From: a virus
Taxonomy: Duplodnaviria > Caudoviricetes
Length of the DNA: 53,938 nucleotides
Reading direction: 5' to 3' (one strand)
IMG/VR virus record: IMGVR_UViG_3300009514_000034
Location: 1-53,938 of that record
Shown: positions 1 to 53,938 of the stretch, piece after piece
Position numbering within the stretch: position 1 is the stretch's first letter
Layout: each line of letters opens with the position of its first letter
Translations under genes and position numbers: made by a program
Notes under the pieces: generated by a model
What the model saw: only the letters and a program-made list of their open reading frames with translations
What the model was told of the DNA's origin: nothing
The model's database searches: none

Positions 1-105
1 TTTATTTTTATTTTTTAAATATTTTTTAATTAAAAAAAGAATAAACTATTCAATATTAACTATGCATGTTAAACAAATATATTTTTATAGATACGGGAAA
101 AACTA

Positions 106-2361
106 ATGAGTCATTTTGACGGAAATTTCGAAAAAGATTTAAAATCTATTATTAAACAAGCCAAGGACGGGAAATTTTACAAAATTTTCACTGAACATGG
201 GTTTTACGATGTAAATGATGAACATAATGGGTTAACAGCAGAACAGCGTGAATCAGTAGACCCAGCATTAAGAGACCATTACTCCCGCATGGCAGATGCA
301 ATTGCTGAAATGATAAATTTCATATTGGGGGGAAAAGAGGGAATGCTCACGAATACTGCTCAGGAAATTGATAATAACTTAGATACAGCCGTCCAAATGT
401 CTAATTCCCAGTTAGATGCCATTAATAATGGCTTAAAGGCAGCAGCAAGCACCGGAGTATTGGCCCCACTTGGAACCGTTTCTGCTGGAATGGAAGCCAC
501 AAAATCTCTGATGGGAGCAGTATTAGGAAAGTCGTATTACAATGTTAACATATTACCCCAGATTACATTCGGTCTGGATGGATTCGGGAAACTGGGGGAT
601 TTGGGTAATATATTGAAACCCGGACAACTCAGGCCGAACTGGAACTTCCTCTATGACAACGAAAAAGTCAAAAGTGAAACGTTTTTCGTAAATGACAATG
701 GAAATCTGAAAATAGGCGCAAATATCGATGTTACTGAGCTAAATGAACTACAACTTAAGAAAATATTCGGTGTCGTATCCGCAGACAAAGACTTAAATCC
801 TATAGGTGACATCAAGGGAGGAGTCAGTCAACAAGAATTCAGTATTATCAGAAAAGCTTCTGACAATCCTACTGGTAATGGAATAGTCATATCTACCGGG
901 GAAGACTGGGAAATAACCGATTCTGAGGTAAAAAATTTCAACCTGAATGAAGCCCAAATGAGGGCTTCCTTTAATCAATATGCCGAAATGAAATTATGGA
1001 ATGTTATTAAGAATCCCAGTAACTGGGCGCATGGACACTGGGGATCGCTAACCCATAATGCCATGCCTGAATATGTAAAGACTGCGGTAACAAGTTTTAT
1101 CTGGACTAATGGCATGGCCCTAGAGCGGGGGAAATCCGATGACGCAGCCCTTATCAGTTATTTAACAACAATAGGATTGTTCTATTTAATAGGCTATCAA
1201 TATCCTGTAAAAATATTCGGATTCGAAGGAGATGAAAATTTAGGATTTATCGGAGACCAAATTGTATCTGGCGATGGTGTAGAAGATATTGTAGGGGATA
1301 CCACAGCAGAAGAAGGTCTTCCCAAAAATGAAAAAATAGCAAAACGATACTTTATATGGGTAGCAGATATATTAAGCAGACTAACATATAATGCTCTCCC
1401 GGTAGAATTAGCCAATAGTCTGAGGATGAGAAGGGTTGCCGAAGCTAATTTAATATACTCGGGGACGGGATTACCAGTATTGCCTTACGGTATTTCCATA
1501 GCCAATCTTCCCTTTGAGCATACCATCGAAGGATGGAAGCAAAGAAAAACAGATACGCTGTTTGAAAAAATGGCTGGTAGTTTCTTCAGGTATAAAAATG
1601 AAGGTGCTCCGGGCGGAGATCCAGATTTGAGTCAGTCAATATCTGATGCCAAGTTAATTTATGGCCCAAGGGCTTTAAGGGCTGATGATGCTGGCTTTGA
1701 TATTCCCATATCAGAGACAGAAGATTACGTCAAAAGTCTCATGGATGAAAGTGGTGTGGATAGTATCGTAATCAGTAGTACCTCAAGAGATAAGGAAAAT
1801 CAGGCTAGGATCATGTTCAATAACATACAAAGGGGCAATGACCCCGGATATAGACAGCCGGGGGCTTCTGTACTTGCTGTTTACTTCAAGGAAAAAGAAG
1901 CGAGAAATATTCCCAGAGATACTCCTGTAACAGATCCCAATGATATTACCGAAATTAAAGCTGCGATGGTAAGAGAAATTGATAAATGGGGCGAAATAAA
2001 TGTATCCCGTCACTGTGCATCGGTTGAAGAATTAAGGGTTTTTGATTTAAAATCCAGCACCATAAAAAACAAGGAAGGAAGTTTTGACCCAAGGGTTAAA
2101 ACCAAATTTAAAAACATACTGGAGAGAGAAGTTAAAGAAGGTAGGATAGATAAATTTCTTCATCCCGGAAACAGTAAAGATACGGCCTTTCACATAGAAG
2201 TTCCTGCAAGGGCATTTACCACTTCTCCAAACAATGCACTCCCCGATCAGTTATTCTCGTTTAACAATATTAACTTTTTGCGTGGGGAAGAATCATGGAT
2301 TGCTCCTTTGTCAAACGATTTCTTATTCGTCAACCAGAAAACAGAAGAAGGAGAAGATTAA
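106..2361 (+). CDS. Putative virion-associated murein hydrolase (lysozyme-like region plus C-terminal M15-type peptidase)
   Basis: 751 aa. NLKIGANID and LRMRRVAEANLIY resemble phage lysozyme/pesticin motifs. The C-terminus has ISSTSR...SRHC...VFDL...AFHIEV, the H/D/H pattern of M15 zinc peptidases. Confidence 0.55.
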   Translation: MSHFDGNFEKDLKSIIKQAKDGKFYKIFTEHGFYDVNDEHNGLTAEQRESVDPALRDHYSRMADAIAEMINFILGGKEGMLTNTAQEIDNNLDTAVQMSNSQLDAINNGLKAAASTGVLAPLGTVSAGMEATKSLMGAVLGKSYYNVNILPQITFGLDGFGKLGDLGNILKPGQLRPNWNFLYDNEKVKSETFFVNDNGNLKIGANIDVTELNELQLKKIFGVVSADKDLNPIGDIKGGVSQQEFSIIRKASDNPTGNGIVISTGEDWEITDSEVKNFNLNEAQMRASFNQYAEMKLWNVIKNPSNWAHGHWGSLTHNAMPEYVKTAVTSFIWTNGMALERGKSDDAALISYLTTIGLFYLIGYQYPVKIFGFEGDENLGFIGDQIVSGDGVEDIVGDTTAEEGLPKNEKIAKRYFIWVADILSRLTYNALPVELANSLRMRRVAEANLIYSGTGLPVLPYGISIANLPFEHTIEGWKQRKTDTLFEKMAGSFFRYKNEGAPGGDPDLSQSISDAKLIYGPRALRADDAGFDIPISETEDYVKSLMDESGVDSIVISSTSRDKENQARIMFNNIQRGNDPGYRQPGASVLAVYFKEKEARNIPRDTPVTDPNDITEIKAAMVREIDKWGEINVSRHCASVEELRVFDLKSSTIKNKEGSFDPRVKTKFKNILEREVKEGRIDKFLHPGNSKDTAFHIEVPARAFTTSPNNALPDQLFSFNNINFLRGEESWIAPLSNDFLFVNQKTEEGED

Positions 2362-2362
2362 G

Positions 2363-2370
2363 TATAAACT
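2363..2370 (+). promoter_or_regulatory. Putative late promoter TATAAACT
   Basis: Recurrent motif just upstream of the ATG at 2377; similar to the T4 late promoter TATAAATA. Confidence 0.6.
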
Positions 2371-2376
2371 TAAGTT

Positions 2377-3156
2377 ATGAAATACAAATCATTTGAAGAA
2401 CAAAAGAAAATCTTTGATAATCTATTAGTCCATTATTTTGCTAAAAGAGTATTTGATGATGTTGCGGAGTCAGATTCCACTATGGAAGATATAACGGATT
2501 CTGTAGGCAATATAGTTAATCCACCAACCAATAAAAATGAATGGGCATTTACTCATTTTGATAAATTGATATTGGCACTGAAAAATTCTCTCGGCACAAA
2601 ATATTTACAGAATCTTTTGGATCATTACAGGTGGATTAAAGATATTGATCCCCTATTTATAATGAACATGAAAAAGGATACCGATTTATCAAATGTAAGA
2701 AAACATCTGGGGATGATAGTTACCAAGATGGAAGACTCTTCATACCTTCCTTCTGATGTTGAACACAGTGCAGAGCACATAGAATATGAAAGCGAAAATA
2801 AAAACGAACGGGAAAGTTTTTGTGATAAGGTATCCAAGGCACTTACAATGGCCACCTTTCTTCTTTACTCATACCGAAATGACAGGGTTCCGACTGGAAT
2901 AGATTTCGATAAGAATATCTGTCCATCAGTTGAAATTACCTTTAACATAAGATGTTTCGGAAATTATGAACAGTGTAAGAAACATTGTACCGAGTATCGA
3001 TTGATTGATGATAGTGGAATAACACCCGAAGGTGTCAGGAAAATGAAATCTATTGCAGAATGTGCGTATGATGCTAACATTCTTTCAGAAAATACCAATA
3101 GGGTAGAAAATCAATCACATAACTGGGAAAAGCTGGCGAAATTAAGAAGATCATAA
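2377..3156 (+). CDS. Hypothetical T4-like phage protein
   Basis: 259-aa ORF behind a late motif. The N-terminal DSVGNIV...AFTHFDKLILALK resembles a conserved T4-like hypothetical family (by eye). Confidence 0.6.
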   Translation: MKYKSFEEQKKIFDNLLVHYFAKRVFDDVAESDSTMEDITDSVGNIVNPPTNKNEWAFTHFDKLILALKNSLGTKYLQNLLDHYRWIKDIDPLFIMNMKKDTDLSNVRKHLGMIVTKMEDSSYLPSDVEHSAEHIEYESENKNERESFCDKVSKALTMATFLLYSYRNDRVPTGIDFDKNICPSVEITFNIRCFGNYEQCKKHCTEYRLIDDSGITPEGVRKMKSIAECAYDANILSENTNRVENQSHNWEKLAKLRRS

Positions 3157-3157
3157 C

Positions 3158-3388
3158 ATGACAGAAAATAGTATAGGAGATTTCAATTATAACGGAATAC
3201 CCATATTCAAAGTGGATTTTTCGGACTTTTCCTATATAATTAACTGTTTTGAGAACGATAATAGAATTTTAAGTAGAAACATCAATCATCACGAACTTCA
3301 GGAACAATATAAAAAATCAAAATCAAAAGCATTCGGCATATTTTATGAGGGAGTTATTATTGATTTTAGAGACTTAAAAAAAGATTAA
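3158..3388 (+). CDS. Hypothetical protein
   Basis: 76-aa ORF tightly coupled to the upstream gene. Confidence 0.6.
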   Translation: MTENSIGDFNYNGIPIFKVDFSDFSYIINCFENDNRILSRNINHHELQEQYKKSKSKAFGIFYEGVIIDFRDLKKD

Positions 3389-3434
3389 ATTGAGTAAATA
3401 TTGACTAAAATACATACATCAGATAATTTTTATG

Positions 3435-3442
3435 TATAAACT
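3435..3442 (+). promoter_or_regulatory. Putative late promoter TATAAACT
   Basis: Motif just upstream of the portal ATG. Confidence 0.65.
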
Positions 3443-3450
3443 AATAAAAA

Positions 3451-5085
3451 ATGTTAATTAAACCACCGAAACAACAAGAAACCATATCTAGTAGGGTATT
3501 AACCCGTGCCAGAGACTATGGGTTAGCAAACCCTAAAGGTGGGACCTTTGATAGATTATTCAACAGATTCAGGACAGACAGGGAAGTTGATGTATCTAAA
3601 AACTTAATTGGTCAGGGAAGAAAACAACTTTCATACCCTAACGGGATGACCCCGGACGGTTTCAGTGCATTTTCCCCCACGTTGGGAGTAAATGTTGCCA
3701 ACGCAGATCCAAAAAGAATATTTGACACCACCGCAGAAAATCAGGTACATTTATTCTGGAAAAAGAACAGGGAAAGACATTTAAAATACTACAGGGTTGC
3801 GGGTCGTGCGGAGGTACGTGAAGCCTTAAGTAACATATGTGATGAAAGCATATACCCAGATGATTTAGGGGAAATATGTTCCCTTAAAATAGATGCCGAT
3901 GCTGATATCGGTGATGCCGTACAGGAAAAACTACACAGAATATTCAGAAGAGAAATACTTAAGAGAATTATGAACTTCTATAAAGAAGGGTGGGAACTTA
4001 TGAGAACCCTTTTAATAGAAGGAAGATTGTTCTTGGAAGTTGTGTATGATGAAACTAAAAATGAAATTATTGCTGTAAACTTACTTCCCTCCCAGAATAT
4101 TATCATTATCATTCAAGATGGTATCATTCTGGGGTATCGCCAGATGCTTGAGGGGGTATATACTTCCGCCGGAAATACGGGCGGGAAGAATTACGTAGAT
4201 TTTTCTCCCAACCAAATACTTTATGTCGATTTGTCAATGTATGGACCCGGAGGTATTAATGACCCCCGTTCTCCCTTAGAACCTGCCATCAAGCCTTTTA
4301 ACCAGTTAAATGCAATCGAAGACTCTATCACCATGTACAGGATACAGTGGGGATCTGAGAAACTGATATTTAAGATTGATACGGGTATGATGCCTAAACC
4401 TAAAGCTGAAAAGCACATGAAGGATCAGGCAAAACTTCTCTCCAGACGAATTGACTACAATACAGGCACGGGTGAGGTAACAAACTTCGGGCGTGTTATC
4501 GGTCTAGGTGAGCATTTTTTCATATCTACCAGTAATCATACTGCCGGTTCTGAAATTACCAGACTGGACAGTGGTGATAACATATCAAAAATCGAAGATT
4601 TAAAATACTTCAAACGAAACCTTGTTAACTCAATGATGGTTCCTCCCGGACGTGTTACTGCACTGGCCGGAGACGGTGAAAGTTATTCCAACGGTAAAAT
4701 TGGTGAAGTAACCCAAGCAGAGGTTGCTTTTGCTAGAATGGTGCAAAGATACCAGCAACCTATGGATACACTTCTGAGCAGATTGTTCGTAATGGTTTTA
4801 AATACTCACCCAGATATATCCGATGATATAAAAATAGAAGAAAATTTTGGTGTTTTATTTAATAAGGCTAACGAATTCCAGAATTACATGGATGCGGAAA
4901 TTCTAAACACGAATTTAGATACATTCGATAAAATTATGAAATATGTTAAAACAAGCGAAAATCCAGAAGGAATACTTGCCCAGCGTTTTGCATTAACTAA
5001 AGGTTTAAAATTTTCAGATGAAGACAGAATCAGGAATGCCGAGTGGCGTAAACAGGAAGAGCAGGAAGCTGAAGAAGCTGAATAA
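3451..5085 (+). CDS. gp20: Portal vertex protein (T4 gp20-like)
   Basis: Motifs LEPAIKPFNQLNAIEDSITMYRI, IFKIDTGMMPKPKAE and IEDLKYFKRNL are typical of gp20; first gene of the head module. Confidence 0.92.
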   Translation: MLIKPPKQQETISSRVLTRARDYGLANPKGGTFDRLFNRFRTDREVDVSKNLIGQGRKQLSYPNGMTPDGFSAFSPTLGVNVANADPKRIFDTTAENQVHLFWKKNRERHLKYYRVAGRAEVREALSNICDESIYPDDLGEICSLKIDADADIGDAVQEKLHRIFRREILKRIMNFYKEGWELMRTLLIEGRLFLEVVYDETKNEIIAVNLLPSQNIIIIIQDGIILGYRQMLEGVYTSAGNTGGKNYVDFSPNQILYVDLSMYGPGGINDPRSPLEPAIKPFNQLNAIEDSITMYRIQWGSEKLIFKIDTGMMPKPKAEKHMKDQAKLLSRRIDYNTGTGEVTNFGRVIGLGEHFFISTSNHTAGSEITRLDSGDNISKIEDLKYFKRNLVNSMMVPPGRVTALAGDGESYSNGKIGEVTQAEVAFARMVQRYQQPMDTLLSRLFVMVLNTHPDISDDIKIEENFGVLFNKANEFQNYMDAEILNTNLDTFDKIMKYVKTSENPEGILAQRFALTKGLKFSDEDRIRNAEWRKQEEQEAEEAE

Positions 5086-5116
5086 TAAATCAGTTATATA
5101 TAAACTAATATAAAGA

Positions 5117-5293
5117 ATGAATAGGAACACAGAAAAAAAGATGAAATCATTAATTAGCGGTTTAATTGTCAATGATGACGGAAAAATTAAACAACTTGTT
5201 AATGAATTATCTGAAGCTATAATATCCGATAAAGAGGGATATATTATGGAAAGTATTTCTGATAGTTTTAAGGGAAGCGATAATGAAATCTAA
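5117..5293 (+). CDS. Small prohead-core candidate (gp67/gp68 position), absent from the ORF track
   Basis: 58-aa ORF MNRNTEKKMKSLISG...DNEI between portal and protease, preceded by TATAAACT at 5099-5106. An alternative start lies at 5141. Confidence 0.6.
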   Translation: MNRNTEKKMKSLISGLIVNDDGKIKQLVNELSEAIISDKEGYIMESISDSFKGSDNEI

Positions 5294-6047
5294 TAAAGAA
5301 ATGCCTAAAAATATTTTAAAAGAAAATACGTTAAATACTGATATTGTTCTAAAGCCTTTTTATGAATCCAGTTATAATCTTGAAGGTAAAAAGGTAAAGA
5401 GGTTAAAACTTCAGGGAACAGCTATTGTATGTGATGTTCCGGGAATTAATGGAAGATCTTATCCTAAATCTATTCTAGGGCCGGAAGTAAACAGGTTTGT
5501 AGAAAAGATGATGAAAAGGGGTCGTGCTGCTGCTGAGTTAAATCACCCCAGACTTGATGAAAAGGGTGAGGGGAAAGACTACTCAGTATTTGAAATGAAT
5601 CTTTTCAAGACCTGCGCTGTTATTGAAGAACTTTATTTCAAGGGGAATGAGCTATTTTGTAAAATGAGAGTGGTCGAAGATCACGAAGCTGGGAAAGCAT
5701 TAAAGGCACTTATAGATGCTGGATATGTTCCCGGATTTTCTTTGCGTGGGGCTGGGTCTGTTATTGATAGTGGTGATGGCCATATGGTTATCGCTGATGA
5801 TTATCGTTTAATTACTATCGATGTTGTTGGAAATCCATCGTTTGATGAACAGGCACTTATTACTCCTGTATATGAAGCAATGAAGGGTAAAAAAGTTCAG
5901 GTATTAACTGAAGCCATTGATAATACCAGAAAAGAAATTTTACTGGAAGCTGCTATACATCAAAAAATAAAAACAGGGAGAAAACAATTTAATAGAAAAG
6001 CATTGGTTAATCTTTTGGAGAACATGAATAAACAAGCATTATTCTAA
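5283..6047 (+). CDS. gp21: Prohead core protease (T4 gp21-like)
   Basis: NGRSYP, AELNHP, GFSLRGAGS and ITIDVVGNPS match the gp21 His/Ser/Asp motifs. Confidence 0.92.
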   Translation: MKSNKEMPKNILKENTLNTDIVLKPFYESSYNLEGKKVKRLKLQGTAIVCDVPGINGRSYPKSILGPEVNRFVEKMMKRGRAAAELNHPRLDEKGEGKDYSVFEMNLFKTCAVIEELYFKGNELFCKMRVVEDHEAGKALKALIDAGYVPGFSLRGAGSVIDSGDGHMVIADDYRLITIDVVGNPSFDEQALITPVYEAMKGKKVQVLTEAIDNTRKEILLEAAIHQKIKTGRKQFNRKALVNLLENMNKQALF

Positions 6048-6058
6048 GAAGGTGTTAA

Positions 6059-6949
6059 ATGAGTATTGAAATAGAAAAAATATTAACAAAGGAACAATTA
6101 AAAAATCTTTCAAAAGATTCTATTAAATCTATTAATGAATCCTTAAATAAAGTATATAATGCAAAAGTAGAACAGTTGGATAAAGAAACTTCTGATAAAT
6201 TTAATTCTTTAGTTGAAGGAATGTCTAAAAAATTCGAAGAGGATGTAAATACTGCTATAGTAGAAAGTGTAAAAAGTAATGTAAAAGAAATTCAAACTGG
6301 GAAGTTTTATAATATTATACAAGGCATGGTTAATCTTCTAGAGAATGCCGGAATTACTACCACCGAAAAAACAAAAGAATTGAGTGAAAAACTAGGAGAT
6401 GCTAATAAGAAACTGGAAGAAGCTTTCAAGGTAAGAGAAGAAATTAAAAACGAACTAGAAGAGTCTAATAAAGAAAATTACATATTGGCATCGCTTAAGG
6501 GGATGAAGCCTGAAGTTATTAATTCTGCTCTGGATTACTTCAAAGATAAAGACATGCTAGATGTTCAGGATGGATTACAGACATTTGTCGATGGTGATTT
6601 TTCTGATCTTGATTTAAGCTCGGAAGGTACGAAAGAATTAGTTGGAGAACTTGATTTAGAACAAGTTAATGATGCTCTGGATGAAATTGAAGTAGATAAA
6701 GCAGATAATGAGAAAAAGGTTTCTTTACATGAAAGCGCAGAGCAGAAGAAAACCAAAGCCACATTTGAAAGTCTGGGTAAAGGTTTGAGACAGCAAAGGG
6801 TAAGTAAATCCCCTAATGTTACTAATGACCAGTTAAAAGAATCCGAAACTATCATGGAAAATGAAGAGGGTGGCGATGTTGAATCAGACACCAAGGAAGC
6901 TATGGATAAAATTGATAAGTTCAGCGACTTGGGATACAATTTCAAATAA
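6059..6949 (+). CDS. gp22: Prohead scaffold protein (T4 gp22-like)
   Basis: Acidic, coiled-coil-like 296-aa ORF between protease and capsid, with many hydrophobic-x-E-S sites. Confidence 0.75.
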   Translation: MSIEIEKILTKEQLKNLSKDSIKSINESLNKVYNAKVEQLDKETSDKFNSLVEGMSKKFEEDVNTAIVESVKSNVKEIQTGKFYNIIQGMVNLLENAGITTTEKTKELSEKLGDANKKLEEAFKVREEIKNELEESNKENYILASLKGMKPEVINSALDYFKDKDMLDVQDGLQTFVDGDFSDLDLSSEGTKELVGELDLEQVNDALDEIEVDKADNEKKVSLHESAEQKKTKATFESLGKGLRQQRVSKSPNVTNDQLKESETIMENEEGGDVESDTKEAMDKIDKFSDLGYNFK

Positions 6950-7113
6950 TGACACCTGAACACAGAAAAGCATTGATCCAGAAATGGAAACCTGTTCTTG
7001 ATATCAATGAATCACGAAGTGATGAATATACAAGAGAAAATATGGCTATATTGCTAGAATCTCAATCCACTGTACAAAGACGATTCAAAGAAAATTCAAT
7101 TAAAAAATCCTAA
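6949..7113 (+). CDS. Mini-ORF paralogous to the major capsid N-terminus, absent from the ORF track
   Basis: 54 aa, MTPEHRKALIQKWKPVLD...MAILLESQ versus capsid SLIQKWAPVLE...MATLLENQ. TAATG overlap with the scaffold stop codon. Confidence 0.7.
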   Translation: MTPEHRKALIQKWKPVLDINESRSDEYTRENMAILLESQSTVQRRFKENSIKKS

Positions 7114-7200
7114 TTACATACTAATATAATCACCTTTTCCCGGTTTTTTACCGGGTTCATCGCCGTTTTCGCCTAAAAAATCAACGGGTTACAATGTTTC

Positions 7201-7208
7201 TATAAACA
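7201..7208 (+). promoter_or_regulatory. Putative late promoter TATAAACA of the major capsid gene
   Basis: Motif about 60 nt upstream of the ATG; a GAGG RBS lies at 7257-7260. Confidence 0.65.
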
Positions 7209-7269
7209 TTGGGAGTAATAAAGTCTTTAAGACTTGATTTTTATTGTAACTAACTAGAGGTATAAAACA

Positions 7270-8700
7270 ATGGTAAAAACAAAAAGTAAAAGCTTGATCC
7301 AGAAATGGGCACCTGTACTTGAGTCTGACATTGGTTCTCCTATCAAAAGCCAGAGCGAAGCATCTGTTATGGCCACTTTGCTAGAAAACCAAGTTAAACT
7401 TAACAAAGGTTTCCTTCCTGAATCAGCTAATGTGACAGGAGACGTTGAAGTTTACCAGCAATATGCGTTACCCCTCATTCGTAGGCAGTTCCCCGAACTT
7501 CTTGCAATGAACACGGTTGCTGTTATTCCTACAACCACTCCTCAAGGAATTTACTTTGCCCTCAGATATCTTTACGATGACACAACCAAGACTACAACTT
7601 TCCGTTCAGGACAGAAAGCTGAAATTGGTTTTGATTTGTTCAGAGATCATGCGGGTGATCAAGCCCCTCCTAACGGTACTCCTTGGAGCACTGCGGAAGG
7701 CGAATTCCTTTCTAACTATCAAGAAAACGCTGTGGATGCATCAGGTTCGCCTGCTAACTTCCAGCTTCATAATCAGGATACTACTGGTTATATTGGTGGT
7801 TACAAAATCAAAAGAGCGTCCATTAAAGTTATTAAAGGGTCAATTATTGTTGGTACTCGTGCCATCAAGTCTCATTACACCCTTGAACTTCAACAGGACT
7901 TGGCTGCTGTACATGGACAGGACATCGAAGCATTGCTTCTCGAAGCACTTCAGTTCGAAATCCAACAGGAAATTGACAGAGAAATTCTTCAGGCACTAAA
8001 ATTTGCTGCTGAAACAGCAGGTTTGGGTGGAGAAGTTATTGCTACCATCGATCTAGAACCTAAAAGTGCAACTGTACAAGCTGCTACTGATGGTCGTTGG
8101 GCTGCTGAAAGAATCGCAGGTGGTATCGTTAACACGATCCTTGCCGTCTCTCAGAAGATTGCAGTAACATCAAGAATGGGTTCAGGTAACTGGGCTATCT
8201 GTTCTCCTGATATTGTCGCAGCTCTTTCCACTATGAACAGTGGTATCTATATTCCTACATACTTGCAGACAAATGTAAACCAACAGCATGGTGGTGGCGT
8301 AGCCGAAGCCGGATCTTTGGTTGGTGGAAGCATTAAAGTATATCGTGACATCTACGCTGAAGAGTCTTATGCCCTTGTCGGGTACAAAGGTCCTCGTCAG
8401 GGTGAGTCTGGTATTATCTTTATGCCTTACATCCCTTACATTTTCACAAAAACTGCTGGTCAGGAAGATGGATCACCTCGATTGATTGTTAAATCTCGTT
8501 ATGCTATCGTAGCTAACTTGCTTGGTGCAGGTCAGTTCTACAGGCTCGTAAGATTTGATTCAATCAGTAGTGCGATTCTCGGTATCGATTCCAATGCTGA
8601 CACTGGGGATGACTATCCTTGGGAAGTTTCTGGAGCAACATACGATGCAGAGGAAAGTCTCGGTGGAGTTGGATCAGGGGATGGAGATACTTCAATATAA
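7270..8700 (+). CDS. gp23: Major capsid protein (T4 gp23-like)
   Basis: LIQKWAPVL, LPLIRR, YTLELQQDLAAVHG, EIDREI and VGYKG...IFMPYIP...SRYA are gp23 hallmarks. Confidence 0.95.
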   Translation: MVKTKSKSLIQKWAPVLESDIGSPIKSQSEASVMATLLENQVKLNKGFLPESANVTGDVEVYQQYALPLIRRQFPELLAMNTVAVIPTTTPQGIYFALRYLYDDTTKTTTFRSGQKAEIGFDLFRDHAGDQAPPNGTPWSTAEGEFLSNYQENAVDASGSPANFQLHNQDTTGYIGGYKIKRASIKVIKGSIIVGTRAIKSHYTLELQQDLAAVHGQDIEALLLEALQFEIQQEIDREILQALKFAAETAGLGGEVIATIDLEPKSATVQAATDGRWAAERIAGGIVNTILAVSQKIAVTSRMGSGNWAICSPDIVAALSTMNSGIYIPTYLQTNVNQQHGGGVAEAGSLVGGSIKVYRDIYAEESYALVGYKGPRQGESGIIFMPYIPYIFTKTAGQEDGSPRLIVKSRYAIVANLLGAGQFYRLVRFDSISSAILGIDSNADTGDDYPWEVSGATYDAEESLGGVGSGDGDTSI

Positions 8701-8730
8701 CCATCACCTTCCTATTTACAAGTATGAAAG

Positions 8731-8755
8731 AGCCTTGGGAAACCAAGGCTTTTTT
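8731..8755 (+). terminator. Rho-independent terminator after the capsid gene
   Basis: AGCCTTGG-GAAA-CCAAGGCT followed by a T run. Confidence 0.85.
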
Positions 8756-8804
8756 ATTGCTATTTTTTTCAGTTTTATTTATATTTAATTAAAATTCTAT
8801 CGAA

Positions 8805-10343
8805 ATGTCTGAAAAAGAACCTAAAAAGACCGTTTTTTGTCACGTATGCAAACAACAAACAAATCTAGTCATTGATAGTTTCTCCAGATATCACTTAAAA
8901 CCAAGTCATAATATCACTTTAAAAGAATATTATGATAAATTTATCAAAAAAGAAAATGAAGATATATGCAATAACGCAAATTGTCGTAATAAAACACTAT
9001 TTACCAGATTTTCTAAAGGCTACCGAGAATATTGTTCCAGACAATGCAGGAACAAGTGTAAAGACAGCATAAATAAAATAAAACAAAGTAATCTAAAAAA
9101 TCACGGCCATGAATCCCCATTCGTTGCATATAAAGAAAAAATTAAGAAAACCAATTTAAAAAAATATGGTTATGCGAATCCCTTTGAATCAAAAGAAATG
9201 CAGGATAGATGTAAAGATGTTATATATACAAAATACGGGGTGCGTAATATATCCGAAAGCGAAGACATTAAAAGAAAGAAACGAAAAACTTACGGGAAAA
9301 ATTATTGGAATACTTTTTTACTAAAACTGAAATTTAAAAAAATAAAACCTTTATTTAATTGCGAACATTATATATCCAGAAATCCCTTTAACTTTAAATG
9401 CTTGCGTTGTGGTAAAAAATTTATCAGAAACAGAACTGACCCTCAAGAAATTTTTTGTGGGTGTTTGGCAAATAGATCAAAGCACGAAGATGAAATAACA
9501 GATTATCTGAAAAGTATAGGTATAAAAAATATTGTCTCTAATAAATATTTTATAAATGATATAACCAAAAAGAGAAAATATGAATTAGATATTTATCTAC
9601 CCGAATATAAATTGGGTATAGAATTTCACGGCATATTTTGGCATTCAGATTTGTATGTAGACAAAAACTATCATCAGGATAAGTATTTATATTTTAAAAA
9701 TAAAGATATACAGGTAATTCAGATATTTCAAAATGAATGGCTTAATAAAGAACCCATAGTCAAATCATTACTAAAAAATAAATTAGATGTTAGTAACAAA
9801 ATATACGGAAGAAAATGTGTTGTTAAAGAAATAAGTTCTGATGAATATAGATTATTCCTAGAACATAATCATATACAAGGATATGCCCTGACAAAACACA
9901 GATTCGGATTATTTCATAATGATGAACTTGTATCCGTTATGGGATTTTCTAAAAGCAGATTCAGTGATGATTATAGTTATGAAATAATAAGGTTCTGTAA
10001 TAAATTAGAATGTTCCGTTATAGGCGGTTTTTCAAAATTATTAAAATATTTTACATTAAAAACTAACCCAAAAACTATTGTATCTTATTCTGATGTTCGC
10101 TATTTTGATGGTAAAGGATACTTATCTAACGGATTTACACAGGTACATTTGAGTAAGCCTAATTACTTTTATTTTAAACCTAATGAAATGGTACTATATA
10201 ACAGGTTTAACTTCCAAAAGCACAAATTAAAGGACAAATTAAAGAAATTTGATCCTGATAAGACCGAATATCAAAATATGCTGGAAAACAAATATCTAAG
10301 GATATTTGATGCCGGTAATCTGGTATTAGTAAAAAATATTTAA
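8805..10343 (+). CDS. Free-standing homing-endonuclease-like protein (Zn fingers, KKYG repeats, PD-(D/E)XK/Vsr-like domain)
   Basis: CHVC and YCSRQC, repeats of NLKKYG, ELDIYLPEYKLGIEFHGIFWHS, and a C-terminal FLEHNHIQG...YEIIRFC domain typical of Hef-like phage endonucleases. Confidence 0.75.
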   Translation: MSEKEPKKTVFCHVCKQQTNLVIDSFSRYHLKPSHNITLKEYYDKFIKKENEDICNNANCRNKTLFTRFSKGYREYCSRQCRNKCKDSINKIKQSNLKNHGHESPFVAYKEKIKKTNLKKYGYANPFESKEMQDRCKDVIYTKYGVRNISESEDIKRKKRKTYGKNYWNTFLLKLKFKKIKPLFNCEHYISRNPFNFKCLRCGKKFIRNRTDPQEIFCGCLANRSKHEDEITDYLKSIGIKNIVSNKYFINDITKKRKYELDIYLPEYKLGIEFHGIFWHSDLYVDKNYHQDKYLYFKNKDIQVIQIFQNEWLNKEPIVKSLLKNKLDVSNKIYGRKCVVKEISSDEYRLFLEHNHIQGYALTKHRFGLFHNDELVSVMGFSKSRFSDDYSYEIIRFCNKLECSVIGGFSKLLKYFTLKTNPKTIVSYSDVRYFDGKGYLSNGFTQVHLSKPNYFYFKPNEMVLYNRFNFQKHKLKDKLKKFDPDKTEYQNMLENKYLRIFDAGNLVLVKNI

Positions 10344-10344
10344 T

Positions 10345-10375
10345 AAAAAGGGTGGGGTACTTCATTGTTGTTTTC
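10345..10375 (+). repeat. IS terminal inverted repeat (left in window)
   Basis: AAAAAGGGTGGGGTACTTCATTGTTGTTTTC. Confidence 0.8.
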
Positions 10376-10393
10376 ATAGAAAGTTCAGTTTTT

Positions 10394-10401
10394 TATAAAC
10401 T
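10394..10401 (+). promoter_or_regulatory. Putative late promoter TATAAACT inside the IS
   Basis: Motif upstream of leader-family gene 1. Confidence 0.65.
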
Positions 10402-10429
10402 AAAAGAAACAAACTATTGGACTTGAAAA

Positions 10430-10906
10430 ATGAACAATAAAGAGAAATTTGAGAACTTTCTGGAATCCCTCAAGGGTAACGGACAAGATGTATTGATTGA
10501 ATCAGTAAAACAGGGATTTGAAGTCTGTTTTGAATCAAGTGAAAAAGAACAGGCCAATGCGTTATACAAGGAATTAGTATCAGAATATGGTAGATCGCAG
10601 GTAGATGATACTGTAAAAAAAATGCCTAAAAAAGTTGGTAGTTGGAATAAAGTTGCTTTTTTAAATGAAGTTAAAAGAGCAATTGACTCTGGAGATATAG
10701 ACGGATATATTGAAAAAGAATTGGAAATCGGTAAGGAAGTAAAGGAAAGGTCTAAAAGATCCGTGAAGGAACAATTACAAGATTTATCTGAAGAATATGG
10801 AGAAGACGAAGTTAAAGAAATTTTAGGAAAAATTGGTAAAAAAAGATTCCTTCAAAATAAAGATGAATATTTGCGTAAAATTAGACATGCTTTGGATATG
10901 AATTAA
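10430..10906 (+). CDS. Leader-family protein 1 (putative head-internal cargo)
   Basis: MNNKEKFENFLESLKGNGQDVLIESVKQGFEVCFES leader; the cargo holds a duplicated ~42-aa unit. Confidence 0.8.
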   Translation: MNNKEKFENFLESLKGNGQDVLIESVKQGFEVCFESSEKEQANALYKELVSEYGRSQVDDTVKKMPKKVGSWNKVAFLNEVKRAIDSGDIDGYIEKELEIGKEVKERSKRSVKEQLQDLSEEYGEDEVKEILGKIGKKRFLQNKDEYLRKIRHALDMN

Positions 10907-10921
10907 TAAATATTAATTCTG

Positions 10922-11881
10922 TTAAATCCAGTTATATAAATACTCAATCCCGACAGGGCGATCAACGATCCCCAGATGCATAGCCGGGGTCATAATCATC
11001 TTATATTTCTTACCCCCTTCTCTTACGGTGTAGCTTTTCTGTAAGAAGTAATTACTGAAAAATTTATAGATATTCAATCGGGCATTAAGCATTTTATTCT
11101 CTTTACAGATATGCCATGATTTCCTTCTCAGCATTGAGATATTGGCTCTCATACAGGCAATCATGTTATTCACAGAGAACAGCTTGTTTTTGTTATCAGC
11201 CACCGAAGCATCGTAGACATGGTGAACAGCCAAATCCCCAAATAACTCCTTCATGTAGCCACCATAAGCAGGTTTCTTGTCGGATTCGATAACGATCCTG
11301 CCTTCTGGTTTCATAGTTCTACAGGTCTTAATTACCCCTTTGATGTACTTATCTTTTCTCTTGATTTCAGGAGCATTTTCTGCGTTATAGGAATCTTTTA
11401 GATGGGGATAGTGGCTTCTGGATGACACTCTAACAGATTGTACATCAACCAAAAAGTGGCTATCCACTTCCACCACAGCCGGGATAGATATTGTATGTAC
11501 AGACTTCCGTTCAATGGTTTCAAACTCATCAAACTGGAATCTGGGTTTGTTTTCCCTTGTCCAGTTACCCATCATTTTCTTATGAAAATCGTTACAGTGT
11601 TTTTCCAGCCAGAGAATCTTCTTCTGGATGGTTTTCTTGGTGGTTCGGTGGAGAATACCCAGTTTCCTGACACCCATTCCCATTGAGATGGTTTCCATCA
11701 CCTTGCGGTTCAGATCGGGGCGTTTCTGTCTGTATGTTAAGTGGAAGAACTGGTCAGAAAATGACTTGAAGCAATGAGTACATTTATATCGCTGGACTTT
11801 CTGATGGTTTCTTTTGCGCTGGTAACGCCCATCTTTTCTAATTTTCTCTTTCCCACACTTAGGACAATTTTTAATTTCCAT
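10922..11881 (-). CDS. Single-ORF IS1-like transposase
   Basis: N-terminal CPKC...QRYKCTHC zinc ribbon, HTH (GMGVRKLG...KKTI) and DDE core (QFDEFET, IESDKKPAY); GC content visibly higher than the flanks. Confidence 0.82.
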   Translation of the reverse strand: MEIKNCPKCGKEKIRKDGRYQRKRNHQKVQRYKCTHCFKSFSDQFFHLTYRQKRPDLNRKVMETISMGMGVRKLGILHRTTKKTIQKKILWLEKHCNDFHKKMMGNWTRENKPRFQFDEFETIERKSVHTISIPAVVEVDSHFLVDVQSVRVSSRSHYPHLKDSYNAENAPEIKRKDKYIKGVIKTCRTMKPEGRIVIESDKKPAYGGYMKELFGDLAVHHVYDASVADNKNKLFSVNNMIACMRANISMLRRKSWHICKENKMLNARLNIYKFFSNYFLQKSYTVREGGKKYKMIMTPAMHLGIVDRPVGIEYLYNWI

Positions 11882-11910
11882 GTATAACTCTCAGACAGGG
11901 GTGCTATACT

Positions 11911-11939
11911 ATTGTACACCAATTTCACTGAGAAGTCAA
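11911..11939 (-). promoter_or_regulatory. Sigma70-type promoter of the transposase
   Basis: Minus-strand TTGACT-N17-TACAAT upstream of the start at 11881. Confidence 0.55.
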
Positions 11940-11979
11940 TTTGTTTCGTAAGTCGTTATTTTAGATTGGATTAAGAGGG

Positions 11980-12010
11980 GAAAACACCATTATACTACCC
12001 CACCCTTTTT
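11980..12010 (-). repeat. IS terminal inverted repeat (right in window)
   Basis: Reverse complement reads AAAAAGGGTGGGGTAGTATAATGGTGTTTTC. Confidence 0.8.
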
Positions 12011-12014
12011 AATA

Positions 12015-12054
12015 ATATCCCATACATAAAAAATATGTTCTATGTATGGGATAT
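12015..12054. repeat. Perfect 14-bp inverted repeat with a 12-nt loop
   Basis: ATATCCCATACATA (12015-12028) and TATGTATGGGATAT (12041-12054); the right arm contains the ATG at 12046. Confidence 0.8.
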
Positions 12055-12213
12055 AAAGAACCCCCACATTCAGAAGCTGGTATCATATACATGCCTTATA
12101 TAGGGGCTATTTTTACCGAATTAGGACCCCCAACACAACCTAATTACCCAAATGATGATGTACCTTCTGATGATTACTATGCGGATATTGAAGAAGAAGA
12201 AGATAACTTTTAA
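12046..12213 (+). CDS. Mini-ORF or gene remnant copying the capsid C-terminal GYKG...MPYI motif, absent from the ORF track
   Basis: 55 aa, MGYKEPPHSEAGIIYMPYIGAIFTE versus capsid VGYKGPRQGESGIIFMPYIPYIFTK, followed by an acidic tail. Confidence 0.55.
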   Translation: MGYKEPPHSEAGIIYMPYIGAIFTELGPPTQPNYPNDDVPSDDYYADIEEEEDNF

Positions 12214-12262
12214 TGAAAAATAAAATATTTTTAATATAAACATATTAAAAACGGAGTATGTA

Positions 12263-12802
12263 ATGGAAGAATTTAAATTTGGTGAATCATATCAAGAAAA
12301 GCCACAAGAAGCCAATCAAGCCCCAAAAATGGAAAATTATAATCCTAATGATGGCTTAGGACAGCCGGGAGTAGACCCCAATAACATCCCCCAGCCCCAG
12401 TTTCTGGACCTTAATAATCCCCAGAATTTCAGCAATGTTGGTAATAACCCACAACAGCAACAACCTTATATGCCACAATATCAGGTTCCTCAACAACCAA
12501 CGGGACCTAACTTTGAGGGAATTAAAGATAAAGCTGGAATGGGTTCTAAAATAAATAGCATAATGGAAATGGGTGATAAAATTGATGTCGATGTTAATAC
12601 AGGAGATTCTGCCGTAAATTCTGGTAAATATGGTATAACAAAAGCTGTAAGTTCTTTACATGAAGCTATTAAAATGTTAAAGGATATTGATTACTGGATA
12701 CCCAAGGGTAAAGAAGAGTATGCCCCACAATTAAAAAAGATTTCCCAGCCTATCACTAAGGCACTGGAAGCATATGTAAGTAAGGTGGAATCCCTAAGCT
12801 AA
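12263..12802 (+). CDS. Hypothetical late protein with a Q/P/N-rich N-terminus
   Basis: 179-aa ORF; TATAAACA at 12235-12242 and a GGAG RBS. Confidence 0.7.
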   Translation: MEEFKFGESYQEKPQEANQAPKMENYNPNDGLGQPGVDPNNIPQPQFLDLNNPQNFSNVGNNPQQQQPYMPQYQVPQQPTGPNFEGIKDKAGMGSKINSIMEMGDKIDVDVNTGDSAVNSGKYGITKAVSSLHEAIKMLKDIDYWIPKGKEEYAPQLKKISQPITKALEAYVSKVESLS

Positions 12803-12862
12803 ATTAATTTTATAGTATTCATATTATAAACTTATGGTAAGGATACTCATAAGGAACATAAT

Positions 12863-13351
12863 ATGTCGTTTTACGGTCAAGGTAATTTTAAACTCAAGCA
12901 CGAATATCGTGATTTTTACACCGATGTTCAAAGAAATACTGAAAGAATAGGTGATACTGGTAAGTCAAGCGAAGAATTCAAAGACAGGTCATATGACCAG
13001 TTCAAAATGCATGACTTCAATGAATTAGCTAAAAATCAGGATAAATTCACACCCCCCGATGAAATGTACGGAACCATCAAACGTGATAATTTCAGAAATT
13101 ATAACAGGATGGAATATGATAAACCTGAACGTCACGATGGTAAAGAGCATGCCGATGTTAAAAAGGAAGTCGAAGCTAAAACTGAAGTAACCGTTGATAA
13201 GTTACTGAATGCTTTCGAAGACCAAGGTTATACTCTAAACAGCACCGCAAGCACTGTTAAAAATACGCCAATTGAAAAAGATGACTATGATGGTCAGATG
13301 AGATTGGTTATTCTGGATAGCGATAAAGAACAACCTACGAAAAGGATATAA
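12863..13351 (+). CDS. Hypothetical late protein
   Basis: 162-aa ORF; TATAAACT at 12825-12832 and an AAGGA RBS. Confidence 0.7.
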   Translation: MSFYGQGNFKLKHEYRDFYTDVQRNTERIGDTGKSSEEFKDRSYDQFKMHDFNELAKNQDKFTPPDEMYGTIKRDNFRNYNRMEYDKPERHDGKEHADVKKEVEAKTEVTVDKLLNAFEDQGYTLNSTASTVKNTPIEKDDYDGQMRLVILDSDKEQPTKRI

Positions 13352-13816
13352 ATGAATTATAAAAAATTTAAGAATTTTTTAGAATCCCTGAAAGGACACG
13401 GGAAAGATCCCTTGATAGAATCTATCAAGCAGGGATTTAAAGCATGTTTTGAATCTATTGAAGATGAGGCTGATAAAGATATCGAAGCATACTTTGATAA
13501 AAAAGTTCCTCCCGATATTCAAAGGTTAATAAATCAGGCCACTACAGATTTATACACGGGTCCTTTAGAAGAGGAAGATTATCCCGGATTTCAAACGGCT
13601 TCTGCAAAAATACAAGAATGGGTTGATAATGAACTATCCGAAGTGTGGTATGATACCCAATCAGGATATGTTTCTGAAGAAAAACCTAAAGGATACGAAG
13701 ATGAAGATAGTGGAGAATGGGTAGAACCCTTCTGGGAAGACTATTATCATTATGATAAGAAACATGTAGTACAATTAGTTTTAGGAAATGAATTAGCCAA
13801 TACATTATATCGATAG
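13352..13816 (+). CDS. Leader-family protein 2
   Basis: MNYKKFKNFLESLKGHGKDPLIESIKQGFKACFES leader; acidic, aromatic-rich cargo. Confidence 0.8.
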   Translation: MNYKKFKNFLESLKGHGKDPLIESIKQGFKACFESIEDEADKDIEAYFDKKVPPDIQRLINQATTDLYTGPLEEEDYPGFQTASAKIQEWVDNELSEVWYDTQSGYVSEEKPKGYEDEDSGEWVEPFWEDYYHYDKKHVVQLVLGNELANTLYR

Positions 13817-13824
13817 GATTTATT

Positions 13825-14172
13825 ATGAATAAAATAAAGAAGTTTGAAACCTTTTTAGAATCCCTTAAAGGACAGGGACAAGATTCTTTAATTGAATCCG
13901 TTAAAAAAGGATTTAAAGCTTGTTTCGAATCTTTTAATGAAGAAAGTATGAAAGATGCTATTTTAAACTGGACTCGTGGAGCTGATAATCCAGTTACAAA
14001 TCCATTTCCTTTAGGACAATTATTGGCCGGAACTACTAGCAGAGATTCTGGAATATTTAAAATGAAACGTGGTCCTAAATTGTATTACTACATACAAAGA
14101 CACAAATGGGACGATGAAACCAAAACTCTTAACGAACTTGAGTCCCCCATTGTAACTTTGGAGCCTGCTTAA
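13825..14172 (+). CDS. Leader-family protein 3
   Basis: MNKIKKFETFLESLKGQGQDSLIESVKKGFKACFES leader. Confidence 0.8.
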   Translation: MNKIKKFETFLESLKGQGQDSLIESVKKGFKACFESFNEESMKDAILNWTRGADNPVTNPFPLGQLLAGTTSRDSGIFKMKRGPKLYYYIQRHKWDDETKTLNELESPIVTLEPA

Positions 14173-14260
14173 TGAACAAGATAGAAAAATTTGAAACCTT
14201 TTTAGAATCCCTTAAAGGACAGGGACAAGATTCTTTAATTGAATCCGTTAAAAAAGGATT
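13843..14260 (+). repeat. 71-bp identical direct repeat (13843-13913 and 14190-14260)
   Basis: The leader-coding DNA TTTGAAACC...AAAAAAGGATT is identical in genes 3 and 4. Confidence 0.9.
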
Positions 14261-14549
14261 CAAAGTATGTTTTGAAAATGAAGAATCCAGCTTAAAAGAT
14301 GAAATGAAATCATATTTGATACAAACATATAGTGGATTAATGGATACAACTGATGATGGTTTTAATTTTGATATGGAAGCTGCTATTTATTGGTTTGCTA
14401 ATCATTATCATGGAGGTCAATGGTCCGAGCTATACAGCATATTATCAACTTCTCAATATAATCCCGGTAGAATGGTCAACGGACCTGAAGACGAAGGAGA
14501 ATCTACAAAAATGATGTATGATTCTCTTGTAGATAAATACGGAAAATAA
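14172..14549 (+). CDS. Leader-family protein 4
   Basis: MNKIEKFETFLESLKGQGQDSLIESVKKGFKVCFEN leader; the cargo contains AIYWFANHYHGGQWSELY. Confidence 0.8.
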   Translation: MNKIEKFETFLESLKGQGQDSLIESVKKGFKVCFENEESSLKDEMKSYLIQTYSGLMDTTDDGFNFDMEAAIYWFANHYHGGQWSELYSILSTSQYNPGRMVNGPEDEGESTKMMYDSLVDKYGK

Positions 14550-17500
14550 TTATAAAATATCCCTAACATCAGGGGTATTTTCGTTCTGAATCTCTTTAAT
14601 AGTTCTCTCTACAGTAGCATCTCCCTGTAATTCTTCGATAACGGGTTTCTCTCTGGTAAGTTTAGCTTTCTGGATACCCTGTAATTGGGCGTTAGAAACC
14701 AGCTTTTCAAATACAGATTGATTCTCATTCCTATCCTGTTCAGGATCAAAATCTATATCTTGGTTAACTTCTTCAATGTTAGGTCCTAGTCCCCTTACAG
14801 TTCCGTCATTAGTTACTTTCTGATCATTTATTTTCATTTTCTGAGTCATATCTTTTACTTCTTCTGGGGTAAGAAGTTCTCCAGAATCATTTTCAATTAA
14901 TGTCTGGGTTCTGATTATTCCAAACTCATTTTCAATTAAATTAATCTGGTCGGCATTGGGGCTTTCCAAGAAATTATCGTATAGAAAATCAATATCCAGA
15001 TTTTCAATTAATTCTTTTATTTCGTTGTATTCTTCTACTATACTATCCTTAACTATGATATGTAATAACAGTGCATCTTCCCCAATGGGTTCACCCGCTT
15101 CATTGTAGCCGGAAATTACCGGAGCATCCGATGTAATTATTTCTAAAGGCTGAACTTCTTCTGGTACAAAGACACCTTGACTGTTGTATCTTCCAAACTG
15201 AACACTATCTTCATTAATCTGTTTTTCCCCGAATGTGTTCCCGTTTCCCTCGGTATTTAATGAACGAACATCCGCTACTGGGATAGAAATTTTACCGTCA
15301 TGTAATGTTATGTAGGACGTATCTCCGCTGTCCTTTATAAATATTTTTATATTTTGGTACTCTTCTTCTCCCAGAAATTTTACCACGAAATCAATGGGGT
15401 TTGTTTCGGCCACACTACTGATTAAGTAATCAAACTTTTCAATATAATCAGAAGAAAGAATTCCACGAACGGCATTGAAATCTCCTATAAGCGAATAATA
15501 ATCCACCAGTTGCTGGAAAGAAATTGGATTTTTAGCCTTCCATTCTGGAACAGTTCCAATTAATCGTCTGCCGTGCGCATGCATCTTCTGCCTAACCATG
15601 AATAAAAATTCCTGTATATCTTTTAATACAAGGTTACTTGGAGTATTAAATTGATTTATGTCCTGTGGGGAAACATATCTTTCTCCGTTAATAACTATGG
15701 CATCCTGATAGGCCGTGCTACTTGCTCTTATGTATGGTTTATCATCATCGATTTCAACATCATCAACAATAACATATCCTCTCTGGTCCACATTTACGTA
15801 AGCATTGGCAACGACAGGATCTTGTTGGTTAAATGCTGCCTGTCTGAATTTCCAAGCATCCATGTGCTTTATTCCTATGGGAAGAAATTCCCATACAAAT
15901 AAATCGGGTCCCATGACCAATTGAGCACACCAGATAACGTTCATAGGTTCCCCGAATTTTCCCAGTTTAGCCCCCTCAATAAAGGCAGTTGATACATCAA
16001 CCAATTTACAAAACTCTTCTTCGTCACCTTCTTCAATGGGAGTTACGCCATCCTCTTTTGTAATTAATATTTTTACAGAAAGGCCATAATTATGCCATGA
16101 AAGAAAACTGCTTGAAGTTCCGCCCGTCTGTAAGTTTTCCTGTGATTCCCATGAACGGGTGGTTTCTATTAACTTTACCCTGCTGGGATTAAACTCAGAT
16201 TTTAGTATCTCCAATAAAAACTGAACCTTGTTATAAACATCCACTCCCTTTCTTAAATCCGAAATTTCTTTACTACTTTCATGAAAAATCTCGTGGCCTG
16301 CGGGAATTTCGCTGAGTTGTACTGTGGTATCGTTATTGGTTGATACTGTTATAGGTAATTCTCCTTCTCTGGAAGAAAATTCTGATTGATCAAAAGGGCC
16401 ATAATTAAAATAAGCTTCATCCCTTAAATCATCATCAAAAGGAAGGTGGGGCATGTTAAATACTATTTCAACATCCTCACGGGATATATCTGGCTGTGTT
16501 TCATCCAGAGGATTTATAACAGAGTTAAGAGTTGCGCTTCCGGTAGGGTCTGGTGTATTGGCTAATTCTTCTTTAGATAATTCTAACGAATATGACAATG
16601 TATTATCATCTATAATATTCGGTCTGAAAAATCCATTGTATATGGCTTGATCTATTCCAGAAATTTCTATCTGTAAAGTGTCTTCAGTGGCCATATGAGG
16701 TTCTTCAGTTACTACAAGAACATGTCCAGCAATAGGTTCAACTCTACTTAATGTTATGGTAGAATCTATGGGGTTTTCAATTAAATTAACCCCAGCTTCT
16801 CTTTCATTGGGTCTGAATAAAGATAAAACTCGGGTATCAATAAATCTCAATTCAACCCACCTGACACCGTTGTCAATTCTTTTATATCTGGCTCTCCTGA
16901 ACCATCCCCTTCTTCGAGTTCTTATTGTCTTAATACCAAAATCAACGGGCAATAAAATTCGGGCTAATTTTATGTTAGGATTATTTTTCTCTACTAATCT
17001 TCTTTTATCATTCTTAGTATTATTGTCTATTAACATATCTTTGTTTTCGAATATTGATTCACTGGTAAATCTTTCATACCATTCAATCTTTTTAATTAGT
17101 AATTCGAATTCATTTGTTCTGGTCCTGATATCAGATAATGCGAAGTTAGTAAATATGCCGGATAATACCCCAGAAAATCCCTTGAACTGTGTGTTTATCT
17201 TTTTGATGTTTTCAACCAATTCAATGGGGTCGAATCCGGGGGTAATTACAAGATCCTGTTCTTTTATTATTGATATTACGCCATCATCATTCTCTGGTAA
17301 TTTGCTCAACATATCATCAATCGGAGAATCAGAATTAGTATCCAGTGTGGAAGAAGGATCTATTTCGAGTAAATTTATATGTCTAAGTTCGGGGGTCAGT
17401 GTATTTTCTGGAATAAATGATATATCTACCAAGTTACTCTTACCTGTCGGATCGAGTACGTGTTTGCCGTCTTGGCCTATCAGAAATTTCCCCTGATGAA

Positions 17501-18554
17501 CTACAGGATTTCCTGTTTTCGGATCTATCAAGGGTCTGGGATTGCTTGTAAAACTTTTCTGTAATATTTCTTTTATTTCATCAAAGAACCTACCTGCGAA
17601 GGGCATTGAATCTATGGCAGTAATTAAGTTAGAAATACTGGTGATTAACTGATTTCTTAAATCATTAGCAGAATCAAATTGGGCTTTGAAAACTTCTTTC
17701 ACAGACATGTGTACGGGCGAAATATTTTCGCTATCAATTTCCGTTAATAATCTTCCTATAAATGCGTTGCCTGCTGTTATTGATGTATTGAAATTATCTG
17801 CCCTAGTTACCCCGGATGCATTAATATCATTTGTCCCAGAAGGCTTTGATTCAAGAAATTCAGTAACCAGTACATCAATACCTACTGAATTTAATTTATC
17901 CTTTAATCTTTTCAATGAATCAGTATAAAATTGTCTGGTTATATATCCGGCTGCGTCATTATCACTAATGCCCATTTTAAAAGCAGGGGTTAATGAAGGT
18001 ATGTCATATCTCCCCCTGTCAGTTATTGTAAAATCATTTGTATCCCACATTCCAAGGGCTGCATAAACTTCTCTGTCAATTAAAGGCCCTCTGGTAGAAC
18101 CCAGAATATCATCCTTCATTTTGTTGTGCTGGGGCACAATGGGAATTTCGTAAGATACTACTTCCAGATTTTCATCTATCCCGGCAGAAAATAATGTTGC
18201 TGCTTTGGGGGTTCCTGAACTATCGGCAGAATCTCTGTAATTTATCTGCTCTACAAGGTCTACAACGGGTTCCCCCCTTAAATGTACAATGGCTTCGGAT
18301 GCTTCAGTACCAAATCCGGTAGAAGGGTCTGTAGATACTTCAAATCTCTTTACATCCCGCTCAAATATAAAATTAACCTTATCGTCAATAATTTGGTTGA
18401 GATTAATGTCTTCTACTTCCCCGTCTTCATTGACATTAATGTTGGCTCCGTCAGCCCTTACGTTTAAACCGGATAAATCTAAGTTTAAATCGTTCTCAAC
18501 GGTTATTTCTTTTCTATAGTTATTAAAATCAATTTCTGCCATGTATAGTCTCAA
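14550..18554 (-). CDS. Large putative virion (tail/baseplate) protein with a degenerate M15-peptidase-like domain
   Basis: 1334 aa. LIETTRSWESQENL...SWHNYGLSVKI resembles M15 peptidases. Late motif on the minus strand at 18572-18579. Confidence 0.6.
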   Translation of the reverse strand: MRLYMAEIDFNNYRKEITVENDLNLDLSGLNVRADGANINVNEDGEVEDINLNQIIDDKVNFIFERDVKRFEVSTDPSTGFGTEASEAIVHLRGEPVVDLVEQINYRDSADSSGTPKAATLFSAGIDENLEVVSYEIPIVPQHNKMKDDILGSTRGPLIDREVYAALGMWDTNDFTITDRGRYDIPSLTPAFKMGISDNDAAGYITRQFYTDSLKRLKDKLNSVGIDVLVTEFLESKPSGTNDINASGVTRADNFNTSITAGNAFIGRLLTEIDSENISPVHMSVKEVFKAQFDSANDLRNQLITSISNLITAIDSMPFAGRFFDEIKEILQKSFTSNPRPLIDPKTGNPVVHQGKFLIGQDGKHVLDPTGKSNLVDISFIPENTLTPELRHINLLEIDPSSTLDTNSDSPIDDMLSKLPENDDGVISIIKEQDLVITPGFDPIELVENIKKINTQFKGFSGVLSGIFTNFALSDIRTRTNEFELLIKKIEWYERFTSESIFENKDMLIDNNTKNDKRRLVEKNNPNIKLARILLPVDFGIKTIRTRRRGWFRRARYKRIDNGVRWVELRFIDTRVLSLFRPNEREAGVNLIENPIDSTITLSRVEPIAGHVLVVTEEPHMATEDTLQIEISGIDQAIYNGFFRPNIIDDNTLSYSLELSKEELANTPDPTGSATLNSVINPLDETQPDISREDVEIVFNMPHLPFDDDLRDEAYFNYGPFDQSEFSSREGELPITVSTNNDTTVQLSEIPAGHEIFHESSKEISDLRKGVDVYNKVQFLLEILKSEFNPSRVKLIETTRSWESQENLQTGGTSSSFLSWHNYGLSVKILITKEDGVTPIEEGDEEEFCKLVDVSTAFIEGAKLGKFGEPMNVIWCAQLVMGPDLFVWEFLPIGIKHMDAWKFRQAAFNQQDPVVANAYVNVDQRGYVIVDDVEIDDDKPYIRASSTAYQDAIVINGERYVSPQDINQFNTPSNLVLKDIQEFLFMVRQKMHAHGRRLIGTVPEWKAKNPISFQQLVDYYSLIGDFNAVRGILSSDYIEKFDYLISSVAETNPIDFVVKFLGEEEYQNIKIFIKDSGDTSYITLHDGKISIPVADVRSLNTEGNGNTFGEKQINEDSVQFGRYNSQGVFVPEEVQPLEIITSDAPVISGYNEAGEPIGEDALLLHIIVKDSIVEEYNEIKELIENLDIDFLYDNFLESPNADQINLIENEFGIIRTQTLIENDSGELLTPEEVKDMTQKMKINDQKVTNDGTVRGLGPNIEEVNQDIDFDPEQDRNENQSVFEKLVSNAQLQGIQKAKLTREKPVIEELQGDATVERTIKEIQNENTPDVRDIL

Positions 18555-18616
18555 CTACTAACATATTTAATAGTTTATAATTAAAATATTGCTTATTTTA
18601 ATTAAAAATATGTTTT

Positions 18617-19144
18617 TTATTCCAAATCTCCCCAATCAAGGGAATCTATATTTGGCATGGAAGACTGATTATCGGTGATAAACTCCTGATCTTCAGATGT
18701 AGTGTCTTCATATGAAAAATTCTGGTTAAATAATACGGTATTTTCTGAGTATTGCTTACATTTTCGCCAACTTTGGATGAAAGCATTTCCAATTATCATG
18801 GCAAAATAATTATAGGGGTCGTTTTTACCACTTTTAGATTTTTCGGGGTCAAAATTGTGGGCATATTTAAGTACATGTTCTATAGCTCTTCCCCGAAATT
18901 CTTCTTTCCAGTCTTCAGAGTATCTTCGCCAAGAACCCGATCCTAACATCTTGTCTACTATAATAATAACAATTTCAGCCAAATCTCTGGGCATGGAATA
19001 ACTGGGATTTAATTTCTTTTTCCACTTATAATCCATTACCAGTCCCAGCAGGTATTTTTTCTCAATCCTGCCGTTTCGCATTTCGGCTAGTTTAATTTCT
19101 CTTTCTGAAAAGGTTACTTTTTCGTTTTTCTTTGGTCTTCCCAT
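18617..19144 (-). CDS. gp55: Late transcription sigma factor (T4 gp55-like), copy A
   Basis: WKEEFRGRAIEHVLKYAHNFDPEKS...PYNYFAMIIGNAF matches the gp55 NFDPEKS..NPFAYFTQII..AF motif; acidic C-terminal tail. Confidence 0.8.
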   Translation of the reverse strand: MGRPKKNEKVTFSEREIKLAEMRNGRIEKKYLLGLVMDYKWKKKLNPSYSMPRDLAEIVIIIVDKMLGSGSWRRYSEDWKEEFRGRAIEHVLKYAHNFDPEKSKSGKNDPYNYFAMIIGNAFIQSWRKCKQYSENTVLFNQNFSYEDTTSEDQEFITDNQSSMPNIDSLDWGDLE

Positions 19145-19149
19145 ATCTG

Positions 19150-19539
19150 TTACAAAGGTTTATAATCACTCACAAGTTTATTACATTTTTCTATAAATTT
19201 TCTGTATTTAATATCCCAATTCCGTGTTTTCAAGAATGCGCCTATCATAATCACCGTAAACCAATTATAAGGATCTGGTTTTTTATTTTGTTTTATGGCG
19301 TGATTTGGATCGAATCTATCTGCATATTTAACGGCATAAAACAAGGCATTGCTTTTCATGTCCTCTTTTTCTTCGGAGGAATATTTTCTCCAAGTGGTGC
19401 GACTAAGAAGTCTATCTATAATATAAATAAGATACTCGCCCAACTCATCGGACATTGAGCATTGATTATCAATATTCTTATTCTTTTTATATTCGACTAC
19501 AAGATCAAGTAAATGTTGGTTATCCACACAAGGCTCCAT
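19150..19539 (-). CDS. Shorter gp55-like paralog, copy B
   Basis: WRKYSSEEKEDMKSNALFYAVKYADRFDPN...DPYNWFTVIMIGAF aligns with the adjacent gp55. Confidence 0.7.
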   Translation of the reverse strand: MEPCVDNQHLLDLVVEYKKNKNIDNQCSMSDELGEYLIYIIDRLLSRTTWRKYSSEEKEDMKSNALFYAVKYADRFDPNHAIKQNKKPDPYNWFTVIMIGAFLKTRNWDIKYRKFIEKCNKLVSDYKPL

Positions 19540-19555
19540 ATATTTGATGTAAGGA

Positions 19556-20215
19556 TCATGATAATCTATTCTCCTTTACATCCTCTAAGAAAGTAGTTAA
19601 ATAATCGAATAATGTTTCGTCCCTAAAATCGGTCATATACATTATCGAGAATTTTTTCCCCATAACTGTCTCCAAATTTTCATAACACTCCAACATATAC
19701 TTAAACTGTTCATTCAAATTTGAATGCCTTTCGTTTATTGGTATGTCTTCGTATTTTGAATCTTTTTCGTACAGCCATATTTTCCCCGCTATATGAAATA
19801 TTGATTCCCCTGTGTAAAAATACCTATATACTAATGACTCCTTAACATCAATAGTATCGTAGGATATTATGTTGTCTATAACTTCTTTGTATTCGGCATA
19901 GAAAGTTGAGTAAGCATTGTCTATAAAAAGCATTTGATACATTATATTTATCCATGCTATATTTATATCATGATATATCATCTGAAACGAAACTGGAAAT
20001 GTTGGCGGATAAGCATCCTTGTATTTTTCCAGATCATTATGGATTAGCTTGTGATAAATATTAGTATTATCTTTTCTGCGCTTATTTTCTATGTCATTGA
20101 AATAATCCAAAATCAAGATGTTATCAGTATTTTTTGGATCATATACCTGTGATTTTCTATGAAGTGCTGGCACATCATAATTCCCATCTATGTAATTATA
20201 AGGAAAGTCTTTCAT
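19556..20215 (-). CDS. Hypothetical protein
   Basis: 219-aa ORF in the minus-strand operon. Confidence 0.65.
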   Translation of the reverse strand: MKDFPYNYIDGNYDVPALHRKSQVYDPKNTDNILILDYFNDIENKRRKDNTNIYHKLIHNDLEKYKDAYPPTFPVSFQMIYHDINIAWINIMYQMLFIDNAYSTFYAEYKEVIDNIISYDTIDVKESLVYRYFYTGESIFHIAGKIWLYEKDSKYEDIPINERHSNLNEQFKYMLECYENLETVMGKKFSIMYMTDFRDETLFDYLTTFLEDVKENRLS

Positions 20216-21126
20216 TATTTAGATTTGGGATCTTGCTCCCACTCAAATATTGATGGAGAGTTTGAATTATGTTCCATCTTAAAACGATCTTTGTATTTAT
20301 CATCAAATTTACATCTGTTATGTGATACCGCAGTAACATAAAAATCATCAAAATTACAGTTTTTAAAATTACTTCTCATTAATACTACATCACACATTTT
20401 TGCTCGTTTAAAATCTGAATAACCGAAATCTGAATCAACAGTTGCCAGTTGAACAAATTCGGATTCTTTAAAATCAGAAGCCTTTACTTTACATTCATGG
20501 AATCCAGTGTATAAAATGTGTGACTGTCTGAAACTGGATTCATTTATGTTACATCCAATAATAGCATCATCTGAAAGTACGGAATACTCAAGGAGAGCAC
20601 TTTTTAAATTGCTTTCTATAAATTTGGTTCGTGATATAGTCGATGCTGTAAAATCAGCATTCTCCATATCACAGTTATTAATGGTACATGAATTTAATAC
20701 GCTATTACTTAGGTTAGACCCGGATAGATTACAGTTATAAAATATACAGTTGCAAAAATAACTGTCTTCCAGATAAGAATTATATAAATCAAGTCCAACA
20801 ATAATTTTTCCAGTACATGATAAAGAACTGATAACTTCCTTGTCGTTGGATAACTTAACAACATATTTATCTAGAACCGTGGATTGTTCCAGTATGTCTT
20901 TTATTATTGCGTTTTCTTGTTTCTCATCAACATTAGATTGGATTTCTTTAAATACATCCTTATATATATTTATTTTTGTTTTGTGATCATTTTTTAATTC
21001 CCTAGCCATTATTAATTCTTTAAGCAGGCCAATGGGAATATCTAACTCTTCTGATAGTAAAGTGTTCCACTGGTCAGCATTCAGGTTAACCAGATCATCT
21101 AATATTTGTTCATTGCTTCTTTTCAT
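20215..21126 (-). CDS. Pentapeptide-repeat protein
   Basis: Runs such as CNLSGSNLSNSVLNSC, ADFTASTIS and SDFKRAKMC. Confidence 0.8.
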   Translation of the reverse strand: MKRSNEQILDDLVNLNADQWNTLLSEELDIPIGLLKELIMARELKNDHKTKINIYKDVFKEIQSNVDEKQENAIIKDILEQSTVLDKYVVKLSNDKEVISSLSCTGKIIVGLDLYNSYLEDSYFCNCIFYNCNLSGSNLSNSVLNSCTINNCDMENADFTASTISRTKFIESNLKSALLEYSVLSDDAIIGCNINESSFRQSHILYTGFHECKVKASDFKESEFVQLATVDSDFGYSDFKRAKMCDVVLMRSNFKNCNFDDFYVTAVSHNRCKFDDKYKDRFKMEHNSNSPSIFEWEQDPKSK

Positions 21127-21205
21127 GTTATCTCATAACTATAAAGGTAGAAGTTAAACTCCCACCTTACATATAAGATATTTTATTTAAGCGAATAAAC
21201 TAAAA

Positions 21206-23413
21206 TTATTTATTATCTATTATAGAAGAATATCTTCCATCGTGTTCTATTTCCAATATGTTATCAAACATCTCGGTAAAATCATCTCCACGATGCGTCA
21301 TGAGATAAATACTATCAATATCATTACATTTAGTTTTAACTAATTCCAGCATATGTTGTAAAGCTTCATAATCTGTAGAAATATCTAACACTTCGTCCAA
21401 AAATAATATATTTATTTTAAAGTCAGCTATAAGTGCGACAAAATCTCTGAATGCCATAGAGATGGCAAAGTTCAGCTTCCTTTTCTGTCCTTGTGATAGA
21501 TTATTATATGTAGGGGCCGAACCGAATTTACTGATGAATGTGTATTCCATAGCATCATCAAACTCTATCATGAATGGCAGTTCGAATAAATTCAGATTGT
21601 GGGCAATCGTCTTATTTAAATTAGGGATAAAAATACTGAGAACCAGCTTCTTTATTCCATCATCCTGATACATCTTCTCGATATACTTACACACAGAAAT
21701 TTCATCAGAATATTTCAATATTTTATGCTTGGCCCTTTCCAGATCCCCTTCCGTGTCTTTTAACTTTTTTTCGGTAGAAGCATAAGCACCGTCTACATTC
21801 TTATCTTTCTTTTCCTTAATTTTAACTTCCAGTTTTTCAATTAATGTTGTATAGGTAGCTTTGTTAGTAATGGCATTACTGATTTCTGATTTCTTTACAG
21901 TTAAATCGTTACGAAGAAATTCTAATTCTGTCTGTAAATTATTTTGTTTTTCAACATCCTCGGAAAATTCTTCTAATTTCCTATTAACATCATCCACGGA
22001 TAAATCAGCACATCCGGCATCATTGATTCTCTGTAAACGTGTTTCCAAATCCTTATTCAAATTATCAACGATATCTAACAATGAAGTTACATAAACAGAT
22101 ACCCCATCTATTTTAGCACTGGCATCTCTCTTTTTTTGCATTTGTTCATCATATCTTTCTTGGATCTCCAGCAATTCTTCTGTCTTGGTCCTGAGTTCGG
22201 TAGATTTTTTAATTCCTTCATCATATTGTTTTTTAGCTGCTTTCCATTTTTCCCTATATTCGGATTTTATGGTTTCTATATCCTCTTCAGTAGACAATTT
22301 TTTACAGGTAGGGCAAGGAACTCCGGCTTTTAATTCTTTGACATGTTTTTCTATGTCCTCCATCGTTGCCGAAGCAGTTCCGTTCAAAACCGTTTGTTGT
22401 CCCATCTCTTCTGTAAGAGATTTCATTGCTTTAGAATTATCATCAATTGCATTTTCAAAATCTGAGTTGATAGAAGCTTCTTTTTCCAATTCTTTCAGCT
22501 TTTTTCTTTCTTCGTCAAGGGTCTTTGTTTTCTCCAGCATATCTAACTTTACTTTATCAAATCCCTCAATGTCACTGATCACGGCTTTATATTTGCCGAC
22601 TTTTTCATGAATACCAGAATATTTTTCAAACTCGGCTTTTAATCCTATGCCCTTGGTTTTTATTTCTTCTTTCTCGCCTTCTTTCTTTTCTATAAATTCA
22701 TCATAATCAATTATTATTTGTTGATTTTCTTTGATTTCTTCTTCGTATTTTTTAATATCATCTTCTTTTTCCTTTTCCAATTGTAACAGGATAACTTTAA
22801 GATCTTCAACATCTTGGCCATACTTTTCAACGTCACTCTGGGCATTCACAAAACTCGTCTGAGCTTCTTTTAGGGACTTTTTATTCTTTTCCTTGAACTT
22901 ATCCAGATGTTGGGTTAAAAATGATTCTATGAGCTTCCTTTTATGCTCAGGGGTCATATCAATGATGGGCGTGGTTTGTATTGTATTCAAGGAGATAACA
23001 TTCTCGAAGATGTTCTGATTAAAGGTCAGTGATTCATCTTCAAGCTTTTTTTGTGTTATTCCGTTCTTTTTCCCATCATCATCGTTTTTATAAATAGTCA
23101 TTTTGGTAGAACCGGAATTTCCCAATTCTCTCCTGACTACATATTCATCAGTACCCTTTGGCGTTGTTACACTGAATTCCCCCTCAGCTACCAACTTTGA
23201 CTTATTGGCAGTGTTTTTTAAGTCTTTTATCTTGATGTTTCGGTAAGGTTTTCCGAAAAGGATAAAATTCAGGGCTTCTATGAGTGCAGATTTTCCGGCC
23301 CCGTTGGGACCCTTAATCCATGTTAGTCCCTTTTTAATATGGAATTCATTTATGTTATTTCCATATGATAGAAAATTTGATACCCATATTTTTTTAATCT
23401 TTATATCGTACAT
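21206..23413 (-). CDS. gp46: Recombination endonuclease ATPase subunit (T4 gp46, SbcC/Rad50-like)
   Basis: NFLSYGN, Walker A GPNGAGKS, CPTC zinc hook, LSQGQ signature and LFLDEVLD. Confidence 0.92.
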   Translation of the reverse strand: MYDIKIKKIWVSNFLSYGNNINEFHIKKGLTWIKGPNGAGKSALIEALNFILFGKPYRNIKIKDLKNTANKSKLVAEGEFSVTTPKGTDEYVVRRELGNSGSTKMTIYKNDDDGKKNGITQKKLEDESLTFNQNIFENVISLNTIQTTPIIDMTPEHKRKLIESFLTQHLDKFKEKNKKSLKEAQTSFVNAQSDVEKYGQDVEDLKVILLQLEKEKEDDIKKYEEEIKENQQIIIDYDEFIEKKEGEKEEIKTKGIGLKAEFEKYSGIHEKVGKYKAVISDIEGFDKVKLDMLEKTKTLDEERKKLKELEKEASINSDFENAIDDNSKAMKSLTEEMGQQTVLNGTASATMEDIEKHVKELKAGVPCPTCKKLSTEEDIETIKSEYREKWKAAKKQYDEGIKKSTELRTKTEELLEIQERYDEQMQKKRDASAKIDGVSVYVTSLLDIVDNLNKDLETRLQRINDAGCADLSVDDVNRKLEEFSEDVEKQNNLQTELEFLRNDLTVKKSEISNAITNKATYTTLIEKLEVKIKEKKDKNVDGAYASTEKKLKDTEGDLERAKHKILKYSDEISVCKYIEKMYQDDGIKKLVLSIFIPNLNKTIAHNLNLFELPFMIEFDDAMEYTFISKFGSAPTYNNLSQGQKRKLNFAISMAFRDFVALIADFKINILFLDEVLDISTDYEALQHMLELVKTKCNDIDSIYLMTHRGDDFTEMFDNILEIEHDGRYSSIIDNK

Positions 23414-23419
23414 ACATAA

Positions 23420-24727
23420 TTAAAATAAATCAGACGCATCGGGAATATTTTCAGATAAGGGATCGTCAAATACATCACCCACATTGTCAAACTTTCTTTG
23501 GGTAGATATTTTTTGTTCTTCTTCATTATCTTCAAATAGCTTTTCGTCAAACATATCAGGGTTCTCTTTAACACTTGCCAGAGAATTCACAGCATAGTAG
23601 CCCAAGGTTTTAAGTCTGTTCACTTCATCTACCACCTTATCTGTGATATTCAGGTTGTATAAATCCTGCATATCCCCCAGCTTTGGATTTGATTTATCCA
23701 ACTGTTCGCATAATTCCCTCTGAATATGAGTCGGTATCTTGGATAAATCAATGAGTTTTTTATTTCTCATGTATTGGTTATCCCATCCTTCTTCTTTTGC
23801 CTGTTCATAACAATTCGTGACAGATTCGTATAATGTAGTGGCACCCTTCTCCCCCAACTGGGTTTTTCTATTGGGCAAAGCCATTCCATTGATGTTATCA
23901 GACTTGTCCCCAGACAATACCTTTATTTCCAGTAAATCTTCTGGTTTATCACAATACACAAAATTAGCGTGTTTATGATTATAAATTTTCAAGTTGTCCT
24001 GTTTGAGTAACTGGTTCATATCACTGTCACCAGTGACCAGAATCATGGAGTCATATTTATCTTTCCAGTAAGATGTGGATACATAAATTACATCGTCCCC
24101 CTCGGCTTCAGGTTTTCCTATAACATGACACCTGAATATTTTCTCCATATCCCTTAAAAAACTTTCCTTGTTATTTTTCCATGTTTTCTTATCAATCATG
24201 AAAGGCCAGTATTGATTGGAGCGGGTTCCTTTGTACTTGGGTAAAATATGATCCCAGAAAATTTTCCTGACTCTATCCGGTAGCTCAGATGGTTTTTTAT
24301 GCTTTTTGGGTATTTTATTTACATCCTTTACTATGTCCATCTTATCAATAGAAAGTTCTCCCTTACTATCTTTAGATACCTTGTACAGAAAATTATCGTA
24401 TCTCAAGTAATAACCAGTATCGTCATAATAAACGGTTGCGTTTTCGTTGTAATAGTCTTTAACAAATCCATTTCGCCAGATGTTATCACCTTCCAATGTC
24501 AAAATAATATCTCTGGGATTGAATAATTTAATGTAATCCACCACCCTGCTTACCATTTTGGTTTTCCATATATGTAATTCGTCTTCCGGGGAATCCACGT
24601 CCAGATATGCTGTACTATGCTTGGAAACCATAGCAAATTGCTGGTGGTACGCTAAACTTGACCAATCTATAATTAGAAGTCTGTTTTTTGAATATGGATA
24701 TGATTTTAATGGATTATATTCTGCCAT
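23420..24727 (-). CDS. rnh: T4-type RNase H / 5'-3' exonuclease
   Basis: LLIID, YKGTR, EAEGDDVI, VTGDSDMNQL and GDKSDNI. The likely start is MAEYNP at 24727. Confidence 0.85.
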   Translation of the reverse strand: MAEYNPLKSYPYSKNRLLIIDWSSLAYHQQFAMVSKHSTAYLDVDSPEDELHIWKTKMVSRVVDYIKLFNPRDIILTLEGDNIWRNGFVKDYYNENATVYYDDTGYYLRYDNFLYKVSKDSKGELSIDKMDIVKDVNKIPKKHKKPSELPDRVRKIFWDHILPKYKGTRSNQYWPFMIDKKTWKNNKESFLRDMEKIFRCHVIGKPEAEGDDVIYVSTSYWKDKYDSMILVTGDSDMNQLLKQDNLKIYNHKHANFVYCDKPEDLLEIKVLSGDKSDNINGMALPNRKTQLGEKGATTLYESVTNCYEQAKEEGWDNQYMRNKKLIDLSKIPTHIQRELCEQLDKSNPKLGDMQDLYNLNITDKVVDEVNRLKTLGYYAVNSLASVKENPDMFDEKLFEDNEEEQKISTQRKFDNVGDVFDDPLSENIPDASDLF

Positions 24728-24733
24728 CCTAAA

Positions 24734-25099
24734 AATATAAAACATTTATACACATTTAAGCCAATTTTTAATTAAAAATTATTTTAATCTTTCCTGTAGG
24801 GGGGATTTATAATATCGTCATTCTCGTCTAACAGTTCTTCCAGATATTCGAGTTCTATTTCATCATTCACCACCGAATAAGAATATTTTCCTTTTGAACC
24901 TTCTATGTTATAGCTCCAGTGTTCCTCGAATTCCTCATCTGACATCCCGTCATTTTCCACACATATTTTTCTGGCCTTTGATTTTAAAATAACCACTTCT
25001 TCTTTACAAGTTTCGGCATTACTCAAAATTCCAAATACATCATCTTTTCTCATGGGGCCAATATAAAACATTTACATAAATTTAAGCCAGTTTTTAATT
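24734..25099 (-). repeat. Duplicated 40-bp upstream element (24734-24773 and 25060-25099)
   Basis: 36/40 identical; each copy lies 6 nt before an ATG on the minus strand. Confidence 0.75.
24784..25053 (-). CDS. Hypothetical acidic protein
   Basis: The likely start is MRKDDV at 25053, just after the duplicated element. Confidence 0.6.
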   Translation of the reverse strand: MRKDDVFGILSNAETCKEEVVILKSKARKICVENDGMSDEEFEEHWSYNIEGSKGKYSYSVVNDEIELEYLEELLDENDDIINPPYRKD

Positions 25100-25768
25100 T
25101 TGTTTCTGTATAACCCTTGTTTCGATTATAGAATTCGTTTTTTTAGAACTCTTATGCTCCAAAAAAGCCACTATTCCCGGATCTAACATTTTTTTCCCCA
25201 GTTTTTCATAAACAATCTGACATCTTAAGGTTTCGGCTACCCAGAAAGCATCGCACATATCTGCGTGGGGGTCCACATACTTAGGCAATTTCTTAAAATC
25301 CTCTGGATAAAAATTAGGGAATTCTTTCATAAACATCTGACACATGGTTACCTTTTCGGCATTTCCGTCCCCTGTAGCAAATCGTTTTACCATTCTGGGT
25401 GCGTAAATTAACAGGCCCATTCCCTGATCGTAATACATTTTTTTCAGACCACCTATGAATTCTCCCAGTTGTACCAGTGAACGGGTAATTTTCTTCCCAT
25501 AGGCATACCCTTCAAATGCCACATAACTGACACCAAACATGTCTGTTTTAAGAAAATCGTAGGCTATATTCTGTCTGTCACACATGTTCATTTTTTTGTA
25601 TTTGGACCCAACATGAAACACTTCAACATTATTTCCTTTAAAACATCTCTTTTTCACAGAATTGTAACCATAAAACTCTACTTTCTCGATGTTATATATC
25701 TCATCAAGTGTCATAATACACTTTCCAGTACTATCTATTGAAGGATCTATTCCCGCTATTTTCATCAT
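25094..25768 (-). CDS. RuvC-like Holliday junction resolvase
   Basis: KIAGIDPSIDSTG, VAFEGYAY, KRFATGDGNAEK and DMCDAF. The likely start is MMKIAG at 25768. Confidence 0.8.
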   Translation of the reverse strand: MMKIAGIDPSIDSTGKCIMTLDEIYNIEKVEFYGYNSVKKRCFKGNNVEVFHVGSKYKKMNMCDRQNIAYDFLKTDMFGVSYVAFEGYAYGKKITRSLVQLGEFIGGLKKMYYDQGMGLLIYAPRMVKRFATGDGNAEKVTMCQMFMKEFPNFYPEDFKKLPKYVDPHADMCDAFWVAETLRCQIVYEKLGKKMLDPGIVAFLEHKSSKKTNSIIETRVIQKQN

Positions 25769-25822
25769 ATAATTAAAATCTAAATTATTTTTTTTATAAA
25801 CTATATGTAAATGGAGTGTTTT

Positions 25823-25966
25823 ATGGACAAACAAGCTGAAGAATTAAAAAAGAAAAAACAAAAACTCAATATTAATCAAAACATTAACAAGTTGAATCCC
25901 AATGGTGTTCAAATTATTAATGAACAGATTCGTGTAGATCAAAATCAGACTGCCCTTTATGGATAA
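25823..25966 (+). CDS. Small late ORF, absent from the ORF track
   Basis: 47 aa, MDKQAEELKKKK...TALYG; TATAAACT at 25795-25802, a GGAG RBS, and overlap with the next start codon. Confidence 0.55.
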   Translation: MDKQAEELKKKKQKLNINQNINKLNPNGVQIINEQIRVDQNQTALYG

Positions 25967-26282
25967 ACCTAAAAAATTCAATAGTTTTCTGGAATCCCTG
26001 AAAGGTAAAGGGCAGGATAAACTGATCGAATCTATTAAACATGGATTCCATGTATGTTTCGAAAATGAAATGATGGACATGGTAAAGAAAGAAACTGCAT
26101 TTAAAGAAAAGATGGAAAATCCGTCTGAATATGATGATATAAAAAATATCACCCAAAACATTGAAAGGGGCGGAGATGTCCTTCATCAACACGTTATGGA
26201 TAAGAAAAAATATATGCAAATTTATCAGGTATATAAGCTGCTGGATCAATATTTTTCCGAATTTGAAAAGGAAATATCATGA
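25959..26282 (+). CDS. Leader-family protein 5
   Basis: MDKPKKFNSFLESLKGKGQDKLIESIKHGFHVCFEN leader. Confidence 0.8.
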   Translation: MDKPKKFNSFLESLKGKGQDKLIESIKHGFHVCFENEMMDMVKKETAFKEKMENPSEYDDIKNITQNIERGGDVLHQHVMDKKKYMQIYQVYKLLDQYFSEFEKEIS

Positions 26283-26761
26283 ACAAAATAGAAAAATTTA
26301 AAAAGTTTCTCGACTCCCTGAAAGGACATGGACAAGATACATTGATTGAATCTGTTGAAAAAGGATTTCAAGCATATTATGAAAGTCAGATGGAAATGTC
26401 TGATAGAAGAGGACATTACATAACAACCACCTATGAAACATGGGATGAAGAATCCACTGAAATAGGAGACACTGATGATAAAGGTTGGTATGATGAAGAG
26501 GGTCAATCTATGGAAGCAGATGATTTTGATAGAGAAGAAGGGAAAACAGTTATTGATAATACTGTAGAATTCCTACAAGATAAGGGAGCAACTGAGGGTA
26601 ATGAAGAAGGAATGAACGCTGCTCCTAGATGGTGGAGTACCGTATATCCTGAACATGATAGAGATTTTTTTGAAAAGGGTGAAAGTACATATTATTCATT
26701 CCATTTAAATAATTATACCGAAGAAGAAAAAAAAGAAATATATAGAAGAATGAAATCTTAA
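26279..26761 (+). CDS. Leader-family protein 6
   Basis: MNKIEKFKKFLDSLKGHGQDTLIESVEKGFQAYYES leader; acidic cargo. Confidence 0.8.
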   Translation: MNKIEKFKKFLDSLKGHGQDTLIESVEKGFQAYYESQMEMSDRRGHYITTTYETWDEESTEIGDTDDKGWYDEEGQSMEADDFDREEGKTVIDNTVEFLQDKGATEGNEEGMNAAPRWWSTVYPEHDRDFFEKGESTYYSFHLNNYTEEEKKEIYRRMKS

Positions 26762-28596
26762 TCAAACTGTGGATCTAAATTAACTATAGTTCCTTTGGCA
26801 TCTTTTTTAGCAGCAACTTCTTTTCTCTTTTCCTTTTTCTCCAACAGTGCTTCTGGGTCGATAGTTCCCTCATAAATGCCTTCTAAAGAATATTCTTTAA
26901 CCGGAAGTTTTTCATCCTTGTAATACCCATTCCTTTCATTAAAATGATCTGAGGAATAATTCAATCTCAGTCTGGGCATTCCCCCGTATCTGGGTCTAGT
27001 TAAATAACTGGCATCATCCCATATATCAAATACCTTTGACAGCTTTTTATCCGGGTGCGCCCGTGCGACACGCCCGATAGACTGAACAATCCAGTACATG
27101 GATTTAGAGAATTCCGCAAACACCACGTTATGCAATAATTCAATATTCACACCCTGTCTCATTGTCCCATAAGTAGCGATAATAATATGACCCGTATCAT
27201 TAATTAACTGGTCCTGTATCTGCTCACGTTTCTTTACACTGACTTCTCCCTTAACAACATGATATGTAAATTCAGGAAACTTCTCAGATAAAAAATCCAT
27301 CATATCATCCAGAGTTTCTTTCTTCTTGAATAAGATTAATGTATTCTGATCCTTTGGTAGGCTTTTTCCCTTGATAAGCATTTCAATTACTTTCTTCCGA
27401 CTACCATTATTTGTCAGTAAGTAATATTCATCATCAAAGTTCTGTCGGCACAGATATTTCCTGTCCTTTTCACTGTAGGGAATTTTTATAGCCAATACCT
27501 GTACGGGCGGGAGAATCCCCATCTCTATTAACTGCCATAACTTTATGACAACTTCTTTTCTACCCAGAGACCCCTCGATATAAGCTGCATCCAAACCTTC
27601 ATCGGGAAGCGTCCCGGACATACCCACCTTGAAATTATTGGCATTAACACACTGGGATAAAATATCTCTTAACTGTTCCCCACGGGTACTATGTGCTTCA
27701 TCTACAATTACAGTATCAAAAGATGAAAAGAATTTTTTAGCCTTCTTCGTATGTGTAGCACAATCGGGGCAATTTTTAATGGCCCGTTTATTTTTTGTTT
27801 TTAGCTTTTTACATGAAGCACACAGTGAACTAGGTAATTTAGGTTGCAGACTTTGCCATGTAGAAATGACAAAATCCTTATGCATGACTTCTTCCCCCAG
27901 TCCCAAATCTTTCAGTTTGTCTTTCTGTTTGGAACTTAACTTATCTTTAGATTCCCCGTATATCAGGGTACAGTATTCATCTGCTTCTTTCCAATCATAA
28001 TCATCAACAAAATTATTACGTAATTGTTTTACTAGCGTGGCTGACGGAGTGATAACCAGAACTTTTTTCTTTTCCACTTCCATCAGGTATCTTCCGATAA
28101 TCATTATGGACAGAGATTTGCCTGAAGATGTACATGCCATTATGGATACTCTTCTACCATTAATGGCACTTATACATATATCTAACTGGTGCTTGAATGG
28201 GATTATTGGCTTTTTCTTTTTTGGATTGTATAGCTTCAGGGTTTCAACGTATTTTTCCAACTTATCTTGGGTTAATGTTCCCTTTGGGTTGGAATACATT
28301 TTTCGGATATTATCATCGACACCTATCTTTATATTCTGATACTTTTCCTTAATATAATTGACGGCCTTGGGTATAAGTCCAATGGGAAGAATCCCTTTCT
28401 TTTTATCGAACACATATGAATTGCCGTCATGGAACCCTTCCTTGAAAGCCCATGTATGTTTTACCTTTTCGTTCTCGTAACGAAAACGTTTATATATATA
28501 ATTGATTATTTTCGTCTGAGATTCTTTTGTAGGGGCTGTAACTTCAACCTTTGCAAAATTGTCATCATATTGTTGAAAAATAATTGAAGTGTCCAT
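26758..28596 (-). CDS. uvsW: UvsW-like SF2 helicase
   Basis: CTSSGKS, STWQSL, IVDEAH, GMSGTL and QSIGRVAR. Confidence 0.88.
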   Translation of the reverse strand: MDTSIIFQQYDDNFAKVEVTAPTKESQTKIINYIYKRFRYENEKVKHTWAFKEGFHDGNSYVFDKKKGILPIGLIPKAVNYIKEKYQNIKIGVDDNIRKMYSNPKGTLTQDKLEKYVETLKLYNPKKKKPIIPFKHQLDICISAINGRRVSIMACTSSGKSLSIMIIGRYLMEVEKKKVLVITPSATLVKQLRNNFVDDYDWKEADEYCTLIYGESKDKLSSKQKDKLKDLGLGEEVMHKDFVISTWQSLQPKLPSSLCASCKKLKTKNKRAIKNCPDCATHTKKAKKFFSSFDTVIVDEAHSTRGEQLRDILSQCVNANNFKVGMSGTLPDEGLDAAYIEGSLGRKEVVIKLWQLIEMGILPPVQVLAIKIPYSEKDRKYLCRQNFDDEYYLLTNNGSRKKVIEMLIKGKSLPKDQNTLILFKKKETLDDMMDFLSEKFPEFTYHVVKGEVSVKKREQIQDQLINDTGHIIIATYGTMRQGVNIELLHNVVFAEFSKSMYWIVQSIGRVARAHPDKKLSKVFDIWDDASYLTRPRYGGMPRLRLNYSSDHFNERNGYYKDEKLPVKEYSLEGIYEGTIDPEALLEKKEKRKEVAAKKDAKGTIVNLDPQFD

Positions 28597-28650
28597 AATA
28601 ACTTAAAATATAAGTTATTATGTTATCGATTAGTATAATGGGTGGATGGG

Positions 28651-29412
28651 TTAATATTTCTGCTTTTCTTCCATGAATAATTCCATGATAGAAATACCTT
28701 TTTCTTTCGCCCTTCTATGTAATTCATTGGAAAATGTTTCATCCCATGTAACTCTAGAATGATTTCTTAAATATTCATTTCCATTTATAAGTCCCAGTTT
28801 CAATACTCTTTTTAATACATCATTATTAATGTTTACCATTAATTGCTGATTGTACAGTCGATCCTGTACTTCAGAAGACTCTACATACATATCTCTGGCT
28901 TTATCATAATATTTTCCCTCTTTACGGTCATAATAATAATCACCTATTGTATGTTCCAGATCGGGATCTCCTGATATCGATTCAAGTTTAGGATCTTTAT
29001 GTTGATGTTTTCTGAATTTCTTCCAAGATCTATCAGCACCCTTCATGTCCAGCTTCCTGTCTTCCTTCCAATAATCATGTTCCGATTTTTTCTGTGCGGT
29101 GGGTGATTGTTCAATACCTTTACCAGCATCAATATCTACAGTAACATCTGGATCTTTTTCAGGGGGGTCGTAGTTATAAATATGTTCTTCTTCATCAAAT
29201 TCATCGTCATCATCAGTTTCTGAGCCACCTAAATATTTGACATAATCTTCTGTATAACCTTCATCATATTCGTCAGTGTATACTTCAGCTTCTCTTGGTA
29301 GTACCGTTTCCATACATGCACGGAATCCCTGTATTACAGATTCGATCAACCCATCCTGTCCTTTACCTTTTAAAGATTCTAGGAATTTTTCGAATTTTTT
29401 TATTTTATTCAT
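28651..29412 (-). CDS. Leader-family protein 7
   Basis: The likely start is 29412: MNKIKKFEKFLESLKGKGQDGLIESVIQGFRACMET, followed by a multi-segment cargo. Confidence 0.8.
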   Translation of the reverse strand: MNKIKKFEKFLESLKGKGQDGLIESVIQGFRACMETVLPREAEVYTDEYDEGYTEDYVKYLGGSETDDDDEFDEEEHIYNYDPPEKDPDVTVDIDAGKGIEQSPTAQKKSEHDYWKEDRKLDMKGADRSWKKFRKHQHKDPKLESISGDPDLEHTIGDYYYDRKEGKYYDKARDMYVESSEVQDRLYNQQLMVNINNDVLKRVLKLGLINGNEYLRNHSRVTWDETFSNELHRRAKEKGISIMELFMEEKQKY

Positions 29413-29428
29413 TATATTTCCCTTTAAA

Positions 29429-29893
29429 CTAACTATAACCAGCACTAGAAATTGCTTTCAATGTAACATCTTCGATAAAATCATTATTTACATTTAATGT
29501 ACCTACCGATTCTGCATTGTCATCATGAACTTCAACATCGTATGGTATACTATATTGATCAGTAGTTCCGCTTACATACAATTGAGGATCTTGTATGTTA
29601 TAATTTTCACGAATGTCATTTATTTGTTTCATTATATCAGGATATTTCTTTTGAAAATATTCATTTAATTTAACATGTGCTTTAAATGTAACATAATCTA
29701 GTCTTCCATTAGGTCCCCTTCCATCATCCTCTTCTACTGGATTAAACTCATAGTCATAATTTTTATCGAATTCAAATCTTTCAACTCCTTCATAACATGC
29801 ATGAAACCCCTGCTTTAAAGATTCAAGCAATGTATCCTGACCATTCCCCTTCAGGGATTCTAGGAAGGTTTCAAATTTTTGTTTTTTATTCAT
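29429..29893 (-). CDS. Leader-family protein 8
   Basis: MNKKQKFETFLESLKGNGQDTLLESLKQGFHACYEG leader; late motif at 29914-29921 on the minus strand. Confidence 0.8.
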   Translation of the reverse strand: MNKKQKFETFLESLKGNGQDTLLESLKQGFHACYEGVERFEFDKNYDYEFNPVEEDDGRGPNGRLDYVTFKAHVKLNEYFQKKYPDIMKQINDIRENYNIQDPQLYVSGTTDQYSIPYDVEVHDDNAESVGTLNVNNDFIEDVTLKAISSAGYS

Positions 29894-29927
29894 GATATGT
29901 CCTTATTTTCAATAGTTTATAATTACT

Positions 29928-30965
29928 TTATTTCCCCAATAAGTCGTTCACATCATCAGAAACATCAGATTCTTCCTTATCTTTCTCCAGTGTTTTCTTC
30001 TTTTTAACTTCATTTTCTTCATCAATAATTTCTTCGGTTTCGGTTTCCGGGGGTTCTCTTAATTCATTTTCTTCATCAATAATATCCTGAGCATCATCTT
30101 CCGTAACATCAGGTTCACGTTCTTCATTTTCCTCATCGATAATATCCCCGGCTTCTTCAGGAACTTCCCTTGAGATTTCTTCAGGCTCGTCTCTTTCCTG
30201 AATGATTTCCTCAGAACCCTGATTTTCCTGACTTTTCTGAAGTTCATCGGTGGCTTTTTCCAAGGGTTCAAGAAAATCTTCTTTTACATCTTGGGTAACT
30301 TCCACCAATTCAACATCCTTATTCAGTGCTCTTTTACCGTCATCCAGATCTCTGGAGATTTCATCATTAATTTTTATATTATTATCAAAGGTTTTCGCAT
30401 CTTTCATTATAGCCTTGGCGTTGTTTCCAAATTCATATACGACAGCCAGTAAATGCTTACACATTATATGTTTTCTTTCGGGATCTCTCTTATCGGGTGC
30501 GTGAGTAACCACGGTTTTTTCATATTTGTGTCCAGCATTATGTCCGGGAGAAAGGGCATTTTTATAATCCCCCTTGGGACCCAGATTATATTTCATACCG
30601 CTCCAATAAAAATCTTTACAGTTACAGTACACCTTAACTTCTGATTCTGCAAAAGCATCAGAAACAGCAGCGACACTTTTTCTCACACCCTTATGTTTTC
30701 TGGCCACGCCAAATAATCCCCCAACCACGGGAACATGGAATTCAACTATACATTCATAATCTTGTGTACCTGACTGACTGGGAACTGCCCAGTGGGTTCT
30801 GGCATGCCCGGATTGTCCCTGATCTAAAAAAGCATATACGGCAGTAAGGTCAAGAGATCTGGTTCTTCTACCATCATCTGACATGTCATGTAAATCCATT
30901 AAACTGTATTCCATCAGGGGATACATTTTCTTGGCGTTTTCTACGAGTCGGTTTATATTAATCAT
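29928..30965 (-). CDS. SWIM-type zinc-finger protein with an acidic repeat tail
   Basis: VYCNCKDF...MCKHL and three IIDEENE repeats. Confidence 0.65.
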   Translation of the reverse strand: MININRLVENAKKMYPLMEYSLMDLHDMSDDGRRTRSLDLTAVYAFLDQGQSGHARTHWAVPSQSGTQDYECIVEFHVPVVGGLFGVARKHKGVRKSVAAVSDAFAESEVKVYCNCKDFYWSGMKYNLGPKGDYKNALSPGHNAGHKYEKTVVTHAPDKRDPERKHIMCKHLLAVVYEFGNNAKAIMKDAKTFDNNIKINDEISRDLDDGKRALNKDVELVEVTQDVKEDFLEPLEKATDELQKSQENQGSEEIIQERDEPEEISREVPEEAGDIIDEENEEREPDVTEDDAQDIIDEENELREPPETETEEIIDEENEVKKKKTLEKDKEESDVSDDVNDLLGK

Positions 30966-31758
30966 TTTTATGGAAAAAATCCTTTACGGCTTGAGACATG
31001 TTAAATAAATAGGGGTCTTCCTGATAAGGAAGCTTCAGTACCACGGCATATTTTTTAGGAGAAACCTGAATGGAAAATATTTGTTCATTATGGGCGGGGT
31101 CCATCTGGATATAAGGGACCTTTCTCACTTCTCCCGTTGGTTTTTTTGTTTTTTTATCCTTGATTTTATATGCTGGATCAGGAATCATTTCAACTTCTTT
31201 ATCATCATCCATCCTTTTATACATGGTCAATATGAACTTCCCTGAATTGTATGAAAACCTGTTTAGTCTGGGATTGAAGCATCTTATCTTCTTTGAATTT
31301 TTATCAACGTGGGGCTTGAGACAATAAAGCCCTTCTCTTTCAAGTTTTTTCCAGTTTTCACTGTTCAGAATAATTTTAACTTCCTGTGGGGTGAACATAT
31401 CAGAAATGGCCTGTAATCCCTGTTCATCGATATTTATAAAGTTATTATCATAAAGAATTGCCTTGACCCCGAAGTCCGTGGCAAATTTTACCGTACTTTT
31501 TTCCTTTTCCGGTTTTTCCTGTTCTTCTTTCTCTTTTTCCTCTTTCTGTTCGATTTGCTGGTAAATTCTTTCTTTCCGTTTGGCCTTGGGTAAAATCGGA
31601 ACTTCCCCCTTCGAAGTGATATCCTCAATATCCATCATATTGGGAAGTCTGGTGTCTTCCATAATGGATTCAATTAAACTTTCATTGAAATGTCTGGTTT
31701 TTTCAGAAAATCTGGCCTTTTCGGATTCCAAAAATGATAATAACTGGGATTTTTCCAT
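30958..31758 (-). CDS. Hypothetical late protein with a divergent leader-like N-terminus
   Basis: MEKSQLLSFLESEK...ESLIESIME; late motif at 31765-31772 on the minus strand. Confidence 0.65.
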   Translation of the reverse strand: MEKSQLLSFLESEKARFSEKTRHFNESLIESIMEDTRLPNMMDIEDITSKGEVPILPKAKRKERIYQQIEQKEEKEKEEQEKPEKEKSTVKFATDFGVKAILYDNNFINIDEQGLQAISDMFTPQEVKIILNSENWKKLEREGLYCLKPHVDKNSKKIRCFNPRLNRFSYNSGKFILTMYKRMDDDKEVEMIPDPAYKIKDKKTKKPTGEVRKVPYIQMDPAHNEQIFSIQVSPKKYAVVLKLPYQEDPYLFNMSQAVKDFFHKND

Positions 31759-31922
31759 ATCTAAAGTTTATACTTTTATCTAAAATAAATCATTTAAAAG
31801 GGAAAACATAAAGGGACAGCCCCCTTCCTCCTCCTAGTCCCTTGGTTTGCAAAATATGAATTTTTAAGGTAAGAGAAAAAATATATGTCTCTTTTAGAAT
31901 TAATAATTTAGATTTCATTTAA

Positions 31923-33344
31923 ATGAAAGAATCTAAAAATATCAAAAAAGCTATAGAAATCCCCGAATCTTTCCTTAAAGATTTAAAGATTTGCTTAGAC
32001 CTGCACCCCCCAGAATTTTCATTTAAGTATGATTTGGATCATTTTCTCTACATAGCCAGTAAAATCATACACATCAAGACATTTAAGAAATTTTCAAATT
32101 TGAAAAAAGTGCCTATCTCATCCGTGGTACTCAGATTCGAGATAGGTAAGCATTACAGGCGGTATCTTGAATACCTGCTAAAATACAAGTTCATAGAAAC
32201 AGATAATCATTACATTGTAAAATCTGAAGACAGGGAAGGTAAATGTAAGTGTTATTGTTTCTCCAGAAGGTATGCCAGTAAGGGGTATGAGAAATATGAA
32301 ATCACCAAAAAATCATTATTAAATAAAATAGAGTCTTGGAAGCATAGGCAATTCGGTAAAATGATAAGCGATGATATGCTATCTCACCTTTATTCCATGA
32401 TGAATAAAATAACCATCGACATGGATGCTGTTAAAATTTACCTATCTGAAGCTGTGAAAAGCAAAGCAATCACCCAGCGGAAGGCCAATATTGAACTCAG
32501 TAAGTGTGAGAAAATAAATGACAAGGAAACCAACCTATTTTTAACTAAGGATTCCTATGGCAGGGTTCATACCAATTTCACCAATATCTCCAAGCACATA
32601 AGGGAGAATTTTCTTTCTTTACATGGAGAAAAACTGGTTCACTTGGATATCATTTCTTCTCAGCCAGCTATGCTTTATAATTTATTCAAGGATTACCTTA
32701 TGGAAGTTCTTGATATTGTCGAAAAAAGACAGGAGGATGAGTATTATACTTCTCCGAAAGAATATAAGTGGAAAGGTGTTGATGTAAGGGATAAATATGT
32801 TAATAAGTCAAACAGTTATACTGGTAAGCATATTTACAGTAATAAGTTCATGCCAGTGGTGGAAAAACACGGCGAGGACTCGTACATGGATTTACTGGAA
32901 AAGGGTTTTGAAGAATTGACTTTTTATAAAAAATCTTTACAGGCCGATATATATGAAATTTTCCGTGATTCTTGGAAGCATTATTTCGGGGAGGATAGAA
33001 CCAGAAAAGAAATGAAACAGGAGTGGGTTTCCTATGTATTCGGTCAGAATAATTCTCCCGGTCATGATAAGTTTAAATATTTATGGGATGAAGAGTTTCC
33101 CATACTGAATAAAATTTTGAAGAATTTTAAAAATGGTAATCACAAACCTCTGTCTCATGAATTACAGAGAAAGGAATCTGATCTGGTTTTTAATAAATTG
33201 TGTCCCAAGATTGATAATATGAATATTGATTATTTCACAGTACATGACTGTGTAGTGGTGCCGGAATCAGTAGCTGATGATGTATATAATGTTTTCAGTA
33301 AAATCTTAAAAGAAAATAACGTTGTTACGGGTGTGGATTACTGA
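31923..33344 (+). CDS. Family-A polymerase-palm-like protein (no exonuclease domain seen)
   Basis: YGRVHTNFT, LDIISSQP (motif A-like), RKEMK (motif B-like), LQRKES and TVHDC (motif C-like). Confidence 0.6.
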   Translation: MKESKNIKKAIEIPESFLKDLKICLDLHPPEFSFKYDLDHFLYIASKIIHIKTFKKFSNLKKVPISSVVLRFEIGKHYRRYLEYLLKYKFIETDNHYIVKSEDREGKCKCYCFSRRYASKGYEKYEITKKSLLNKIESWKHRQFGKMISDDMLSHLYSMMNKITIDMDAVKIYLSEAVKSKAITQRKANIELSKCEKINDKETNLFLTKDSYGRVHTNFTNISKHIRENFLSLHGEKLVHLDIISSQPAMLYNLFKDYLMEVLDIVEKRQEDEYYTSPKEYKWKGVDVRDKYVNKSNSYTGKHIYSNKFMPVVEKHGEDSYMDLLEKGFEELTFYKKSLQADIYEIFRDSWKHYFGEDRTRKEMKQEWVSYVFGQNNSPGHDKFKYLWDEEFPILNKILKNFKNGNHKPLSHELQRKESDLVFNKLCPKIDNMNIDYFTVHDCVVVPESVADDVYNVFSKILKENNVVTGVDY

Positions 33345-33712
33345 GTATTCCATTCTCTAACTAACGAATCAATCATATCAGAAGCATGTCCCAAGGTTTT
33401 TAATAAATCTGCTACTTGTTGTTCTTCGATATTAGGAAGTTTTTTATGTAATACATAATAAAGAATTTTTGTTTTAGCATTGATTTTACTTAATGTGTCA
33501 GTTAATGGACGTATATCTTGTATTCTTCTTTCAGAATCTTCCAACTGTTCGGGAGATAAGTTATTTCTAACAGGTGGGTTTACACCGGGAGGAAACATAT
33601 CCATGTTTTCATAACATGTCTGAAATCCTTGTTTTACAGTTTCAATAAGTTCATCCTGACCTTTTCCTTTCAGGGATTCTAAAAAATTCTCAAATTTTTT
33701 GATATTATTCAT
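33338..33712 (-). CDS. Leader-family protein 9
   Basis: MNNIKKFENFLESLKGKGQDELIETVKQGFQTCYEN leader; late motif at 33743-33750 on the minus strand. Confidence 0.8.
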   Translation of the reverse strand: MNNIKKFENFLESLKGKGQDELIETVKQGFQTCYENMDMFPPGVNPPVRNNLSPEQLEDSERRIQDIRPLTDTLSKINAKTKILYYVLHKKLPNIEEQQVADLLKTLGHASDMIDSLVREWNTQ

Positions 33713-33803
33713 GATTTATGTCCTTAAATATTGGATGTAAATAGTTTATAATTCAGTGGATTTTTAACCTATGTTATGTAAAAAAGGTAACATAGGTTAA
33801 ATT

Positions 33804-34070
33804 ATGATAATAAAAAAAGAATTAGGGATTATAGAATCAGTTGATAATGATAATAAAGTGTTCAATTTACTGGGATATGGCACATATTTGGGCGAATATG
33901 ATAAATCAGTCGATGGACTTGACGATATAACTGTCAAAACCCCAAAAGTCAGACTGGAAAATGGGAAAGAAGTCTGGGTTGACGAATATAATTTCTTCGC
34001 TAGTAGACAGAGAATTGAAGAAATGGTGGCCGAATACAAAAATAAAGGTTACACCATTAACATGAAATAA
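33804..34070 (+). CDS. Hypothetical protein
   Basis: 88-aa ORF with LLGYGTYLG...PKVRLENGKEVW. Confidence 0.65.
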   Translation: MIIKKELGIIESVDNDNKVFNLLGYGTYLGEYDKSVDGLDDITVKTPKVRLENGKEVWVDEYNFFASRQRIEEMVAEYKNKGYTINMK

Positions 34071-34084
34071 TTTAAATTGTTATA

Positions 34085-35125
34085 ATGGATATTATTATTC
34101 CCCATTATAACACCAGCCGATATCGAGAACGTAATCTGGAATATGTTCTTCAGTATTATGTAGATAATACTGACTGTAATATTATTTTATCGGAACAATT
34201 TGAATCATCATCTAAATCTGGAGGACATGAATTAAGGAATTCCAGAGTTTTACATGGTAAAACTTATTTTAATGACAGTATATTCAGAAAATCACATTTA
34301 ATTAATAATGGGGTGGCTTGCTCCACATCTGAACATGTTATGTTGGTAGATAGTGATTGCATTTTATCAAAGGATGTTTTAGACAACATCTCTAAATATT
34401 TGAAAAAATATGATTACTTCGTTCCATTCACTCATATTAATTTTTTAAATGAGGGTCATACCAGACAGTTAGTAAGAACGGGTCATTTTACTCAAGCTAG
34501 AGATAAATCCTTTTTACATGTTAATAGATATACTGGTGGATGTATAGTGTTTACCAGAGAGCTATTTGACAGTGTTTGTGGATTCCCGGAAGAAGTCTTG
34601 GGATGGGGAAAAGAAGACGATATTTTTCTTACGAAATGTAAGCGTATAGGTGCTAAGATAGGTCGGATTGAAGAAAACAATACATTACTTCATTTATTTC
34701 ATACTCCTTCTTCCACAAAAGAATACATGAAAAGCGAACAGTATTTAAAAAACAGTAAGTTGTTGGCTTTATTTAAACGCATGAAAGATGAAGAATTTTA
34801 CCAATATATAGATGATAAAGAATTTATTCTTCGAGACAGTCTATTAGAAAATTTGTATTCGAAATATGATAAAGAGAAAAAACTGGAAACCAACGTCAAA
34901 GTTTACTGTGGCACAGGATTTGTAAAATTTGATACCAGTGCTTATACTATCATACCAGATGAAAATGGTAACATCGGACTTGAAGAATTATTTTCCGCTG
35001 CATATAACGAGGACGGAGATGAGTCTGTCGCCCACACTATTCGGGAAATTGATAAGAATTGTAGGAACTTATCTCCCGAACATGAAAGTATAGTAAAAAA
35101 ATATCGTGATCTAATTACCCAGTGA
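34085..35125 (+). CDS. Glycosyltransferase (GT-A fold, GT2/GT7-like)
   Basis: DIIIP, RERNL, LVDSD (DxD) and GFPEEVLGWGKEDD. Confidence 0.8.
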   Translation: MDIIIPHYNTSRYRERNLEYVLQYYVDNTDCNIILSEQFESSSKSGGHELRNSRVLHGKTYFNDSIFRKSHLINNGVACSTSEHVMLVDSDCILSKDVLDNISKYLKKYDYFVPFTHINFLNEGHTRQLVRTGHFTQARDKSFLHVNRYTGGCIVFTRELFDSVCGFPEEVLGWGKEDDIFLTKCKRIGAKIGRIEENNTLLHLFHTPSSTKEYMKSEQYLKNSKLLALFKRMKDEEFYQYIDDKEFILRDSLLENLYSKYDKEKKLETNVKVYCGTGFVKFDTSAYTIIPDENGNIGLEELFSAAYNEDGDESVAHTIREIDKNCRNLSPEHESIVKKYRDLITQ

Positions 35126-35220
35126 TCATAATCACAAACAGGGTTAAATGTGATTTTCCTCATCATGTTTGAATTATAAATGTTTTATATTCATTATATA
35201 ACCTTAACAGGGAGTATAAA

Positions 35221-35976
35221 ATGAAATTAACATTCTTAGGTTCCGGTTCAGCATTTTGTCTGGACAACTATCAATCCAATATGATGATTGAGAAAAATGG
35301 TAAAAGGCTTTTAATTGACTGTGGTGGAGATATCAGGTGGTCACTCAAGGAGAAAGGATTAACTTGTAACGATATCGATGGCATTTATATTAGTCATGAA
35401 CATAATGACCATATAGGTGGCCTTGAGTATGTGGCATTTTCCACATATTTCAATCCTAATAAAGAAGCCATAAAACTATTCGGTGAAGGAGAAATGCTTG
35501 ATCATATGTGGGACCATTCTCTGGCGGGTGGATTGAATTCCATTCAGGGACAAAAGGTAGGACTGGATGATTATTTTGATGTACGCAGAATAAAGAAAAA
35601 CGATTCTTTTACATGGGAAGGAATCGAATTCCAACTGATACAAGTAGTCCATGTTATGGCCGAATACAGTATTGTCCATTCTTATGGATTGATGTTCACT
35701 GGTGATAAAGGTAAGAAAATATTTATTACTACTGATAGCCAGCATTGCCCAAATCAGATAAAAACTTTTTACGCTGATTGTGATGTTATTTTTCAAGATT
35801 GCGAAACTGCGCCTTATCCATCAGGGGTACATGCACATTATACTGAATTAATTACTTTAGATAAAGCATTTAAAAATAAAATGTATTTATATCATTATCA
35901 GGATGGAGAAAAATCCGATTGTAAAAAAGACGGATTTACTGGATGGGTTAAAAAAGGTCAGGTGTTTGATTTATAA
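35221..35976 (+). CDS. Metallo-beta-lactamase-fold hydrolase, Apyc1-like
   Basis: FLGSGSAF, LLIDCG, SHEHNDHIGGLE, WDHSLAGGL, IFQDCET, VHAHY and LYHY. Confidence 0.8.
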   Translation: MKLTFLGSGSAFCLDNYQSNMMIEKNGKRLLIDCGGDIRWSLKEKGLTCNDIDGIYISHEHNDHIGGLEYVAFSTYFNPNKEAIKLFGEGEMLDHMWDHSLAGGLNSIQGQKVGLDDYFDVRRIKKNDSFTWEGIEFQLIQVVHVMAEYSIVHSYGLMFTGDKGKKIFITTDSQHCPNQIKTFYADCDVIFQDCETAPYPSGVHAHYTELITLDKAFKNKMYLYHYQDGEKSDCKKDGFTGWVKKGQVFDL

Positions 35977-36013
35977 TATTTTATATTTTAATGAAAGTTA
36001 AAAGGAGAATATT

Positions 36014-36547
36014 ATGTTGGAATTCTTTGTAATCACATCTTTCTGGTGGTGGCTTGTTTCAGGGATATTTTTTATAGCTCTTATATGGGGGTCGTTAAAG
36101 GAAAACGGGATATTCCTTTTCTTCGACATTCTCATATATCTGGTAATTCTTCAATTTATTTTTGGTTCTCCTATATTAAAATCCATTATAGATCACCCCG
36201 TAAAAGCATTTTTATATTTTGTCGGATATTTTGCTGTCGGGACCATTTGGTCATTTTTCAAATGGTATTTGAAGGTTAATAAATATGTTGATAAATATAA
36301 TACTGCAAAGAAGGAATATCAGGAATCTGAAGTTACCATTAAATGGGAAGATTACAGACATAAACCACGAAAACCCCATGCTAAAACCGAAAAGGCAACA
36401 ATATCCTATTGGATCGGTTACTGGCCCGTTTCTGTAATTGTCTTCTTTTTTGAAGATTTCTTCACCAAGATAATTGAAACTATAATGAATATGTTTCAAG
36501 GCATCTATACACGTATAGAAAACAGGGTATATTCTAAATTAGATTAA
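36014..36547 (+). CDS. Membrane protein
   Basis: Several hydrophobic segments; AAGGAG RBS. Confidence 0.7.
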   Translation: MLEFFVITSFWWWLVSGIFFIALIWGSLKENGIFLFFDILIYLVILQFIFGSPILKSIIDHPVKAFLYFVGYFAVGTIWSFFKWYLKVNKYVDKYNTAKKEYQESEVTIKWEDYRHKPRKPHAKTEKATISYWIGYWPVSVIVFFFEDFFTKIIETIMNMFQGIYTRIENRVYSKLD

Positions 36548-36592
36548 CAGTTTAATAAACTTTTAATTGAAAAATATTTTATATTTAACTAT

Positions 36593-37084
36593 ATGGAATA
36601 TTATGCAGGTATTGGTACTCGGAGACGACTTCCCGAACATGTAGCCAAGTTAATGACTTTGACGGCCAGAAAAATGGAATCGCTGAATTATACTCTGCGT
36701 TCCGGGGGATCTGTCGGTAGTGATAAGGCGTTTGAGGAAGGGGTCACCAATCCTGAATTAAAAGAAATTTTCAGACCCAAACATTCCACTCCAGAGTCAA
36801 TCAAGTTAGCTTCCGAACACCATCCGTTTTGGGAACGGTGTGATAATTATGCCAGACAACTTCATGGAAGAAATTCCCAGATTATTCTGGGAAAGTTTTT
36901 AAATGTTCCCGTGAAATTTGTTGTATGCTTCACGCCCGATGGTAAGCACAGTGGCGGGACGGGTCTGGGAATGAATATTGCTCAAGCATATAAGATTCCG
37001 GTATTTAATCTGTACTATCCCTCCGTTAAAAAAAGATTCGAAGAATTTGTCATTGATAATAACGCCAAGGTAGATATGTTTTAG
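36593..37084 (+). CDS. DprA/SLOG-like Rossmann-fold protein
   Basis: YAGIGTR, LRSGGSVGSDKAFE, HGRN and SGGTG...IPVFNL. Confidence 0.75.
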   Translation: MEYYAGIGTRRRLPEHVAKLMTLTARKMESLNYTLRSGGSVGSDKAFEEGVTNPELKEIFRPKHSTPESIKLASEHHPFWERCDNYARQLHGRNSQIILGKFLNVPVKFVVCFTPDGKHSGGTGLGMNIAQAYKIPVFNLYYPSVKKRFEEFVIDNNAKVDMF

Positions 37085-37092
37085 GAGAAATT

Positions 37093-37365
37093 ATGATAAC
37101 ATTTTTAAATATAAATCAGTCGAAAAATGATTGGGAGAATCCCAGAATCAATATGGATCATGTTGTTTCATATAAGTACATTGAAGAAAAAGCTTTTGTA
37201 GGAACTAAGGTAGTGGAAGATAATTCTTGTATAGAATTTGAATTGATTAATGGGAATACCCATAGAATGCTTTTACAGAATCTTGACCCTAAGAAAATTA
37301 TCAAGAGAATTGATAAATTAGTGAAAATCGTTAAGATGGAAATAAAGAATACGGACGCTAAATGA
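37093..37365 (+). CDS. Hypothetical protein
   Basis: 90-aa ORF with an AGGAG RBS. Confidence 0.65.
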   Translation: MITFLNINQSKNDWENPRINMDHVVSYKYIEEKAFVGTKVVEDNSCIEFELINGNTHRMLLQNLDPKKIIKRIDKLVKIVKMEIKNTDAK

Positions 37366-37676
37366 AATCAATAGGAACGGCATACATGCTTATCTCAAAG
37401 TCTAAAAAGATACCCTATAGATTTATTACATCCTTTTCTATACCAGATAAAGGGACAGGAAACCGTAAACATTGGGAATCCATTGGTTTATTAAGGACAC
37501 CAAAAAAAGAATTAGCGGAACATTTGATGAAGGTTTATAAGTCAGATGATCCAGCCTACAAAAAATTCCAGAAAATTAGTTATTGGAACAGACAGCGTAA
37601 GATGGATCTTGTAATAACTATCATGGATCTTAATGACATGATAAGGGAAAATAAGAAAAATGAGTGCCGAAGATGA
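37362..37676 (+). CDS. Hypothetical protein
   Basis: 104-aa ORF with an ATGA overlap. Confidence 0.6.
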   Translation: MKSIGTAYMLISKSKKIPYRFITSFSIPDKGTGNRKHWESIGLLRTPKKELAEHLMKVYKSDDPAYKKFQKISYWNRQRKMDLVITIMDLNDMIRENKKNECRR

Positions 37677-37896
37677 TGTAATTCCCAATTTGGAAGCTGT
37701 AATTAACAAGGAGAATGTTAAGGATAGAAGTAAAGAATGGGCTAAGGAAGCTTTTGAAACGGCATCAGCTATACTAGAAACCATTGGTGAGATGAGGGAA
37801 AATGGTAAAGAACCCACCGAAAAACAGTTAGAAGCATTACATAATATCAATAACGTTGCCAAAAAATGTATTAATTATATCAAGAAGGATAAATAA
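37660..37896 (+). CDS. Hypothetical protein
   Basis: 78-aa ORF within the operon. Confidence 0.6.
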   Translation: MSAEDDVIPNLEAVINKENVKDRSKEWAKEAFETASAILETIGEMRENGKEPTEKQLEALHNINNVAKKCINYIKKDK

Positions 37897-37911
37897 TATA
37901 TTTTCTTTGAT

Positions 37912-38922
37912 GTGCAAGATTTCTATAACACATTAAAAGTAGCGAAGACAGCTTCTCAGGAAGAGATAAAAAAATCGTATAAGAAATTATCTAAGGTTTA
38001 CCATCCTGATAAAAATCCCAATGATTCTGTTGCCGAGGATAAATTCAAGGCCATCGCAGAAGCGTATGATACATTGGGAGATCCAAAGAAAAGAAAAAAA
38101 TACGATGCGAAAATGTCATTTTCATTTGATTTCAACAGGTGGGAAAGTGCGTTTGGGAAGAGTAATACCACCAGTTTCACCAAGCCTGCTAAAAAAGAAC
38201 CTCCGAAGGGAGATGATTTAAAAATAACTATATCCCTTACATTGGAAGAGATATCATCTGGGTTGGATAAATTTGTAAAAGTAAACAAGTACAATGTATG
38301 TAAGATATGTGATGGGATGGGAGCAAAATCATACAAACCTTGCAGGTTATGTCACGGCGAAGGAATGATAAGGAAAATACGAAATGTTAATATTATAAGC
38401 AGGGAAGTGACCATAGTGACATGTACCACCTGTCAAGGTACGGGGATGGAAATAGATGAAGCATGTATTCCCTGTAATGGATTGGGAAGGGTAAAGGAAG
38501 ATGTTAAGATAAAGATTGAAATACCTCCCTTGATGACTAATAACCAATTTATGATAATCAATGGGAAAGGCGATGCTGGAATGAGGGGAGGAAGATGCGG
38601 AAATATTCAGGTATATATAAAGGAATTACCGCATAAAATTTTTAAGCGAGAGGGAAATAATCTTATGTTTACTTCCGATGTAAGCATAACTGATTTGGTT
38701 TTAGGTACTACTGTTACAGTACCAACCCTAGATGGTAAGGTGGAAATGAAAATTCCGGCAGGGTCTCAGCCAGATACTATTTTTAAAATATCAGGTAAAG
38801 GTCTGGCTAATAAGGGAAATTTGTTGGTAGGGACAAATTTAATTATACCCGAAAAGTTGACAGATGACGAAAAAAAGTTGTTTGAAGAACTGCGAAAATT
38901 AGAAAAAGAATTTATATTTTAA
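37912..38922 (+). CDS. dnaJ: DnaJ chaperone
   Basis: J domain with YHPDKN, four CxxCxGxG repeats and a C-terminal VPTLDG...IPAGSQP; GTG start. Confidence 0.92.
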   Translation: MQDFYNTLKVAKTASQEEIKKSYKKLSKVYHPDKNPNDSVAEDKFKAIAEAYDTLGDPKKRKKYDAKMSFSFDFNRWESAFGKSNTTSFTKPAKKEPPKGDDLKITISLTLEEISSGLDKFVKVNKYNVCKICDGMGAKSYKPCRLCHGEGMIRKIRNVNIISREVTIVTCTTCQGTGMEIDEACIPCNGLGRVKEDVKIKIEIPPLMTNNQFMIINGKGDAGMRGGRCGNIQVYIKELPHKIFKREGNNLMFTSDVSITDLVLGTTVTVPTLDGKVEMKIPAGSQPDTIFKISGKGLANKGNLLVGTNLIIPEKLTDDEKKLFEELRKLEKEFIF

Positions 38923-38924
38923 TA

Positions 38925-39164
38925 ATGGAATTGTTGAAATATTATTTAAATAAGGAATTTAAATATACTGTACCGCTATGTATATTTATGTTAGCATCAA
39001 ATTTATGGATATTTGAGAATAACCCAATTCCATTGTGGATAGCACTGCTTCCGATGTATTTCACAATAACAGGAATTGTACTATTTTGTGTATTAGCCGG
39101 AATGACATTAGGATTAGTTATGAGCGGGGTTTTGTTTCTTACATTTATAGGAGTTAAGGTTTAA
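38925..39164 (+). CDS. Small membrane protein
   Basis: 79 aa, largely hydrophobic. Confidence 0.6.
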   Translation: MELLKYYLNKEFKYTVPLCIFMLASNLWIFENNPIPLWIALLPMYFTITGIVLFCVLAGMTLGLVMSGVLFLTFIGVKV

Positions 39165-39166
39165 TT

Positions 39167-39493
39167 ATGGCAACGAAATTAACATTAGAAGACAGGTATT
39201 ATATCAGCATGTATTCAAGGAGATTACCTTGTACGATAGCACTGAGATATAAAATTGATCAATTCTTTGATCAGATTGAAATTACTTCAGAAGAAATCAA
39301 AAAGTTTGATATAAAAATTGATGAAAATTTGAAGTTTACTTGTAATGATGAAAAGTATACCGTGGAATATGAAGAATTCCCGGAAGAAGTTCTCAAGGCA
39401 ATGAAAGCATTTATTGTATTATTTGATCATGAGAAAAATAAAAACAATGAAATGATTCAGAGATCATTCAGTTATTTCAAACAAATAATTTAA
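39167..39493 (+). CDS. Hypothetical protein
   Basis: 108-aa ORF within the operon. Confidence 0.65.
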   Translation: MATKLTLEDRYYISMYSRRLPCTIALRYKIDQFFDQIEITSEEIKKFDIKIDENLKFTCNDEKYTVEYEEFPEEVLKAMKAFIVLFDHEKNKNNEMIQRSFSYFKQII

Positions 39494-40164
39494 TGGAAGA
39501 TAAAGAGTTTATTTGCGTATGGAATGATTCGCTGAAGGATTCGATAAAAGAGTTTACAAAAGAATTCAGAGAAATAACTTCAGAGGATGATAAGGAGGGA
39601 ATATATACATTCTTCTTTTCTCGGTTTTCTCTGGAAGAACACAAGTTAGTAACAGACGTTCTTTATTCGTTTATTTTCCAGAACACATTTTTATTCTTAT
39701 GGCCTTATTCAAATTCAATGGTTTTGGATTTAGATGATATGCTCAACGTAACGGATGGCATTAATGCCCATGTGGATAATAATATAATGGGGGAAATTTG
39801 TGAAACGCCCAATATTGATTACATAGGGGATATAGTTTCTTCCAGAGGACACGGATTTGGGGTATTTACTTTAAATGAAATGAGTGGAAAAATTCTGGGA
39901 ATCCAGTTATACGAAGAAATATTTGAAAATCATGTGATCGATATGGAAGATGTGATTGTTTCTAATGATGATATAATTGAAGTATCTCTGGAATATTTAA
40001 ACTACAAGATAGAGAATTTACAGGAAATAGTTGATAAATCAATTGATGAGGATGAAGCTGACCCAAGGTTAGTGGAAAATCCTTATGCCGACAGGTTTTA
40101 TGATAAGGACGATGCACCCCAACCACTTAATACAAAAAGGATGCTGGGTGACAGTAACATATAA
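39493..40164 (+). CDS. Hypothetical acidic protein
   Basis: 223-aa ORF with a TAATG overlap. Confidence 0.65.
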   Translation: MEDKEFICVWNDSLKDSIKEFTKEFREITSEDDKEGIYTFFFSRFSLEEHKLVTDVLYSFIFQNTFLFLWPYSNSMVLDLDDMLNVTDGINAHVDNNIMGEICETPNIDYIGDIVSSRGHGFGVFTLNEMSGKILGIQLYEEIFENHVIDMEDVIVSNDDIIEVSLEYLNYKIENLQEIVDKSIDEDEADPRLVENPYADRFYDKDDAPQPLNTKRMLGDSNI

Positions 40165-40166
40165 TT

Positions 40167-40934
40167 ATGCAAGTAGGGATATTCATACCCGTATATTTCA
40201 GGGAAGAACTGGTAAAAAAATGCCTTATCTCTTTGATGCGCAGCAACTTTGATGAAATATCTGTATTTCTTTGTATAGGGATTAACGGAGCTTCAAAAGA
40301 TTTCAAACAAAATTTCTTGAGAGAGTACATCAAAAGATGTGATGATTATAGTATATTTGAATTTATCAAGGTCTTTGATTTTAATCAGAATATAGGAAAA
40401 CCGAAAATGGTAAATACCATGACGGTAGAATGTCCTGATTTCGATTACATGGTAAGCATGGATTCTGATATGCAAGTTGTAGATCCTCACTGGTTACCGA
40501 AATTTCTGGATGTTTTTTATACATACAGTACTAAATACAGGACTGAAGAACTGGGGGCTTTATGTGCAAATCAAGTAGGACAGAATGTTCATCTGACTGA
40601 CAAACTGGAAAAGTTATCCAGAAAAGTAAACAAACAATATACTATAACAACCACACATAATAATGAAGGTGTGGCTGGTGGTGTTTTAATAGTACCACTG
40701 GAGCTATGGAAAAAAATAGGGGGATATTCCGGGGTAAATATATTTGGAGCTGATGACGGACCTTTTATGTATTCTTGTCATCAACTTAAAAAAATAGTTG
40801 CTTATGTAGAAGAAATTAATTTTTATCACCCTCCAAGTCCTGATGACGATTATCATAAATGGAAAGTTAAATCATGTAAAAATGAATTAGATGATAAGGA
40901 ATCTGGTTTTTTTGAAAATCTCAGGGGTAAATGA
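40167..40934 (+). CDS. Glycosyltransferase family 2
   Basis: IFIPVYFR, NIGKP, SMDSD and IGGY...FGADD. Confidence 0.8.
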   Translation: MQVGIFIPVYFREELVKKCLISLMRSNFDEISVFLCIGINGASKDFKQNFLREYIKRCDDYSIFEFIKVFDFNQNIGKPKMVNTMTVECPDFDYMVSMDSDMQVVDPHWLPKFLDVFYTYSTKYRTEELGALCANQVGQNVHLTDKLEKLSRKVNKQYTITTTHNNEGVAGGVLIVPLELWKKIGGYSGVNIFGADDGPFMYSCHQLKKIVAYVEEINFYHPPSPDDDYHKWKVKSCKNELDDKESGFFENLRGK

Positions 40935-41713
40935 AAATATACAAGTTTAATGATGTATTCTCTCATATAGAGATAACACTGAGGGAATTATACGAAAACG
41001 ATCCTGCGTATGAAAACGTTTTATTTGTGTTGGGATATAATGTATTACCTAATCTGAGAAAAATAAGAGAGAAGTATCCCAGTTTTAAAATAATTATTTA
41101 TCAACTGGAACAATTGTTTAAACATAATAAAACGTGGGTAAATAAAAGATGTTATGATGTTTTAAAGGCTGCTGACGAGATATGGGATTATGATGAGGGA
41201 AATATTCAGTGGATGAAACAGAATTATAAATTGAAAGCCAAATTAAAACCTCTGGTATATACTGAAGCACTTAAAGTAATCCCCACCGCAGTGGAATCTA
41301 AATGTGATATAGATATATTGATGTATGGATACTTAAATGAAAGACGAGCGAGATTATTGATAAGTATGCATCATGATGCAGCAACGAAACATAAAATTTT
41401 TGATTTGTACGGAATATGGGGAAAAGATTTAGATGAATACATTAAACGTAGTAAAATTATACTGAATGTACATGGACACGAACAGGCTAGACAGGAACAA
41501 CCCAGAATGTATTATCCTGCTATAAACGGGAGATGTGTTTTAAGTGAGGTCAGCGATATTAATTACATGGGAGATTCCATAATACAAGTTCCTTATGGAG
41601 AATTATTAAAAAAGTCTATGGATCTATTGAAATCTGGTGAATGGTTAGATATTGCTTACCAAGCAAGCGATAGGTACAAAAAAGAGTCCGAAAAATATAA
41701 TGTCTTAGTATAA
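40931..41713 (+). CDS. Putative GT-B-type glycosyltransferase-like protein
   Basis: EIWDY, DIDILMYGYLNERR and RSKIILNVH...QPRM...CVLSE. Confidence 0.6.
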   Translation: MKIYKFNDVFSHIEITLRELYENDPAYENVLFVLGYNVLPNLRKIREKYPSFKIIIYQLEQLFKHNKTWVNKRCYDVLKAADEIWDYDEGNIQWMKQNYKLKAKLKPLVYTEALKVIPTAVESKCDIDILMYGYLNERRARLLISMHHDAATKHKIFDLYGIWGKDLDEYIKRSKIILNVHGHEQARQEQPRMYYPAINGRCVLSEVSDINYMGDSIIQVPYGELLKKSMDLLKSGEWLDIAYQASDRYKKESEKYNVLV

Positions 41714-41740
41714 ACTATAAAAAACATAGTTTGTACATAT

Positions 41741-42469
41741 ATGGCGTTAGCAATAGAAATATTTCCTACAAATGGAAGAATAGGCGATTTAGTTGAAATA
41801 ACAGCGACTACCGGAAGTTTTACATTTCCCGAATTTAACAGGAATGTGGTTACTTTCAATGGCCTTAACATTGATATTATTGCAAGGATTGTCCGTTCAG
41901 ATACTTTAACAAGTCTTTTGGTCATTGTTCCGCCTGATGCGATTACAGGGGATGTAATTGTAGAAACTCTTGAAGATGAATCTGCAACTGCTTCTTTTGA
42001 AGTTTTATATGAAGATGAGGTATTTGAACGTGAAGATATTCCCTTTGATAAAGCTGTAATTAACGATAAGGTTAAAAGTGTTGGGACATCTGAATTTAAT
42101 ACCCCTGCATATAATAAAGATTTATCCTACAGCAATTTTGTCGAAGTTTTTGATGAAAACAGTTTACTTCAAAATGTGTATTCAATCATATTGACTCAAA
42201 GGGGAGAGAGGATGTTTTCAAATTTTGGTACTAATATCGATCAGAAATTATTTAATATAGGAGATGAGTTAACCTTTAAATCAGAATTATTGGCTGAGAT
42301 AGTACCTGCGATTAGACTTTATGAACCCCGAGTAACAGTTGTAGAAGAAGGTACGTTTGTTATTCTAGAAAACAATAATGTAAATATAATACTTTCTTTA
42401 CAGATGCCCAGAGGTAACGTAAAAGAACTGGGGATCACGTTAAAATCTGTTACTAATCTTGATAGATGA
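41741..42469 (+). CDS. gp25: Baseplate wedge gp25-like protein with an N-terminal IPT/TIG-like domain
   Basis: IILTQRGERMFSNFGT...IRLYEPRV; N-terminal PTNGRIGDLVEI...VTFNG...VIVPPDAITGDV; TATAAACT at 41709-41716. Confidence 0.8.
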   Translation: MALAIEIFPTNGRIGDLVEITATTGSFTFPEFNRNVVTFNGLNIDIIARIVRSDTLTSLLVIVPPDAITGDVIVETLEDESATASFEVLYEDEVFEREDIPFDKAVINDKVKSVGTSEFNTPAYNKDLSYSNFVEVFDENSLLQNVYSIILTQRGERMFSNFGTNIDQKLFNIGDELTFKSELLAEIVPAIRLYEPRVTVVEEGTFVILENNNVNIILSLQMPRGNVKELGITLKSVTNLDR

Positions 42470-43389
42470 TAATACACAAAATATCCGATACTGAAGAACT
42501 GGTATATACGGACAATAGAACTATAGACTTCAATTCTGTTATTTCGGAATTAAAATATTCCAGTGGTGGCGGAAGTTTGAATAGTGATGTTACCCCCAGT
42601 TACGCTTTTTCTTATACCCCTGAAGGATACGGTAAGTCCGTGGTAACTACGAAGTTGGAAAGGGGAGGAAAGAAAACTTACATATTGGATAACACGATTT
42701 CTTTTAATTTCAGTAATGTAGGTAATTTTTTAAGGGAGCTTAATTATTTCGGAAAGAAAGCTGTATTGAATTTTAAGGGAAATGATTTTGGTGGGAATTT
42801 TTTAACACACAAAGAAAGTTCCATCAGGAATTCTCACGGGAATATAATAACTTTTAAGAAAACTACCGTTAAGGGAAACACTAAAGGAATTCATAATTTT
42901 ATACATCGCATGAAAATGGACAACGGGCAGATGTTAATTCCCATCATCAAAAGGTATTTTAATACAATCCTTCTTCTCAAATCAAGTAAACATAGACTTA
43001 CTGGATATGCCAATTTAGAAGATTATCTCAGCTTTATCAGAAGCCCATCTAAGGAAATACTGGATGGGTTCAGTGAAACCCTTAATGATGCTGATTTTTC
43101 CATTGAAATAAATCCCAATGCTCCCGAGATAAAATTAAAAGCACAGGGGGTCAGGGACGATACATTGATGGTTGAATTGTTTGCGAATGGCGATTTAAAG
43201 ACCGCTGATACACCGGATACGTCCACCCCATATATATTTTTGACCACAAAACCAATAAAACTTTTAAATCAGGAATTTCCCTACATTATATCCCGCCAGA
43301 AAAATATACCCATTTTTATCAGTCCGATGTTGCTTACATCTAAAAAAATGATAGAAAATCTTAAAGGTGGGATCAATTTACTGAAATAA
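42466..43389 (+). CDS. Hypothetical protein
   Basis: 307-aa ORF coupled to the gp25-like gene. Confidence 0.65.
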   Translation: MIIHKISDTEELVYTDNRTIDFNSVISELKYSSGGGSLNSDVTPSYAFSYTPEGYGKSVVTTKLERGGKKTYILDNTISFNFSNVGNFLRELNYFGKKAVLNFKGNDFGGNFLTHKESSIRNSHGNIITFKKTTVKGNTKGIHNFIHRMKMDNGQMLIPIIKRYFNTILLLKSSKHRLTGYANLEDYLSFIRSPSKEILDGFSETLNDADFSIEINPNAPEIKLKAQGVRDDTLMVELFANGDLKTADTPDTSTPYIFLTTKPIKLLNQEFPYIISRQKNIPIFISPMLLTSKKMIENLKGGINLLK

Positions 43390-43494
43390 CACTTTTATAA
43401 AAGTTTAATACAAATTTTTTTGAAATAACACTACCCCCTTTTGGGAATAATAATTTAAATTTTATTAAACTATTATATTTTCAAGAGGATATTT

Positions 43495-44742
43495 ATGGCT
43501 GCTAAAAAGAAAACCCCCACAAAAAAGAAAAATTTTGATTTTTTTAATAACCTAGAAACGGGAAATAAGATAGCAGATGGTAATGTCAAAATAGAAACCA
43601 AAGAATTCATTGATACGGAGTCATATTCGTTCAATGCTGTTTTATCTGGGGATATGACAAAAGGATTTCCCAGTAATCGTATTTTGATGGCTGCTGGGGC
43701 TGAATCGGTGGGTAAAAGTTTCATTGCCATGTATAATTTTTGTAAACCCCTTATAGAACGTGGATATTTCATATTTTTTATTGATTCAGAATCCAGTATG
43801 ACAGAAGAAGGAATTGAAGAATTTGGCATTCCTAAAGGTCAGTATAAATTAATTCCTCAAGATGTTATTGAGAATTTGAGACTTGAAGTTAACAGAATAC
43901 TCAATCAAATTGAAGAAAAGCGTGGAAGAAAGAATATTAATGATGACGATTTTAAATGTGCTTTTGTATTGGATTCTCAGGGACAGCTTGATACTATGAA
44001 AAGCCGTTCCGATGCGGATAAGGGAAAAACCACAACGGATCTTACTTTCCAGAAAGAGTTGAAGAAATTTTATAAAACAGTAACTACAAGAATGGGAATA
44101 TTAAATATTCCATTTTTTGTTACTAATCACATATATAAAGATAATATGTCTATCTTTCCCAAGACCGTGGTTTCCGGGGGACAGGGAGGTCTTTACGCTT
44201 CTTCCATTATCTGTCATTTCAGAAAAAAGGAATTTAAGGAAGGATCTGTTAGAACAGGAACTATCTTAACAGGAAAAATCTACAAAAGTAGATTTTGCAA
44301 GGAAAAGATTGAAGCTTCCATGTATCTTAATTTTGAAAAGGGATTCAATAAATGGTATGGTATACATGAATTTGCACTGGAAGCTGATTTAATTGAAAAG
44401 ATGGCTAAGAGTCAAACAGCGATCAAGGCATATGAGAAAAAGGGATATAAATTACCTGAAGGGTTTTCTGATGGTGGTTATATTCTTATCAAAGATCCTA
44501 AAAAAGAAGAAAAGGATTGGCTCATTATTAAAGAAAACAGTATCCATAAAGAAAGTGCCATCGGAACTATTTTTGATGAAATTAATGAATGGGTTAAAGA
44601 TAATTTTAAACTAACCCGTCCCGTTGATTTTTCATATGAAGAGGAAGAAGAAGATTTGGAAAAGGTAATTACAGGGGATGTTACCGAAGAAACTTCTGAA
44701 GAAGATATTGATATGTCTACTGGTTCTGTTATGAATCATTGA
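43495..44742 (+). CDS. uvsX: UvsX RecA-like recombinase
   Basis: FIDTES..FNAVLSG, GAESVGKS, FIDSES, VLDSQG, VTNHIY and SGGQG. Confidence 0.9.
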   Translation: MAAKKKTPTKKKNFDFFNNLETGNKIADGNVKIETKEFIDTESYSFNAVLSGDMTKGFPSNRILMAAGAESVGKSFIAMYNFCKPLIERGYFIFFIDSESSMTEEGIEEFGIPKGQYKLIPQDVIENLRLEVNRILNQIEEKRGRKNINDDDFKCAFVLDSQGQLDTMKSRSDADKGKTTTDLTFQKELKKFYKTVTTRMGILNIPFFVTNHIYKDNMSIFPKTVVSGGQGGLYASSIICHFRKKEFKEGSVRTGTILTGKIYKSRFCKEKIEASMYLNFEKGFNKWYGIHEFALEADLIEKMAKSQTAIKAYEKKGYKLPEGFSDGGYILIKDPKKEEKDWLIIKENSIHKESAIGTIFDEINEWVKDNFKLTRPVDFSYEEEEEDLEKVITGDVTEETSEEDIDMSTGSVMNH

Positions 44743-44794
44743 ATAAATATTGAAATATAAAATTGAATAATATTCTCCAGTATTATTCATAAAT

Positions 44795-44826
44795 AAAAAG
44801 CAGTGTTAAATTAACACTGCTTTTTT
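44795..44826. terminator. Probable bidirectional intrinsic terminator
   Basis: AAAAAGCAGTGTTAA-A-TTAACACTGCTTTTTT. Confidence 0.8.
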
Positions 44827-44865
44827 CATGTATATATTTTATATTTATACTGGAGAATATTATTT

Positions 44866-46524
44866 ATGACAACAGATACGCCAACGCTTTCAAGAGCAGA
44901 GATAGCGCAACAAAGACTTAAGGGTAATGTTCTGCCCCAAGAACAAACCCAAAATATTTCCAGAGAAGAACTTGTAATAAGAAGGATCATGGATGATCCT
45001 GTTATCCAAAACAAATCACTGCCTTATCTGGACCAGAAATTATTTTCGGAAACTGCACATAAGGACATATGCAATGCCATATTAGAATGTCATGATAAAT
45101 TCAAAAGGTTTCCCCAGCCCCAAGATTTAAAGGTAGTACTGGGCGATAATTCTATTGAACGGAACAGGTTCTTAAAAATAATGAATTATAAAGTTGATGA
45201 TATTGATAGCGATATTGCCATCAATGTAATTGAGACATTTTTTAAAGAAAAGATGACTGAAAAAGTGTTGATCAATGCTGCTGATTATATCAATAACAGA
45301 GATTTTAAAAACATTGGCGGGATAATTAAAGATCTGGAAGATTCTGTAAATTTCTCTCTGCATATGGATATTGGATTGAATCTGGTTAAGGATACAGAAG
45401 AAGCACTCAGAAGATTGAATGAAACCTATAAGCCAATTCCGTCTGCATTGGAAGAATTAAATATGTGGACTTCCGGTGATAATTTGTCAGGGGGATATTA
45501 TCCCAAGGCCCTGACAGTATTTAATGGTATGCCTAATGTTGGTAAAACTAACGTGTTATGCAATGAAGCAGCTTTTGCATATACCAGTGGTTATAATGTT
45601 CTATACGTGACGCTGGAGATGGCGGAAGAACTTATATGGGAAAAAATAGCATGTAACATTACAAACATCCCTATCTATAAAATAAGAAAAGAATCCAAGG
45701 GAAATATTGAAGATTTGTTACGAAAGAACAAAGAAAAAGGTGCCAATAAATGCGGAAATTTGGATGTTAGACAGCTCCCATCTACGACTACTACTGTTGA
45801 ATTAGAAGCGTTAATTAATGAAATAAAAATTGCACAGGGCTATGATGTTGATATTATATTTGTTGATTATATAGGTAAAATGAAAGCAGCCAAGAGACAG
45901 GGTGCTGCTAAGGTTGATAGCTTATATACTCAAGGTACTGCGGTTGCTGAACAATTAAGAGACCTAGCGATAAAGTATACAATTCCCGTGGTTACGGCTT
46001 CTCAGGTGAATCGTGAAGGTTATACTAACATACATTCAAATATGTCCAATACTGCCAATAGTGCCGGGGTCAATGACACGGCTGATTTAATGATTACTAT
46101 AACTCAAGATCCCTACCTGAAAAAATACCACATGTATCTACATACGATTATAAAAAGCAGATTTGGTCCCAATGATCAGTTGTTTTTATCCTCAATTGAT
46201 TGGGCGCATATGCGTGTAAGATCTGCAAGTACTGAACAGGTTGACCAGTACAAGTCTGCCATGATAGAACAAAATCTGGAAGTCAGTGGGTTCAACAGAG
46301 AAAGTACAGATCATGGCAACATGGACAAACCACCCGAAGAATCCAAGGAAGAAAAAGAAAAAAACCGAATAAGTTCGTTCAAGGATCAATATATTAATGA
46401 AGATACGGGGGAAGAAAAAAATATATTAGAGGAGGATATTCCCGGTGACGATGAAGTCACTAGACGTAAGCAAGAAATGGCTAAACGCAGAGAAGAAAGG
46501 GAAAAAAGGAAAAATAGAGATTAA
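44866..46524 (+). CDS. gp41: Replicative DnaB-like helicase (T4 gp41)
   Basis: GMPNVGKT, NVLYVTLEMAEE, IFVDYI, TASQVNREG and TADLM. Confidence 0.9.
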   Translation: MTTDTPTLSRAEIAQQRLKGNVLPQEQTQNISREELVIRRIMDDPVIQNKSLPYLDQKLFSETAHKDICNAILECHDKFKRFPQPQDLKVVLGDNSIERNRFLKIMNYKVDDIDSDIAINVIETFFKEKMTEKVLINAADYINNRDFKNIGGIIKDLEDSVNFSLHMDIGLNLVKDTEEALRRLNETYKPIPSALEELNMWTSGDNLSGGYYPKALTVFNGMPNVGKTNVLCNEAAFAYTSGYNVLYVTLEMAEELIWEKIACNITNIPIYKIRKESKGNIEDLLRKNKEKGANKCGNLDVRQLPSTTTTVELEALINEIKIAQGYDVDIIFVDYIGKMKAAKRQGAAKVDSLYTQGTAVAEQLRDLAIKYTIPVVTASQVNREGYTNIHSNMSNTANSAGVNDTADLMITITQDPYLKKYHMYLHTIIKSRFGPNDQLFLSSIDWAHMRVRSASTEQVDQYKSAMIEQNLEVSGFNRESTDHGNMDKPPEESKEEKEKNRISSFKDQYINEDTGEEKNILEEDIPGDDEVTRRKQEMAKRREEREKRKNRD

Positions 46525-46525
46525 T

Positions 46526-46882
46526 ATGGCATTCAAAAATAATTTTATAGATGACATGAATAAGAAATTGAGTGAAAAAAGAACACCCGATGATATTCAA
46601 ACCACACTAAATATCCCCGAACATAAATTTAAAAAAGTTCATGAAAAATTTAATTACGCATTGAAGGCAGTCTATGACGAAAATAAAGAATCTGACATTA
46701 AGATGTTTCATATCATACTTTCTCTCCAGAATTATTTTGACATGAACTGGCTAGTGGATACCATATTAGACGAAGAAAATAAGAAAATTATACAGGACGA
46801 AATGAATATTGAGTATAACATACCAACCAAAAAGAGAAAGAGAAAGAAAAAGAGAAAGAAAAAGAAGGAACCCGAAGTATAA
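46526..46882 (+). CDS. Hypothetical protein (possibly a gp33-like late co-activator)
   Basis: The likely start is MAFKNNF at 46526; helical core loosely like gp33; basic tail. Confidence 0.5.
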   Translation: MAFKNNFIDDMNKKLSEKRTPDDIQTTLNIPEHKFKKVHEKFNYALKAVYDENKESDIKMFHIILSLQNYFDMNWLVDTILDEENKKIIQDEMNIEYNIPTKKRKRKKKRKKKKEPEV

Positions 46883-46909
46883 ACTATGATGCATGTCTAG
46901 GGGGTTTTT

Positions 46910-47095
46910 ATGAATTGGCAGGAAGCGTGTTCAAGAAGTAAATTAAGCAAGGCAATAAGAAAAAATCAATGGTATACGTACATAAGAAATATTGATGGCA
47001 GTGCGTTAGCCATAAACCCAGATACAAATACCAAAATTGAGATAAATGAAGAAAAAATACAAGGATACTTAGACTGGGACCCATACAATGGCTAA
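46910..47095 (+). CDS. Hypothetical protein
   Basis: 61-aa ORF; TATAAACT at 46878-46885. Confidence 0.6.
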   Translation: MNWQEACSRSKLSKAIRKNQWYTYIRNIDGSALAINPDTNTKIEINEEKIQGYLDWDPYNG

Positions 47096-47687
47096 AGAAA
47101 TATTTAGAAGGGATAAAGATCAGGTTAATAAAATCAGACAGTCCATTCAGGATGTAAAAGACAGCGCATCCGAGAAATTACCTACCTTGACAGATGTTGG
47201 GAAGGCCGGGGGTTCCATAAAAGGAGTAACCAGTAAATCTCTTTACTTCAAACGATGGGTTAATATGCAACAGCAAATCAACCCCCTGATAGGAAAGCAT
47301 ATTACAGCAGCACCTGAATACTCAACGGAATCAGTTATCGTAGATCAGAAGGTTACTGATTTGTCAGATGATATGAAGGAAAATTTAAATAAAGGCACTG
47401 AATCTTATAACCCGGAAGCTGATGACACCAAGGTCGAAGATCTGGGGACTGCGCCAAAAGTGGATCATCAAAAAGATAAAAAATTTATAGACATCAGTAT
47501 TATAGAGAACACAACCCGGAGAATGGTTTCTCATAAAAATCAAGAAATAGAAGATAGTTGTAAACACCAAATGAGGTCATATCATGATGATCCTAACTAT
47601 GAAACTGAGATGCCCGTCAACCAGATCATAGAAGAATACAGAAGCAATCTTATCGCTGCCGAGAAAGATAAGAAACGGTTGCAATAA
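47088..47687 (+). CDS. Hypothetical protein
   Basis: 199-aa ORF overlapping the previous gene. Confidence 0.65.
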   Translation: MAKEIFRRDKDQVNKIRQSIQDVKDSASEKLPTLTDVGKAGGSIKGVTSKSLYFKRWVNMQQQINPLIGKHITAAPEYSTESVIVDQKVTDLSDDMKENLNKGTESYNPEADDTKVEDLGTAPKVDHQKDKKFIDISIIENTTRRMVSHKNQEIEDSCKHQMRSYHDDPNYETEMPVNQIIEEYRSNLIAAEKDKKRLQ

Positions 47688-47812
47688 TTTTTAATTGAAA
47701 AAAAGTTAAAATAAATTACCCTTTTCCATTATAAATGATTTATATTTTACTATGATCTTTTAGAAGGTCATGATAGTTCAACTAATATTGTTATAGACAA
47801 AAGGAGGAAAAT

Positions 47813-48931
47813 ATGTCAGAAGATTGGGAGAAAGAACTAAATTTGGATACTGATGGTATTCAAGAAGCAAGGGAAGCCAACAAAGAACAGGAATCCCAGC
47901 AAAAAACTAAACAAGACGAGAGATTTTGGAAACCTCGCATCCCCAAAGGTAAATCAGAATACGAAGCGGTAGTAAGAATATTACCACCTTCTGTTCAGTG
48001 GCTGGAAAACAGACACCTGCCGTGGTCTGTACAGGTACAGACTCATTACGTTAAAGACGAAAAAAATCCCAAAATTGGGTTTACTGTTAAATGCAGGAAA
48101 ATGTTAGGGCCGGATGAACAGTGTCCTATTTGCGATTATAACTGGGCTGTATGGAGAGAAGCTAAGGAACGCAATGATAAGCTCACCCAAAAACAAATGG
48201 TAAGACGTTCAAATAAAGTTTCCCATGTTGGAAATATTTTGATTGTCGATGATGTAACAATGCCAAAGTTTAACGGCGAAGTAAAATTATGGGATCATAC
48301 AGACAGAATGAATAGCTGGCTGAATGCACCCATGAGACCTCCCAAGAAAGAGGAAGTAAAGGAAGAAGATGCCAAAAACAAATACAGGAAAGCAAAAAAG
48401 GTAGAAGAGTTCAATGCTCTACATCCTACCAAGGGGAGAAACTTTTTGGTATTTGTTGACAATTCTGAAAAGAAAGGTGATGACGGACAGGCAATAGTCA
48501 GTTACGATGATTCTGAATATCTCAGCGAAACTGATCCGATTGCAAAATCAAAAGAAGAACTGATTTCTTTATTGGATCGTTGTTACCCTCTTGATGAATT
48601 TGTTAAGGATGTTCCTTCTGCGAAACAACTGGAATTAACATATCAGGAGTTTCGTGATAAGGTAAGAGATGCTGGCGGAGAAGTTCCCACAGGAGACAGC
48701 ATTCAGCAGTCAGTTCCCAATCTGGAAAATCTTTCGCCCGGAGTAGATAAGTCAAACATTGATCAGGGCGATGTAAGTGACTTAATTGACACTCCAGCAC
48801 CCGAAGCAGAGAAAGATGCTCCAGAAGAGCCTAAAGCTGAAACTAAGCAGGAGAGCGCACAGGAGAGCGCACAGGAACCAGTTACAGCAACGGGAGATTC
48901 ATCGTCACAGGAAGACGATCTTCCGTTCTAA
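47813..48931 (+). CDS. gp32: Single-stranded DNA-binding protein (T4 gp32-like)
   Basis: DERFWKP, AVVRILP, CPICDYN, NILIVDD, SYDDSEY and an acidic DDLPF C-terminus; AGGAGG RBS. Confidence 0.9.
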   Translation: MSEDWEKELNLDTDGIQEAREANKEQESQQKTKQDERFWKPRIPKGKSEYEAVVRILPPSVQWLENRHLPWSVQVQTHYVKDEKNPKIGFTVKCRKMLGPDEQCPICDYNWAVWREAKERNDKLTQKQMVRRSNKVSHVGNILIVDDVTMPKFNGEVKLWDHTDRMNSWLNAPMRPPKKEEVKEEDAKNKYRKAKKVEEFNALHPTKGRNFLVFVDNSEKKGDDGQAIVSYDDSEYLSETDPIAKSKEELISLLDRCYPLDEFVKDVPSAKQLELTYQEFRDKVRDAGGEVPTGDSIQQSVPNLENLSPGVDKSNIDQGDVSDLIDTPAPEAEKDAPEEPKAETKQESAQESAQEPVTATGDSSSQEDDLPF

Positions 48932-48956
48932 TATCTCTTATAAACTAATTATAATT

Positions 48957-48981
48957 AAAGGGAGTTTTACTCCCTTTTTTT
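48957..48981 (+). terminator. Intrinsic terminator after the SSB gene
   Basis: AAAGGGAGT-TTT-ACTCCCTTT followed by a T run. Confidence 0.8.
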
Positions 48982-49296
48982 ATGATTATGAAAAATGTCG
49001 AATTAAATCAGAAATTACTGATAGTAAAAGTAAAACTAAAGGTAATTTCGGATAAATTAAAAAAGTATACCGATCTTCATTATGAGTTTTTAGAAACAGA
49101 AGCAGTTGGGAAAATTCGCAGGTATGGAAAAAAATATTACAGAGATAATTATCTGAAAAATGAAGATAAAATCATCAGCGATTACATGAAAAGTTTTTTA
49201 TATTTAAAAAATATGGAATCAAATTTATTGAGTCTCAATACCCATTTTTTAAAAGATAAAGAAAACATAGAATCCCAGATGAAACAAGATGAGTGA
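48982..49296 (+). CDS. Hypothetical protein
   Basis: 104-aa ORF overlapping the primase start. Confidence 0.55.
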   Translation: MIMKNVELNQKLLIVKVKLKVISDKLKKYTDLHYEFLETEAVGKIRRYGKKYYRDNYLKNEDKIISDYMKSFLYLKNMESNLLSLNTHFLKDKENIESQMKQDE

Positions 49297-50476
49297 CTTT
49301 GATATAGATAGAATCCCTGAGTACATGTTTCACGAAGCTGTACACGAGACTCTGGGAGGATCTAAGCTTGCTAAAGTTAGAGAGGGATATAATTTCAGGT
49401 GTCCTATCTGCGGTGATTCCAAAAAAAGTCCCCATAAGAAAAAGGCTTATGTTTACACTGATAAATGGGTATTTGCCTGTTGGCGCAAATGTGGTACAAT
49501 GAGCTTCGTATCCTTTTTAAAAAAATATCATTCAGAAATTTATAAAAAATTAATATTCCACGGTTTTTCCCATGAACAGAAAAAGAAAGAAGTAAAGGAA
49601 GAAAAAGATACATCCGGGAGTAAGATATACAAATTCAAGAAAGGAGAGTTGCTCACCCTCTACGATGATAACCCCACGTCTAAAAAAGCACTGGCCTATT
49701 GTAAGAAAAGACAAATCAACGAAAAATTTTATTCCAAATGGTTCGTTTGTATAAAAGATGAAAAGTTTTTTGATAGGGACGAAAAGGGAAACATCAAGCG
49801 AGATCCCGAAAAAGGATATCCATTGGGAAATGAATATGGGAACAGATTAATCATTCCTTATTATAGGCTGGGTGGAAAATGGAACCAGTTTGATGCAAGG
49901 GCATTGGGAGATGCTTTTCCAAAATATAAAAACCTTCAAGCCATTGATAGGGAAATGTATAACATAGATTTTCTGGACCCTACGAAACCTTTCTTCTTAT
50001 TTGAAGGTTCTATTAATTCCACGTTTTTAAAAAATTCAGCTTCTTTTGGCGGAACTAAACATCTAAAACAATTTTTAGAATTACACCCAGAATTATTACA
50101 GTACTGTCATAACGGTGTATTGATGTGGGACAATGATAACGCCGGATACGATGAATTGGAAAATAATATGAAACTGGGATTTAACTGGTTTAACTGGAGC
50201 ACCATAAAACCGCTGGAAGAATTTAAATATGACGAGGACGGTGGACTCAGAGTAATCGGTGATACCAATGATATGAAAATGTACGGTTATACGGAATTGG
50301 ATGATGACGAATACATAAGTTATGATTTTATCAAGCAATTTATTGAAAAATCTGAAGGCGGTCTCGTTAAGACACATATGTTATATGGGGATAGAAGGAA
50401 ACAGAAAATTAAGGGATTCAAAGACGCATTACAAAGAAAAGACCCTGTACGGAAAAAGACATATTTGTCCAGATAA
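49289..50476 (+). CDS. gp61: DNA primase (T4 gp61-like)
   Basis: NFRCPICGDS zinc finger, RLIIPY, FDARAL, FEGSINS and WDNDNAG (TOPRIM). Confidence 0.9.
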   Translation: MSDFDIDRIPEYMFHEAVHETLGGSKLAKVREGYNFRCPICGDSKKSPHKKKAYVYTDKWVFACWRKCGTMSFVSFLKKYHSEIYKKLIFHGFSHEQKKKEVKEEKDTSGSKIYKFKKGELLTLYDDNPTSKKALAYCKKRQINEKFYSKWFVCIKDEKFFDRDEKGNIKRDPEKGYPLGNEYGNRLIIPYYRLGGKWNQFDARALGDAFPKYKNLQAIDREMYNIDFLDPTKPFFLFEGSINSTFLKNSASFGGTKHLKQFLELHPELLQYCHNGVLMWDNDNAGYDELENNMKLGFNWFNWSTIKPLEEFKYDEDGGLRVIGDTNDMKMYGYTELDDDEYISYDFIKQFIEKSEGGLVKTHMLYGDRRKQKIKGFKDALQRKDPVRKKTYLSR

Positions 50477-50531
50477 TCGTTAATTTTCGGAATAATTAAA
50501 ACATATATTTTTCTATAAACCGGAAAATAAT

Positions 50532-51572
50532 ATGGAAGATAAAAATCACAACTTAGATGCATTTGGCGAGATGCGTTCAGAAAAGCAGAGTATTCTAGAT
50601 AATAAGGGTACAACCAATGATATATTTTCAGATGATGGTTTTCTCGGCAATGCTATAGATGATGCGAAGAAGGCAGCAGAAACCGAAGAAAAACAGAAGG
50701 CAATGGCCCTTAAGAAAAAGGTTTCTAAAAACAGAAAAGCAGAAAATAAAATTAAAGCAGAGATGGGAATACGAAGGGGTAAACAAAGCAAGTATCCAAC
50801 TCGTTCTCACAAGTTTTTAGGAGACCCAATCAGTGACAGGGCTATTCATGTTGTTTTAAATAGCAAGCAGACAGAAATATATAAAGACGGTGCTGATATA
50901 TGCCCAAGAATTTTAATGGCAATTCCTGCATTCGGAAATAAAAGTACCAAAAGTGCCTTTGAACATTTACATACCATGCAGGAAAAAATTATTTCTGCAA
51001 GGGGAGAGAACCCGTCAGATGCACCTAAGTGGATTATTTTAAGTAATGATACTTCCATGATTATGGACAGAAATTTATTAGTACGATTAGAGGAACTGAA
51101 ATCAAATACTCATATTGTAGGTTCATATGGTTTTGAAAGAATCAGGGCTTCAGGTAAATGGTATCAGTTGGACCATCCCGAAGAACAGAAGATGTTAAGG
51201 GGATGTTATATACAATACAACATGGAAAATACCAACTGGGATTATATCATTGGTAACGGTTTTAAAAATTCAGATAAGTACAGGGTATTAATAGTTCATG
51301 GACCCTTTGTGGCTATTCGTGGAGAGACGTTCATGTCAATTGATTTTACAGACATGGTGGATAATTATAAATCTGGATTTTTTCATTACATGGCTGAATT
51401 GTCTATGGAATGTTATAAGAAAGGATTAATAGCAGGCCAGATAAAAACGGTAGCTGCCCAGTATGAAAATATTAACTGGATGAAAGAAGATCCCGTATTT
51501 CAGGAAGATCAGTCATATTTTGCTTCTAAATGGCAAGCAGAGCTTCCGGCCCATTTCACTGGGAAGCAATAA
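50532..51572 (+). CDS. Late protein with a divergent GT-A-like C-terminal domain
   Basis: WIILSND...IVGSYG...IVHGPFVAIR...FFHYMAELS resembles GT2-like domains; TATAAACC at 50514-50521. Confidence 0.5.
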   Translation: MEDKNHNLDAFGEMRSEKQSILDNKGTTNDIFSDDGFLGNAIDDAKKAAETEEKQKAMALKKKVSKNRKAENKIKAEMGIRRGKQSKYPTRSHKFLGDPISDRAIHVVLNSKQTEIYKDGADICPRILMAIPAFGNKSTKSAFEHLHTMQEKIISARGENPSDAPKWIILSNDTSMIMDRNLLVRLEELKSNTHIVGSYGFERIRASGKWYQLDHPEEQKMLRGCYIQYNMENTNWDYIIGNGFKNSDKYRVLIVHGPFVAIRGETFMSIDFTDMVDNYKSGFFHYMAELSMECYKKGLIAGQIKTVAAQYENINWMKEDPVFQEDQSYFASKWQAELPAHFTGKQ

Positions 51573-51612
51573 AATTATTAAAATTTTATAAACTTCTTAT
51601 AAAAGGACTAGC

Positions 51613-52065
51613 ATGAATTTATCTGGATTTGAAAATACAAAAAATCTTGCCGATGAAATACAGGCAAAAACGGAAGGCGAAGTTGTAACCAATACAACGG
51701 GAACCAATAACGTAAACGAACCTGTAGAAGGTAACCTTGAAATGTACAATAAAGGTGTGGATTTCACAACTTATGGACATAATCATGTTATCACAGAAGG
51801 AATATTTTCAAAGAAACCAAAATCTGGCACATACAGAGAACCTATGGGAGATGATCCTATTGAAGACCACCCCATGATTGATGTTAGCGATACTTTTAAA
51901 GGTGTGGATACTGGCCCCGGAAAGCCAATGAACTCCCCTGAAAAAAAACTCACCAGATCAGATATAGAACGCAGAAACCCAAAAGATCGCCGTAAATCCC
52001 AAGAACCTGTGGAAAAAGAGCACAGAGCATTTGAACGCCGTTCAGGTATTGAAGATCGTAAATAA
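51613..52065 (+). CDS. Hypothetical late protein
   Basis: 150-aa ORF; TATAAACT at 51587-51594 and an AAGGA RBS; C-terminal ERR/DRR repeats. Confidence 0.65.
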   Translation: MNLSGFENTKNLADEIQAKTEGEVVTNTTGTNNVNEPVEGNLEMYNKGVDFTTYGHNHVITEGIFSKKPKSGTYREPMGDDPIEDHPMIDVSDTFKGVDTGPGKPMNSPEKKLTRSDIERRNPKDRRKSQEPVEKEHRAFERRSGIEDRK

Positions 52066-52124
52066 AAACATACCCTTATTTCATAATAATATTTTATATT
52101 TATTTGAATTGAATAAATATTGTT

Positions 52125-52994
52125 ATGAGTCATCCCATCAATTTTTCGCCACAATACTTAGATGTAATGTCTCGGTTACTGAAGATTTATAATGATCTCC
52201 CCGATAACCGAAGACATGCACTTATTTTCAAAAAGGATGATTATATATATGTTTCGGCTATGAGCCTGAATACCTTGGTCACCATCAAAGCAACCCCAGC
52301 CCATGTGGAATTTGATGATAATGAAATGGGGATAATTAGTTTAACCCAATTTATTAAATATATAGAATCTATAGATTATCCAAAAGATACCAGCGCAAAA
52401 ATTTCAAAGGTTACGGAAAAATCTACTAAAGGAAAAGACATACATTCTTTTCTGTTTACTGGTAAAAGAGGGTCTTACAGGATGCCTATTGCGCATCCGG
52501 CAGAATTTGATAAGCAGAAGGACAGGAAAATTCCCAATGACAGTAATAAAGATCCATTAAAACTGGTCGCTAAATTCTCCATAGATGCAGATGATGCAAA
52601 ATTGTTGGTTAAAGATATTACTTTGATGAATAAGTCCAGTAATTTTATTTTATCTGTAGTAGATTCAACGCTTTCAATTTACATAAAAGGTCTGGAGCAA
52701 CAACAATTCACGAAAACCTTCGATGGTATGAAAGCCCAGATATATGACGATTATACCACAGAAAAGAACGGAATCAATAAGATGAAGTTATTTTCATCCA
52801 GAATTATAGACTATATGTCATATTTAGGCTGTGATTTTGAAATAGAATCTAGGGTTACCCCTGACGGAAGTCTGATGGCATTGAAATGTAGGGGTAAAAT
52901 TGATGGGGACGGTATGGATGATATCGATGTATTCATAGGAACCCAAGAGAATTCCGCAGATGTTACCAGTGGCAATCTGGAACTCGTTCAATAA
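52125..52994 (+). CDS. gp45: Probable sliding clamp (T4 gp45-like)
   Basis: 289 aa; FSPQYLDVM at the N-terminus and EFDDNEMGIISLTQFI (cf. gp45 F.IYDL..FL); replication context. Confidence 0.6.
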   Translation: MSHPINFSPQYLDVMSRLLKIYNDLPDNRRHALIFKKDDYIYVSAMSLNTLVTIKATPAHVEFDDNEMGIISLTQFIKYIESIDYPKDTSAKISKVTEKSTKGKDIHSFLFTGKRGSYRMPIAHPAEFDKQKDRKIPNDSNKDPLKLVAKFSIDADDAKLLVKDITLMNKSSNFILSVVDSTLSIYIKGLEQQQFTKTFDGMKAQIYDDYTTEKNGINKMKLFSSRIIDYMSYLGCDFEIESRVTPDGSLMALKCRGKIDGDGMDDIDVFIGTQENSADVTSGNLELVQ

Positions 52995-53060
52995 ATAATA
53001 ATTTCCTCATATATTTATAAACTATTACAAAAATAGTTATTTATATACCACAGGTGAAAA

Positions 53061-53938
53061 ATGGAAAAATCTAAGATTTTAGAAGCTTTGAATAAGTACA
53101 AGGATAAAAGCTCCAACAAGAAAATATTTCGCAAGGATGCTGTACTTGAAGGATTACAAAACTTCAAAGCCCCTGAAAAAGAAACTACCGCTCAAGAAAT
53201 TCTTAAAATGGTTGAAAAATCCGGCGAATTTACGAAAGTAGAATCAGAATGGAAACCACGAGTAACCGATATAAAAGAATTGTCCCGCAGGGTATTAACT
53301 GAAGCCGAACTTGAAAATACCAAACCCAATGCATTTAGAATGAATTTAATGCCTATAGTGCTTGATGTTAGTCATGGCAAATTTCAGGCCACACGTAATG
53401 GAAAAACGGCTGTATTTGAAATGTTGTATCCAAACGCCAATGGTAAAATTACTTTAAAGATCCAGATAGATGGTGCTGATGATAAAATTATTGAAATAGG
53501 ACTGGAAGATCCAGAATACTTGGAAAATTTTGGTGCATATATAATTAAACTCATAGACGAGTCTATAGCACAGTCTGAGGAAGGCCAGCAAGAGGAAATG
53601 GACGATTATCTCTACGCAGGCGGGGATTATTCCACCGGATCAAATACACCCGCATCTGGCCTTGGAAAGGGGTCTTTCCCTACCAATTGGCAGGCTATGG
53701 GTGAATCCGATATGAAAAAAATCAGGTCTTTAATGGAACAGGGATTTGACAAGGATGATGAAAAGGGAGACGATGCTGGTGATGACGATACAGCAGTTGC
53801 TGAACTTGGTGATGAAGGCGAAGAAGGAATTGAACAGTTCGGTGAAGATGAGTTTTCACTAGGAGCCGGAGACGTTGGCACTGAGGTAGGTTCATTTGGA
53901 TCTGACTTCGGGGGTGACTTCGGGGGCGACTTCGGGGG
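53061..53938 (+). CDS. Acidic late protein, truncated at the window end
   Basis: ORF MEKSKILEALNKYKD... stays open to the window end; TATAAACT at 53016-53023; ends in DFGG repeats. Confidence 0.7.
   Translation, partial: MEKSKILEALNKYKDKSSNKKIFRKDAVLEGLQNFKAPEKETTAQEILKMVEKSGEFTKVESEWKPRVTDIKELSRRVLTEAELENTKPNAFRMNLMPIVLDVSHGKFQATRNGKTAVFEMLYPNANGKITLKIQIDGADDKIIEIGLEDPEYLENFGAYIIKLIDESIAQSEEGQQEEMDDYLYAGGDYSTGSNTPASGLGKGSFPTNWQAMGESDMKKIRSLMEQGFDKDDEKGDDAGDDDTAVAELGDEGEEGIEQFGEDEFSLGAGDVGTEVGSFGSDFGGDFGGDFG
53904..53938 (+). repeat. 12-bp tandem repeat GACTTCGGGGG(N) encoding DFGG
   Basis: Three copies run to the window edge. Confidence 0.75.

Follow-up and report, generated by a model that had tools for sequence, protein, structure and literature searches.

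An intact transporter insertion sequence with a phage-adapted passenger gene in a T4-like jumbo phage

A stretch of 53,938 nucleotides from an uncultured phage (here called the window; the source contig is metagenomic and rated 14% complete) contains an intact insertion sequence (IS) of 1,661 bp, at positions 10347-12007, with 29-bp terminal inverted repeats. The element is a 'transporter' IS, with a passenger gene inside its ends, and it is adapted to phages: the passenger gene follows a late-promoter-like motif and begins with a leader that is shared with genes of the phage outside the IS. As a whole, the element is best explained as a phage-adapted transporter IS with a capsid-targeted passenger, a reading to which we give a probability of roughly 0.75. 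Transporter IS are a known kind of element, and what is new here is the phage-adapted form, with a passenger that combines a late-promoter-like motif and a leader. An intact DDE-type transposon has retained such a passenger across about 35% protein divergence, with a change of cargo on the way. This points to a new route by which phages may trade proteins that are probably injected. Transposases in virulent phages have been reported to be very rare (PMC8136500).

Ends of the element and target-site duplication

A repeat search of the window detects inverted arms at 10340-10375 and 11980-12015, 36 nt long and 83% complementary. For the 31-nt arms 10345-10375 and 11980-12010, a manual count on the sequence gives 26 of 31 identical positions, the same number as in the preliminary description, and the arms do enclose the transposase gene, TATAAACT and a convergent leader gene, as had been proposed there. 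The best local match between the two element ends has a score of 42, while 100 shuffles gave at most 26. The 12-nt core of the repeats, AAGGGTGGGGTA, has exact matches in the 53.9-kb window only at the two element ends; with up to two mismatches it is matched four times, no more often than in shuffles, and the end pair therefore counts because of its position and its relatives rather than by word statistics. The passenger-side repeat (10347-10375, plus strand) begins with AAAGGGTGGGGTACTTCATTGTTG, and the transposase-side repeat (11980-12007, minus strand), read as its reverse complement, begins with AAGGGTGGGGTAGTATAATGGTG. The two ends are also distinguished by their inner sequences, TTCATTGTTG on the passenger side and TATAATGGTG on the transposase side. 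A single copy of the element is present in the 54 kb.

The 8-bp word TTTAATAA stands flush with both inverted repeats, in perfect copies at 10339-10346 on the left and 12008-12015 on the right. One base is ambiguous, so that a boundary at 10347-12008 with a 7-bp duplication is equally possible. This direct repeat had been regarded at first as possible but weak. It is now strong, because two further copies of the element, described below, have flush duplications of their own. The three duplications, TTTAATAA, TAAATGTT and AAAAAATTAG, are different words in the same register relative to the ends, the left copy in the window having the same offset from the end repeat as in the other two loci. The end-to-end unit, including the passenger, is very probably the unit that moves.

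Copies of the element elsewhere

A second copy is found in another viral contig of 45 kb (L010), between the genes for tRNA-Leu and tRNA-Ser, and encodes a transposase 65% identical to that of the window. Its 8-bp duplication, TAAATGTT, is flush with the ends (159-166 and 1692-1699), and both its passenger-side and its transposase-side end are identical to the matching window end at 23 of 24 positions. When the two copies are aligned with MAFFT, similarity starts and stops at the terminal repeats and covers the transposase gene, the leader and the promoter, with none in the cargo or the flanks; identity in the interior, over the transposase gene, is roughly 55-80% per 60 columns, compared with the 23/24 of the ends. 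The passenger of L010 is likewise convergent with the transposase gene and has TATAAACT upstream and the same leader, here on an unrelated cargo, for which a protein search returned no relative except the L010 cargo itself. The IS-borne leader gene is the only one in the 45-kb contig. The alignment indicates that the cargo part was exchanged at some time.

A bacterial copy (L011) has matching ends and a transposase 56% identical to that of the window, and lies between aldolase-like and chloride-channel genes. It is flanked by a flush 10-bp duplication, AAAAAATTAG (1667-1676 and 5549-5558), and carries, in the same convergent position, the gene for an 862-aa Eco57I/N6_Mtase protein (an Eco57I-like methylase). 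The window, L010 and L011 copies thus occupy three unrelated sites in three records. A fourth locus (L013; transposase 62% identical) has a similar transposase-side end and, where the contig stops, the last part of a convergent ORF; PHROGs gave only weak matches on its flanks, and its phage status is putative. In the wider family, L099 has a convergent 264-aa ORF as passenger, and simple IS, whose terminal sequences differ, occur only among very distant relatives, at about 21-28% identity.

Complete phage-borne copies number two in the collections searched, those of the window and L010. A degenerate pattern for the end repeats, run over IMG/VR, matched three stretches, among them the L010 contig with both ends. 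The matches in the other two, L018 and L020, are single, lie inside ORFs of unrelated phages richer in G+C, and were judged to be chance. Apart from the element and the leaders, the flanks of L010 and L013 do not resemble the window, and therefore do not reveal the kinship of their host phages.

These copies bear on several points of the preliminary description. The same ends and transposase recur with the passenger swapped, in both L010 and L011. Copies at 56-65% identity do not end right after the transposase stop; rather, their ends enclose the passenger. The suggestion that the IS carries leader-cargo cassettes between phages gains structural support from L010, with its same ends, leader and promoter and its other cargo. 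The other suggestion, of an independently mobile cassette inserted inside the IS, is not needed for the window copy: promoter, leader and adjoining end are homologous in the window and L010. Differing cargoes from copy to copy, and a leader shared with genes outside the IS, also led us to reject the passenger as an accessory gene for transposition.

The transposase

The transposase gene (10922-11881, minus strand) encodes 319 aa in a single, full-length and uninterrupted ORF, and alignment, profile and structure searches resolve the protein into an N-terminal zinc ribbon with four Cys, a DNA-binding part of helix-turn-helix-like helices, and a catalytic domain with the RNase-H fold. Its AlphaFold model has a pLDDT of 92.8. 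A Foldseek search with this model returned 13 matches at E <= 0.001, all integrases or transposases, with retroviral integrases, Mos1 and the ISCth4 transposase at the top, and the predicted fold is that of an RNase-H-like (DDE-type) catalytic domain. The predicted catalytic residues are D118, D201, N238 and R245, the last of these seven residues after N238. Among 33 sequences, D118, D201, R245 and K260 are invariant, as are C34 and C37 of the four conserved Cys, and N238 is present in at least 90%; the third catalytic position is Asn rather than Glu across the family. The window protein keeps every family-invariant residue, and all relatives also have a single ORF with no frameshift.

Only 10 relatives were found among 5.8 billion clustered proteins. 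A profile built from these relatives reached 1,903 representatives at the 50% identity level, bringing out a large transposase family that is covered by no Pfam model, is reached by NCBIfam only below cut-off and is only remotely IS1-like. In a tree, the bacterial copy lies beside a clade made up of the three phage-associated copies (support 95/94), and the window element belongs to a rare clade of the family resident in T4-like jumbo phages. The wider family occurs in 25 of 101 genomes near that of L011, with up to 10 matches per genome. A tblastn search of 50,697 deposited phage genomes with the transposase gave no match, and a single-protein scan of IMG/VR with it gave no relative.

The assignment as 'IS1-like' made at the outset finds only partial support. 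The IS1 model NF033558 matches the zinc ribbon and the helical DNA-binding part in 10 of 11 close members; in the window protein it scores 38.4 bits over residues 6-94 only. Among 25 sampled distant representatives it matches 20, all below cut-off, and for some of these the match extends as far as the catalytic part. Scores are 30-52 bits against a cut-off of 100 bits, with 52 bits for the best distant relatives. Pfam yields no transposase family at threshold, DDE_Tnp_IS1 included, in the window protein or in the 25 sampled relatives. In classical IS1, which is under 1 kb long, a programmed -1 frameshift links two reading frames, whereas the present family has elements of 1.5-3.9 kb, different end sequences, a single ORF (319 aa in the window) and Asn as third catalytic residue. 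Duplications of 8-10 bp in A+T-rich DNA are compatible with the behaviour of IS1.

A sigma-70-like promoter match, TTGACT-17-TACAAT (10 of 12 positions), lies at 11911-11939 on the minus strand, 29 nt before the ATG of the transposase gene. Such a match occurs upstream of the transposase gene in four of six family loci, at differing distances. With 3 sigma-70-like matches in the region against 6.5 in shuffles, there is no enrichment, and this one is a weak promoter candidate, a bare consensus match.

The passenger gene and its leader

The passenger gene (10430-10906, plus strand) encodes 158 aa, converges on the transposase gene and lies inside the element ends. It is preceded by TATAAACT, a late-promoter-like motif of the phage, at 10394-10401 on the plus strand, 28 nt before its ATG. 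This motif occurs 15 times in the window, compared with 4.4 expected and with no shuffle in 100 that reached 15, and 13 of the 15 copies have, on their own strand, an ORF start no more than 60 nt downstream. The passenger follows the motif, as do 12 further gene starts, with the portal gene and a baseplate wedge gene among them; at least three of the genes that come after it are leader genes, the passenger included. The passenger is presumably read from TATAAACT by a gp55-like late sigma factor encoded in the window.

Codons 1-35 of the passenger (10430-10534, plus strand) form the leader, MNNKEKFENFLESLKGNGQDVLIESVKQGFEVCFE, which is common to at least 10 ORFs of the window and 28 database proteins; the window proteins that bear it are otherwise unrelated. 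A set of 39 leader proteins was gathered, and FLESLKG served as the anchor for aligning 37 of them. Most columns of the leader are invariant, the last being Glu35 with 37 of 37, and every later column reaches at most 11 of 37. Within the leader are three φ-x-E motifs, FLE, LIE and C(F/Y/M)E, each with an invariant Glu. The leader is N-terminal in the 37 aligned proteins, with the exception of L108, which has an N-terminal extension. The IS-borne leader shares 62-79% identity with the 8 resident leaders, and as much as 94% with proteins from the database; because the database set was chosen by likeness to the IS-borne leader, these values lead to no conclusion on whether the leader was copied from a resident gene. 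In five large related phage contigs, the leader family gave one weak match (E 0.0018) in one and was not found in the other four, one of which is rated 100% complete.

The remaining 123 aa (10535-10906, plus strand) form the cargo, which is predicted to be all-helical. Neither Pfam, NCBIfam nor PHROGs has a match to it, the ESM Atlas gave no usable feature match and structural TM values of at most 0.41, and a fold search in BFVD returned 0 matches with E <= 0.001. A cargo module of the 'KIGKK(K/R)FLQ' type is also present in three other leader proteins.

By analogy with T4, the leader is probably a capsid-targeting or protease-cleaved propeptide: its three φ-x-E motifs, with an invariant Glu as the last residue, fit a propeptide of the T4 type. 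T4 gp21 is described as cutting after L/I-X-E, and the capsid-targeting sequence is given as the only common feature of the T4 internal proteins (PMC9026906, PMC3012670). The window encodes a gp21-like prohead protease at 5283-6047 (head maturation protease, phrog_207, E 1e-36), together with gp55-like sigma factors, a portal and a gp23-type capsid protein. A complex prediction for the prohead protease with leader residues 1-50 scored 0.00, which is evidence neither way.

Insertion site

The IS was inserted at the stop codons of a homing-endonuclease gene, within a 3.5-kb stretch downstream of the major capsid gene that is missing from relatives. The left copy of the duplication overlaps the TAA TAA stop codons of this upstream gene. 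Among 60 related capsid-gene loci, 16, with capsid proteins 70-81% identical, have the capsid gene followed without interruption by homologues of the genes at 12263 and 12863. None of the 60 has a match to the transposase or the leader, in keeping with the initial remark that an IS in a T4-like head region is unusual. None of the 16 syntenic relatives has the insertion, which is thus younger than the split of these lineages.

The empty site in related phages, proposed at the outset as a check, is represented by 16 IS-free syntenic loci. It rests on gene order rather than on a nucleotide-exact junction, because no relative was found that has the homing-endonuclease gene and lacks the IS; the best endonuclease relatives reach at most 48% partial identity. 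When 8000-14500 was compared by blastn with 50,697 phage genomes, only the homing-endonuclease gene was matched, at 65-67%. Both flanks of the IS are phage DNA.

Relation to known systems

Transporter IS (tIS), which carry passenger genes, were described in work on the IS1595 family and on how it is related to IS1 (Siguier, Gagnevin and Chandler 2009, cited in PMC3129680). As in tIS, the window element has one transposase gene and one gene not related to transposition between short terminal inverted repeats, with a short target duplication outside. Its N-terminal zinc ribbon may be of the IS1/IS1595 type. The model for ribbons of that type, NF050000, finds 10 of the 11 members of the family, at best with E 1.2e-10, and gives the window protein E 9.1e-5 and 22.9 bits, below its 28-bit cut-off. 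Unlike tIS, the element resides in a virulent-type T4-like jumbo phage, its passenger is fitted to the phage by a late-promoter-like motif and a protein leader and is always convergent with the transposase gene, and its transposase fails to reach the curated cut-off in each of the library models tried.

The window passenger is transposon-borne, whereas the internal-protein genes of T4 are not. In several respects it resembles the genes for T4 IPI-III and Alt as these are described, with a conserved N-terminal propeptide-like leader on otherwise unrelated small proteins, a leader that ends at Glu in a motif of the L/I-X-E type, an encoded gp21-type protease and a gene content that is highly variable between related phages (PMC9026906, PMC3012670). 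The T4 targeting sequence is given as 10 residues and the T4 internal proteins are described as basic (PMC9026906), unlike the 35-aa leader with its three φ-x-E motifs and the mostly acidic cargoes found here. Resemblance in sequence between a leader of 35 aa and a targeting sequence of 10 aa is not expected.

Gene exchange in T4-type phages is usually explained by homing endonucleases or by recombination between regulatory motifs that recur in the genome. PeSL cassettes work by recombination between repeated regulatory motifs and have no transposase, terminal inverted repeats or target duplication, all of which the window element has. These promoter/stem-loop cassettes are described as mediating modular gene shuffling in T4-type phages (PMC2839356, PMC4122927), and, as is proposed for the window element, they account for the swapping of small variable genes that have their own regulatory signals. 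IS of another transposase class, the IS200/IS605-family ISCaje1-4, have been reported in the T4-like Campylobacter phages CP220 and CPt10 (PMC2853527). They share with the window element a residence in virulent T4-like phages, and their sites differ between closely related genomes; unlike it, they are mostly TnpB-only, and the account of them in PMC2853527 reports no phage-fitted passenger.

Proposed mechanism and alternative explanations

The transposase would bind the end sequences, roughly 24 bp each, and place everything from one end to the other in A+T-rich DNA by a cut staggered by 8 bp, or perhaps by 7 bp in the window copy and 10 bp in the bacterial copy. Fold, ends and duplication are seen, and from such sequence comparisons we infer the activity of the element and its transfer between phages. 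The window copy would have landed on the stop codons of the homing-endonuclease gene. Transcription from TATAAACT would then yield the 35-aa leader with its 123-aa cargo; the leader would take the cargo into the prohead core and be cut off by the gp21-like prohead protease, and the freed cargo would stay with the DNA and be ejected into the next host. In this way the element could drop a cassette of promoter, leader and cargo into phages that share the late sigma factor and the protease, and a passenger useful to the phage would pay for the keep of the element.

In its full extent the proposal is tentative. It holds that a transposon lineage has specialised for T4-like jumbo phages with a cassette of late promoter, capsid-targeting leader and exchangeable cargo, and spreads packaged or injected anti-defence or takeover proteins between co-infecting phages that share leader and protease. 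The leader would serve as a recombination handle for cargo from the phage's own pool of leader genes, and the bacterial sister with its restriction-modification gene would show one and the same vehicle arming phage and host alike in their conflict. If the leader is a capsid-targeting signal, the element would be a vehicle that equips a phage, in one step, with a new protein that is packaged and probably injected, and it would work in any phage with the same late sigma factor and prohead protease. This offers a concrete and testable route for the fast turnover of internal-protein repertoires.

It is doubtful, though a serious competitor, that the element is a real transporter IS whose leader is some other N-terminal module, for oligomerisation, docking to a phage or host structure, or regulation, with a passenger that is neither packaged nor ejected. 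A leader of 35 aa is far longer than the T4 targeting sequence of 10 residues (PMC9026906), the resident cargoes are acidic (pI 4.1-5.7), the second leader helix in the model runs into the cargo (H20-53), and four of five large related phages with the same head genes gave no leader match. A propeptide is favoured by the N-terminal position of the leader in all aligned proteins except L108, by a conservation that stops at the invariant Glu, matching the gp21-type cutting rule as described (PMC9026906), by the gp21-like protease encoded in the window, and by TATAAACT before at least three leader genes as well as before the portal and baseplate genes. Far less probable still, and contradicted by the L010 and L011 copies and the phage flanks, is a plain IS beside a resident leader gene, with the left end at 10347-10375 a product of chance, or, as a variant, a chimera assembled from phage and bacterial IS sequences. 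The A+T-rich context would favour chance, as would a 12-nt core that is not rare once two mismatches are allowed and the distal end abutting the transposase stop, as in a plain IS, in six of nine sampled most distant family members. Yet L010 repeats the full architecture at another site, with the end-specific sequences and a duplication of its own, and L011 repeats it with another passenger. A chimera fits poorly with two flanks of phage DNA and a passenger that has the phage's own leader and promoter motif.

The element could also be a former transposon that is immobile in phages and was kept only because the passenger, or the insertion itself, is of use or does no harm, which is unlikely. 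One copy in 54 kb would suit such a relic, as would an Asn in the third catalytic position and the divergence of the two phage copies to 65% identity, which therefore give no sign of recent spread. Against this, the transposase ORF is full length with all family-invariant residues, the ends are conserved at 23/24 while identity in the transposase gene is down to roughly 55-80% per 60 columns, the two copies of the target duplication match perfectly, and all 16 syntenic relatives lack the insertion; as for the Asn, the family that shares it is multi-copy in bacteria.

The element and its ends

The insertion sequence (IS) at 10347-12007 is bounded by one long inverted repeat (10340-12015; 36 nt, 83% complementary, arms 1,604 nt apart in a repeat search), and the 31-nt inverted repeats of the preliminary description, identical at 26 of 31 positions, were borne out by a hand count on the sequence. 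Inside the repeats are an ORF for a 319-aa transposase on the minus strand (10922-11881) and, convergent with it, a 158-aa passenger ORF on the plus strand (10430-10906), preceded by the promoter-like motif TATAAACT at 10394-10401. A target duplication, TTTAATAA, lies flush with the repeats at 10339-10346 and 12008-12015, and its left copy overlaps the stop codons (TAA TAA) that end the upstream homing-endonuclease gene. The IS with a passenger gene inside its ends, as originally proposed, is real. Judged from its sequence, the end-to-end unit, passenger included, is a transposon that we infer to have moved.

The element belongs to a known kind, the transporter IS. Its clade is not represented by any Pfam model and resembles IS1 only remotely. 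The new part is its adaptation to a T4-like phage, which merits follow-up. Full-text searches of open-access papers brought up no T4-like phage with a DDE-type transposon whose passenger is adapted to the phage; a passage in the nearest report found concerns IS200/IS605 elements of Campylobacter phages CP220 and CPt10 (PMC2853527).

The source of the window is identified as a T4-like phage by its encoded gene set: head genes (portal, gp21-like head maturation protease and a gp23-type major capsid protein; Pfam Gp23, E 4e-67), two gp55-like late sigma genes, and replication and recombination genes (gp46/47-like nucleases, UvsX, replicative helicase, SSB and primase). CheckV puts the completeness of this 53,938-bp IMG/VR virus record at 14%. 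Contigs of capsid-gene relatives reach 278-422 kb, and the phage is therefore probably a jumbo phage. Two adjacent minus-strand ORFs (18617-19144 and 19150-19539; 175 and 129 aa) both match phrog_234 (late sigma factor) over the same part of the profile, which marks a tandem pair and not a single gene broken in two.

Other copies of the element

Only 10 relatives of the transposase, 44-65% identical, were found among 5.8 billion clustered proteins. Profile-guided scans matched 65 stretches in IMG/VR, 9 in 185,579 species genomes and 140 in JGI metagenomes, giving as relatives one locus (L010, a viral contig copy), one locus (L011, a bacterial copy) and six loci, respectively. One of the six JGI loci repeats the contig of L010, and the others are short or cut.

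The L010 transposase is 65% identical to that of the window. Its arms (162-193 and 1665-1696) repeat the arm sequence of the window element. Between them lie the transposase gene and, convergent with it, a gene for 118 aa, whose product shares its leader (MNKKEKFESFLESLKGNGEDKLIESVKKGFQVCYE) with the window passenger and has an unrelated C-terminal part. A target duplication, TAAATGTT, is present at 159-166 and 1692-1699, and the element sits between tRNA-Leu and tRNA-Ser. When the two elements were aligned with 60-nt flanks (MAFFT), similarity began at AAAGGGTGGGG and ended at CCCCACCC(C)TT, covering, along with the leader and the promoter region, the transposase gene, where about 32-49 columns agree in each 60-column block; none was seen in the cargo (the rest of the passenger) or in the 60-nt flanks. 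Each end is identical at 23 of 24 positions between the copies, and the two ends differ from one another in the same way in both, the transposase-side end carrying TATAATGGTG and the passenger-side end TTCATTGTTG. The retention of this end-specific difference, together with the 23/24 identity, argues for selection on both ends.

The bacterial copy, in a contig of a 4.6-Mb assembly, encodes a transposase 56% identical to the window's and a convergent 862-aa Eco57I/N6_Mtase passenger, and is flanked by an aldolase-like gene and a chloride-channel gene. Its arms (1677-1704 and 5521-5548) are flanked by a 10-bp duplication, AAAAAATTAG. The arm pair scores 31 against a shuffle maximum of 32, no better than shuffles in so long a stretch, and the ends were accepted because of their family-like sequence, position and flush duplication, not the arm score. 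A partial copy (L013, 62% identical) keeps the same transposase-side end and reaches into the 3' end of a convergent ORF, where its contig stops. The distal end was not found in L014-L016, each with only a few hundred bases left in its contig. In two of these, which stand further out in the close transposase family, the transposase gene is followed by a small same-strand ORF of 70-84 aa (L015, 1294-1506; L016, 943-1197, plus strand), and the contig stops short of any distal repeat; the products look alike by eye in a 'VSELK' stretch.

The transposase family

The transposase has no Pfam match. NCBIfam NF033558, 'IS1 family transposase', matches residues 6-94 only, with 38 bits against a cut-off of 100, and the NCBIfam IS1/IS1595 zinc-ribbon domain is also matched; 10 of 11 family members show the same pattern. 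The label IS1-like is upheld only in part, by N-terminal IS1/IS1595-type matches, and limited by scores that are all below the NF033558 cut-off and by the lack of any Pfam match.

A profile built from 11 sequences, the transposase and its relatives, found 1,903 representatives (50% identity) at E <= 1e-3 and 98 at E <= 1e-30, and a few close sequences, at 196 bits or more, are set apart by a gap from the remainder at 172 bits or less. Among 25 sampled distant representatives, 20 match NF033558 with scores under the cut-off, in some cases as far as profile position 170-177 of 199, and none reaches a Pfam threshold. These proteins (P0041-P0190 and kin) are a large IS family outside the Pfam and NCBIfam cut-offs. 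D118, D201, Y206, R245, K260 and N277 are invariant in 33 aligned sequences, and at least 90% of them retain N238; N238 and R245, seven residues on, occupy what we take to be the positions of the catalytic Glu and Arg in the IS1 InsB motif. The AlphaFold model is confident (pLDDT 92.8), and its 13 Foldseek matches at E <= 0.001 are retroviral integrases, Mos1 and the ISCth4 transposase. A maximum-likelihood tree places the window, L010 and L013 proteins in one clade (95/94) with L011 as sister (85/85). Ahead of the transposase gene, the sigma-70-like promoter amounts to no more than a consensus match.

Of 101 genomes neighbouring that of L011, 25 hold members of the wider family, a single genome giving up to 10 matches. 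At six of nine distant loci the distal repeat lies -20 to +14 nt from the stop codon, as in a plain IS, and the end sequences differ; at the other three it lies 129 nt downstream (one), 924 nt downstream (L099) or was not found (one). On the reverse strand of L099, a bacterial genome locus, a 264-aa ORF (2425-3219 of the reversed locus) lies between the repeats, convergent with the transposase gene; it has a TGxxxGIG-type N-terminus and, by eye, the look of a short-chain dehydrogenase. Passengers in convergent orientation may therefore be a recurrent feature of the wider family.

The insertion site

The window was compared with 60 loci encoding a capsid protein 59-89% identical to its own. Neither the transposase nor a leader protein was matched in any of the 60. 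Absence counts only in 16 of them (L022-L033, L035, L037, L070 and L072; capsid protein 70-81% identical), because many others end shortly past the capsid gene. In these 16 the order runs uninterrupted from scaffold to capsid to homologues of window genes 12263 and 12863, and about 3.5 kb of the window (8701-12262) is therefore extra DNA. It comprises a Hef-like homing-endonuclease gene (8805-10343, plus strand; 512 aa; phrog_3339, E 1e-117; Pfam DUF7487), the IS, a hairpin and a 55-aa ORF. The IS lies between the homing-endonuclease stop codons and the hairpin (12015-12054), which directly follows it and has a 14-bp stem (RNA fold -18.1 kcal/mol, z -5.8; 0 of 200 shuffles fold as well). Before insertion, the hairpin would have followed those stop codons.

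Distant homologues of the endonuclease (24-34% identical) lie beside the capsid gene in 6 of the 60 loci, some as two or three tandem copies, so this neighbourhood looks like a recurrent homing site. The 55-aa ORF (12046-12213, plus strand) repeats capsid residues 370-394 (15/25 identical, 60%) before turning into a divergent acidic tail. A 54-aa ORF (6949-7113, plus strand) located between the scaffold gene and the capsid gene is paralogous to the N-terminal propeptide of the capsid protein (38% over 52 aa); its matches in 26 related loci are each only the N-terminus of the capsid gene itself, and the extra copy is thus special to the window. Together, the two fragments suggest that a capsid allele and the homing-endonuclease gene replaced an older capsid gene, both ends of which were left behind.

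The passenger and the leader family

The motif TATAAACT occurs 15 times in the window against 4.4 expected, a count reached in 0 of 100 shuffles, and 13 of the 15 copies lie within 60 nt upstream of a same-strand ORF start, including those of the portal gene, a small gene preceding that of the protease, a baseplate wedge gene and two leader genes besides the passenger. L010 has three copies (0.7 expected), one of which precedes its passenger.

The leader, the N-terminal 35 aa of the passenger (10430-10534), is found on at least 10 window genes, among them 10430 (the passenger), 13352, 13825, 14172, 25959, 26279, 28651-29412, 29429 and 33338; a regular-expression search combined with BLAST located them. 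Besides the passenger, at least nine leader genes, at 13352-14549, 25959-26761, 28651-29893 and 33338-33712, have unrelated, mostly acidic cargoes (pI 4.1-5.7). The three at 13352-14549 are missing in the closest relatives (L022, L023 and L025), where the 12863 homologue is directly followed by that of the large gene 14550-18554. A protein database gave 30 leader matches, two of them the window's own and nearly all over the leader only. Of 39 leader proteins collected, 37 were aligned on the FLESLKG anchor and two lack it in exact form; columns are mostly invariant up to Glu35 (37/37), and every later column reaches at most 11/37. The leader holds three φ-x-E motifs (FLE, LIE and C-F/Y/M-E), each with an invariant Glu. 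Passages in two papers state that T4 gp21 cleaves after L/I-X-E, that the capsid-targeting sequence is the only common part of T4 internal proteins, and that giant-phage propeptides contain several cleavage sites (PMC9026906, PMC3012670).

The window cargo is all-helical in a predicted model (pLDDT 85), with no family or fold match in Pfam, NCBIfam, PHROGs, ESM Atlas or BFVD. It has a 'KIGKK(K/R)FLQ' module of about 45 aa in common with three database proteins, P0012-P0014. P0014 and three other leader proteins share one longest contig (23.6 kb), which hints that this cargo type also exists as a resident gene.

The leader family was not found in four of five large related phage contigs, and the fifth gave one weak match. 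Besides the window, a pattern scan of IMG/VR found it in two contigs only. In the viral contig L108, the leader motif lies inside a 195-aa ORF (2830-3417, plus strand) after about 55 extra N-terminal residues, reflecting either a miscalled start or an extended-propeptide variant.

Follow-up and report, generated by a model that had tools for sequence, protein, structure and literature searches.

The window analysed here is a whole record of 53.9 kb from an uncultured T4-like giant phage, belonging to a lineage with a genome estimated near 400 kb. Exactly nine ORFs of this record open with the same 35-residue N-terminal module (the leader), to which each protein joins its own cargo. All nine had been proposed in a preliminary description of this DNA, and all of them are present at the starts given there:

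10430..10906, plus strand: leader gene 1, 158 aa, of which residues 1-35 are leader and 123 aa are cargo
13352..13816, plus strand: leader gene 2, 154 aa; 34-residue leader with one residue deleted; comes after ORF 12863-13351
13825..14172, plus strand: leader gene 3, 115 aa
14172..14549, plus strand: leader gene 4, 125 aa
25959..26282, plus strand: leader gene 5, 107 aa
26279..26761, plus strand: leader gene 6, 160 aa; 4-nt overlap with the end of gene 5
28651..29412, minus strand: leader gene 7, 253 aa counted from the ATG at 29412; located downstream of leader gene 8
29429..29893, minus strand: leader gene 8, 154 aa
33338..33712, minus strand: leader gene 9, 124 aa

A leader profile searched against the six-frame translation of the window returned the same nine ORFs with E-values of 6e-27 to 3.5e-24, the next-best match having an E-value of 0.44, and a wider profile built from 230 distinct leaders recovered the identical nine. 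When all nine proteins are aligned, each of the 16 invariant columns falls within residues 1-35 and none lies beyond Glu35, which bears out the earlier claim that similarity stops abruptly after the last Glu. The cargoes, described before as mutually dissimilar and about 70-220 aa long, indeed share no similarity (best pairwise BLASTP E-value 0.87) and measure 72-218 aa. Their pI in the window ranges from 4.1 to 6.6, the composition over 149 cargoes is 19% D+E vs 12.9% K+R, and no cargo contains a hydrophobic run of more than four residues. The leader DNA of the paralogs is 66-81% identical, except for the 13825/14172 pair at 93%, and different codons are used at 320 of the 816 degenerate codons (39%) that specify identical residues in pairwise paralog comparisons. 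Therefore, the similarity of the leaders does not stem from recent duplication. Judged from these sequences, purifying selection targets the leader peptide and not its DNA.

The boundary and internal sites of the module were defined with 134 leaders aligned in register. Information content reaches 4.13 bits at Glu35, falls to 1.65 bits at the next position (36; S/N/G/A) and stays near 0.4 bits from position 37 onward. The near-invariant residues include F7, F10, L11, L22, E24 and G29, and the leader carries three Glu sites: F-L-E12 followed by S, the near-invariant L22-I23-E24 followed by S/N/T, and C-F-E35 followed by S/N/G/A, this last site having Cys and not Leu/Ile at P3. Three candidate cleavage sites had been put forward before. 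The motifs at Glu24 and Glu35 are conserved (132 and 131 of the 134 leaders, respectively), whereas the FLE/S site is not universal, Glu12 being replaced by Asn (FLN-S) in a short sub-family. An AF2 model of the product of leader gene 4 predicts a helix at residues 3-13, a loop at 14-19 and a second helix from residue 20, with a pLDDT of 91-95 over residues 1-30. The leader is amphipathic and charged and has no hydrophobic core. A match to a known stand-alone domain, which the preliminary description had named as evidence against its own reading, did not emerge: the leader and the nine proteins stay below all Pfam cut-offs (best E-value 0.022), give no match at family threshold in PHROGs (best 0.0055) and none in NCBIfam, the best PDB sequence-profile hit (E-value 0.013) spans 10 residues only, and Foldseek found no match in the PDB.

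Beyond the window, the leader was found in 279 clusters, defined at 50% identity, at E<=1e-3 and in 147 clusters at E<=1e-10 among 1.84 billion representatives. All matches are metagenomic, and a search for cultured relatives found none. Among the best 150 proteins, the leader is N-terminal in 129, and the module starts beyond the first five residues in the other 21. These 21 include one repeat protein, whose matches are weak, and about ten proteins without a Met at the start of the leader, and some of them are probably mis-called starts. The module is nevertheless sometimes internal or C-terminal; in the relative L013 it closes a 241-aa protein and its last Glu is missing. When the 140 cargoes with a length of 30 aa or more were grouped by BLAST, 111 groups resulted, 95 of which are singletons, so the leader is joined to at least 111 unrelated cargo groups. 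The number of copies varies as well, with nine in the 54-kb window vs four in a 165-kb relative with the same scaffold, and tandem leader arrays of up to six occur on contigs of about 4-5 kb. Thus, the profile search proposed earlier yielded hundreds of proteins that differ in both cargo and copy number. In P0001, a natural two-gene fusion, the two cargoes are separated by a degenerate internal leader that has kept its Glu. A few cargoes of relatives carry recognizable enzyme domains, namely ART-PolyVal in P0081 (6.1e-10) and L024:4259-5575 (3.5e-20) and GNAT in L043:7113-8345 (2.4e-5). ART and GNAT domains have been reported in phage proteins that are injected along with the DNA (PMC7824862), and T4 Alt is described as a packaged ART (PMC9026906).

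The leader genes share their record with a head gene module and two sigma factor genes:

3451..5085, plus strand: portal protein, gp20-like; TATAAAC box at 3435
5117..5293, plus strand: 58-aa ORF between portal and protease; TATAAAC box at 5099
5283..6047, plus strand: prohead protease, Peptidase_S77 (T4 gp21 family), 4.4e-22, 79 bits vs a cut-off of 27
6059..6949, plus strand: scaffold/core protein at the gp22 position, a long-helix protein
7270..8700, plus strand: major capsid protein, gp23-like, 1.6e-30 vs T4 gp23
18617-19144 and 19150-19539, minus strand: two adjacent gp55-like late sigma factor genes, phrog_234, 4.3e-17 and 2.1e-14

On sequence grounds, we place the phage in the T4 superfamily. 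Portal, protease and scaffold are arranged in what we take to be T4 gene order, and the 58-aa ORF presumably occupies the position of T4 genes 67/68. The protease placed before at 5283-6047 is further supported as gp21-type by matches to phrog_207 (1.1e-36) and to the T4 gp21 structure 5jbl (3.8e-17). Proteases of this family are reported to recognize a short motif and to cleave behind Glu; LIE-9 is present in T4 gp21 itself (PMC9026906, PMC5694885). The S77 protease of the window is presumably the enzyme that processes the leaders. Residues 2-43 of the capsid protein align with the T4 gp23 propeptide, and LPE51/S52 is a candidate maturation site. The scaffold has conserved Glu sites at LVE53, I-x-E69, LLE95 and FE237 with S/N/G next; across 37 scaffold homologs, the most conserved Glu are L-V-E53 before G/S/N, I-x-E69 before S/N, L-L-E95 before N/S/G and x-F-E237 before S/N. 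By this comparison, the leader shows at each of its three Glu sites the same local pattern as these best-conserved scaffold positions. In addition, hhalign weakly aligned leader residues 3-28 to scaffold residues 44-73 (P 0.022 and 0.01), and one of 80 column shuffles attained the alignment score. In the structure model, this part of the scaffold forms a single uninterrupted helix and not a hairpin.

Every leader locus had been described as lying behind a TATAAAC motif. The motif lies directly upstream of only three of the nine genes, at -36 of 10430 (10394-10400; gene 1), at -28 of 29893 (29915-29921, minus strand; gene 8) and at -38 of 33712 (33744-33750, minus strand; gene 9), while the other six genes sit downstream in units whose first genes have the box, for example at 12825 before 12863 and at 25795 before 25811, in the unit of leader gene 5. 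The window contains 24 copies of the motif vs 14.75 +/- 3.94 expected, a number reached in two of 100 shuffles. The box heads the portal gene, the unit of core ORF, protease and scaffold, the capsid protein gene, a gene for the baseplate wedge and each of the five leader units, whereas the helicase and SSB genes carry TTTATATTT instead (17 found vs 4.75 expected). Across 37 metagenome loci, TATAAAC occurs within 80 nt upstream of 45 of 88 leader matches, vs 0.03 expected per upstream interval, and 37 of 46 boxes are positioned at -25 to -48, most commonly near -36; apart from the box, no upstream DNA conservation was found among the leader genes. The leader genes may be expressed together with the late head genes, and the two gp55-like sigma factors presumably read the box. 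Since TATAAAC is likewise found ahead of four functionally unassigned ORFs near the replication genes (48982, 50532, 51613 and 53061), the "late" timing of the leader genes is itself something that we infer.

We consider it reasonably likely that the 35-residue module serves as a propeptide for capsid targeting, a longer form of the T4 trick, which loads effectors into the head for injection. Promoters of the TATAAAC (gp55) type would drive the leader genes along with those of the virion. The leader would bind the core of the prohead during its assembly, most probably through the gp22-like scaffold, and the fused cargo would thereby become enclosed. Once activated, the S77 prohead protease would cleave behind Glu35 and, probably, behind Glu24 and Glu12 as well, thereby liberating the native cargo and leaving the tag as peptides of about 12 residues. 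The cargoes would remain in the head and reach the host with the DNA, where they could serve as host-takeover or counter-defence effectors. Core binding, leader cleavage, presence in virions and injection are all steps that we infer. Capsid loading and injection had already been suggested in the preliminary description, and this reading is partly supported. The computational checks proposed there all pointed its way, through the family and its spread, the absence of a match to a known stand-alone domain, the T4-type head and protease and the enzyme cargoes. Three details depart from the earlier picture: the FLE/S site is not universal, the cargoes are acidic and the module can be internal or C-terminal.

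Alternatively, the module could be a permanent, uncleaved adaptor that docks effectors onto a common partner outside the capsid, with the proteins acting in the producing cell; conceivable partners are a hub protein of the phage or, on the host side, a chaperone or RNA polymerase. The very strong conservation across 35 residues, beyond the needs of a T4-type tag, the confident helix-loop-helix prediction, as expected of a specific binding domain, the internal or C-terminal copies and the acidic cargoes, unlike those of the T4 IPs, would all suit such an adaptor. Nevertheless we regard it as unlikely. It leaves unexplained why an invariant Glu plus a small residue marks the end of the module, without linker conservation, and why the Glu sites of the module match the pattern of the scaffold sites when the prohead protease of the phage is specific for Glu. 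The genes also have their promoter box in common with virion genes, and the ART and GNAT cargoes are of kinds that suit injected effectors. A module that packages proteins but stays in place or is partly trimmed, to act mainly later in portal/tail exit or as a placement signal in the infected cell, would draw on the same packaging evidence as the capsid-targeting propeptide. The dispensable Glu12 of the short sub-family and the C-terminal copy in L013 without the last Glu would agree with retention. Yet the near-complete retention of Glu24 and Glu35, the small residue after Glu35 and the reported stripping of head-protein propeptides by the homologous protease in T4 and phiKZ-like phages make it rather improbable.

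Two further explanations have little in their favour. The common start could be a mere remnant of a recent gene duplication or recombination cassette, the peptide itself being without function, as the nearly identical leader DNA of the 13825/14172 pair and the participation of leaders in rearrangements, seen in the P0001 fusion, might suggest. This is already contradicted by the synonymous divergence among the remaining paralog pairs, and the peptide is kept over 279 clusters with nothing else in common and with no conserved upstream DNA outside the TATAAAC box; we therefore consider it very improbable. Even harder to credit is a secretion or membrane-targeting signal: the placement of the module is N-terminal in most members, but the leader lacks a hydrophobic core, the hydrophobic runs of the cargoes do not exceed four residues and internal copies of the module occur.

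The idea that T4-like phages load varied proteins by means of a tag is already present in the literature (PMC3012670, PMC9026906, PMC12373910). The kind of system is known from T4 Ip/Alt, of which the leader would be a variant. Like the T4 CTS of Ip1-3 and Alt, the leader is one N-terminal tag on otherwise unrelated proteins, the genes are dispersed in variable regions, the cargoes include an ADP-ribosyltransferase, the enzyme type of T4 Alt, and both systems combine a Glu-cutting protease of the gp21 family with a core of gp22 type and a shell of gp23 type. In contrast to the T4 CTS of 7-19 residues with one site, the leader has 35 residues with three Glu sites and is predicted to fold as a helix-loop-helix, and it is sometimes internal or C-terminal. 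It is also longer and far more conserved than a T4-type tag requires. Only M1, Q5 and F7 coincide in register with T4 leaders (ipII/ipIII, ipI), which is not significant, and neither profile nor BLAST comparisons supported a likeness of the leader to the T4 CTS. Furthermore, the cargoes are acidic and fall into hundreds of clusters, whereas about ten Ips are reported and the T4 IPs are described as basic and DNA-associated (PMC9026906), and the leader-bearing lineage, unlike T4, is uncultured.

The phiKZ-like giants (SPN3US gp53/gp54, phiKZ gp93) are described as having a homologous protease, propeptides that exceed those of T4 and contain several x-x-Glu motifs, thought to give small fragments that leave the head, and a conserved N-terminus common to paralogs of varying number (PMC5694885). 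There, however, a 15-residue common start with an A/S-x-E motif is reported on fully related paralogs (PMC5694885), whereas here one module precedes unrelated cargoes in a phage with T4-type head genes. For DarB, an injected anti-restriction protein of phage P1, about 30 N-terminal residues are reported to suffice to route a foreign protein into a myovirus capsid; it is a single protein and not a family with swapped cargoes, its loading needs other Dar proteins, and removal of the signal by an S77 protease is not described in the part of that study drawn on here (PMC9024508). The ART-PolyVal and GNAT domain types are those reported for phage-injected polyvalent proteins (PMC7824862), and polyvalent and polymorphic effector families likewise combine a constant trafficking part with variable payloads. 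Polyvalent proteins, however, hold many domains in one giant protein, while here each payload has a small, separate tagged gene. Further parallels may be MuF-linked polymorphic toxins, the cargo-loading peptides of encapsulins and the coat-binding helix-turn-helix at the end of the P22 scaffold.

The nine genes that the preliminary description had grouped into one family are all present, and their products have the same first 35 residues, the leader, followed by the cargo behind Glu35. Their starts are:

10430, 13352, 13825, 14172, 25959 and 26279 (+): six leader genes
29412, 29893 and 33712 (-): three leader genes

A leader profile scanned against the six frames of the window retrieved the same nine genes only, with E-values from 6e-27 to 3.5e-24 and a next-best match at 0.44, and a broader profile from 230 distinct leaders also returned these nine. 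In the alignment of the nine proteins, 16 of 16 invariant columns lie inside residues 1-35 and none beyond. The cargoes, described earlier as dissimilar by eye, are unrelated by BLASTP as well (best E-value among the nine, 0.87); they are 72-218 aa long, and none of them has a hydrophobic run of more than four residues. Between paralogs, the leader DNA is 66-81% identical, with 93% for the 13825/14172 pair only, and 320 of 816 degenerate codons for identical residues (39%, pairwise) differ; the shared leader is therefore not a fresh duplication. Upstream of the leader genes, the DNA is unalignable except for a TATAAAC box.

The end of the module was placed by using the best 150 of 279 metagenomic matches, minus the repeat protein P0099 and three rows starting inside the leader. 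Twelve of these 146 rows carried an insertion or deletion and were set aside, which left 134 leaders in register. Among these, information content reaches 4.1-4.3 bits at F7, F10, L11, K15, L22, E24, G29 and E35, is 1.65 bits at position 36 (S 42, N 30, G 22, A 19) and amounts to about 0.3-0.5 bits from position 37 onward. Because of this drop after E35, the module boundary is exact to the residue, just behind the Glu.

The 53,938-base record, which the window covers in full, has an estimated completeness of 14% and is a fragment of a T4-superfamily phage. Besides a UvsX-like recombinase, a DnaB-like helicase, SSB and a baseplate wedge subunit, it encodes:

3451-5085: portal (phrog_213, 7.9e-70)
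5117-5293: 58-aa ORF
5283-6047: prohead protease (Pfam Peptidase_S77, 4.4e-22, 79 bits against a cut-off of 27; T4 gp21 structure 5jbl, 3.8e-17)
6059-6949: scaffold, a 296-aa helical protein
6949-7113 (+): 54-aa ORF between the scaffold and capsid genes
7270-8700: major capsid protein (phrog_138, 9.2e-72)
8805-10343 (+): 512-aa homing/HNH endonuclease directly behind the capsid gene (phrog_3339, 1.2e-117)
10922-11881 (-): 319-aa protein with a transposase-like zinc-finger N-terminus, flanking leader gene 10430 (phrog_1191, 7.3e-7)
14550-18554 (-): 1334-aa ORF with a TATAAAC box in front, assigned to no family in Pfam or PHROGs and likely encoding a large protein of the virion
18617-19144 (-) and 19150-19539 (-): neighbouring genes for two gp55-like late sigma factors, 175 and 129 aa (phrog_234, 4.3e-17 and 2.1e-14)
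20215-21126 (-): repeat-rich 303-aa protein, pentapeptide-repeat-like by eye, with PHROGs matches only to families of unknown function (best 1.5e-12)
37912-38922 (+): DnaJ-like protein, by eye with a J-domain HPD motif and a CxxCxGxG zinc-finger region

The order portal, 58-aa ORF, protease, scaffold, capsid protein matches the T4 order 20-67/68-21-22-23. The capsid protein is about 30-33% identical to those of many T4-like phages, and its residues 2-43 align to residues 3-42 of T4 gp23, part of the 65-residue propeptide that is absent from mature PDB chains (456 versus 521 residues). Since the crystallised T4 gp21 form 5jbl is an inactivated enzyme, the His and Ser that the window protease carries at two columns where this chain has Ala would be its catalytic residues. 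IMG/VR relatives are rated 11-39% complete at 45-165 kb, and the contig with one scaffold homolog (P0207) has 412,973 bases, so that the whole genome probably comes to about 400 kb. The 54-aa ORF duplicates the N-terminal propeptide of the capsid protein as a separate gene (38% identity across 52 residues; E 9e-8) and stops about where the propeptide's candidate cleavage site falls; it could be what a rearrangement left behind, or its product could belong to the core as a free protein resembling the propeptide. With the endonuclease and the transposase-like protein, mobile elements adjoin the head module.

Against 1.84 billion representative proteins, the leader profile gave 279 matches at E<=1e-3, 147 of them at E<=1e-10. 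Cargoes were taken from 149 proteins, P0099 being excluded, and BLAST at E<=1e-3 sorted the 140 with at least 30 residues into 111 groups, 95 of them with a single member. In a collection of 5.8 billion proteins all leader matches are metagenomic, one having an NCBI source, and none bears a name other than 'hypothetical protein'. Neither the leader nor any of the nine proteins reached the thresholds of Pfam, PHROGs or NCBIfam; a match to a known stand-alone domain, the result named beforehand as speaking against the family's proposed role, was not found for the leader in these three libraries. Likewise, nothing meaningful in the PDB matched the leader profile, and among 50,697 GenBank phage records neither a leader protein nor the scaffold had a tblastn match. 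A single match in the GTDB species genomes is partial, covers leader residues 5-26 and lies on a 16.6-kb contig from a MAG. No public sequencing runs, RNA included, are listed for window positions 10350-14600, and a literature search of running text found no description of this leader family. Copy number and cargo vary among relatives, as anticipated: nine copies in the 54-kb window versus four weaker ones in a relative of 165 kb, in which the scaffold homolog is clear (1.8e-103). A profile search of 37 metagenome loci (160 kb) yielded 88 copies, including tandem arrays of up to six leader genes, each with a different cargo, in contigs of about 4-5 kb.

Among the best 150 of the 279 matches, the leader starts within the first five residues in 129. 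Of the remaining 21, one is P0099 and about ten lack a Met where the leader starts; those with a Met there are probably mis-called starts. In P0088, P0109, P0137 and P0142 a basic stretch of 39-54 residues precedes the leader; that of P0088 scores as ArfA-like (an alternative ribosome-rescue factor) at 3.9e-6, just above cut-off. In one relative the module ends a 241-aa protein, with the last Glu missing. P0001 represents two fused leader genes, its residues 123-244 aligning to residues 11-123 of the 14172-14549 protein (54% identity, 7e-43) across a decayed internal leader whose Glu is still there. In a shorter sub-family, the first conserved Phe is the very start of the leader, Asn replaces Glu12, L-I-E24 and F-E35 are retained, and the cargoes are larger (313-517 aa).

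Proteases of the gp21 family in T4, phiKZ, 201phi2-1 and SPN3US are reported to cut after Glu in a short motif; T4 gp21 has its own LIE-9 site, and several motifs in a long propeptide are thought to yield fragments small enough to exit the head (PMC9026906, PMC5694885). In the leader, the Glu sites are F-L-E12|S, L-I-E24|S/N/T and C-F-E35|S/N/G/A, spaced by 12 and 11 residues. The three candidate cleavage sites of the preliminary description recur as a conserved sequence pattern across the 134 leaders, except that Glu12 is lost in the shorter sub-family. The most conserved Glu residues of 37 scaffold homologs (L-V-E53|G/S/N, I-x-E69|S/N, L-L-E95|N/S/G and x-F-E237|S/N) have the same local pattern, and the capsid propeptide offers V-L-E18|S, L-L-E39|N and L-P-E51|S. 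Judged from sequence, all of these are candidate cleavage sites. In profile-profile comparison, leader residues 3-28 align to scaffold residues 44-73 (P 0.022 and 0.01), with KF..LVE, four extra residues and then IVESVK; among column shuffles of the scaffold alignment, one in 80 reached the observed score of 18.1 (null mean 11.4, sd 2.3). This likeness is suggestive only. The scaffold stretch is modelled within one long helix (19-96), while AF2 predicts for the leader of gene 14172 a helix at 3-13, a loop at 14-19 and a helix from residue 20 (pLDDT 91-95 over residues 1-30); Foldseek of this model found no match in the PDB.

TATAAAC occurs 24 times in the window versus 14.75 +/- 3.94 expected, and 18 of the 24 lie at most 90 nt upstream of a same-strand gene start (62 listed genes). 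These boxes stand in front of the genes for the portal, the capsid protein and the baseplate wedge subunit and of the 58-aa ORF with which the protease/scaffold unit opens. They also precede one late sigma gene, the 1334-aa ORF and, in all five leader units, the leading gene. The rest belong to ORFs of unknown function, four of them next to replication genes and three more at 2377, 12263 and 30958-31758. In the metagenome loci, 45 of 88 leader matches have the box within 80 nt upstream (0.03 expected per upstream window), and 37 of 46 boxes fall between -25 and -48, with -36 as the commonest approximate position. TATAAAC resembles the T4 late box TATAAATA read by gp55, and we infer late timing for the genes behind it. 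A second promoter-like box, TTTATATTT, is present 17 times versus 4.75 +/- 1.95 expected, a count reached by 0 of 100 shuffles; it precedes the genes for the helicase, SSB and the homing endonuclease and several unknown ORFs (for example at 8778, 35980, 36578, 44838, 47739 and 52093, +), and no leader or virion gene in the window. Sigma-70-type promoters are not enriched around the leader genes (14 versus 18.2 expected). As to the two late sigma paralogs, TATAAAC precedes the downstream one only, and they could correspond to two late-promoter classes.

For most cargoes no family was found. Pfam identified ART-PolyVal domains in P0081 (6.1e-10, above cut-off) and in a 438-aa protein of a metagenome locus (L024:4259-5575; 3.5e-20, nearly the full profile), a pattern search for R-S-E type ART motifs being uninformative and P0137 a wrong guess as an ART member. 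A 410-aa protein (L043:7113-8345) matches GNAT at 2.4e-5, above cut-off, and one cargo has a PEGA domain. The cargoes are acidic (pI 4.1-6.6; D+E 19% versus K+R 12.9%). The cargo of gene 29412 (residues 40-253) found only itself in a word-based search of limited sensitivity, and BLAST among the representatives links it to three other leader proteins; for that of gene 14172, the ESM Atlas gave no usable feature match, and its structural neighbours there were all of low value. Polyvalent proteins injected with phage DNA are reported to contain ART and GNAT domains (PMC7824862), and T4 Alt is described as a head-packaged ART (PMC9026906).

We consider that the leader is probably a long capsid-targeting propeptide, which is the best account of these data. 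The leader genes would be expressed together with the head genes, the helix-loop-helix leader would bind the assembling core and be enclosed with it, the S77 protease would cut after Glu35, and probably also after Glu24 and Glu12, to free the cargo, and the freed cargo would be delivered with the DNA. Several findings argue against a propeptide: the cargoes are acidic, unlike the basic T4 internal proteins, the module is conserved far beyond the need of a T4-type tag, P3 of the last site is Cys, Glu12 is dispensable in one sub-family, and internal and C-terminal copies of the module occur. Strong conservation would be accounted for if the leader stayed uncleaved and were an adaptor domain through which many effectors dock, outside the capsid, onto a single partner. 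This is the main rival, but we hold it to be unlikely, since it leaves unaccounted for that the module ends at Glu with a small residue behind it, that leader and scaffold have a site pattern in common and leader and virion genes a promoter box, and that the cargoes include enzymes of these types.

Ranked below the adaptor, a tag that is kept after packaging seems distinctly improbable. Lower again, a mere trace of duplication is contradicted by the synonymous divergence of the paralog leaders and has very little probability, and an export signal has slightly less. The propeptide might also act by mimicry, a proposal that as a whole we rate as doubtful. Here the leader would be a miniature copy of the scaffold assembly segment (residues ~44-73, KF..LVE...IVESVK), any protein bearing it would polymerise into the prohead core along with the scaffold, as if it were one more scaffold subunit, and the prohead protease would find in it the Glu sites at which the scaffold is also cut. 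The giant-phage lineage of ~400 kb would thus have evolved a general, portable encapsidation tag marking more than 100 unrelated families of injected effectors (ADP-ribosyltransferases, an acetyltransferase and many acidic unknowns).

The capsid-tag principle is established for Tequatrovirus. As translated here, the T4 ipII and ipIII products begin with a 10-residue tag and that of ipI with a 19-residue tag; only M1, Q5 and F7 coincide in register with the leader, which is too little to claim homology from sequence, and tag residues 4 and 7 are reported to matter for targeting in T4 (PMC9026906). P1 DarB has a known N-terminal packaging signal of 30 residues (PMC9024508), and long propeptides with several sites are described for phiKZ-like phages (PMC5694885). 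What is new is a module of 35 residues with a predicted structure and three candidate sites, outside every family library searched; its scale, with at least 279 clusters and at least 111 cargo groups; and its lineage, a group of T4-like phages of near 400 kb that is uncultured. The set of acidic cargoes is new as well, as is a possible origin of the leader from the scaffold.

Host defences encounter injected proteins before any other phage molecule. The three internal proteins of T4 are all reported to be specific inhibitors of GmrSD restriction enzymes (PMC12373910). If the propeptide interpretation is true, the 35-residue profile would be a search handle for proteins injected by uncultured giant phages, with at least 111 unrelated cargo groups, almost all without annotation, already in hand. 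If the leader also mimics scaffold, these groups would already list proteins for countering host defence and for taking over the host. Under the propeptide interpretation the module would also add a second tag, structurally defined, with which foreign proteins could be loaded into heads of the T4 type; this would be of interest for phage-based delivery. The weak scaffold likeness offers a testable idea of how tag and core engage.

P0099 (281 aa) consists of five tandem 59-residue repeats, each like leader positions 7-30 (E ~1e-4 per repeat) and with the pattern F..AL.SYKGEGRDT.FES..KG, so that the leader fold may have relatives as a repeat unit in other proteins. The ORF at 30958-31758 (-), 266 aa, was tried as a tenth, divergent leader gene and not counted (profile E 1.9); it has a TATAAAC box in front and FLES and LIES within its first 31 residues at a spacing of 19 residues, and may encode another prohead protease substrate.
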